A stretch of 64,000 nucleotides of DNA from contig NW_027270904.1 of the NCBI RefSeq assembly GCF_040938485.1, forward strand, positions 2,480,001-2,544,000. Reading direction: 5' to 3'. The first letter of the stretch is position 1. The number at the start of each line of letters is the position of its first letter. This DNA comes from Diadema antillarum. Lineage: Eukaryota. This document shows, in pieces, positions 1 through 64,000 of this stretch. The translations under genes and the position numbers were made by a program. Under the pieces are notes generated by a model, which did no database searches, was not told where the DNA came from, and was given only the letters and a program-made list of their open reading frames with translations.

Positions 1-14700: not shown

Positions 14701-17700
14701 CAGGAGAGGGTCCTTCTGCTGTCGGCCCTTCCATTGTCGGTCCGTCTCTTGTTGTTCCTTCTGCTGTTGGCCTTTCTGTTGTGGTACTCACTGTCGATGG
14801 CTTTTCAGGTGATGGTCCTTCAGTTGTCGGTCCTTTCGTTGTTGGTCTTTCAGGAGTGGATCCTTCTGCTGTTGGCCTTTCCATTGTCGGTCCTTCTCTA
14901 GTTGGACCTTCTGCTGTTGGCCTTTCTGTTGTTGGACCCACTGTCGTTGGCCTTTCAGGAGTGGGTCCTTCTGCTGTTGGCCTTTCTGTTGTTGTACCCA
15001 CTGTCGTTTGCCTTTCAGGAGTGGTTCCTTCTGTTATCGACCCTTCCATTGTCGGTCCTTCTCTTGTTGGTCCTTCTGCTGTTGGCCTTTCTGTTGTTGG
15101 ACCCACTGTCGTTTGCCTTTCAGGAGTGGTTCCTTCTGTTATCGGCCCTTCCATTGTCGGTCCTTCTCTTGTTGGTCCTGCTGTTGGCCTTTCTGTTGTT
15201 GTACCCACTGTCATTGGCCTTTCAGGAGTGGGTCCTTCTGCTGTCGGCCCTTCCATTGTCGGACCTTCTCCTGTCGGTCCTTTTGCTGTAGGCCTTTCTG
15301 TTGTTGTTCCCACTGTCGTTGGCCTTTCAGGAGTGGGTCCTTCAGTTGTCGGTCCTTCCGTTGTTGGCCTTTCAGGAGTTGCTCCTTCTGTTGTTGGCCC
15401 TTCCACTGTTGGTCCTTCTGCTGTCGGCCCTTCCACTGTTGGCCCTTCCGCTGTTGGTCCTTCTGCTGTTGGCCTTTCAGGTGACGGTCCTTCAGTTGTC
15501 GTTCCTTCTCTTGGTGGCCTTTCAGGAGTTGGTCCTTCTGCTGTTGGCCCTTCCACTGTTGGTTCTTCTCTCGTTGGTCCTTCTGCTGTTGGCATTTCTG
15601 TTGTTGTACCCACTGTCATTGGCCTTTCAGGAGTGGGTCCTTCTGCTGTCGGCCCTTCCATTGTCTGTCCTCTTGTTGGTCCTTCTGTTGTTGGCTTTTC
15701 TGTTGTTGACCCCCCTGTTTTTAAAATCAATCCAAGTTTTACACTTTGAGGAGCTGTTACTCATAACATGTCAATGACACTTTGTTGGCTTTGATTTTCT
15801 ACTCTTTTATACTTTGATATCTTCCTCATTATAACAAGTTATTGTAAATGGTAATTTCGTCGGTCTTATGAAGGTTTAGTGCTACCCAAATATTTTGGAA
15901 TGAAGTATAAAAGATAAATGCATTTCTAAATACATTAATTTTGTAGTAATTTCTGAAATATGTCAAATGATATAGATAGAAATTATAAGTATGGCATCAT
16001 TCTTGTTATCTCTGTATTTCTAAATATGCCAACACGCAGCAGCTTATACCAAATATATAGATATACATAGATACATAAATATGTATATTTATAATATACA
16101 TATGTAATATATATATACATACATATATATACATATATCTGAAGCAATAAATTGGCAAATCAAGATATTCCTGACCACATGATCTTACTTGCACTCATGG
16201 TCACTCCTGAGGATGAGTTAGACCTCGGTCCTGTTCCTCCTGGACCCTCCCTGACCGCTGCTACACTGACCTCGTATTCAGTGTCTGGATTCAGACCAGT
16301 CAATGTAGCAGATGTCGTTGAGGCTAATACCTTTGGTCCAGTAATCCATTTTTCATCAGGAAGCCTGTAATACGTGATGTATTCTGTGAGGGGTGGGTCT
16401 CCAACACTTGTCTGCTCACTCCAAGCCACCCACTCAATGGTAAGAGAGGTGGATGTTGATGCAGTAACTACTGGAGCAGCTTCAATTACAGGCAGAACTA
16501 TGAAAGAAATATCGCAAAATAAGAAAGGGAATTACACAAAACACCGATCTCGACCCATATCGGACCAGATTGGGTGCTAGTGCGTGATCGTGCCCTGGAC
16601 TGATATGGGCTGAGAACTACACATCCTGCCATGCTCATGTACATGCACATTGTATAAACTTAAGGCTATCTCGTCTATACATAAATGCAATTTGTCAAAA
16701 GTTGCTACAGCTCTATCATAATATACAGAAATCCCGAAAGTTCATCAAAAAAATTATCATTCTGATATTTCAGAACATTTCCTTACCGTACGTGACTGCA
16801 GAGACACTGAGGCTCGCCCGGTTTCCATATAGGGCACATTCATATTCTCCAGAAGTCACTCGATCAACTGAGAATACTACCATACGCCTATCTCCAGACG
16901 CATTCAGAGAACTCTGATTTTGACTTATGCCATAGTCATTTCGCACGCCATCAGTGAGTTGGTAGAAACTGACATCTGTTACGTCAGCTGGTGGATCTCC
17001 TTCAACAACACAGGTGAATGATGAAGGCTGGTTTGGATTAACTCTGACATTCACATAGAGGGCGTAGATCCCTGAAAGGAAATAAAAGTGTTACATTCAC
17101 ATGACAGCTACTCCTAGTCTCTTAAGCCCTTTTTACACTTGTGTTACTTAACCCCGGACTTTCTCTGACCCAGGACTATCGTCCCGTACCAATTTTTTCA
17201 GCTTTTTACACTCGCCAATTAGTCCAGTACTATCTCTAGTCCGGGGCTAAGGAGAAAACTGACCTTTTTACACTCGTATTTCTTAACCCCGGACTTTCCA
17301 AACCACATGAATATTCATGATTACGCTGTGTACTGTACACGCACACGCACGCACCGGCAGCACTTGATTACCTCCTTTCTGATTGGTCAGCGAGGGTCGG
17401 ACTTCGTCTCCGTCGCTTAGCCGAGGATTATTTTTTCGTTCTGTTTACACTCACTTGCTTGGCACCGCAATTGCGGTGCTAACCCTGCTATTTTGCAGGG
17501 CCAGATAGTACCGGACTATCGGTGGGGCTAGCCAACTTTGGCAAAAACGAGTGTAAACAGAAAGTGGGCTAAGGATAGTCCCGTACCAACGATGGGGCTA
17601 AGGCCCCCCCCCCCCCCCCCCCTTAGCCCCACCGTCGGTACGGGACTAAGCAAAAATTTACAAGTGTAAAAAGCCCTTTAGTACATCAATTCTAAACACA

Positions 17701-20700
17701 TTTTCTTCATATTCTTGTGCCAACTGTTTCATTTCGAAATTAATCTGAGAACATTTACACGTTTCCCTATGATATCATATGTGAGGAAATTTTACAGCGG
17801 CATTTTCGAACACATGCGATTCTGCAACATCAATAATAATAATAATAATGATAATGATAGTTGCAGATATCATGCGACTACTGCACTACTTCTACTTATA
17901 CTATTAATAATGAGAATAGTAACAACAATGGCTATGTGAGACACTAAAACAATGATTTGGTCCTATTACCCACGGAGGCCTATTTAGTGTCGTCATTGCT
18001 GCACTAGATGGCGCAACCATATCTGACTATGCTGATATTTCCAGGAACCTTGTTGAGATACCTGCTTCAAGACAGACGAAGAACATGCTCAAGAATGACT
18101 ACAATAGGATGGATTTGAAATATCCACAATGATGGTCTAATTAAAACTACTACGAGTGTTGCACTCCCTACATTACCTTCTTGACAATCTCTCTCCACCC
18201 AGTTTGGTAGACACTGTCCTCTACAGATTCCCGACACTTTGTCACAAGTGCTTTCATCACAGGGGCATGACTCCACACACCCAAGGCCATAGAACGCTCC
18301 TTGGCATTCTGTTAGATTATGCAGGGAAATAAAGACTGATCAACTAATGTCAATTACTTGCATAAAATTATCACAGCTAAAGAAAGAAGCGTTGTACCGT
18401 GAGTATATTTCCAAACAGTGATGGATTGACTACTCTTCCTATTTGAAAATAAGTCTCGCACATATCAAATGCATACCTGTGTCCAGTGTCACTTTATTCA
18501 CTCATTATATTTTAATATCTTTCTTACGGTTTTCGTATAAAGCCGTGACAATGAAGAGATCAGTTACATGGCCGTCATAAGTAATGTGCAAAGGGGAAAA
18601 ATAAGATCAAAACAAGACAACTGCTTAAAAAGTAGAATCTACTAAAATTCAGCTTATTTACTTCTTCCCCAGAGGATTTGCGTATTAAAATTAACGGTAG
18701 GAAGAAGCAAGGTATTAAATGTGTATGTATGAAACTGACAAAAGAAGATTTTCATCGCAAAATGGGCTTATTGCTATTTTTAGGCAAATCCATCGTCAAA
18801 TAGAGCGAAAAAAACTTTTGCAGTGATAAAATTCATAAAATTAGAGTAAGGGATATCCCGTATTTTCTTTCAATTCTCGTTGTTTTCTGCAGCTTTGATC
18901 GCAAAAATCTCAACTTAATGAAAATTGAGTTGGGTCGTTGTACGATGAAACTCTTGAAATGTATGTAAAAATGGATCACGTGACTAGAGAGAGTTACATG
19001 AACTAAGACAGTTCAGTATACTATTACCCTGACAGTGAACGTCATCATCATAGATGTTGAAATAGAGGGCGCACCGCTGATTCGGACACTCTCCTGTTAT
19101 CTTGTCACATGGTGCGTCATCCAAACAATGACATTTATCTGTACAGTCAGTTCCGTAGTAGCCGTCATCACACGTGTCCGGGACTGGAAAATGTATAAAC
19201 AAATAAGGCATAGAAATATCAATTTTATGTTTTGTGTTACTTGTGTTTCTTTCTTTTGAGGTAAAGAATCTGAGAAAACTCTTCTATTGAGCAAGTTACG
19301 TTTTCAAAAGATAGCTGAAAAACTCATGAAATGTGCGACCGTTCCTGTACTTAAAGGTCCTGATTACCCTTGTGAGCAGTGGAAAAATTCAAGATATCAC
19401 ATTTGATGCATATGTGTAGGTCCGTTGTATCAGAAAACATCCTACCATATAAAATATTTGCAATAAAGCATAAAATATAAGGAGATATCAGTTTTTTTTT
19501 CTCATTAAACCGTAAATGTAGATGGTTTGGTCTTGAAACATTTTTATTATAACTACATTTGTATTGTTCACAATATTTATCTAACAATAATCAATATCGA
19601 TTACAGGGATTCAAATTTCAACAGTGGTTGTTTCTAGCCATAACTTACATTTCAGATTCATTTCAAAGCATCAATGCTGGGTTTTTGTTTCTTCTGCATA
19701 TGGTAAATAATTATTATGCCTTAAAGCGTTGAAGAAAATAGTGACGTGATTCTTTATGATCTGATGATCTTTGGACATCATTTTTTTTTCATTTCTGCCC
19801 AAATTTCGATGTTTCCTGTAAAGCTGATTTCCCATGGTGAAAAATAGCAACGATATATACATATATTTGTACATATATGTATAGCCTCATCCAGAGGGCC
19901 TTTAATATCAATTTCTACTTCTTAATATCCATTTATGTGGTTTTGATTATATTTGATCTTTAAGGTTCAGTAAAAAATTCACTCTGCAGGACACCAAAAC
20001 TTTTAGTAGCGATCATTCATTAGTTCCTATAAAAAGTTTATTTTTTATTAAATATATATTTTTTATCAAATAAACATTAAAAACAACTATCAGAGTGGAA
20101 ATACGGCCAAACACATTACTTTCTACGTAGGTTGATATTGTTGCAACTTTCATGGAGCGATAGTTGATTTCTCTATTTATTCTTATGAGTTGTTTTTTTT
20201 AACGTATTTAGTTTACTTGTTTATTTCTGTCAACATGGATGTAATATAGCAAAGTTGAAAAAATACTTTACTATTATTTTTTATTTTTCATTTTTCATTT
20301 TATTCTATCTAAACTGTATATATATTGATGACACTGGAAATGAAGGAAGGGGAGGTTTCAATACTCACTTTGACAATTTTCCCCGGACCAGGTTGTCTGA
20401 CAGTCTGTTATAGGTGTTCCCGAAGAGGCTACACAGACTCCAGAATATCTGTTACATAGCCCAGACTGACAGTGACATGTTTGACTGCACCCAGCTCCAT
20501 ACGTTCCGCTGCTACAATCTTTGTAAAGTAAGAGGAAAAGAGGTGAACAACAACAACAACAAAGTCCTAAAAGTTCTCAGATAAAAAAATCATTATTATA
20601 TGGGATCTTCTGTATCTTTCGAGTTGATTGTAACCTTTTTATTTTGAAATATGTCACATGAGAAGTGGCTCGATATCAGTAATTGAATTGTGATATCAAA

Positions 20701-23700
20701 TTCAATTAATCCTTGTCTATTCATAGATTACTATGATGGTTCACTATTGTTGTATACTCTATTCAATTCACATTGTCTTGTTTACATTATTGTTTGTTAT
20801 AAAAGAAAGTGAAATGTATGTTGTCTGTCAAAAAATGAAAATAAATTTGAATCGAATTGAATTTGATAAATCAAAGTTTGCTGACTGCAGTCTTCAATAG
20901 ACTCCCATGACAATGTTTTTTTACCTGTATCACAGTTGATTCCTTGTCTTCCTGTGTCACAAGAACACCCAAAGGGATCAGGCAGGCAGAACTGAAAAGG
21001 ACTACAGGTGTCAGCTGGATCATTGTTATTGTATGTACATCTGAACTCACAGTTTGGTCCAAATCGATTTCCTCCATTGACTCTACAGACTAAAGAAGAA
21101 ACCAAAAGCACACCAATATACATGATATATTTCAAACACGTGTTTATAACTATTGATTGAATCAATGAAATACTGATTTAAAACAAAAATTTTCTGACTT
21201 GTGTATTCATAGACCATACATGCATTCCCTAAACTGAATCAAATATTTCCAGGAACATCCAATGCTGTTGGATCCAGTTTCCATATATTGCTTTTAGGGT
21301 ACCCGCCTACTATCTCTATCTCTACTAGCTCCAAAATTACTGACCTGCAGTAACATGCAGTAGAATCAATTGAGGAAACAAATTCTGACAACTGGCCGGT
21401 CAACGTTAGATCCCTTACCGTGAAAATAATTGTCATTACTTTGTCTAATTCTAACGAAATTATCATGGTTATTTTTCTTTATTTCATTCTTTCTGTCACA
21501 GCAAAAGTAAAACTAACCGTGAAATTTGCATCGCTTTAGAAAGATAGTTTGATTATTCATTAAGAAATGACCTGTATATCCCTTTGCGGCTACAATTTCT
21601 TCAAGATTACATACCTTCCGTGGAATATCAAGCATTTATTATGAAGAGCTTTATCACAAAACGAGCTAACTCCATTCCTGTTAAGTTGAGATATTTGTCA
21701 TTGAAGCTGCTAAAAAACACATAAAATGATAAGATAATAAAGAATATTTTTAATCATAATTTCTAGAATATTCCTTGTCATGTAACAAGTGAGGTATTAC
21801 TGGGAAGGTTTCATTTTGCTGATGATGGACTTACTTTGAAGTGTTTGAAAATGGCGCCTAGCTCATTTTGCAATAGAACTCTTCATATTTTCAATCAATC
21901 TTTATTAAGCGGAAAATTTCCTGATAAAATGAAAGTCGCTAGAGTTGTTCCTATATACAAAAAGGGTCCTAAAGAACATGTTAATAATTATCGCCCGATA
22001 TCTCTTTTAACTTCAATTTCAAAAATTTTGGAAAAGCTTGTTCATAAAAGAACTCTTAGATTTCTTATTAATTGTAATATTCTTTCGAATTTTCAGTTCG
22101 GTTTCAGAAAGCAACACAGCACAACCCACGCTTTATTGGCTTTTATTGATAAAGTGGCACGTGCTCTTGACGATGCTTCACACACCATCGGTGTTTTTAT
22201 TGATTTCTCGAAGGCTTTTGACACGATATTCTCCTTTATTACGGCATTCGCGGGACGGCTTTAGAATGGTTTAGAGATTATCTTACTGATAGAAAGCAGT
22301 ATGTTTATCTTAATGGTCATGAGTCCTCAATGAAATCAATTACATGTGGTGTCCCCCAGGGTTCCCTACTCGGCCCGCTACTATTCATCTTGTACATAAA
22401 TGACCTCCAAAATTCATCAGAGATTCTTTCTTTTATATGCTTTGCAGATGACACAAATTTATTTCTTTCATATCGTAATTCTAATACGCTTATTCATATG
22501 TTAAACAGCGAATTGAAACTTGTTCAATCCTGGATATATGCCAACAAGTTATCACTAAACATTGATAAAACATATTATATGCTGTTCAGTAACTCTTTGC
22601 AATTTATTCCTGGTCATGTCCAAATTAATGGCATTAATTTAACGAAGGTTGATAGTGTTAAGTTTCTAGGACTGTATATTGATAGCGATTTATCTTGGAA
22701 GTCTCACATCAACTTTTTAACCAAAGTTTTATCTAGGAATGCAGGAATTCTAAATAAACTGAAAGATTACTTCCCCACCAATATATTGCAAATTATATAC
22801 TCGACTATGATTTCCCCTTACCTCAACTACGGAATACTGGCATGGGGTAACACCAGTCTTTGCTTGACTCGCTCTTTCTCTTACAAAAGCGCGCTATTAA
22901 AATAATTAGTAAGACTGGGTATCTATCTCATACAGATGAATTTTTCCAGAAGAACACAATTTTGAAATTGTCAGATTTGTTTTATTACAATTTAGGGATA
23001 TTCATGTACAAATTATCCAAAAATGATCTTCCTGATATTTTTTTGCATATGTTTAAAAGAAATTACTCTATTCATAACTATCCCACCCGCCAACGTGACG
23101 ATTATCACCTACCACGTACCCGAACCATTTTTGCGAAAAAAACAATTATGTATACAGGGCCGAAGTACTGGAACGATCTCCCCATAGAACTCGCAGGTTG
23201 TTTGTCTTTGTCGACCTTCAAATACAAATTAAGACATAATTTATTGAATAATTACATTGCGTAAGTCCATTGAAATTTCCTTCTTTCTTGTTTATGTGCC
23301 TTTTCCTGCTGTGTTGGTTGTTGTTATTCAAATCAGTTAAGCCTCTCTGTTTGCGCTCTTAAAGGGGAAGGCTAGTAACTGATCAGTGGGAATCAGTGGA
23401 AATGCTGGGAGATGATTGTTCCAATCCTTATGGGATTCATTCAAGAGTTCATTGTATATCTATTGTTGTGTGAAAGTGATTTGCTTCAGAACGGTCTCAT
23501 ATTCAAGTAATGTGCAGATTAATGCTCCGTCACTGACCAGGGACGCTAACCTGGAAGCATTAAACGGCACATTACTTGAATATGAGACCATTCTGAAGCA
23601 AATCATTTTCACACAACAATAGATATACAATGAACTCTAGAATGAATCCCATAAGAATTGGAACAATCATCCCCCAGCATTTCCACTGATTCCCACTGAT

Positions 23701-26700
23701 CAGTTACTAGCCTTCCCCTTTAAATTCCTTCACACCAGTACCCCTTTTGGTACCCTAAGACCTCGGAACGCGTGAACAGCTGGCTTGTTGTATTCCCCTC
23801 AGTGCTATACTGGCTGGTAATTCTAATTAATTCCAAATTTTCTTTGAATGTTAGTACTTGTATGTTCACTCTTTAGGTTTCCCGTATCTCCTCCGAGGAC
23901 TCGCATGTCGAGTTGTTCTCTTTTCACCATTATTCAAATCATACTGCTACACTATTGTCAACATTGTTAAATCAACTGTTCTTACATCTGCAGAATGTGG
24001 TTGTCTGTATATCACTATTAATGTATTGAGAAGATTCTGTTAGTGCACCAGGTATTTTTGCCTTTCATTTTTGTTTCTCTTTATTTTGGTCCTACGTTGC
24101 ATCCGTGCTCCTCATCTTTACACTCTGTTCAGAATTTGGGACCTACGCTTAACAAGCTCGCTTTTAAGTAGGTTCCGTCATTTTTCTTTCGCGTTATACA
24201 TAGAACCAAACGTACGATGATTGACCACTATATGTTTTATATTCTTACATTAATTTACTGTACATCCAAGCCGGATCTACCGAACAAAAAATCCAGTGAC
24301 GGGGGTAAGCTACCTCTGAGTCTGTTAAAAGCCGTTTCTGAGTATGTCATTGCACCATTAGCCTTTATATTCAATTTGTCCTTTAAAACTGGTAAAATTC
24401 CGACTTCACTGAAATGTTCAAAAATCATCCCTATTCATAAAAAGGGGAAGAAGACAGATGTCAATAATTATCGACCAATCTCCATTCTGCCGACCACTGT
24501 GAAGATGCTTGAAAAGATTGTGTACAATCAGGTTTACTCCTATTTGCATTCAGTAGACGCCATTAACAAAAACCAGTCAGGTTTTCGCCCACAACATTCA
24601 ACAATGACCACGCTATTGAAGGTTACAGAAGACTGGCTCTCCTCTATGGATGATGATAGAATGACAGGAATGGTTAGTGTAGACTTAAGAAAAGCCTTTG
24701 ATACAGTGGACCACGCCATACTTGTAGACAAGCTGCGAATGATTGGCATGGCTCCCCATGCCTGTGAATGGTTTAAGGATTACCTCAGCAATCGCACACA
24801 ATATACTGAGGTGAATGGGTTTCAATCGAAATCACTTAGCGTAACATGTGGAGTCCCCCAAGGGTCCAATCTTGGCCCACTTTTGTTCACAATCTATATC
24901 AATGATTTGCCTAACTGCTTACAACGTTCATCGGTTGCATTATATGCTGACGATACGTGTATTTATGTGTCTGGTAAAAATGTAAAACAGATGGAAGAAA
25001 ATTTAAACCATGATATGGCCTGTATTGCAGATTGGCTTATATGTAACCGATTAGCCCTTAATTTGGAAAAATGTGAAACTATGTTAATAGGATCTAAAAA
25101 AAAAAAAAAGTTAAACATGTGAATTTGAATGTGATTGTAAATGACGTTAGAATAACTCAAGTTCCTTATTGTAAATATCTCGGTGTGTATATTGATCAGT
25201 CACTAGACTGGAGCCATCATATTGAACATTTGTGTAAACGCATTATCAGAGATTTGTATCTGTTAAAGAGAATAAGACATTTTATATCAGTTGAAACAGC
25301 TGTTACATTCTATAAATCCATCATTCAAAGTAACTTTGACTATTGTGATGTTATATGGTCAAATGTTAATCAGAGTTATATTCAGCGTCTTCAAATTCTT
25401 CAGAATCGTTCTCTAAGAGCAGTGTTGCAGGTGAATTCGAGATACCCAACTAATTTGTTATACTCACAAATTAATGTTGACACACTTGAGATGAGAAGGA
25501 AAAAACATATGTTGTGCACAATGTATAAAGTCGCTTATAATTTAACCCCTAAATACATAAGTGAAATGTTTGAGTTGAAAATTTTTGATTATGATTTAAG
25601 GAATACAACGCTGATATTCAAGTTACCATACATCAAAACCTGCTTTAGGCAAAGGAGTTTTAGTTATCAAGGTCCAAAATTATGGAATACATTGCCAACA
25701 TGCGTAAAACAGCAAACAATTTTTAGCGGTTATAGACGGAGTTTGAATTTGTATCTGACACCACAGTGATATTGTACCCATAACCCATCTTTTTTTTTTT
25801 CAAGTAAACCAAGCATGTATTCATTTTTTTTTTTAATGTAAACATTTTTTTCTTCTAATTTTGTTCTGATTTGTTTCGTCTAATTGTATTTTGTATATAT
25901 GTTTCATGTACATGTGTATATGTTTTGAAAAAAAAAAGTATGTCATTTTTACCTCATGATGCACGGACATGAGGAAGAACAGCCGTCTGGCTGAATCATG
26001 TGCCGTGTTGAAATAAATAAATGAAATGAAAATGAAATGAAATGATTCACTATGTTTTTATTATATTTGATGTACATTCCTTCATTGAGAAGTATGAAAA
26101 TAAATTGAAATTGAAATTGAAATTGAATATATTCATTCCATTCCATTTCAACTAGGTGTATACTATTTGTGAAGTGAGACACCTTCCTGATGATGTATAC
26201 TTACTCTCCAAACAGTTTGGTCCTCTGAAATTGTTTGGACATATACACCTGCCCGTCTCGTCATCACAAATTCCACCATTGTAGCAATTGTCACATATTC
26301 TGATGCAATAAGGTGGACCCCATTTACCAGCTGGACAATCTGCAAACAGAAAAAGAAATATGTATGTTGCATCTGATTGAGCTTTATGGTAGAAAACAAA
26401 ATAAGACAAAAATATACGGTATCCTTACTATCACAAAGGGTAATGAAGTTCATAATATCATGTACAACTCTTATCTAAGCAATGACCTTCACAACCTTCT
26501 GAGGGGCACAGGTCATTATTTGATATTTGAATGAATTTTCAAATGCAGTGATGTTAAATTCAACCCCAGCACAGCAGCGGACGTAGTCAAGAAAATTAAG
26601 ACATAAACTATGTGCACTCATAGTTTTCTGTTTTGTTGCTTGATATCAACTTTACATCATAACATATAGCTCCAGTGATTTACCTCGAACAATCAATTTG

Positions 26701-28875
26701 TACAAGGCTCCCCTTCCTTGACTTCGCATGCCACTGTAGTAAATCTCATAGATGCCTTCATCCTCAGCCACGATTGGATCAGAAAACATGAACGTGGTGT
26801 TTGTCTGTCCTGTCACGGGGTTTCCTCCATCTTTTCTCCAGACAGGGGTACCAGGAGAGCAAGCACCTGTATCTGTCATTTCGATCATCACTCCTGCGTC
26901 ACCTACATTGACCGTACGGGTGAATACCCCATCCACAGGCTCAAAGCAGGCTAAATGCACAAACATAATATAGTTTATAATACATCAATACAATATCATT
27001 AGATCTATCACACTAGTGTAATGAGGAATATTGTTTTCCTACCTGAGGCTAAATAAACAGAAATAGAGACTGTGTGTACTGCTAAAGTACTAATCATAGT
27101 GTTATTACTCTGTTAAGTCAAAATTCACATGCACATTCAAAAGAGATGTCGTCAGATGAAGGAGAAGGGAAGGTTTCAAATTTTAAAATGCTCTGAGAAT
27201 TTGAATTTCATGCAAAGCAAGACCCACGATCGTCATCAGGGCAAGCATTTTGTTGCCTTATCAATAAACAAGCCTCACTATTTATTTTTCAAAGTACGCG
27301 CATTTTCCGGTTCCATTACAGATTAGTATTTTATAACGTACAAATTCATTTTATTATGCCCAATAACATGTAAAATGTAAGAAATTTCTATGTAAGTTGC
27401 TAAACAGTTGCTAAGAATATTTTTTTCAAAATATTTTTAATCTTCAAGATTATGATCATAAAAACTCTGGCCTGAGGATTTTTTCTTTGTGTGTGTGTGT
27501 GTGTGTGTGTGTACGTATGTGTCATTTTGATAATTTTTACTGTAATAATCTTAGACAGTAAATTTCTGTTAGCTTTGTGAAAATTACACACGAAGCTCTT
27601 GACCACCTTTAGTATGAATACATGTATTCAAGATTGGACCACCTTATATACATGATCTACGAGGTAAGGCTAATGGAAATCATGTTTGTAGCATTATTGA
27701 TGACATTAATTGCAAAAGTGATCAGCACGTAGTTTAATCACTAGACTGGTTTTAGAAAGGTAACACTTTTCTTTTATGTTCACCCACTGATGCCCCAATA
27801 TTTGTAATTTTGTCTAAACTAATTCGTTTGCCCTAAATTTTCATTTTTCCTTCTTATCGATCTGAATAATGTGTTTCAAGGGCGAAATGGACCAGTTCAA
27901 CATGTTAAAGATTGTTAAATGAAAGAGAGAGGTAACTTCTTGGCTACTTCATCTGAAATCATAGTTATGAGCTCATCTTGCAATATACGGATTTTGATGA
28001 TTGCCGTCAGGGATTTATATTAGGAGTTTATAGTTTATCCTATGATTAAATGGAGGACAAAGTGGATGATTTGAAGACTGGTTAAACCTATCCATTAGCG
28101 GATCCAGAAATTCCTTGAAGACGGGGAGCATTTAAAAACTATAGGGGGCGCACGCACCACACCCCGGAAGTTTTTATCTATTTATTTTTTTGTTGTTGTT
28201 CTAAGCAAAACAAAACAACAAAACAAAACAAAACAAAACAAAAAGTGCCGGAGCGCCCGCTGCTCCCCCGCCTTGATCCGCCACTGTTACGATACGATAA
28301 TACATTTCCGTCTTTGCCCAGCAGCTGTTGATAGCATTTATTTTGTATGAAGTTCTTTCTTTTTATTATTGGTCGGCATAGGAAAAGGGATACCTGCAAA
28401 ACAGTTTCTAAGCTTAAATCTAATTGGCCGTTGTTATCATATAGTTGTCGTTATTCTCAACAAAGACTCCTCATCATGGAGTTAGATGTACCTGATGTAA
28501 GCTATTCTTACAAGTTTGATTGTGTATATTGTCATGGGAGTACAAGGCATTGTTTTGTTATCATACCGTCACTTCGTTTGAAGAATGATGATATCGTCTG
28601 GTCGTCAAAGCCTTCTTGTGAACCAAGGCAGTAAAATGCTCCGAATCCCTCCACATCCCACTCAGAAGTGGGTGGAAAAATTACACGTCTGCCACCATAA
28701 GCAAGATTGCTAGCTGAAGGTGGCTCAGGTGAAGTGTCACTGGGGATTGGTGCTGTCCTGCCAAAGTCACGGGAGGCTGATGAGGATGGAGAGCTTCGAA
28801 AGCAAAGCATCTGAGAAGTTGCACTCTCAATGTTTGAAAATCCAACTGAAATCACAGTGATGTGGACCCGCTCAC
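1..28875 (-). CDS. Spliced mosaic extracellular protein, partial at both ends: TIE-like Ig-Ig-EGFx5-Ig-FN3 (copy A) + PTS mucin + NIDO + AMOP + VWD, about 2,630 aa in window
   Basis: 19 exons join in one frame with canonical AG/GT sites: 28567-28875, 26684-26950, 26205-26339, 20925-21089, 20369-20518, 19028-19183, 18177-18308, 16787-17071, 16189-16497, 11359-15714, 9532-9680, 8971-9123, 6009-6152, 5172-5574, 4008-4217, 2990-3109, 2018-2226, 830-917, <1-149. Phases are compatible at every junction. Confidence 0.8.
830..917 (-). CDS. VWD-domain exon (VELLLNDERNAISILINGTQNVSDDAIIQ)
   Basis: AG/GT boundaries, 88 nt, phase 0 to 1; the VE.L...ING pattern expected in VWD. Confidence 0.75.
1217..1583. 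mobile_element. TTAA-flanked MITE (Kolobok-like), family 1
   Basis: ttaaagg...cctttaa ends; internal sequence recurs at 19351-19724 and 33142-33507. Confidence 0.7.
2018..2226 (-). CDS. VWD-domain first exon (FTWGDPHISTLDGNMYTFNGLGEY...)
   Basis: WGDPH..T.DG..YTFNG.GEY motif of MUC4/SUSD2/Mesh-type VWD; AG/GT boundaries. Confidence 0.9.
2990..3109 (-). CDS. AMOP C-terminal exon (DADILPLYYC...YDERRKPVTCNDYNPPLQ)
   Basis: Not in the ORF track; 120 nt, phase 1-1; Y..RR.P.TC..Y.PP motif preceding GDPH. Confidence 0.85.
4008..4217 (-). CDS. AMOP exon (DAEDETLCFQRWRG...GPGVRCYYDRST)
   Basis: 210 nt, phase 1-1, AG/GT; G..CxY motif. Confidence 0.8.
4727..5016. mobile_element. Small foldback-type element with about 17-bp subrepeats (GAAGGTTCGTTATTCC) in inverted arms
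   Basis: Left arm repeats ...ccgaaggttcgtt... and right arm repeats ...aacgaaccttcgg...; boundaries approximate. Confidence 0.65.
5172..5574 (-). CDS. NIDO end / AMOP start exon (VNTFQAIIGTNG...CMDWY...CPCSLLQAVFDWRF)
   Basis: NTFQ NIDO motif and C..WY...CPC...QA..D.RF AMOP motif; 403 nt, phase 0 to 1. Confidence 0.9.
6009..6152 (-). CDS. NIDO exon (EYVGNLSAVQQVLQ...KVTFVNFRPAVSASDDE)
   Basis: 144 nt, phase 0-0, AG/GT; splices directly to VNTFQ. Confidence 0.8.
7182..7829. mobile_element. TTAA-type MITE with long imperfect TIRs (Kolobok-like), family 2
   Basis: ttaaaggaaaccaaaacccaaagagcaat... versus ...attgttctttgggtttcggtttcctctaa; the inverted match extends about 100 bp. Confidence 0.7.
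7956..8048. repeat. (AT)n microsatellite
   Basis: Visible directly; similar tracts near 5015-5060, 8727-8790, 16080-16140 and 33665-33705. Confidence 0.95.
8971..9123 (-). CDS. NIDO exon (ITSSGALVFSN...QIYYK)
   Basis: 153 nt, phase 0-0; equivalent to the NIDO I..NG.ISF and V.Y segments. Confidence 0.8.
9532..9680 (-). CDS. NIDO first exon (GSFYLDYGPGEEDL...FSYVR)
   Basis: Not in the ORF track; 149 nt, phase 1 to 0, gtgagt donor; YG...D motif. Confidence 0.8.
9869..10974 (+). mobile_element. Solo LTR (Ty3/Gypsy-like), 1,106 bp
   Basis: TGTCAC...GTAACA ends, 4-bp TSD ATAC on both sides, TATATAA at 10314-20, AATAAA at 10904-09, no internal ORFs. Confidence 0.8.
11359..15714 (-). CDS. Giant mucin-like PTS exon, 1,452 codons of pentapeptide repeats (PTxEG / PTPER / PTTVG)
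   Basis: Stop-free 4,356 nt; acag acceptor at 15715-16 and gtaag donor at 11357-58; phase 1-1 joins FN3 to NIDO. Confidence 0.9.
16189..16497 (-). CDS. Copy A FN3 exon (TIE-type, ...VAAVREGPGGTGP)
   Basis: 309 nt, phase 1-1; W...Y...L.GL.P.TEY.V.V FN3 pattern. Confidence 0.9.
16787..17071 (-). CDS. Copy A Ig3 exon
   Basis: 285 nt, phase 1-1; FTC...GEYEC Ig cysteine pair. Confidence 0.85.
17125..17677. mobile_element. PIF/Harbinger-like MITE, present only in copy A
   Basis: TIR AG(C/G)(C/G)CTTTTTACACTTG and TTA TSD; empty site in B (about 31478) and C (about 41331). Confidence 0.75.
18177..18308 (-). CDS. Copy A EGF/laminin-EGF exon 5
   Basis: 132 nt, phase 1-1; ECQGAFYGLGCVESCPC...C. Confidence 0.85.
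19028..19183 (-). CDS. Copy A EGF exon 4
   Basis: 156 nt, phase 1-1; CDDGYYGTDCTDKCHC... Confidence 0.85.
19351..19724. mobile_element. TTAA-flanked MITE, family 1 (copy A)
   Basis: TTAA at both ends; absent at the homologous site in C (single TTAA near 42996). Confidence 0.75.
20369..20518 (-). CDS. Copy A EGF exon 3
   Basis: 150 nt, phase 1-1; DCSSGTYGAGCSQTCHCQSG... Confidence 0.85.
20925..21089 (-). CDS. Copy A EGF exon 2 (TIE signature FCLPDPFGCSC)
   Basis: 165 nt, phase 1-1; CLPDP[YF]GCSC is characteristic of TIE1/TEK EGF2. Confidence 0.9.
21889..23270 (+). mobile_element. 5'-truncated CR1/L2-like LINE RT fragment, frameshifted
   Basis: YRPISLL, KAFDT, GVPQGSLLGP and FADDT motifs across three ORFs; absent from the homologous intron of B. 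Confidence 0.9.
23359..23723. mobile_element. Complete TTAA-flanked MITE with about 155-bp TIRs, family 3
   Basis: ttaaaggggaaggctagtaactgatcagtggg...cccactgatcagttactagccttcccctttaa. Confidence 0.85.
24280..26045 (+). mobile_element. Second 5'-truncated CR1/L2-like LINE RT fragment with (AATGA)n-type tail
   Basis: YRPISIL, KAFDTVDH, GVPQGSNLGP and YADDT motifs; frameshift at the poly-A run near 25100. Confidence 0.9.
26205..26339 (-). CDS. Copy A EGF exon 1 (CPAGKWGPPYC...CYNGGICDDETGRCIC)
   Basis: 135 nt, phase 1-1; matches the TIE EGF1 pattern. Confidence 0.9.
26684..26950 (-). CDS. Copy A Ig2 exon (T.TVNVGD...WRKDG...DEGIY...LIVR)
   Basis: 267 nt, phase 1-1; TIE Ig2-like. Confidence 0.9.
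28093..28287. mobile_element. Short TIR element (GCGGATCCA...GATCCGC) with (AAAAC)n core, shared by all three copies
   Basis: Inverted ends; paralogs near 37836-38038 and 52776-52986, so it predates the duplications. No TSD identified. Confidence 0.5.
28567..28875 (-). CDS. Copy A Ig1 exon (TIE N-terminal Ig-like, GAFYC)
   Basis: 309 nt, phase 1-1, ccag acceptor and gtatg donor. Confidence 0.85.
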
Positions 28876-29550
28876 CTGGATATGGACAAATTACATACAT
28901 GAAGGAGGGTTTTAATCTCGGGGGGAAAAAAATCGAAAAACTACCGCTTAAATATTCACCCATGTTACACAGCATTTAGACAATACATCATAATATGTAC
29001 TGACCGCCTCAACATTTCTACATTGCTAAAATTGTCAAGTTAAATTCTGTCACTTCAAAACCTTCAAATCGTAAGAGCATGCCTACTGCTTCAGAGAAAT
29101 TAAGATTTATAATGATTATATGATTATTTCTTATTGAAAGCATTGAAACAGATGAAAAAAATGGTAACTCTAGGCAGAAACTTGTTCAGGTGATATGGCA
29201 TCACTCAGCCCCTAATAATAAGATATCATACAAATCATGTTTGGTCAATATCATTGAGGAACTAAAATCCTTTCAAGGTCATCATTACTCGATAATCACA
29301 GCATAACAAAAATACAAACTCTTTCTAAAAATTGTTTTATGTCAAACACAACATATCACTTTATCTAATTAACATAATCGTGTGCTTCATACTCATATCA
29401 TTGTTTTAATAGAAATACGCGAAATTTCTCAGTTTAATGATGTTCTTATTGTACGTCTGACTTATGTAATACTTGTGTATTTCTATTGGATTTGCTCTAT
29501 TTTTGAAAGGCTACCTATGGTGAGGCAGTGTACGACTCCCCGCAACATAA

Positions 29551-29710
29551 AGGGGATGGCTAGTAACTGATCAGTGGGAATCGGTGGAAATGCTGGGGGG
29601 GGGGGGGTGAATATTCCATTCTTGTGCATGGGATTCATTTGAGAGTACATTATACACTGTATATCTATTGTTGTGTGAAAATTATTTGCTTCAGAATGGT
29701 CTCATATTCA
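29551..29710. mobile_element. Single arm of MITE family 3 at the B/A junction
   Basis: Matches 23363-23515 and is joined directly to the truncated mucin exon. Confidence 0.8.
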
Positions 29711-30066
29711 TTATGTCGGTTCTTCTGCTGCTGGCCTTTCTGTTGTTTTACCCACTGTCGTTGGCCTTTCAGGAGTGGCTCCTTCAGTTGTCGGTTCTTC
29801 TGTTGTTGGCCTTTCAGGAGTTGGTCCTTCTGTTGTTGACCCTTCCACTGTTGGTCCTTCTGCTGTTGGCCTTTCCGGAGTTGGTCCTTCTGCTGTCGGC
29901 CCTTCCACTGTTGGTTCTTCTCTCGTTGGTCCTTCTGCTGTTGGCATTTCTGTTGTTGTACCCACTGTTGTTGGCCTTTCAGGAGTGGGTCCTTCTGCTG
30001 TCGGCCCTTCCATTGTCTGTCCTCTTGTTGGTCCTTCTGTTGTTGGCTTTTCTGTTGTTGACCCCC
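29711..30066 (-). CDS. Copy B short mucin exon, terminating ...PAAEEPT*
   Basis: Same acceptor as the giant exon; TAA at 29711-13 abuts a MITE arm. Confidence 0.7.
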
Positions 30067-33000
30067 CTGTTTTTAAAATCAATCCAAGTTTTACACTTTG
30101 AGGAGCTGTTACTCATAACATGTCAATGACACTTTGTTGGCTTTGATTTTCTATTCTTTTATACTTTGATATCTTCCTCATTATAACAAGTTATTGTAAA
30201 TGGTAATTTCGTCGGTCTTATGAAGGTTTAGTGCTACCCAAATATTTTGGAATGAAGTATAAAAGATAAATGCATTTCTGAATACATTAATTTTGTAGTA
30301 ATTTCTGAAATATGTCAAATGATATAGATAGAAATCATAAGTATGGCATCATTCTTGTTATCTCTGTATTTCTAAATTTGCCAACACGCAGCAGCTTATA
30401 CCAAATTATATATAGATATACATAGATACATAAATATGTATATTTATAATATACATATGTAATATATATATACATATATATATATATATACACATATATC
30501 TGAAGCAATAAATTGGCAAATCAAGATATTCCTGACCACATGATCTTACTTGCACTCATGGTCACTCCTGAGGATGAGTTAGACCTCGGTCCTGTTCCTC
30601 CTGGACCCTCCCTGACCGCTGCTACACTGACCTCGTATTCAGTGTCTGGATTCAGACCAGGCAATGTAGCAGATGTCGTTGAGGCAAATACCTTTGGTCC
30701 AGTAATCCATTTTTCATCAGGAAGCCTGTAATACGTGATGTATTCTGTGAGGGGTGGGTCTCCAACACCTGTCTGCTCACTCCAAGCCACCCACTCAATG
30801 GTAAGAGAGGTGGATGTTGATGCAGTAACTACTGGAGCAGCTTCAATTACAGGCAGAACTATGAAAGAAATATCGCAAAACAAGAAAGGGAATTACACAA
30901 AACACCGATTTCGACCCATATCGGACCAGATTGGGTGCTAGTGCGTGATCGTGCCCTGGACTGATATGGGCTGAGAACTACACATCCTACCATGCTCATG
31001 TACATGCACATTGTATAAAGGCTATCTCGTCTATACATAAATGCAACTTGTAAAAAGTTGCTACAGCTCTATCATAATATACAGAAATCCCGAAGTTCAT
31101 TAAAAACTTATCATACTGATATTTCAGAACATTCCTCTTACCGTATGTGACTGCAGAGACACTGAGGCTCGCCCGGTTTTTATATAGGGCACATACATAT
31201 TCTCCAGAAGTCACTCGATCAACTGAGAATACTACCAAACGCCTATCTCCAGACGCATTCAGAGAACTCTGATTTTGACTGATACCAGAGTAATTTGGCA
31301 CACCATCCGTGAGTTGGTAGAAACTGACATCTGTTACGTTAGCTGGTGGATCTCCTTCAACAACACAGGTGAATGATGAAGGCTGGTTTGGATTAACTCT
31401 GACATTCACATAGAGGGCGTAGATTCCTGAAAGGAAATAAAAGTGTTACATTCACATGACAGCTACTCCTACTCTCTTGGTACATCAATTTTAAACACAT
31501 TTTCTTCATATTTTTGTGCCAACTGTTTCATTTCGACAGTAATCTGAGAACATTTACACGTTTCCATACAATATAATACGTGAGGAAATTTTTACAGCGA
31601 CATTTTAGAACACTCATGCGATTCTGCAACATGAATAATAATAATAATGACAATGATAGTTGCAAATATCATGCTACTACTGCACTACTTCTACTTATAC
31701 TATTAATAATGAGAATAGTAACAACAATGGTTATGTGAGACACTAAAACAATGATTTGGTCCTATTACCCACGGAGGCCTATTTAGTGTCGTCATTGCTG
31801 CACTAGATGGCGCAACCATATCTGACTATGCTGATATTTCCAGGAACCTTGTTGAGATACCTGCTTCAAGACAGACGAAGAACATGCTCAAGAATGACTA
31901 CACTAGGATGGATTCGAAAGCTCCACAATGGTGGTCTAATTAAAACTACTTCAAGTGTTGCACTCCCTACATTACCTTCTTGGCAGTCTCTCTCCACCCA
32001 GTTTGGTAGACACTGTCCTCTACAGATTCCCGACACTTTGTCACAAGTGCTTTCATCACAGGGGCATGGCTCCACACACCCAAGGCCATAGAACGCTCCT
32101 TGGCATTCTGTTAGATTATGCAGGGAAATAAAGACTGATCAACTAGTGTCAATTACTTGCATAAAATTATCACAGCTAAAGAAAGAAACGTTGTACCGTG
32201 AGTAAATTTCCAAACAGTGATGGATTGACTACTCTTCCTATTTGAAAATAAGTCTCGCACATATCAAATGCATACCTGTGTCCAGTGTCACTTTATTCAC
32301 TCATTATATTTTAATATCTTTCTTACGGTTTTCGTATAAAGCCGTGACAATGAAGAGATCAGTTACATGGCCGTCATAAGTAATGTGCAAAGGGGAAAAA
32401 TAAGATCAAAACAAGACAACTGCTTAAAAAGTAGAATCGACTAAATTCAGCTTATTTACTTCTTCCCCAGAGGATATGCGTATCAAATTTATGGTGGGAA
32501 GAAGCAAGGTATTAAATATGTAAAAAACTGACAAAAGAAGATTTTCATCGCAAAATGGGCTTATTGCTATTTTTAGGCAAATCCATCGTCAAATAGAGCG
32601 AAAAAAACTTCTGCAGTGATAAATTCATAAAGTTAGAGTAAGGGATATCCCGTATTTTCTTTTAAATCTCGTTGTTTTCTGCAGATTTGATCGCAAAAAT
32701 CTCAACTTAACGAAAATTGAGTTAGGTCGTTGTACGATGAAACTCTTGAAATGTATTTAAAAATGGATCACGTGACTAGAGAGAGTTACATGAACTAAGA
32801 CAATTTAGTATACTATTACCCTGACAGTGAACGTCATCATCATAGATGTTGAAATAGAGGGCGCACCGCTGATTCGGACACTCTCCTGTTATCTTGTCAC
32901 ATGGTGCGTCATCCAAACAATGACATTTATCTGTACAGTCAGTTCCGTAGTAGCCGTCATCACACGTGTCTGAGACTGGAAAATGTATGAACAAATAGGG

Positions 33001-36000
33001 CATAGAATATCAATTTTATATTTTGTGTTACTTGTCTTTCTTTCTTTTGGGGGTAAAGAATCTGGCAAAATCACCTATTGAGCAAGTTATGTTGTCAAAA
33101 GATAGCTGAATAACTCATGAAATGTACGACCGTTCCTGTACTTAAAGGTCCTGCTTACCCTTGTGAGCAGTGGAAAAATTCATGATATCACATTTGATGC
33201 ATATGTGTAGGTCCGTTGTATCAGAAAACATCCTACCATATAAAATATTTGCAATAAAGCATAAAATATAAGGAGATATCAGTGTTTTTTTCTCATTAAA
33301 CCGTAAATGTAGATGGTTTGGTCTTGAAACATTTTTATTATAACTATTGTTCACAATATTTATCTAACAGTAATCAATATCGATTATACGGATTCAAATT
33401 TCAACAGTGGTTGTTTCTAGCCATAACTTACATTTCAGATTCATTTTAAAGCATCAATGCTGGGTTTTTGTTTCTTCTGCATATGGTAAATAATTATTAT
33501 GCCTTAAAGCGTTGAAGAAAATAGTGACGTGATTCTTTATGATCTGATGATCTTTGGACATGAACAGAGATATGGTACATGTATTTCACATCATTTTTTT
33601 CATTTCCGCCAAAATTTCGATGTTTCCTGTAAAGCTGATTTCCCATGGTGAAAAATAGGAACGATATATACATATATTTGTACATATATATATATATATA
33701 TATGTATAGCCTCATCCAGAGGGCCTTTAATATCAATTTCTACTTCTTAATATCCATTCATGTGGTTTTGATTATATTTGATCTTTAAGGTTCAGTAAAA
33801 AAAATTCACTCTGCAGGACACCAAAACTTTTAGTAGCGATCATTCATTAGTTCCTATAAAAAGTTCATTTTTTATTGAATATATATTTTTTATCAAATAA
33901 ACATTAAAGACAACTATCAGAGTGGAAATACGGCCAAACACATCACTTTCTACGTAGGTTGATATTGTTGCAACTTTCATGGAGCGGTAGTTGATTTCTC
34001 TATTTATTCTTATGAGTTGTTTTTTTTAACGTATTTAGTTTACTTGTTTATTTCTGTCAACATGGATGTAATATAGCATGGTTGAAAAAATACTTTACTA
34101 TTATTTTTTATTTTTCATTTTTCATTTTATTCTATCTAAACTGTATATATATTGATGACACTGGAAATGAAGGAAGGGGAGGTTTCAATACTCACTTTGA
34201 CAATTTTCCCCGGACCAGGTTGTCTGACAGTCTGTTATAGGTGTTCCCGAAGAGGCTACACAGACTCCAGAATATCTGTTACATAGCCCAGACTGACAGT
34301 GACATGTTTGACTGCACCCAGCTCCATACGTTCCGCTGCTACAATCTTTGTAAAGTAAGAGGAAAAGAGGTGAACAACAACAACAACAAAGTCCTAAAAG
34401 TTCTCAAATAAAAAAAATCATTATTATATGGGATCTTCTGTATCTTTCGAGTTGATTGTAACCTTTTTATTTTGAAATATGTCACATGAGAAATGGCTCG
34501 ATATCAGTAATTGAATTGTGTTATCAAATTCAATTAATCCTTGTCTATTCATAGATTACTATGATGGTTCACTATCGTTGTATACTCTATTCAATTCACA
34601 TTGTCTTGTTTACATTATTGTTTGTTATAAAAGAAAGTGAAATGTATGTTGTCTGTCAAAAAATGAAAATAAATTTGAATCGAATTGAATTTGATAAATC
34701 AAAGTTTGCTGACTGCAGTCTTCAATAGACTCACATGACAATGTTTTTTTACCTGTATCACAGTTGATTCCTTGTCTTCCTGTGTCACAAGAACACCCAA
34801 AGGGATCAGACAGGCAGAACTGAAAAGGACTACAGGTGTCAGCTGGATCATTGTTATTGTATGTACATCTGAACTCACAGTTTGGTCCAAATCGATTTCC
34901 TCCATTGACTCTACAGACTAAAGAAGAAACCAAAAGCACACCAATATACATGATATATTTCAAACACGTGTTTATAACTATTGATTGAATCAATGAAATA
35001 CTGATTTAAAACAAAAATTTTCTGACTTGTGTATTCATAGACCATACATGCATTCCCTAAACTGAATCAAATATTTCCAGGAACATCCAATGCTGTTGGA
35101 TCCAGTTTACATATATTGCTTTTAGGGTACCCGCCTACTATCTCTATCTCTACTAGCTCCAAAATTACTGAAGTGCAGTAACATGCAGTAGAATCAATTC
35201 ATTGAGGAAACAAATTCTGACAACTGGCCGGTCAACGTTAGATCCCTTACCGTGAAAATGACTGTCATTACTTTGTCTAATTCTAACGAAATTATCATGG
35301 TTATTTTTCTTTATTTCATTCTTTCTGTCACAGCAAAAGTAAAACTAACCGTTAAATTTGCATCGCTTTAGAAAGACAGTTTGATTATTAATTAAGAAAT
35401 GACCTGTATATCCCTTTACGGCTACAGTTTCTTCAAGATTACATACCTTCCGTGCAATATCAAGCATTTATTTTGAAGAGCTTTATCATAAAACGAGCTA
35501 ACTCCATTCCTGTTAAGTTGAGATATTTGTCATTGAAGCTGCTAAAAAACACATAAAATGATAAGATAATAAAGAATATTTTTAATCATAATTTCTAGAA
35601 TATTCCTTGTCACGTAACAAGTGAGGTATTACAGGGAAGGTTTCATTTTGCTGATGATGGACTTACTTTGAAGTGTTTGAAAATGGCGCCTAGCTCATTT
35701 TGCAGTAGAACTCTTCATATATATATATATATATATATATACATTTCATTTCAACTAGGTGTATATTATTTGCGAGGTGAGACACCTCCCTGATGCTGTA
35801 TACCTACTCTCCAAACAGTTTGGTCCTCTAAAATTATTTGGACATATACACCTGCCAGTCTCATCATCACAAACTCCACCATTGTAGCATTTGTCACATA
35901 TTCTGATGCAGTAAGGTGGACCCCATCTACCAGCTGGACAATCTACAAACATAAAAAGAAATATGTATATTGCATCCGATTGAATTTTATGGTAGAAAAC

Positions 36001-38631
36001 AAAATAAGACACAAAATATACGGTATCCCTACTATATCACGAAGGGTAATGAAGTTCATAACATACCACGTACAACTCTTATCTAAGCAATGACCTTCAA
36101 AACCTTCTGAGGGGCACAGGTTATCATTTGATATTTGAATGAATGTTCAAATGCAGTGATGTTAAATTCAACCCATGCACAGCAGCGGACGTAGTTAAGA
36201 AAATTAAGATATAAACTTTGTGCACTTATAGCTTTCTGTTTTGTTGCTTGATATCAACTCTACATCATAACATCTATAGCTCTTGCTCCAGTGACTTACC
36301 TCGAACAATCAATTTGTACAAGGCTCCCCTTCCTTGACTTCGCATGCCACTGTAGTAAATCTCATAGATGCCTTCATCCTCAGCCACGATTGGATCAGAA
36401 AACATGAACGTGGTGTTTGTCTGTCCTGTCACGGGGTCTCCTCCATCTTTTCTCCACACAGGGGTACCAGGAGAGCAAGCACCTGTATCTGTCATTTCGA
36501 TCATCACTCCTGCGTCACCTACATTGACCGTACGGGTGAATACCCCATCCACAGGCTCAAAGCAGGCTAAATGCACAAACATAATATAGTTTATAATACA
36601 TCAATACAATATCATTAGATCTATCACACTAGTGTAATGAGGAATATTGTTTTCCTACCTGAGGCTAAATAAACAGAAATACAGACTGTGTGTACTGCTG
36701 AAGTACTGATCATAATGTTATTTCACTGTTAAGTCAAAATTCACATGCACATTCAAATCAGATGTCATCAGATGTAGGAGAAGGGAAGGTTTCAAATTCT
36801 AAAATGCTCTGAGAATTTGAATTTCATGCAAAGCAAGACCCACGATCGTCATCAGGGCAGGCACTTTGTTGTCTTATCAATAAAAAAGCCTCACTATCTA
36901 TTTTTCAAAATAAGCGCATTTTCCGATTCCACTACAGATGAGTATTTTATAACGTACAAATTAATTTTATTATCACTTTCTATTGTTATGCCCAATAACA
37001 TGTAAAATGTAAGGAACTTCTATGTAAGTTGCTAAGTAGTTGCTAAGAATATTTTTTTTCACCATATTTCTAATCTTCAAGATTATGATCATAAAAACTC
37101 TGGCCTGAAGATTTGTGTGTGTGTGTGTGTGTGTGCGTGTGTGTGTGCATGTGTCATTTTGATCATTTTTACTGTAATAATCTTAGACAGTAAATTCCTG
37201 TTAAGCTTTGTGAAAATAACAGACGAAGCTTTTGACCACCTTAAGTATGAATACATGTATTCAAGATTGGACCATCTACATAGTCTACGAGGTAAGGCTA
37301 ATGGAAATCATTTTTGTAGCATTATTGATGACCATAATTGTAAAAGTGACCAGCATGTGAGTCTAATCACTAGAGTGGTTTCAAAAGGTAACACTTTTCT
37401 TTTATGTTCGCCCACTGATGCCCCAATATTTGTAATTTTGTCTAAACTAATTCGTTTGCCTCAAATTTTCCTTTTTCTTTCTTAAATTCTTCGATCTGAA
37501 TGATGTGTTTTAAGGGCGAAATGGACCAGTTCAACATGTTAAAGATTGTTAAATGAAAGAGAGAGGTAACTTCCCATAAACACACAAAATGTACTTCACA
37601 ATGTATTTGATGTATTTGATGGAACAAGTGATACATTAGCTATATAGATAACGGGCAGGAGTGTTGGCTACTTCATCTGAAATCATAGTTATAAGCTAAT
37701 CTTGCAATATACGGATTTTGATGGTTGCCGTCAGGGATTTATATTAGGAGTTTATAGTTTATCCTATGATTAAATGGAGGACAAAGTGGATGATTTGAAG
37801 ACTAGTTGCCAACCTACCTAAACCTATGAAATCCATTTGCGGATCCAGAAATTCCTTAAAGACGGGAGCATTTAAAAACTATAGGGGGCTCACGCACCAC
37901 ACCCCGGAAAGTTTTTATTTATTTTTTCTTGTTTTGTTTTAAGCAAAAAAACAACAACAAACAAACAAACAAACAAACAAACAAAACAAAACAAAAAACG
38001 CCGGAGCGCCTGCTGCTCCCCGCCTTGATCCGCCACTGTTACGATACGATAATACATTTCCGTCTTTGCCCAGCAGCTGTTGATAGCATTTATTTTGTAT
38101 GAAGTTCTTTCTTTTTATTATTGGTCGGCATAGGAAAAGGGATACCTGCAAAACAGTTTCTAAGCTTAAATCTAATTGGCCGTTGTTATCATATAGCTGT
38201 CGTTATTCTCAACAAAGACTCCTCATCATGGAGTTAGAAGTACCTGATGTAAGCTATATATTCTTACAAGTTTGATTGTGTATATTGTCATGTGAGTACA
38301 AGGCATTGTTTTGTTATCATACCGTCACTTCGTTTGAAGAATGATGATATCGTCTGGTCGTCAAAGCCTTCTTGTGAACCAAGGCAGTAAAATGCTCCGA
38401 ATCCCTCCACTTCCCAGTCAGAAGTGGGTAGAAATTGTATGCGTCTGACATTTGTAAAAGAGATGACTGCTGAAGGTGGTTCAGGTGAAGTGTCACTGGG
38501 GATTGGTGCTGTCCTGCCAAAGTCACGGGAGGCGGCTGAGGATGGAGAGCTTCGAAAGCAGAGCATCTGAGAAGTTGCACTCTCAATGTTTGAAAATCCA
38601 ACTGAAAGCACAGTGATGTGGACCCGCTCAC
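29711..38631 (-). CDS. Copy B: TIE-like Ig-Ig-EGFx5-Ig-FN3 cassette + short mucin exon ending in TAA
   Basis: Exons 38323-38631, 36300-36566, 35808-35942, 34753-34917, 34196-34345, 32820-32975, 31976-32107, 31142-31426, 30550-30858, 29711-30066. Frames and splice sites are intact and the nine cassette exon lengths equal copy A. Confidence 0.8.
33142..33507. mobile_element. TTAA-flanked MITE, family 1 (copy B)
   Basis: Same intronic position as 19351-19724. Confidence 0.75.
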
Positions 38632-52300: not shown

Positions 52301-53573
52301 GTGACCAGCATGTGAGTCTAATCACTAGAGTGGTTTCAAAAGGTAACACTTTTCTTTTATGTTCGCCCACTGATGCCCCAATATTTGTAATTTTGTCTAA
52401 ACTAATTCGTTTGCCCCAAATTTTCCTCTTTCTTTCTTAAATTCTTCGATCTGAATGATGTGTTTTAAGGGCGAAATGGACCAGTTCAACATGTTAAAGA
52501 TTGTTAAATGAAAGAGAGAGGTAACTTCCCATAAATACACAAAATGTACTTCACAATGTATTTGATGTATTTGATGGAACAAGTGATATATTAGCTATAT
52601 AGATAACGGGCTTGGCTACTTCATCTGAAATCATAGTTATAAGCTAATCTTGCAATATACGGATTTTGATGATTGCCGTCAGGGATTTATATTAGGAGTG
52701 TATCATACCGTATGATTAAATGGAGGACTAAGTGGATGATTTGAAGACTAGTTGCCAACCTACCTAAACCTATCCATTGGCGGATCCAGAAATTCCTTAA
52801 AGACGGGAGCATTCAAAAACTATAGGGGGCTCACGCACCACACCCCGGAAAGTTTTTATTTATTTTTTCTTGTTTTGTTTCAAGCAAAAAACAAAAACAA
52901 AAAACAAAAACAAAACAAAACAAACAAACAAAACAAAACAAAAACGCCGGAGCGCCTGCTGCTTCCCCGCCTTGATCCGCCACAGTTACGATACGATAAT
53001 ACATTTCCGTCTTTGCCCAGCAGCTGTTGATAGCATTTATTTTGTATGATGTTCTTTCTTTTTATTATTGGTCGGCATAGGAAAAGGGATACCTGCAAAA
53101 CAGTTTCTAAGCTTAAATCTAATTGGCCGTTGTTATCATATAGTTGTCGTTATTCTCAACAAAGACTCCTCATCATGGAGTTAGAAGTACCTGATGTAAG
53201 CTATTCTTACAAGTTTGATTGTGTATATTGTCATGTGAGTACAAGGCATTGTTTTGTTTTATACCGTCACTTCGTTTGAAGAATGATGATATCGTCTGGT
53301 CGTCAAAGCCTTCTTGTGAACCAAGGCAGTAAAATGCTCCGAATCCCTCCACATCCCATTCTGCAGTGGATGGAAAATGTACACGTCTGATATCTCGAGT
53401 ATAGTCGCGAGCTGCAGGTGGCTCAGGTGAGGTGTCACTGGGGATTGGTGCTGTCCTGCCAAAGTCACGGGAGGCTGATGAGGATGGAGAGCTTCGAAAG
53501 CAGAGCATCTGAGAAGTTGCACTCTCAATGTTTGAAAATCCAACTGAAAGCACAGTGATGTGGACCCGCTCAC
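39454..53573 (-). CDS. Copy C: TIE-like Ig-Ig-EGFx5-Ig-FN3 cassette + short mucin exon ending in TAA
   Basis: Exons 53265-53573, 51253-51519, 47689-47823, 47215-47376 (162 nt), 46659-46811 (153 nt), 42682-42837, 41832-41963, 40996-41280, 40404-40712, 39454-39914. All are in frame and the only indels are whole codons. Confidence 0.8.
43088..45110 (+). mobile_element. 3' fragment of an RNase-H-bearing non-LTR retrotransposon (I/Nimb-like)
   Basis: WGAD....LLYRSLVRPHLDY; RNase H motifs IYTDGS...EL.AI...FSDSLS...WVPAH.G..GNE.AD; C-terminal CxxC..ETVEH.L..C knuckle; boundaries approximate. Confidence 0.85.
45840..45982. repeat. Minisatellite, about 6 copies of ATGAGCTCCCTCGTGGAGAC
   Basis: Visible tandem units of 22-28 bp. 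Confidence 0.85.
48136..51206. mobile_element. Foldback-type TIR element, 3,071 bp, non-coding
   Basis: TGTATCACCCCTAAATG...CATTTAGGGGTGATACA ends; flanks AATAT/GATAT versus the empty site GATAT in A and B; arms about 1.3 kb, loop about 430 bp. Confidence 0.9.
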
Positions 53574-54569
53574 CTGGATATGGACAAATTACATACATGA
53601 AGGAGGGTTTTAATCTCGGGGGGAAAAAAAATCGAAAAACTACCGCTTAAATATTCACCCATGTTACACAGCATTTAGACAATACATCATAAGACCGCCT
53701 CAACATTTCTACATTGCTAAAATTGTCATGTTAAATTCTGTCACTTCAAGACCTTCAAATCGTAAGAGCATGCCTACCGCTTCAGAGAGATTAAGATTTA
53801 TAATGATTACATGATTATTTCTTATTGAGAGCATTGAAACAGATGTAAAAAAAATGGTAACTCTAGGCAGAAACTTGTTCAGGTGATATGGCATCACTCA
53901 GCCCCTAATTCGGTAACATTAACAGTTCTTTATTCCAACTGTCCAAAGGTTCGTAATTCAAAAGTTCGTAAATGCGCACCTTCTTTTCATTTTATTTAGT
54001 CTAATGTTAATTTCATTAAAATCATCACCCGATTCTGTTTTTCTTAGTACCTGCATGTCTTGAAAATATGAAGGCATTGTAGAAACGTCTTCATTGATTT
54101 CGTACAGTAATTTTCTGATTTCACACCAATTAAGTTAGATTTACTTTTTGATATAAATATACAGAGTTAAAGCAGACAAACTGAAGAGCAAGAAGCTGAA
54201 TCATAATTTGGACATTGAATACAAAACTTATGTAATCCTGAAGTTGAGTGAATGTGTTTTCCATGATCAGTTACTGCTGCAACTTTAGCTGTGATGAGTT
54301 GATGTCATAAACTTTAAAAAAACCACACAAACAAACAAACAAACCAACAACTACACATGAACTCCATTGGTTGGGGCACCAAGTTATCACACTAATCATG
54401 TTTTGGTCAATTATTGAGGAACTAAAATCCTTTCAAGGTCATCATTACTCAATAATCACAGCACAACAAAAATACAATTCTTTCTAAAAATTGTTTTATA
54501 TCAAACACAACATAGCACTTTATCTAATCAACATAATCATGTGCTTCATATTCATATCATTGTTTAATA

Positions 54570-57500
54570 TAGGTTTTCCCGGCCAATTTCGCACTTTTTT
54601 CACTCCAATTCCTAATTGCTGCATTCAATTTAGCACAATCTAGCCTAGATGGCATGTTCGGTATTTCAATTTTAGAATCTTTTCATTCAAATTCATTTTG
54701 GAGCATTCAAATTACCTTTAACATCATTCGAATCAGCACTTTTTCAGGTCAAATTCGTAAGACAAGCACCATTTTGCAAATCGTTCATTCAATTTAGCAG
54801 GATATAGTCACGTGATCGCGTATAAGCTGTGCTCGTTCATTCGAATTCATTCTTGGGCATCCACTTTCGCATTTACTGCAGTCAATTTAGCAGACACGCT
54901 TATGCTTTTATTCCTTTTTTTTTCGTTTTCATTCATCATAGGTATTGTTTGCAAGCATCATAACATTTCATATTTTCGTATTCATTCTTTATTCTGAGAT
55001 CACCCTCGCAACAGTACTTTCAAAATATGTGTATGTGTTTATAATGTTCGATAGCATTATTTTATTCACAGATGCATTAATCTTAAGTTAGTTTTGACAT
55101 TAGTGGGGAGAAGGAGGTTTCAATTTACATCGTGATTATTTCTATCATCTGCATATTTCATTATTTTCATTTGGTGGGTGCTATATTGCGTCGATCATCA
55201 TAAAGTTCTTGGATCAGCTCTAGCCATCAATTTGTCAAGGTTATTACCCTCAAATTCAATTCAATTCAATTCAATTCACTTTATTGATAATCATAAAAAT
55301 GGAAATATATACAGAGTAAAATGTGTCGGGGAGTTCACAAAGAAAGCCAAAGGCTTGAGACAAGTGATCCCCATTACGAGAGTTGGATACATAAGAATAT
55401 ACATGCAAATGCAGATTCAGAGTTACATTCAGATTACTTAATGACAGTTACAGATAACATATAGACAAATAAGATGAAATAAAAGACATATGCTACTACA
55501 TTACACAAATAAAACAAACAGACAGAACAAGACTAACAAAGATGGACTGATACAATTCAATAGGCATTTAAAAGATATTGTTTATATCTAGACTTAAAAG
55601 CACTTTGAGTGGATACATTCTTAAAAATTGAATCCAAATCATTCCAAAACTTAGCAACTTTACATAAAATAGAATTTTTTTGCTTTATGCTCAAGCGACA
55701 AAATGGCAACACAATGTTATCCTTATTTCGAATTTCAATGTTATGTAATGCACAATTCAGTGTAAAAGAACCATAAAAAATGTCAGGTAAAATTGCATTC
55801 GAGTATTTATACATAAAAAGACCAAGTTTGACTAAGACACTGTCAGACAGAGTGAGAGTATTCCATTTTTTGAAAAGTGGAGCGGTGTGGTCAAGAGAGT
55901 TGGCGTTTGAACAAATTCGAATTGCTTTTTTCTGTAAAACAAATAAACGACACAAATTAGTTAAGCTGGTTCCAGACCATACGAGACTACAATAATCAAA
56001 ATGAGGCAAGATAAAGGCATTATACAACATAAAAAGAGTATGTTTCGGCAGTATTGAACAAGGCTTATGCATTATACCAATAGAGATACTTATCTTCCCA
56101 TGAATATTATTTATATGTTTAGTCCAAGTCAATTTATCATCAATAATAACTCCTAAATAATTAATACTTTCAACTTGATCAATAATTCGATTATCTATCT
56201 TAATTTCTGAATACGAAACCAATGAAACATCTTGCCGAAAACTTCTGATAGAGTGGAATATCATATATTTTGTCTTATCAACATTTATCTGTAGCTTATT
56301 AGCTCGGAGCCAGTCACAAACGTACATCATTTCAGTGTTGACAGTACTATACAGAGTATTTACATCTCTATGTGAAAACAATATATTTGTGTCATCTGCA
56401 TACAGAATGACTTGTAAAAACTTTGATGTATTTATTATATCATTAACGTATATCAAAAAAAGAAGAGGGCCCAAAATACTGCCTTGAGGGACCCCACACG
56501 TTAAAGGTAAAGTACTAGAGTTTGTGCCATTAATACATGTGAACTGCTTACGATCTGTCAGATAATCCCTGAACCAACTGAGGGGTACACCTCTAACACC
56601 ATAGTGTTCCAGTTTGTGCAGCAAAATGCTATGGTCGAGCGAATCAAAAGCTTTACTTAAATCAACGTACAGGGCAATCACGGTTTCTTTGTTGTCGAGT
56701 GAAGAAAGGATTTGTTCGAGGGTATGTAAAAGAGCTAATTCAGTTGAGTATAAAGGTCGAAATCCAAACTGTTCTTTGGCCAGTATTTTGTTCTGGAGCA
56801 AATGATCATACAATCTATTATAGATAATGCGTTCGAGGATTTTCGAAAATGCAGGTAAAAGAGAAATAGGACGGTAATTTTCTATTGCTTGTTTGTCGCC
56901 TTTCTTATAAATTGGAATTACTTTGGCGATCTTAAATGCATCTGGTACAACACCTGTGGTTAACGATAAATTGAATATAATAGAAAGAGGCTTGGCAATT
57001 GCAAAAACAGTTTTCTTAATAAATACAACACTTATATCATCATGTCCAGCAGACAAAGTATTTTTTAAACGTTGTACGACCTTGATGATTTCATTTTCAT
57101 CAGTAGGAAAAAAGAAAACTGATTTATTTACTTGATTGCCCAGATAATCTGAAAAATGGTTTGAGGATTTGTTGACATTTTTTGAAATACAAGAACCTAT
57201 TGATGCAAAATAAGAATTAAATATATTGGCAATCATTTTATCATCTTCTATTAATCTGTGACCCTTCAGAATACGTTGAGGCAATCTAGAAGCATTGCTT
57301 TGTCTGCCCAGAATTTCATTAATAACTTTCCAAGTTTTACAAATATCGTTTTTGTTTCGTTCCAGTAAACGTGTGTAATACTCTTGCTTCCGTAATCGAA
57401 TAAGTCTATTAAGTCTATTTCTAAATTGTTTGTACAAAAATTCATTTCTTTTGGAAGGGGAGGTGATATGTTTCCGATATAATCTCTGCTTTTTTGCAAT

Positions 57501-59912
57501 TGATGACATAATCCCTTTTGTCATCCATGGTTTTCTGGGAGTGTATTTCTTTCCCCTAAATGCCTCATTGTATTCTACCGTATGTTTTTCACGCATGGAC
57601 TCAAATTCATTCACAAAAGCTTCATATGCAATATTGGGGTCTTTACAGTTTTCGACACATGACCAGTTGTTAGAATACAATTCACGTAAGAGATCATCAG
57701 ACACAATTTTTTTCAAGGTCCGTTTACAATGTCTTTTCGGGCAGTGGGTATCTTGAGCACAATGTGACTTTGTAAGATGAAAGATCGGTAGATGGTCTGT
57801 TATATCTGAGAAAAGTACCCCAGGTATAATAGGTTTATCCATGACATTTGTAAATATATTATCAATGCAGGTGTAGGAAGATTGAGTTAAACGAGTTGGC
57901 TTAGTAATCAAAGGCCTAAAACAATTTTCATACATTATGCTCAAGAAATCACCAGTGGCGGAATGTGTAGAATATTTCAATATATCATAATTAAAATCAC
58001 CAACAATGTAACAAAATTTATTTTCTTTAGCTATGTTAGAGATACAATTTTCGAGCAAGTCGTTAAATGCACTAGAATCAGTGTCCGGGGCCTTGTAAAC
58101 AACTCCCACGATAATGTTTTTATCGCGTTTCTGTTTCACCTCTATGAATATGGTATCAACGAAATCATTTGAGAAAGACAAATCAGTTCTCTCATCATTA
58201 TGTCAATGCGCTGTCAACATATATGCAGACGCCACCACCTCTCCGGTTTTGTCGCGGTTTGTGAATTAAAGAATATCCAGGTATACTATACAAAGACGGA
58301 ACAAATGGTTTGAACCAGGTTTCAGTAAACGCGTAGATCGAAAACTTGTGATCTAACGTTGAAATGTAATCAGAAATACTTGAAAAATTAGCGGATAAAC
58401 TTCTGGAATTTAAATGCAATATGGAAAAATATTCATCAGTATTCACATTACAGAAATTCTTATTGAAATCGTCACTGAAATAATGATTACATGGGGTCTC
58501 CATATCATCACCTGAAACATGATAATCATTCATTTGCACTGCATCAAACACATAGGAGTTTAGATTTGGGGAAATAGAGTTTCTGTCGCGATGGAAACAT
58601 GAATACAAAGTGCTCTGAAATTCTTGATCGTCGATGTAATGATTGAAAGGAAGCTCACTCCATATACAAAAATCACATTTCCAATGGATAGAGTGCAAGT
58701 CCAGGTTAATGCCAGAACATTTTACATGACACTGCCTACCACATGAACATACTAGTTTGATTTGATTCCATCGTACACAGGAGAGACAGACACAACACTT
58801 CATTACAACATATACAACAATAAATGCTTACATAACACCGTGACCACAAGCGCGCCAGCGGAATTTGAGGCAGGCAGAATTGAAAAGAATAACAGAGAGA
58901 AAAGTTCAAGAGGAGTTCAAAAGTTCACTTGCCTGAATTCTCAACAGCCTCCTATGTTTACATCGAATAAATTAAAGTTAAATTAGGCCGGAGTAAGGAA
59001 ACATAGAAATGGTAATACGGGTCGCGTGAGTTACTTCAAAAACCGTTCGCAGTGTTCTTTCCAGTCGGAATGTGATGCTATCGTGAACAGTCTGTTGGTT
59101 GTTTTGACTTTGATTTTTCCGTCTTGGGTCCATACCTTGTGATCATGTTGGTTGTATTTCAGCTTCACCTTTCTCAGGAGACTCTGTCGTTCACTTATCA
59201 GATTCTCGTGAATGTAGATGCCAGTCGACCTCAGTTTGGATCTCGAGGCGTAGACTGACGACCTCGGTCCGTAGCCGCAGAACTTGACGATGATCGGGCG
59301 ATGAAGTGGCCGTCCTTTTCTGTCATTCCTTCCTCGCTCACCTATCCTATGCGATCGGTCGATGTCCTCCTGTCCAAATGCTTCTATGATTCTTTCCCTG
59401 TCTTCTTGAGAGATACGCCTGTATCTAACTCGTGCTGCCATGACTGGACATAAGAAAGTGAAGTGAATCTATGGTACTGGTGCATGTATAGTTCTGATAT
59501 CATGTATGAAAGAAGAGGGGTGTTACAGAACAACAAACTTGAGTTATTTAGAGTCAAAGATACCTTTACTTTATACTTAACAGTGTGTGGATGAAATAAA
59601 AATTCACATTTAAATACGTATAAATCACGGTTCTCACCTTTTCAAAATAGAAATAACATCACGCCAATTTGAATGAACATGTTTGGAATTGGACTGCCCA
59701 TACGCGAAATTGAATGACTGAAATACCATTTTCCGCCAGTGCTGGCGAATTTGAATGACTGAAGAGCACGTGCCAATTTGAATGCCCGTTTTTCGAATTC
59801 GAAAAGCACACGTGCGAATTTCATTGATCGAAATGCTAAATTGATTTTCGCTAAATTGAATGAACCTTATCAAATAGACTGACAAAAGTGCGAAATTGGC
59901 CGAGAAAACCTA
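54570..59912 (-). mobile_element. TA-flanked TIR DNA element (IS630/Tc1/mariner-like deletion derivative) hosting a LINE
   Basis: TIR TAGGTTTTCCCGGCCAATTTCGCACTTTT / AAAAGTGCGAAATTGGCCGAGAAAACCTA; TA duplicated relative to the empty site tttaatagaaat in A and B; subterminal AATTTGAATGA repeats. Confidence 0.75.
55256..59374 (-). mobile_element. CR1/L2-like LINE: ORF1 C-terminal part + ORF2 (PHD-APE-RT), one frameshift near 58190
   Basis: ORF1 RSHRIG...RPIIVKF...WTQDG; ORF2 Cys-rich PHD-like N-terminus, APE (HLNSRSL, FTETW, GGGV, GDFN, IDNIF) and RT (VPQGSILGP, YADDT); (TTGAA)n tail; ATTTG TSD. Confidence 0.92.
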
Positions 59913-61749
59913 TAGAAATACCCGAAATTTCTCAATTTAATAATGTTCTTATTGTACGTCTGACTTTAAAATGTAATACTTGTGTTAGTAGTTCGATGGG
60001 ATTTGCTCTATTTTTGAAAGGCTATCTATGGTGAGGCAGTGTACGTCTCCCCGCCACTTAAAAAGTCTGGATATAAGCCGCTATCCCTTTGCCCTTTGAA
60101 TGAAACGCACAATTTTCAGAGGGTTTCACGAGGTCTTTTTGCAGCTAGGCTGTCGTAATCCTGACGAGGAATAGTGGAAAACGAAAAACAGTCAGTGCGA
60201 GACCGTGTTCACCCAGGGAGGGTTCCCACCTCCCTGGTTCATCTGTTTCCCGTTGCATGTTGCGGCGGCGAGTTATAGTCTCATTACTCTGTCGTGATGC
60301 CTTGACAAATCATTTTTTGATTTTTTTTTTTATAGCGTTTGTCGGCTACCCTCCTTCCCCCACCCCCACCTATAAATTCTGGCAATGGTGTTTCATTGTT
60401 TGACACATTGTTTGACTGTCTATGCACGACAATCAAATAATGTTGAATAGGAAATAATACCACTCATAACTTCATCCCACCGTGCAACATTATTGACTCT
60501 TTTTCCACACGCAAGTCTGGTGTCATGTTAGAAGATCCTTCTATATCACTAATCCTATAGTGATAAGGCATGGCGGTCTCTTACACAAAAGTTTCAATAC
60601 AAATTCCCTGCTGTGTGAAAAACGGCTCGTCACCATGTTTATTTGCCTTATGCTCGGGTTATAGGGCTCACACCTGTAAATAAAATGGAATGTCCCAGAC
60701 CCCTTCACAAATTCGTACCAAAGATACCAAAATGAATTAAGGAAAAAGATTTATAAAAAATCAATAATGCAGTTTGGCAAAAACTGAATAGTTGCAGATA
60801 TTGATTATGAATTCCTCTACAAACTACATTTTGGTTGGAAGATGAAAGCTTTTCTCATGGATTTTGTAGGGACTATATTTCATTGGGTGCATGTACAGAA
60901 AGTAGGTGACTTTTTGAGTGAAAAGAACTCGTAGTCTGGCTTTGCGGACCCTTGGACAGAGTTTGAGCTGAAGAACCTGCCTTGGGAATTTGATGGATGA
61001 AAGGGTATATCTCACTTATTCAGGTTAGTAAAGATGAAACACCTCATTTCTCCCAGCTATTTTAGAGAATTTTTTGAATGTTGAATTTTAACACACGTCT
61101 CTATGGGGAATTATTTACCCGTGTGTGCCCTAATAGCGAGCTTTATTGCGACGCGAAGGCTAAGACGACGTAGCTTCCCGGGTTGGACAGCGGCAACAGC
61201 TGTCCCGTGCATATGCGGGAACCATTTTTGCCTAATCAGTGTCGGGTTAGCGTTCGCGTCGTAGAGCTTAAACAGTATTGATGGAGATGAGAAATGGGCT
61301 TTTAACTTTTTGCGAGATACCAAGAAAACACTTATGATATAGTACAGAGCATACCATTTTAAGAGGAATTCAAAGTTTATCTGATGAAAATCGGGTTTGG
61401 AATGACTGAAACATCCAAAAACAAAGTAAAACAAAGCGATCGTAATAAAGTGTGGGTCCCACACTTTATCGCTCTTTTTTGGATATCTCAGCCATTTCAA
61501 AACCAATTTTCATCAAATAAACATTGAATTCCTCATAGAATTACATGCTCTTTCATATTTCATAATAGGTTTCTCATTATCTCACAAAAAAAAAATGTTA
61601 GAAACCTGAAATTAGGCCTCAACCAAAACTATTTTAAGCTCGCTGTATATTAATGATAATGCCCGTGGGTTATAATGCGCTTTGGAGGAGCAGTGGCAAC
61701 AACGATCACAGGGTAGAGAAGTCCACATTAAATTTTGACATGCTCCTCC

Positions 61750-62250
61750 AAGACATTTTATCTATTTTATCTATGCTTTATAATTCGTTGATATTATCGA
61801 ACATCTCATATTGTAACATTGTTTGGGCAACTGCAAAAAGTCACACTGACAGTATATTGCTTCTACAAAAGAAAGCTATACGTATATGCACCAATTCAGG
61901 TTATCGGGACCATTCAGATCCTTTGTTCGTAGAATTAAAAACACCAAAGGTAAATGATATCAATTTTTTGCAAAATTCACTTCTTATGTTTCGTTTGTGT
62001 AACGGTCAGTTGCCATCTTCTTTTTTCTCATTATTTCATTTAAACAAGGATATACATTCTTATCCCACAAGGCAATCTGATAAATTTCATCTACAAAATC
62101 CTAAAACGGTGAAGGCTCTGAAATCTATCAGACACACTGGACCTGATATTTGGAACTCTCTTCCTTCAGAAATTCGAACTTTAAAGTCTATGTATTCTTT
62201 CAAGAAAGCTGTAAAGACAATGCTGCTCTCTGGATATCAGTGATCTTATA
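61750..62250 (+). mobile_element. CR1/L2-like LINE ORF2 C-terminal fragment
   Basis: LYNSLI...YCNIVW...LQKKAIRIC...WNSLP pattern. Confidence 0.85.
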
Positions 62251-63239
62251 ATGTCATTGCAATTGTATTGTATATGAAATTCCCTCGTGGAATTATCGTT
62301 GTTCTGAATTTATTGCGTAATGTTATGTAATCGACCATGACCTGTAACTGTTCACCTGTACCTCGGTGAGAAAATAACTTGCCATGCTTTACTATTCAGT
62401 GATCCAGGTGATCTAACTTTGTGTATAAGCGAAAGCAGACAGACCTCTCCTCTCTCCGTTCTCCTATTAGTCCATGGGCCAAGAGGCGAAAAATTGGTTA
62501 TTGGTACCATCTCAGGTGGCAATACCTTTTTGGTGTCATTTTGTTTGTTGGGCATAAATATGCTTATCAAGCTATGATAGCATTTCCAAATGAGTAGCTT
62601 AGTCCTAATAAATGAATTTTTAGCCAATTTGGTCTCGTTTTTATATCCCTATACTTCTGAATCGAGGCTAACCGCTATAGAAACAAGAGCACGGTCTTCT
62701 GTATGTCCATGGAGCTCATGGTATGTCCACAGGTGTTCTGTTGTAAACGCGGTGCGCTTAGTATTTATTCAAGGCGGCGAAGGGAATATCCAAAGGGTGA
62801 TGCTGTCCAGAGCTAAACGCGGTGCGTTTAGTCTTTATTCAAGACGGCGAAGGGAATATCCAAAGCCTATGATACAGTGTATATCCCTTTATCTAAAAAA
62901 CAAACAAAAAAGCAATTCCTCGTGGATTTTGCCGTATTTTTGATTATTCATCATTTTCCGGTGAAAACGCTGAGGTGAAAACACTAATGCCACGCCAATG
63001 TAGCTTTATTTCCATCAAACAATGAACCGGCACACTACAATACGTAATGATAAATACTATTGTAAATGAGCAGAGTGATTTTTGTTTAAAACTGATGTAT
63101 TTGTTGAGAGGGTAGTATAAAAACAGTATAGATAATTCCTTTTATTAGTAACTTTAGATATGATAACGGTACATTGTTTTGTTTTGCTGTTGTTGTTGTT
63201 TTGCAGTGTTTACCAGAGCTGATATTGTTGTTAATCAGA

Positions 63240-63282
<43 letters not shown>

Positions 63283-64000
63283 ACAATAAATTGTCACACA
63301 ATTAGTCCATGGGCAAAGACCCGAAAAATGGATTACTGGTGCCACCTGAGGTGGGAAGTTCTAGTTGTGCATTTTGAAATGGCATATATCTAAGGAATAT
63401 TATTTTGCTATAATAGCATTTCCAGAGTAGTAGCTTAGTCATAGATTTCAGCCATCAACCCGACCAATGCCAAATATTTTTGACGCTCTTTGACCAAAGA
63501 CAGGCAGAGTGTGACCTTTGAAAATTTCAAGGTTTTTAAACCAATTCCTCTGAAATTTGGCACATAATAATATTTAGCATATGATGCTCTAAGAAAATGA
63601 CAACATCAAAATTTCACCAAAACGTCGGATGGGGGTGCACTCAGTCAAAATACAATAAAAACAAAGAAAAATGTTCAGATTGATATTCAACTACTTTATT
63701 CTAAATCATGAATTGGGTATGTGAGGTAAAACAGAATCCAATTGTGCACTCATCTTATTTCAAATCTGCAAAGACAAAGGAACACATTTTGAGCCTTGAT
63801 TTGACAAATTTAGTGCATTTAAAGGGCCAAATCTTGCAAGAAAGTGATGTTTACCATATAAGAAATAGAGACAAAATTAAAGAGGGTGCTATAACAATTG
63901 TAATAATTAATGAATATTTCCTTAAAACAAAATTTGTTGTGGTTCTAACTGCATATATGTATTGCTTCGAAGCAGATTATTAGGTGCTATCACAATAATT

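What the first reader, a model, noticed from the sequence alone, without database searches (positions are those of the whole stretch)
16189..60061. Triplicated TIE-like ectodomain cassette feeding one mucin-NIDO-AMOP-VWD tail: candidate diversified-receptor system
Three intact 9-exon cassettes lie head-to-tail upstream of a single constant region. The FN3 donor (phase 1) is compatible with the next Ig1 acceptor (phase 1) and with the giant mucin exon. Possible outputs: (i) a leader spliced to C, B or A as alternative variable regions; (ii) a concatenated (Ig2-EGF5-Ig-FN3)x3 protein that skips the short mucin exons; (iii) secreted C-only or B-only forms. No frameshifts or broken splice sites were found in 27 cassette exons despite heavy TE insertion in the introns, which suggests purifying selection.
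Basis: partly seen in the sequence, partly recalled or inferred. Interest (0 to 1): 0.82.

Follow-up and report, generated by a model that had tools for sequence, protein, structure and literature searches.

The report
Triplicated Tie-like block in urchin mucin gene
A long-spined sea urchin (Diadema) gene resembling the membrane mucin MUC4 has gained a nine-exon, Tie-receptor-like binding module from a tyrosine-phosphatase receptor family and tripled it in tandem; all three copies are intact and differ sharply in one small surface patch, but no transcript data could be reached to show how they are used.

Summary
On the minus strand, three head-to-tail copies of a nine-exon block (Ig-Ig-EGFx5-Ig-FN3, 635 aa each) lie upstream of one 4,356-nt mucin exon and a NIDO/AMOP/VWD tail. 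All 27 exons are open, have AG/GT sites and are phase 1-1. Introns are also 90-96% identical, so this is a young segmental triplication. The two junctions are near-identical (truncated mucin exon + 165-nt transposon fragment).

The genome is Diadema. The block's closest relatives are Diadema receptor tyrosine phosphatases (75% identity). That ectodomain is homologous to human Tie2 (E 1e-35; top fold matches).

Selection is supported: introns carry 6-8 frameshifting indels per kb, the exons none.

New here: a 63-nt patch in Ig1 is only 63-70% identical among copies. Its exon flanks are 97-100% identical. The same patch is the least conserved stretch in the reliably aligned N-terminal half (Ig1 to EGF4) of the paralogues.

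The repeated unit has no leader exon. In a paralogue the same Ig1 acceptor takes a leader from 20 kb upstream. Every splice option stays in frame.

I favour one concatenated protein (0.5). "Diversified-receptor system" overstates three germline copies on a mucin.

The parts
40404..53573 (-). Cassette C: nine exons (Ig1, Ig2, EGF1-5, Ig3, FN3). Introns hold an RNase H retroelement (about 43000-46603) and a 3-kb inverted satellite element (48135-51207).
39457..39914 (-). Short mucin exon C. It has the same acceptor as the giant exon. The ORF of 152 codons ends with TAA exactly at the duplication junction. A phase-1 GG|GTAAAA donor lies at 39495 (420-nt exon).
39286..39453 (-). C/B junction filler: a transposon-like fragment, also found at 23360-23505 and inverted at 23577-23722.
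30550..38631 (-). Cassette B: nine exons. It is a mosaic: its Ig1-Ig2 part is closer to C, its EGF2-EGF3 part is closer to A.
29714..30066 (-). Short mucin exon B. The ORF of 117 codons ends with TAA at the junction. A phase-1 GG|GTAAAA donor lies at 29752 (315-nt exon).
29548..29710 (-). B/A junction filler: the same transposon-like fragment as at the C/B junction, with small differences.
16189..28875 (-). Cassette A: nine exons. Copy-specific insertions are RT-bearing retroelement pieces (21888-26127) and a 555-nt short element (17124-17677).
28655..28717 (-). Hypervariable patch of Ig1, copy A (21 codons). The paralogous patches are 38411-38473 (B) and 53353-53415 (C).
38411..38473 (-). Hypervariable patch of Ig1, copy B.
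53353..53415 (-). Hypervariable patch of Ig1, copy C. It is 86% identical to the patch of the D. antillarum phosphatase gene P0155.
11359..15714 (-). Giant mucin exon: 4,356 nt, phase 1-1, about 290 copies of a 15-nt (GPTxE-type) repeat.
4939..5619 (-). Open segment holding the C-terminal part of NIDO and the start of AMOP.
1997..2326 (-). Start of the VWD domain, with a GDPH motif at 2215-2204. The gene runs off the window at base 1.
54570..59911 (-). Non-LTR retrotransposon in the intron upstream of Ig1-C. It has an 881-aa open frame with an RT domain and is specific to copy C.

Best explanation
This is a lineage-specific chimeric mucin gene of a Diadema sea urchin. The 5' ectodomain exons of a Tie-like receptor tyrosine phosphatase (Ig1-Ig2-EGFx5-Ig3-FN3) sit between an unseen leader exon and the giant tandem-repeat exon of a MUC4-type gene (mucin, NIDO, AMOP, VWD with GDPH).

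How it arose. A segment running from about 0.7 kb upstream of Ig1 into the mucin exon was duplicated, with a transposon fragment as filler. Unequal crossing-over between the copies then made three.

How I think it is read. The unit holds no leader or promoter of its own and every exon is phase 1-1, so the default product is one transcript. In it the leader joins Ig1-C, and FN3-C and FN3-B join the next Ig1, either directly or through the short mucin exons. That gives three Tie-like modules in series at the tip of a long O-glycosylated stalk (3,359-3,604 aa before the tail). By analogy with MUC4, the protein would probably be cleaved at GDPH.

The three modules are kept alike by exchange between copies, except for a 21-codon patch of Ig1 that is kept or made different. 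This suggests three binding specificities.

Status of each step:
- Shown: the structure, the intact frames, the homology, the patch.
- Inferred: the splicing pattern, the expression, the function.
For: - Structure and junctions.
- All splice combinations are open.
- Frames are conserved against an intron background of 5.8-7.6 frameshifting indels per kb (expected about 11 per pair in 1.9 kb, observed 0). All 46 cysteines are kept in each copy.
- The CCAG|GTGA acceptor of Ig1 is conserved. In the annotated paralogue P0154 it receives a leader exon from 20 kb upstream.
- No leader-like exon was found inside the unit or in 60062-64000.
- Precedent for in-frame reading of tandem exon blocks in this family: P0154 carries four (Ig-FN3) exon pairs in one annotated ORF.
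- Cassettes A, B and C form a 100/100 clade inside a Diadema-only clade of phosphatase ectodomains.
- Tie2 homology.
- Patch: flanks 97-100% identical against 63-70% in the patch, equal length in all copies, and synonymous divergence also raised (0.23-0.27 against 0.03-0.05 in the rest of the exon).
Against:
- No protein in the searched collections contains these cassettes (best 80% identity) or this mucin exon, although two Diadema genomes have NCBI annotations there. Either this assembly is not annotated in those collections or no model was called here.
- The leader exon and the 3' end lie outside the window.
- The mucin-exon acceptor has a weak pyrimidine tract.
- Exchange between copies could keep B and C open without each being selected.
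- NIDO and AMOP are only partial or faint Pfam hits.
Confidence: 0.5

Rival explanations
1. Variable-constant usage. The leader, or promoters not yet seen, joins Ig1 of C, B or A alternatively. Each mRNA then carries one cassette joined to the giant mucin exon (2,087 aa before the tail), giving three isoforms that differ mainly in the Ig1 patch.
For: The single-cassette products C-to-mucin, B-to-mucin and A-to-mucin are all open. The patch differs between copies. All exons are symmetric phase 1-1.
Against: No mechanism is visible that would skip 9-18 well-formed exons as a block. The unit has no leader or promoter. The FN3-C and FN3-B donors lie about 0.5 kb from a short-mucin acceptor identical to the real one. 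There is no transcript data.
Confidence: 0.15
2. Only the proximal cassette A is part of the working mRNA. B and C are young passengers that are skipped, or that trigger decay through the truncated mucin exons, and they have simply not had time to break.
For: The duplication is young (intron divergence 4-10%). dN/dS is only 0.37-0.53, and exon divergence is close to intron divergence. No annotated protein holds the cassettes.
Against: Over the same time the introns gathered 6-8 frameshifting indels per kb, while 3 x 1.9 kb of exon gathered none and the three indels seen are in frame. All cysteines and all 54 splice sites are kept. Exchange between copies could mimic part of this.
Confidence: 0.15
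3. Truncated secreted forms. Transcripts from the leader run through cassette C (or C and B), enter the short mucin exon, stop at the TAA at the junction and are polyadenylated. This would give soluble Tie-like proteins beside the full mucin.
For: The short exons keep the acceptor and the open frame up to a stop exactly at the junction. An ATTAAA lies about 0.3 kb downstream (read).
Against: The ATTAAA lies in sequence that is also present upstream of C, so it is not junction-specific. Without nearby polyadenylation such mRNAs would be decay targets. B has no leader of its own.
Confidence: 0.08
4. Assembly artefact: haplotypes or mis-joined reads strung in tandem, with the true locus holding one or two cassettes.
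For: Diadema genomes are highly heterozygous (2.52%), and one published assembly retained both haplotypes (PMC13511894). The junctions lie in a tandem repeat.
Against: - Both junctions have a specific structure (mucin repeat, then a 165-nt transposon fragment, then the Ig1 upstream region), and they differ from each other by a few bases.
- The copies carry different retroelement insertions and differ by 4-10%, with a mosaic pattern typical of unequal crossing-over.
- There are no Ns in the window.
- Retained haplotypes in that paper are separate contigs, not tandem copies.
Confidence: 0.07

Closest known systems
MUC4 (and the Mesh / SUSD2 group of NIDO-AMOP-VWD proteins)
   Same: One giant exon of PTS-rich tandem repeats is followed in order by NIDO, AMOP and VWD, and a GDPH motif sits at the start of VWD.
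   Different: - Tie-like Ig/EGF/FN3 modules lie N-terminal to the mucin domain. In the searches that could see them (no length limit; 813-2,588 aa) no protein carrying this cassette family also had NIDO, AMOP or VWD.
- The repeat unit is 5 aa.
- The EGF, transmembrane and cytoplasmic parts were not seen, because they lie beyond the window.
Tie1/Tie2 receptor ectodomain and the echinoderm Tie-like receptor tyrosine phosphatases (e.g. XP_072179579.1, P0154)
   Same: The domain order is Ig-Ig-EGF-Ig-FN3. Identity to Diadema phosphatase ectodomains is 75%, with the same nine-exon structure. The paralogue hits Tie2 2gy5/4k0v at E 1e-35 and as the top Foldseek match.
   Different: There are five EGF-type exons and one FN3 per module. 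No kinase or phosphatase domain follows; the modules continue into a mucin.
Intragenic multi-exon copy arrays (LPA kringle IV-2; the FCGBP-like array noted elsewhere in this genome)
   Same: A tandem duplication of a block of symmetric-phase exons adds whole modules in frame. The copies are kept alike by exchange between them.
   Different: There are only three copies, each 10-20 kb long with nine exons. The junction cuts an exon, leaving truncated mucin exons between the copies. One patch escapes homogenisation.
Variable-constant gene layouts (clustered protocadherins, Dscam exon arrays)
   Same: Repeated upstream units precede a single downstream constant part, and the differences between units are concentrated in a presumed binding surface.
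   Different: The units have no promoter or leader of their own, and no signals for mutually exclusive choice are visible. Each unit is a nine-exon block, and there are three units rather than dozens.

Membership tests
MUC4-type membrane mucin | Large central exon encoding Pro/Thr/Ser-rich tandem repeats | tested here: met
   The exon 15714-11359 is 4,356 nt with a 15-nt period and about 287 copies. Composition is T 27%, P 19%.
MUC4-type membrane mucin | NIDO domain after the mucin region | tested here: inconclusive
   Pfam NIDO E 7.4e-5, 23.3 bits against a cut-off of 25, covering only profile positions 98-155 in one exon. The Atlas features also point to NIDO. Spliced upstream exons could not be submitted.
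MUC4-type membrane mucin | AMOP domain between NIDO and VWD | tested here: inconclusive
   Pfam AMOP E 0.026, 15 bits, profile positions 2-39, at the expected place. The rest rests on my reading of Cys motifs in 4305-3988.
MUC4-type membrane mucin | VWD domain with a GDPH self-cleavage motif | tested here: met
   Pfam VWD 25 bits, above the 22.9-bit cut-off. PDB sequence hits to FCGBP (4.5e-15), MUC5AC and VWF. The motif WGDPHISTLDG is at 2215-2204. Only the first exon of the domain was examined.
MUC4-type membrane mucin | C-terminal EGF-like domains, transmembrane helix and short cytoplasmic tail | not testable with these tools
   The gene runs off the window at base 1.
TIE receptor tyrosine kinases | Ectodomain homologous to the Tie2 Ig1-Ig2-EGF-Ig3 ligand-binding region | tested here: met
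   Tested on the closest paralogue, P0154:31-659, which is 75% identical to the cassette. phmmer against 2gy5/4k0v gives E 1e-35. The AF2 model has pLDDT 90, and its top Foldseek hits are 4k0v, 2gy5 and 9lv4. The window's Ig2 exon alone did not reach Tie2.
TIE receptor tyrosine kinases | Three FN3 domains, a transmembrane helix and a cytoplasmic tyrosine kinase | tested here: not met
   There is one FN3 per cassette, and the next exon is a mucin repeat. No kinase or phosphatase domain is in the window. This is not a TIE receptor; it has only a TIE-like ectodomain.
Alternatively used variable-exon clusters (protocadherin or Dscam type) | Each variable unit has its own promoter and leader, or there are signals enforcing a choice of one unit | tested here: not met
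   No leader-like exon lies within the units. The Ig1 exon starts at a conserved internal acceptor. An apparent ATG-led extension upstream of Ig1 is not homologous to paralogue leaders at the DNA level, and its frame differs in copy C.
Alternatively used variable-exon clusters (protocadherin or Dscam type) | mRNAs that carry one unit each | not testable with these tools
No matching transcript-derived proteins were found.

The most novel reading that the evidence does not exclude
The 21-codon Ig1 patch is a specificity-determining hypervariable region shared by a whole echinoid family of Tie-like ectodomains. It would be kept diverse by selection, or shuffled by short-tract gene conversion between family members. 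Two hints point that way: copy C's patch matches that of phosphatase gene P0155, and part of copy B's matches P0156. On this reading the triplicated mucin chimera is a multivalent, mucus-tethered recognition or decoy molecule presenting three specificities, that is, a germline-diversified surface-recognition system in sea urchins.
Probability: 0.15. Interest if true: 0.7.

Novelty: new variant of a known kind. Interest (0 to 1): 0.47.

Why it matters
If transcribed as inferred, this is a clear and datable case of new protein architecture arising by exon shuffling: a receptor-phosphatase ectodomain placed onto a MUC4-type mucin. It was followed by in-frame amplification of a nine-exon block, and the junction still shows how it happened.

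The sharply bounded hypervariable patch lies inside otherwise homogenised copies, and the same patch varies across the paralogous phosphatase receptors. It marks a candidate ligand-contact site for an echinoderm receptor family whose ligands are unknown. It also gives a concrete target for population and binding studies in Diadema, a genus hit by mass mortalities.

If B and C turn out to be unused, the locus is an ordinary young segmental duplication.

Tried and rejected
- **Read evidence.** Two local BLAST runs inside the closed sandbox used the whole window file against fetched loci and gave no hit there.
- **Protein searches for the locus's own gene model or transcript fragments:**
  - The Ig1 open segment found nothing.
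  - The Ig2 exon against all representatives gave a best hit of 80%, which is a paralogue.
  - The cassette of P0001 against 813-2,588-aa proteins found no hit with NIDO, AMOP or VWD.
  - The mucin exon gave only compositional matches.
- **'Relic signal peptide' upstream of each Ig1**. Rejected: the DNA alignment with five paralogue loci loses similarity about 35 nt upstream of the acceptor, and the frame differs in copy C.
- **Leader exon in 60062-64000, or between the units.** None was found.
- **P0002 (D. antillarum) as the orthologue.** Rejected: it is only 66% identical at the protein level (exon DNA 74-88%), has a premature stop in its FN3 exon and has no mucin within 10 kb downstream.
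- **Donors for the A and B patches.** None of the five paralogue loci exceeds 73% identity; only C matches P0155, at 86%.
- **Other checks.** Earlier scan notes gave nothing at this place. The window's Ig2 exon alone does not reach Tie2 in the PDB.
Full report
**1. What is in the sequence**

The window has no Ns. A strong T-over-A skew at 11-16 kb and a 15-nt tandem repeat at 11.4-15.7 kb mark a mucin exon. It reads on the minus strand as GPTxE-type repeats.

Self-BLAST of 16-64 kb shows three head-to-tail units:
- A: down from about 29551.
- B: 39289-29714.
- C: 60062-39457.

They are similar in introns as well as exons:
- FN3 to EGF4 region: 95-96% for all pairs.
- EGF2-EGF3 region: about 96% for A-B, but 89.5% for either against C.
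- Ig1-Ig2 region: 94.5% for B-C, but 91.5-92% for either against A.

Copy B is therefore a mosaic. That is what unequal crossing-over between two older copies produces.

**2. The exons**

I placed nine exons in copy A from open segments, splice sites and phase, then mapped them to B and C. All 27 exons have a length divisible by 3, AG and GT sites, no stops and phase 1-1. Each cassette codes 635 aa with 46 cysteines. Pfam sees FN3, Ig and EGF in the single exons. The annotated D. antillarum paralogue P0154 has the same nine exons with the same borders.

**3. The junctions**

Each upstream unit ends inside a copy of the mucin exon. It has the same acceptor, then 117 codons (B) or 152 codons (C) of open repeat, then TAA exactly where the homology breaks.

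After that comes a 165-nt fragment also present as inverted copies at 23.4-23.7 kb, so it is transposon-like. Then the sequence found about 0.7 kb upstream of Ig1 resumes. Upstream of copy C this homology stops at 60062.

The two junctions are the same apart from a few bases. This fits one original duplication, with a transposon fragment as filler, followed by a recombination that copied the junction.

Both short mucin exons hold a phase-1 GG|GTAAAA site 39 nt before the stop. The giant exon has the same variant once, at 12528, which suggests where the original break lay.

Copy-specific insertions show the copies have separate histories:
- RT-bearing pieces in A.
- An RNase H element, a 3-kb inverted satellite element and a 5.3-kb non-LTR retrotransposon in C.
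- A 555-nt short element in A.

**4. The constant part**

- The giant exon 15714-11359 is 4,356 nt and phase 1-1.
- NIDO is a partial hit below the Pfam cut-off.
- AMOP is faint but at the right place.
- The VWD start is above the cut-off, with WGDPHISTLDG and PDB matches to FCGBP, MUC5AC and VWF.

The order and the giant repeat exon are those of MUC4 (my knowledge; MUC4 papers listed). The gene leaves the window at base 1.

**5. Whose gene and whose module**

My searches agree:
- The Ig2 exon's best matches are Diadema setosum and D. antillarum proteins at 80% and 74%.
- The whole cassette is 75% identical to P0154 and 69% to P0001. Both are receptor-type tyrosine phosphatases with this ectodomain followed by more FN3 and two phosphatase domains.
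- In other echinoderms the same ectodomain sits on Tie-like kinases, on 'angiopoietin-1 receptor-like' proteins and on HYR/hyalin-like proteins.
- No protein found with the cassette carried NIDO, AMOP or VWD. The searches had no length limit and covered 813-2,588 aa.

A maximum-likelihood tree puts A, B and C in a 100/100 clade with very short branches. That clade lies inside a 100/100 Diadema-only clade of phosphatase ectodomains.

The 'TIE-like' label is sound. P0154:31-659 matches human Tie2 at E 1e-35. Its AlphaFold model (pLDDT 90) has Tie2 structures as its three best Foldseek hits. It is a Tie-like ectodomain, not a TIE receptor.

**6. Selection**

Overall dN/dS is 0.37-0.53, with dS 0.05-0.09. 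Exon substitution divergence (2.9-4.4%) is close to that of introns (3.8-5.5%). 'Purifying selection' is therefore not obvious from substitutions.

The indels are decisive. Aligned non-exon sequence has 7-9 indel events per kb, about 83% of them not a multiple of 3. That predicts about 11 frameshifts per pair in 1.9 kb of exon. The exons have none, and their three indels are 3, 3 and 6 nt. Even if the intron rate is inflated two- to three-fold by simple repeats, zero is unlikely (P below about 0.01; my estimate).

One caveat: exchange between copies can mend a broken copy.

**7. A hypervariable patch (new)**

In Ig1, exon columns 159-221 are 63-70% identical among A, B and C. The rest of the exon is 97-100% identical, and about 400 nt of intron on each side shows mostly 0-3 differences per 40 nt, apart from a few short indel patches.

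- The patch has the same length in all three copies.
- Non-synonymous differences: 15-19 of about 48 sites.
- Synonymous differences: about 4 of 15 sites, against 2-3 of 58 in the rest of the exon.

Because silent sites are raised too, the patch has a different history (older, or imported), not just faster amino-acid change.

Among A, B and C it is the only 20-aa stretch below 80% identity. It is also the least conserved stretch in the reliably aligned N-terminal half (Ig1 to EGF4) of five Diadema phosphatase paralogues (their alignment is unreliable from EGF5 on).

- Copy C's patch is 86% identical to that of P0155, like its flanks.
- Part of copy B's patch (RRIQFLP) recalls P0156.
- No donor was found for copy A.

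In the model the patch is an ordered hairpin plus a short helix before the F strand. Two readings remain open: homogenisation of the copies with selection keeping the patch distinct, or short conversion tracts from other family members.

**8. How it is probably read**

The Ig1 exon begins at a CCAG|GTGA acceptor conserved in five paralogue loci. In P0154 a 30-codon leader exon lies 20 kb upstream of it.

The units have no such exon, and neither does 60062-64000. An ATG-led extension upstream of Ig1 looked like a relic signal peptide, but it is not supported at the DNA level.

So B and A can only be expressed through transcription from upstream of C. Every combination is stop-free:
- C-B-A-mucin: 3,359 aa.
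- The same with both short mucin exons: 3,604 aa.
- Any single cassette plus mucin: 2,087 aa.

The family already reads tandem exon blocks in series: P0154 has four Ig-FN3 pairs, the later three 58-85% identical to the first, in one annotated ORF.

I therefore favour a concatenated protein, at 0.5. The rivals are alternative single-cassette use (0.15), only A used (0.15), truncated secreted forms (0.08) and an assembly artefact (0.07).

**9. Limits**

I worked beside that stretch afterwards.
- No database protein holds these cassettes or this mucin exon, although both annotated Diadema genomes are in the collections. This is weak evidence against an expressed, annotated gene, or a sign that this assembly is not the annotated one.
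- Diadema heterozygosity is 2.52%, and one published assembly retained both haplotypes as separate contigs (PMC13511894). The junction structure and the copy-specific insertions argue that the tandem array is real, but long reads should confirm it.

**10. Verdict**

This is a real, young, in-frame triplication of a Tie-like, phosphatase-derived ectodomain block inside a MUC4-type gene, with evidence for frame conservation and a sharply bounded hypervariable patch. It is a new variant of known kinds (chimeric mucin; intragenic block amplification). It has not been shown to be a diversified receptor system.

Noticed in passing
window 48144-49129 and 50308-51202: Two arrays of about 21 copies of a 40-nt unit (ACCCTAAATGTAATA...) lie in opposite orientation around about 1.2 kb. 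Together they form a 3-kb foldback-like insertion, found only in the Ig2-EGF1 intron of copy C.
   Followed up: partly
window 55560-58827 (minus strand): A non-LTR retrotransposon with an 881-aa open frame (RT domain, E 1e-38) and an adjoining 209-aa open frame. It is nearly intact, so possibly recently active.
   Followed up: partly
window 17124-17677; L004 242-800; L005 1-996 and 51362-51943: A 555-nt element specific to copy A has 91-95% identical copies in two D. antillarum phosphatase gene loci. This is a young short interspersed or MITE-like family.
   Followed up: no
L001 55902-68001 (D. antillarum gene of P0154): Four tandem (Ig, FN3) exon pairs are read in one annotated ORF; the later three are 58-85% identical to the first. 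Intragenic block duplication recurs in this receptor family.
   Followed up: partly
L004 53408-53656 (D. antillarum gene of P0002): This paralogue has all nine cassette exons, but its FN3 exon carries an in-frame stop (...LDPDTDY*). No mucin or phosphatase exons lie within 10 kb downstream. It is a truncated, possibly secreted or decaying, family member.
   Followed up: partly
window 2204-2215 (minus strand): A GDPH motif lies at the start of the VWD domain. This is the self-cleavage site type of MUC4, MUC2, MUC5AC and FCGBP.
   Followed up: no
window 28300-29217 and paralogous stretches: About 0.9 kb around Ig1 is largely 98-100% identical among the three copies, apart from a few short indel patches, while sequence further out is about 8% diverged. 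This looks like a recent homogenised tract that nevertheless encloses the 35-40% diverged patch. It remains unexplained.
   Followed up: partly
window 46659-47376 (EGF2 and EGF3 of copy C): Copy C has in-frame indels (-3 nt in EGF2; indels netting +3 nt in EGF3) and about 12% divergence from A and B. These are secondary variable spots, and they coincide with variable stretches in the paralogues.
   Followed up: partly

What the first reader, a model, noticed from the sequence alone, without database searches (positions are those of the whole stretch)
28691..53409. Seven-codon hypervariable segment in Ig1 of three otherwise near-identical cassettes
In the 103-codon Ig1 exon, the roughly 80 residues outside a 23-codon window differ at only 1-2 positions among copies. 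Inside it, seven consecutive codons differ in all three copies with no indel: A 28691-28711 SNLAYGG, B 38447-38467 VISFTNV, C 53389-53409 RDYTRDI. Nearby positions vary too (I/Q/H, P/L, P/S, E/D), while flanking introns stay close. Such focal amino-acid divergence at the membrane-distal Ig domain resembles a CDR-like recognition loop of immune, allorecognition or gamete-recognition receptors. That function is inference.
Basis: partly seen in the sequence, partly recalled or inferred. Interest (0 to 1): 0.88.

Follow-up and report, generated by a model that had tools for sequence, protein, structure and literature searches.

The report
Hypervariable loop in triplicated urchin Ig domain
Three tandem, nearly identical copies of a Tie-receptor-like protein head in a sea-urchin mucin gene differ completely at one seven-residue loop of their first Ig domain, and the codon pattern shows that selection for amino-acid change made the difference, as in known recognition proteins.

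Summary
On the minus strand, three 309-nt Ig1 exons (28567-28875, 38323-38631, 53265-53573) encode SNLAYGG / VISFTNV / RDYTRDI at the stated coordinates. Outside a 21-codon tract they differ at two residues.

- **Not chance:** the core has 11-14 substitutions in 21 nt, against a 3-5% background (P about 1e-11 to 1e-14). It is the only non-microsatellite substitution cluster in 2,541 aligned columns.
- **Not neutral:** all 14 first and second codon positions vary, but only 2 of 7 third positions do (Fisher p=0.001). Core omega is far above 1 (LRT p=3e-4), against 0.18 in the rest of the exon.
- **An old tract:** its synonymous divergence (0.23-0.28) matches that to homologues in Diadema, another urchin genus. 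The rest of the exon shows 0.03-0.05. It looks like an old island that escaped homogenisation.
- **Structure and family:** the domain folds like Tie2 Ig1. The patch ends the long connection before strand E. This stretch is the most variable and indel-rich across 20 sea-urchin homologues.
- **Setting:** each exon heads an intact 541-aa Ig-Ig-EGFx3-Ig-FN3 cassette, upstream of a mucin/NIDO/VWD tail.

Ligand, expression, allelic variation and whether the cassettes share one transcript remain untested. Two first-reader notes of this scan (s1-208698, s1-208730) already cover this same DNA.

The parts
28691..28711 (-). Hypervariable core, cassette A (codons 55-61 of Ig1, SNLAYGG)
38447..38467 (-). 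Hypervariable core, cassette B (VISFTNV)
53389..53409 (-). Hypervariable core, cassette C (RDYTRDI)
28655..28717 (-). 63-nt divergent tract (codons 53-73), cassette A. The equivalent tracts are B 38411-38473 and C 53353-53415.
   Evidence: 15 of 21 codons vary; pS 0.23-0.28 against 0.03-0.05 in the rest of the exon
28567..28875 (-). Ig1 exon of cassette A (309 nt, phase 1-1), Tie2-Ig1-like fold
38323..38631 (-). Ig1 exon of cassette B
53265..53573 (-). Ig1 exon of cassette C
16189..28875 (-). Cassette A: Ig1, Ig2 26684-26950, EGF1 26205-26339, EGF2 20925-21089, EGF3 19028-19183, Ig3 16787-17071, FN3 16189-16497. Intact 541-aa reading frame.
30550..38631 (-). Cassette B: Ig1, Ig2 36300-36566, EGF1 35808-35942, EGF2 34753-34917, EGF3 32820-32975, Ig3 31142-31426, FN3 30550-30858. 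Intact, 541 aa.
40404..53573 (-). Cassette C: Ig1, Ig2 51253-51519, EGF1 47689-47823, EGF2 47215-47376, EGF3 42682-42837, Ig3 40996-41280, FN3 40404-40712. Intact, 540 aa.
39495..39953 (-). Pro/Thr-rich linker exon after cassette C (phase-1 acceptor and donor candidates)
29752..30105 (-). Pro/Thr-rich linker exon after cassette B. The ORF stops 39 nt after the candidate donor.
11359..15753 (-). Giant Pro/Thr-rich mucin exon after cassette A (15-bp period, about 1,470 aa)
1994..5583 (-). Tail modules: NIDO/AMOP ORF 4936-5583 and VWD ORF 1994-2326

Best explanation
The three segments are the same seven residues, plus about 14 flanking codons, of the first Ig-like domain of three tandem paralogous 'Tie-like head' cassettes in a sea-urchin gene. 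They end a long irregular connection between beta-strands C and E. Each cassette is Ig1-Ig2-EGFx3-Ig3-FN3 followed by a mucin linker, and the last one runs into a giant mucin array and NIDO/AMOP/VWD modules.

Recent duplication or gene conversion keeps the cassettes almost identical. A 63-nt tract has escaped that homogenisation. Its seven-codon core has been driven apart by selection for amino-acid replacement.

The result is three germline-encoded heads that are alike except for one loop with very different chemistry: small and neutral in A, hydrophobic in B, charged in C. Most likely each head has its own binding specificity.

Shown here: the sequence pattern, its statistics, the codon-position asymmetry, the fold, and the family-wide variability of the loop. 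Inferred: that the loop binds something, what it binds, and that the three heads are expressed, whether in one chain or separately.
For: - **Substitution cluster:** it is far above background and unique in the alignment.
- **Codon positions:** 14/14 first and second positions vary against 2/7 third positions (Fisher p=0.001). Core pN is 0.65-0.77 against pS 0.10-0.34.
- **Codon likelihood model on the three copies:** core omega is far above 1 (LRT 12.9, p=3e-4), tract omega is 2.3, and the rest of the exon 0.18.
- **Same bias across genera:** with two Diadema homologues added, mean pairwise difference is 0.70 at positions 1-2 and 0.36 at position 3.
- **Functional copies:** all three cassettes are intact, with dN/dS 0.1-0.5 elsewhere. 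Eight of the nine amino-acid columns where all three differ lie in the tract.
- **Fold:** the AF2 model of Ig1 has pLDDT 83. The patch lies just before strand E, and the best structural match is Tie2 Ig1 at Z 9.9.
- **Family pattern:** in 20 homologues the stretch is the highest-entropy and most indel-rich part, 7-20 residues long. S. purpuratus-type paralogues are 40% identical there against 81% elsewhere.
- **Old tract:** tract pS among the cassettes (0.23-0.28) equals rest-of-exon pS to the Diadema genes (0.22-0.31), against 0.03-0.05 for the rest among cassettes. Tract states are shared in mosaic fashion with D. antillarum.
Against: - There are only three sequences and seven codons, and the core was picked because its amino acids differ. 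That choice inflates omega. It cannot explain the low third-position divergence.
- Over the whole 21-codon tract omega is not significantly above 1 (p=0.10).
- There are no allele data. The contigs of the public DNA runs break on both sides of the tract.
- Solvent exposure was not computed, because only secondary structure and confidence were returned. The multi-domain model failed (pLDDT 47).
- Expression evidence is weak: exon-only depth in one run of a related organism, and no splice junction.
- In vertebrate Tie2 the ligand binds Ig2, not Ig1 (recalled knowledge). Ig2 here is 98-99% conserved between cassettes.
Confidence: 0.62

Rival explanations
1. Patchwork gene conversion from diverged family members elsewhere in the genome. 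Each tract was copied in from another Tie-like gene, for example the receptor-phosphatase-type paralogues. The diversification then happened in the wider family, and the cassettes merely sample it. This is not exclusive of selection.
For: - Synonymous divergence in the tract is 5-8 times that of the rest of the exon and equals inter-genus divergence.
- The tract has sharp edges.
- Codon states are shared in mosaic fashion with the D. antillarum gene: ATA CAA with B, CCA TCC with C.
- The family sits on other chassis, such as receptor phosphatases in Diadema and S. purpuratus.
Against: No donor copy lies in the 64-kb window; there are exactly three Ig1 exons. The rest of the genome could not be searched. 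The third-position conservation still requires selection on amino acids somewhere in the family.
Confidence: 0.18
2. Neutral drift of an unconstrained floppy loop. The tract simply lies between gene-conversion tracts and accumulates any change.
For: The loop varies in length and sequence across the family. Tract-wide omega (2.3) is not significantly above 1. Synonymous divergence is raised too.
Against: - First and second positions are saturated while third positions are mostly conserved, which neutrality does not predict.
- Core omega is far above 1.
- There is no indel among the three copies, although the family tolerates them.
- The patch is modelled with high confidence (pLDDT blocks 89 and 87), so it is not predicted to be disordered.
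Confidence: 0.08
3. Alternative-cassette choice. The three heads are not concatenated. They are used one at a time, by exon skipping or by separate promoters, as in Dscam, sDscam or clustered protocadherins, so that cells or tissues display different heads.
For: - Every exon is phase 1-1, so any cassette can be skipped in frame.
- The linker ORFs of B and C end in a stop 39 nt after the candidate donor, so separate products are conceivable.
- sDscam variable Ig1 domains are among the structural neighbours.
Against: No leader exon or promoter was found before Ig1 of A or B. The spacer is only about 880 nt and partly a high-copy repeat. No junction reads were obtained in either direction.
Confidence: 0.08
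4. Artefact or somatic process. Either alleles were mis-assembled in tandem, or the sequenced tissue carried somatic hypermutation.
For: None directly. Contigs of independent runs break around the tract, which any branching in an assembly graph would also cause.
Against: - The cassettes have different intron content: a retrotransposon in A and a roughly 3-kb satellite palindrome in C. Their linker lengths differ, and EGF2 of C is strongly diverged.
- Exon depth is about four times intron depth in two independent DNA runs, as expected for multiple copies.
- Codon-aware change is not what hypermutation alone produces.
Confidence: 0.04

Closest known systems
Vertebrate Tie2/TEK (and sea-urchin SpTie1/2) ectodomain
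   Same: Same domain order, Ig-Ig-EGFx3-Ig-FN3. The Ig1 model superposes best on Tie2 Ig1, residues 23-121, with Z 9.9 and rmsd 2.9 A. The only Pfam hit of Ig1 is Ig_Tie2_1. Homologues are annotated 'Tie-1-like'.
   Different: - The tail holds no kinase, only mucin, NIDO/AMOP and VWD.
- There is one FN3 rather than three.
- The Pfam hit is below threshold (E=0.15).
- The head is triplicated.
- Tie2 binds angiopoietin through Ig2 and has no hypervariable Ig1 loop (recalled knowledge).
Abalone VERL and sea-urchin EBR1 egg receptors (recalled from the literature, not checked here)
   Same: These are giant glycoproteins built of tandem repeat units. The units are homogenised by concerted evolution, while particular parts evolve under positive selection. 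The taxa are broadcast spawners.
   Different: Their folds differ (ZP-N, or TSP1/CUB). In VERL whole repeats escape homogenisation, not a seven-codon patch. No evidence ties this gene to gametes.
MHC peptide-binding-region codons and KIR/LILR-type paralogous receptors
   Same: dN exceeds dS in a few contact codons. Synonymous divergence is raised next to them. Motifs are shared across species and shuffled by short gene-conversion tracts.
   Different: Those are allelic systems with population data. Here the variants are tandem paralogous cassettes, and alleles are unknown.
Dscam1 / chelicerate sDscam variable Ig exon arrays
   Same: Tandem arrays of Ig-coding units that differ in specificity-determining surface segments. 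sDscam Ig1 domains are structural neighbours at Z 8.0-8.4.
   Different: In those arrays the choice is made by mutually exclusive splicing or alternative promoters, and whole half-domains or domains differ. Here only about 21 codons differ in a 541-aa multi-exon cassette, and the mode of use is unknown.
HV4 (the D-E loop) of T-cell receptor V domains
   Same: The topological position is the same, directly before strand E and on the same end as the BC and FG loops. This is inferred from Ig topology and the secondary structure.
   Different: The domain is not V-set and there is no rearrangement. The BC and FG loops are identical among the three cassettes.
MUC4 / SUSD2 NIDO-AMOP-VWD module
   Same: A mucin array is followed by NIDO, AMOP and VWD.
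   Different: The N-terminal Tie-like heads are not part of MUC4 or SUSD2. The NIDO and AMOP hits are below the Pfam cut-offs.

Membership tests
Immunoglobulin-like domain | Two-sheet beta-sandwich with a conserved B-F cysteine pair | tested here: met
   The AF2 model (pLDDT 83) has six strands. All top fold matches are Ig domains. C24 and C82 are (nearly) invariant in 23 sequences.
Immunoglobulin-like domain | Sequence match to a curated Ig profile above threshold | tested here: not met
   The only hit is Ig_Tie2_1, at E=0.15 and 12.8 bits against a cut-off of 25. There is no sequence hit in the PDB.
Tie receptor ectodomain | Domain order Ig1-Ig2-EGFx3-Ig3-FN3 | tested here: met
   ORFs, Pfam hits and in-frame phase 1-1 exons support it, and the junctions match RefSeq homologues.
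Tie receptor ectodomain | Ig1 fold closest to Tie2 Ig1 | tested here: met
   2gy5 residues 23-121 match at Z 9.9 and rank first; the next hit has Z 8.6. TM-score is 0.67.
Tie receptor tyrosine kinase | Transmembrane segment and cytoplasmic tyrosine kinase | tested here: not met
   Downstream of the cassettes lie a mucin array, NIDO/AMOP and VWD. No kinase ORF is in the window. Homologues carry phosphatase domains instead.
MUC4/SUSD2-like | NIDO, AMOP and VWD in that order after a mucin array | tested here: inconclusive
   VWD scores 25.0 bits against a cut-off of 22.9. NIDO scores 22.8 against 25. AMOP reaches only E=0.16. The order is correct.
Positively selected recognition loop | Non-synonymous rate above synonymous rate at the variable codons | tested here: met
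   Core pN is 0.65-0.77 against pS 0.10-0.34. Variable positions are 14/14 against 2/7. The LRT for omega=1 gives p=3e-4. Caveat: three sequences, and codons chosen after the fact.
Positively selected recognition loop | Solvent-exposed position on the folded domain | tested here: inconclusive
   The patch lies in a non-regular connection that tolerates 7-20-residue length variation.
Positively selected recognition loop | Variation among alleles or individuals, and a demonstrated ligand contact | not testable with these tools
   Contigs of the public runs break around the tract. No binding data exist.
Dscam-type alternative exon array | Mutually exclusive use of the tandem units in transcripts | tested here: inconclusive
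   No splice joints were recovered. The exon phases allow both concatenation and skipping.
Diversity-generating retroelement (considered because the variable codons are mostly NNY) | An invariant template repeat near a dedicated reverse transcriptase, with adenine-specific changes | tested here: not met
   The window holds only three copies of the exon and no template copy. The reverse transcriptases present are ordinary non-LTR retrotransposons inside introns. No local repeats or hairpins flank the patch.

The most novel reading that the evidence does not exclude
The tract is the specificity determinant of a self/non-self or mate-recognition system that has not been described in sea urchins. 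Ancient loop lineages would be kept by balancing or diversifying selection and shuffled by short conversion tracts across species. They would be displayed as three differently tipped Tie-like heads on one mucin stalk, or chosen one at a time per cell.
Probability: 0.15. Interest if true: 0.85.

Novelty: new variant of a known kind. Interest (0 to 1): 0.6.

Why it matters
Sea urchins are a reference system for innate immune diversification (185/333, expanded TLR, NLR and SRCR families) and for the evolution of gamete recognition.

This Tie-like head family looks lineage-restricted. Only 23 representatives scored among 1.84 billion proteins, and every one that a source names comes from a sea urchin. 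Its loop shows one of the sharpest signatures of focal diversification one can see without population data. I found no paper that describes it.

If the loop sets binding specificity, the locus offers three natural variants on an otherwise identical scaffold, ready for binding and loop-swap experiments. It would also be a clean case of selection holding a 63-nt island against concerted evolution.

Tried and rejected
- **Word-indexed protein search** with the 147-aa ORF around Ig1, hoping for allelic fragments: no hit.
- **Protein Atlas:** no meaningful neighbour.
- **PDB sequence search:** nothing significant.
- **Multi-domain AF2 model** of the D. setosum head: pLDDT 47, unusable, so contacts of the loop with Ig2 or the EGF domains could not be assessed.
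- **Read laying on 26100-30200** with two DNA runs and two RNA-candidate runs: contigs end at 28640 and 28770 on either side of the tract, so nothing was learned about alleles. No splice joints appeared.
- **Leader-peptide search** with homologue leaders: no match in the window.
- **S. purpuratus and second Diadema loci,** fetched to replicate the pattern at DNA level: each holds a single Ig1 exon, so only protein-level replication was possible.
- **Local hairpins or repeats** as a mutational cause: none.
- **Replacement by unrelated sequence:** rejected, because 5 of 7 third positions are invariant in all three copies.
- **DGR-like templated mutagenesis:** rejected, because there is no template copy.
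- **Other 'hot' windows** in the alignment are microsatellites.
Full report
**What is there**

The feature lies on the minus strand. The three stated intervals translate to SNLAYGG, VISFTNV and RDYTRDI. They are codons 55-61 of a 309-nt exon with phase-1 boundaries, present at 28567-28875 (A), 38323-38631 (B) and 53265-53573 (C). RefSeq models of homologues use the same acceptor and donor. D. antillarum has ...RVAS|ERVHITV and D. setosum has ...KRSD|ACFEP.

Outside codons 53-73 the three exons differ at two residues. Inside, 15 of 21 codons differ, without any indel.

**Is it more than chance?**

I aligned about 2.6 kb around each exon, which gave 2,541 ungapped columns. Pairwise substitution rates outside the tract are 3.3-5.0%. 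The 21-nt core carries 14, 12 and 11 substitutions (binomial P 1e-14 to 1e-11). It is the top window for every pair. The only other windows that stand out are a (TTTTG)n and an (AC)n microsatellite, where the alignment slips. No hairpin or local repeat flanks the patch.

**Neutral or selected?**

- In the seven codons all 14 first and second positions vary among the three copies, but only 2 of 7 third positions do (Fisher p=0.001). B and C differ at 11 of 14 first and second positions and at 0 of 7 third positions.
- This rules out replacement by unrelated sequence. It also rules out a neutral tract with equally high synonymous change.
- Nei-Gojobori estimates for the core are pN 0.65-0.77 against pS 0.10-0.34. 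The rest of the exon has dN/dS 0.1-0.2.
- I ran a codon likelihood model on the three-taxon tree. Core omega is far above 1 (LRT against omega=1: 12.9, p=3e-4). The 21-codon tract gives omega 2.3 (p=0.10). The remaining 81 codons give 0.18.
- Caveat: the core was chosen because its amino acids differ, which inflates omega. That choice does not explain why the third positions stayed put.

**An old island**

Synonymous divergence in the tract (pS 0.23-0.28) is 5-8 times that of the rest of the exon among the cassettes (0.03-0.05). It equals the rest-of-exon divergence to homologous genes of Diadema antillarum and D. setosum (0.22-0.31). In the core, the three cassettes are as different from each other (52-67% of nucleotides) as from the Diadema genes (43-71%). 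Outside the tract they differ by 1.2-2.1%, against 10-13% to the Diadema genes.

Tract states are shared in mosaic fashion with D. antillarum: ATA CAA with B, CCA TCC and GCA GCT with C, GAG..GAT with A. EGF2 of cassette C also kept an old divergence (dS 0.42) while A and B are 99% identical there.

The simplest reading is concerted evolution of the cassettes, with a short island that conversion has not erased, or into which diverged sequence was copied. Numbers of synonymous sites are small (about 15), so this part is suggestive only.

**The gene**

Each Ig1 exon heads a cassette of seven phase 1-1 exons: Ig1, Ig2, three EGF-like, Ig3 and FN3. All three cassettes are intact (541, 541 and 540 aa) and evolve under purifying selection elsewhere. 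Eight of the nine amino-acid columns where all three copies differ lie in the tract.

Each cassette is followed by a Pro/Thr-rich exon. The last of these is a 15-bp-period array coding about 1,470 residues, followed by NIDO/AMOP and VWD ORFs. Phase-1 donors exist in the short linker exons of B and C, so one continuous reading frame through all three heads is possible. Those linker ORFs also end in a stop 39 nt further on, so three separate products cannot be excluded.

No leader exon was found in the window. Read evidence is thin. One run of a related organism covers only the Ig1, Ig2 and EGF1 exons, which looks like RNA, but no splice joint was recovered.

**Fold and family**

An AF2 model of Ig1 built on 23 aligned sequences has pLDDT 83. 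Its strands are at residues 5-10, 21-26, 34-39, 62-65, 79-85 and 92-97. The patch closes the long 40-61 connection and abuts strand E.

Ig topology places this D/DE position on the same end of the domain as the N-terminus and the BC and FG loops. That is an inference; I could not compute accessibility. The best structural match is Tie2 Ig1 (2gy5 residues 23-121, Z 9.9, rmsd 2.9 A). The only Pfam hit is Ig_Tie2_1, below threshold.

An exhaustive HMMER scan of 1.84 billion representative proteins gave 23 hits. I looked up sources for eight of them. Six are named, all from sea urchins (Diadema, Strongylocentrotus), annotated as uncharacterised, 'Tie-1-like' or 'receptor-type tyrosine-protein phosphatase T-like'.

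Across 20 of these homologues the stretch is the highest-entropy and most indel-rich part of the domain, 7-20 residues long. S. purpuratus-type paralogues are 40% identical there and 81% elsewhere. This includes two adjacent Ig1 domains of one protein. The two Diadema loci I fetched hold a single cassette and no NIDO or VWD, so the triplication on a mucin chassis is particular to this gene.

**Interpretation**

The most likely account is a germline-encoded specificity loop. It is held apart by diversifying selection on a scaffold that is otherwise homogenised. The outcome is three heads with a small-neutral, a hydrophobic and a charged loop.

Short-tract conversion from other family members may supply the variants. 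I cannot separate that from in-place divergence without the whole genome. Neutral drift of a floppy loop is disfavoured by the codon-position pattern. Assembly artefact is disfavoured by the different intron contents of the cassettes and by the depth of the exons in independent runs. What the loop binds is unknown; microbes, gametes, self and matrix are all open.

**Comparison and novelty**

The architecture and the Ig1 fold are Tie-like, but the gene is not a Tie kinase. The evolutionary behaviour resembles MHC contact codons and the abalone VERL or urchin EBR1 repeat receptors (recalled knowledge). The layout recalls Dscam or sDscam arrays, without evidence for exclusive use.

Full-text searches found only the SpTie1/2 orthologue paper cited in reviews. 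Nothing covered an expanded Tie-like head family or its variable loop. Two notes of this scan on the same stretch describe the triplicated cassette and the Tie/MUC4 fusion, and my independent reconstruction agrees with them. I rate this a new variant of a known kind: paralogous loop diversification under selection, in an undescribed echinoid receptor family.

Noticed in passing
window 29548-29710: An extremely high-copy repeat, with summed word depth about 3-4 x 10^5 in two DNA runs and in the RNA-like run. It sits in the spacer between the linker exon of cassette B and Ig1 of cassette A and starts right at the stop of the linker ORF.
   Followed up: no
window 48132-51211: Two blocks of a roughly 40-bp tandem repeat in inverted orientation (a satellite palindrome, 81-87% identity) fill the intron between Ig2 and EGF1 of cassette C only.
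   Followed up: no
window 21836-25769 (+) and 55557-58803 (-): Non-LTR retrotransposon reverse-transcriptase ORFs. One set is broken and lies inside an intron of cassette A. The other has an 874-aa ORF and lies upstream of cassette C.
   Followed up: no
window 47215-47376: EGF2 of cassette C is strongly diverged from A and B (87% nt identity, dS 0.42, one codon shorter), while A and B are 99% identical. Homogenisation is therefore mosaic along the cassette.
   Followed up: partly
L001 19461-19766 (D. antillarum) and window codon 62-63 of Ig1: The RefSeq model P0003 uses an in-frame cryptic donor (AGAC|GTATA) directly after the hypervariable patch and skips strands E-G of Ig1. The matching GT is present in cassettes A and C but not in B. 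It may be an annotation artefact.
   Followed up: no
window 29752 and 39495: The candidate donors of the short linker exons (CAGTGG|gtaaaaca) differ by one base from a motif (CAGTGGgtacaaca) that also occurs inside the short linker exons themselves. A cryptic donor may therefore have been recruited after the tandem duplication cut the array.
   Followed up: partly
window 11292-15749 (+): The antisense strand of the giant mucin array is also open for 1,485 codons (GPS/V-rich). This is probably just a consequence of the 15-bp periodicity.
   Followed up: no
cassette residue 426 (Ig3; A 16787-17071, B 31142-31426, C 40996-41280): The only amino-acid column outside the Ig1 tract where all three cassettes differ (G/K/E). 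Ig3 has the next-highest dN/dS, at 0.5.
   Followed up: no
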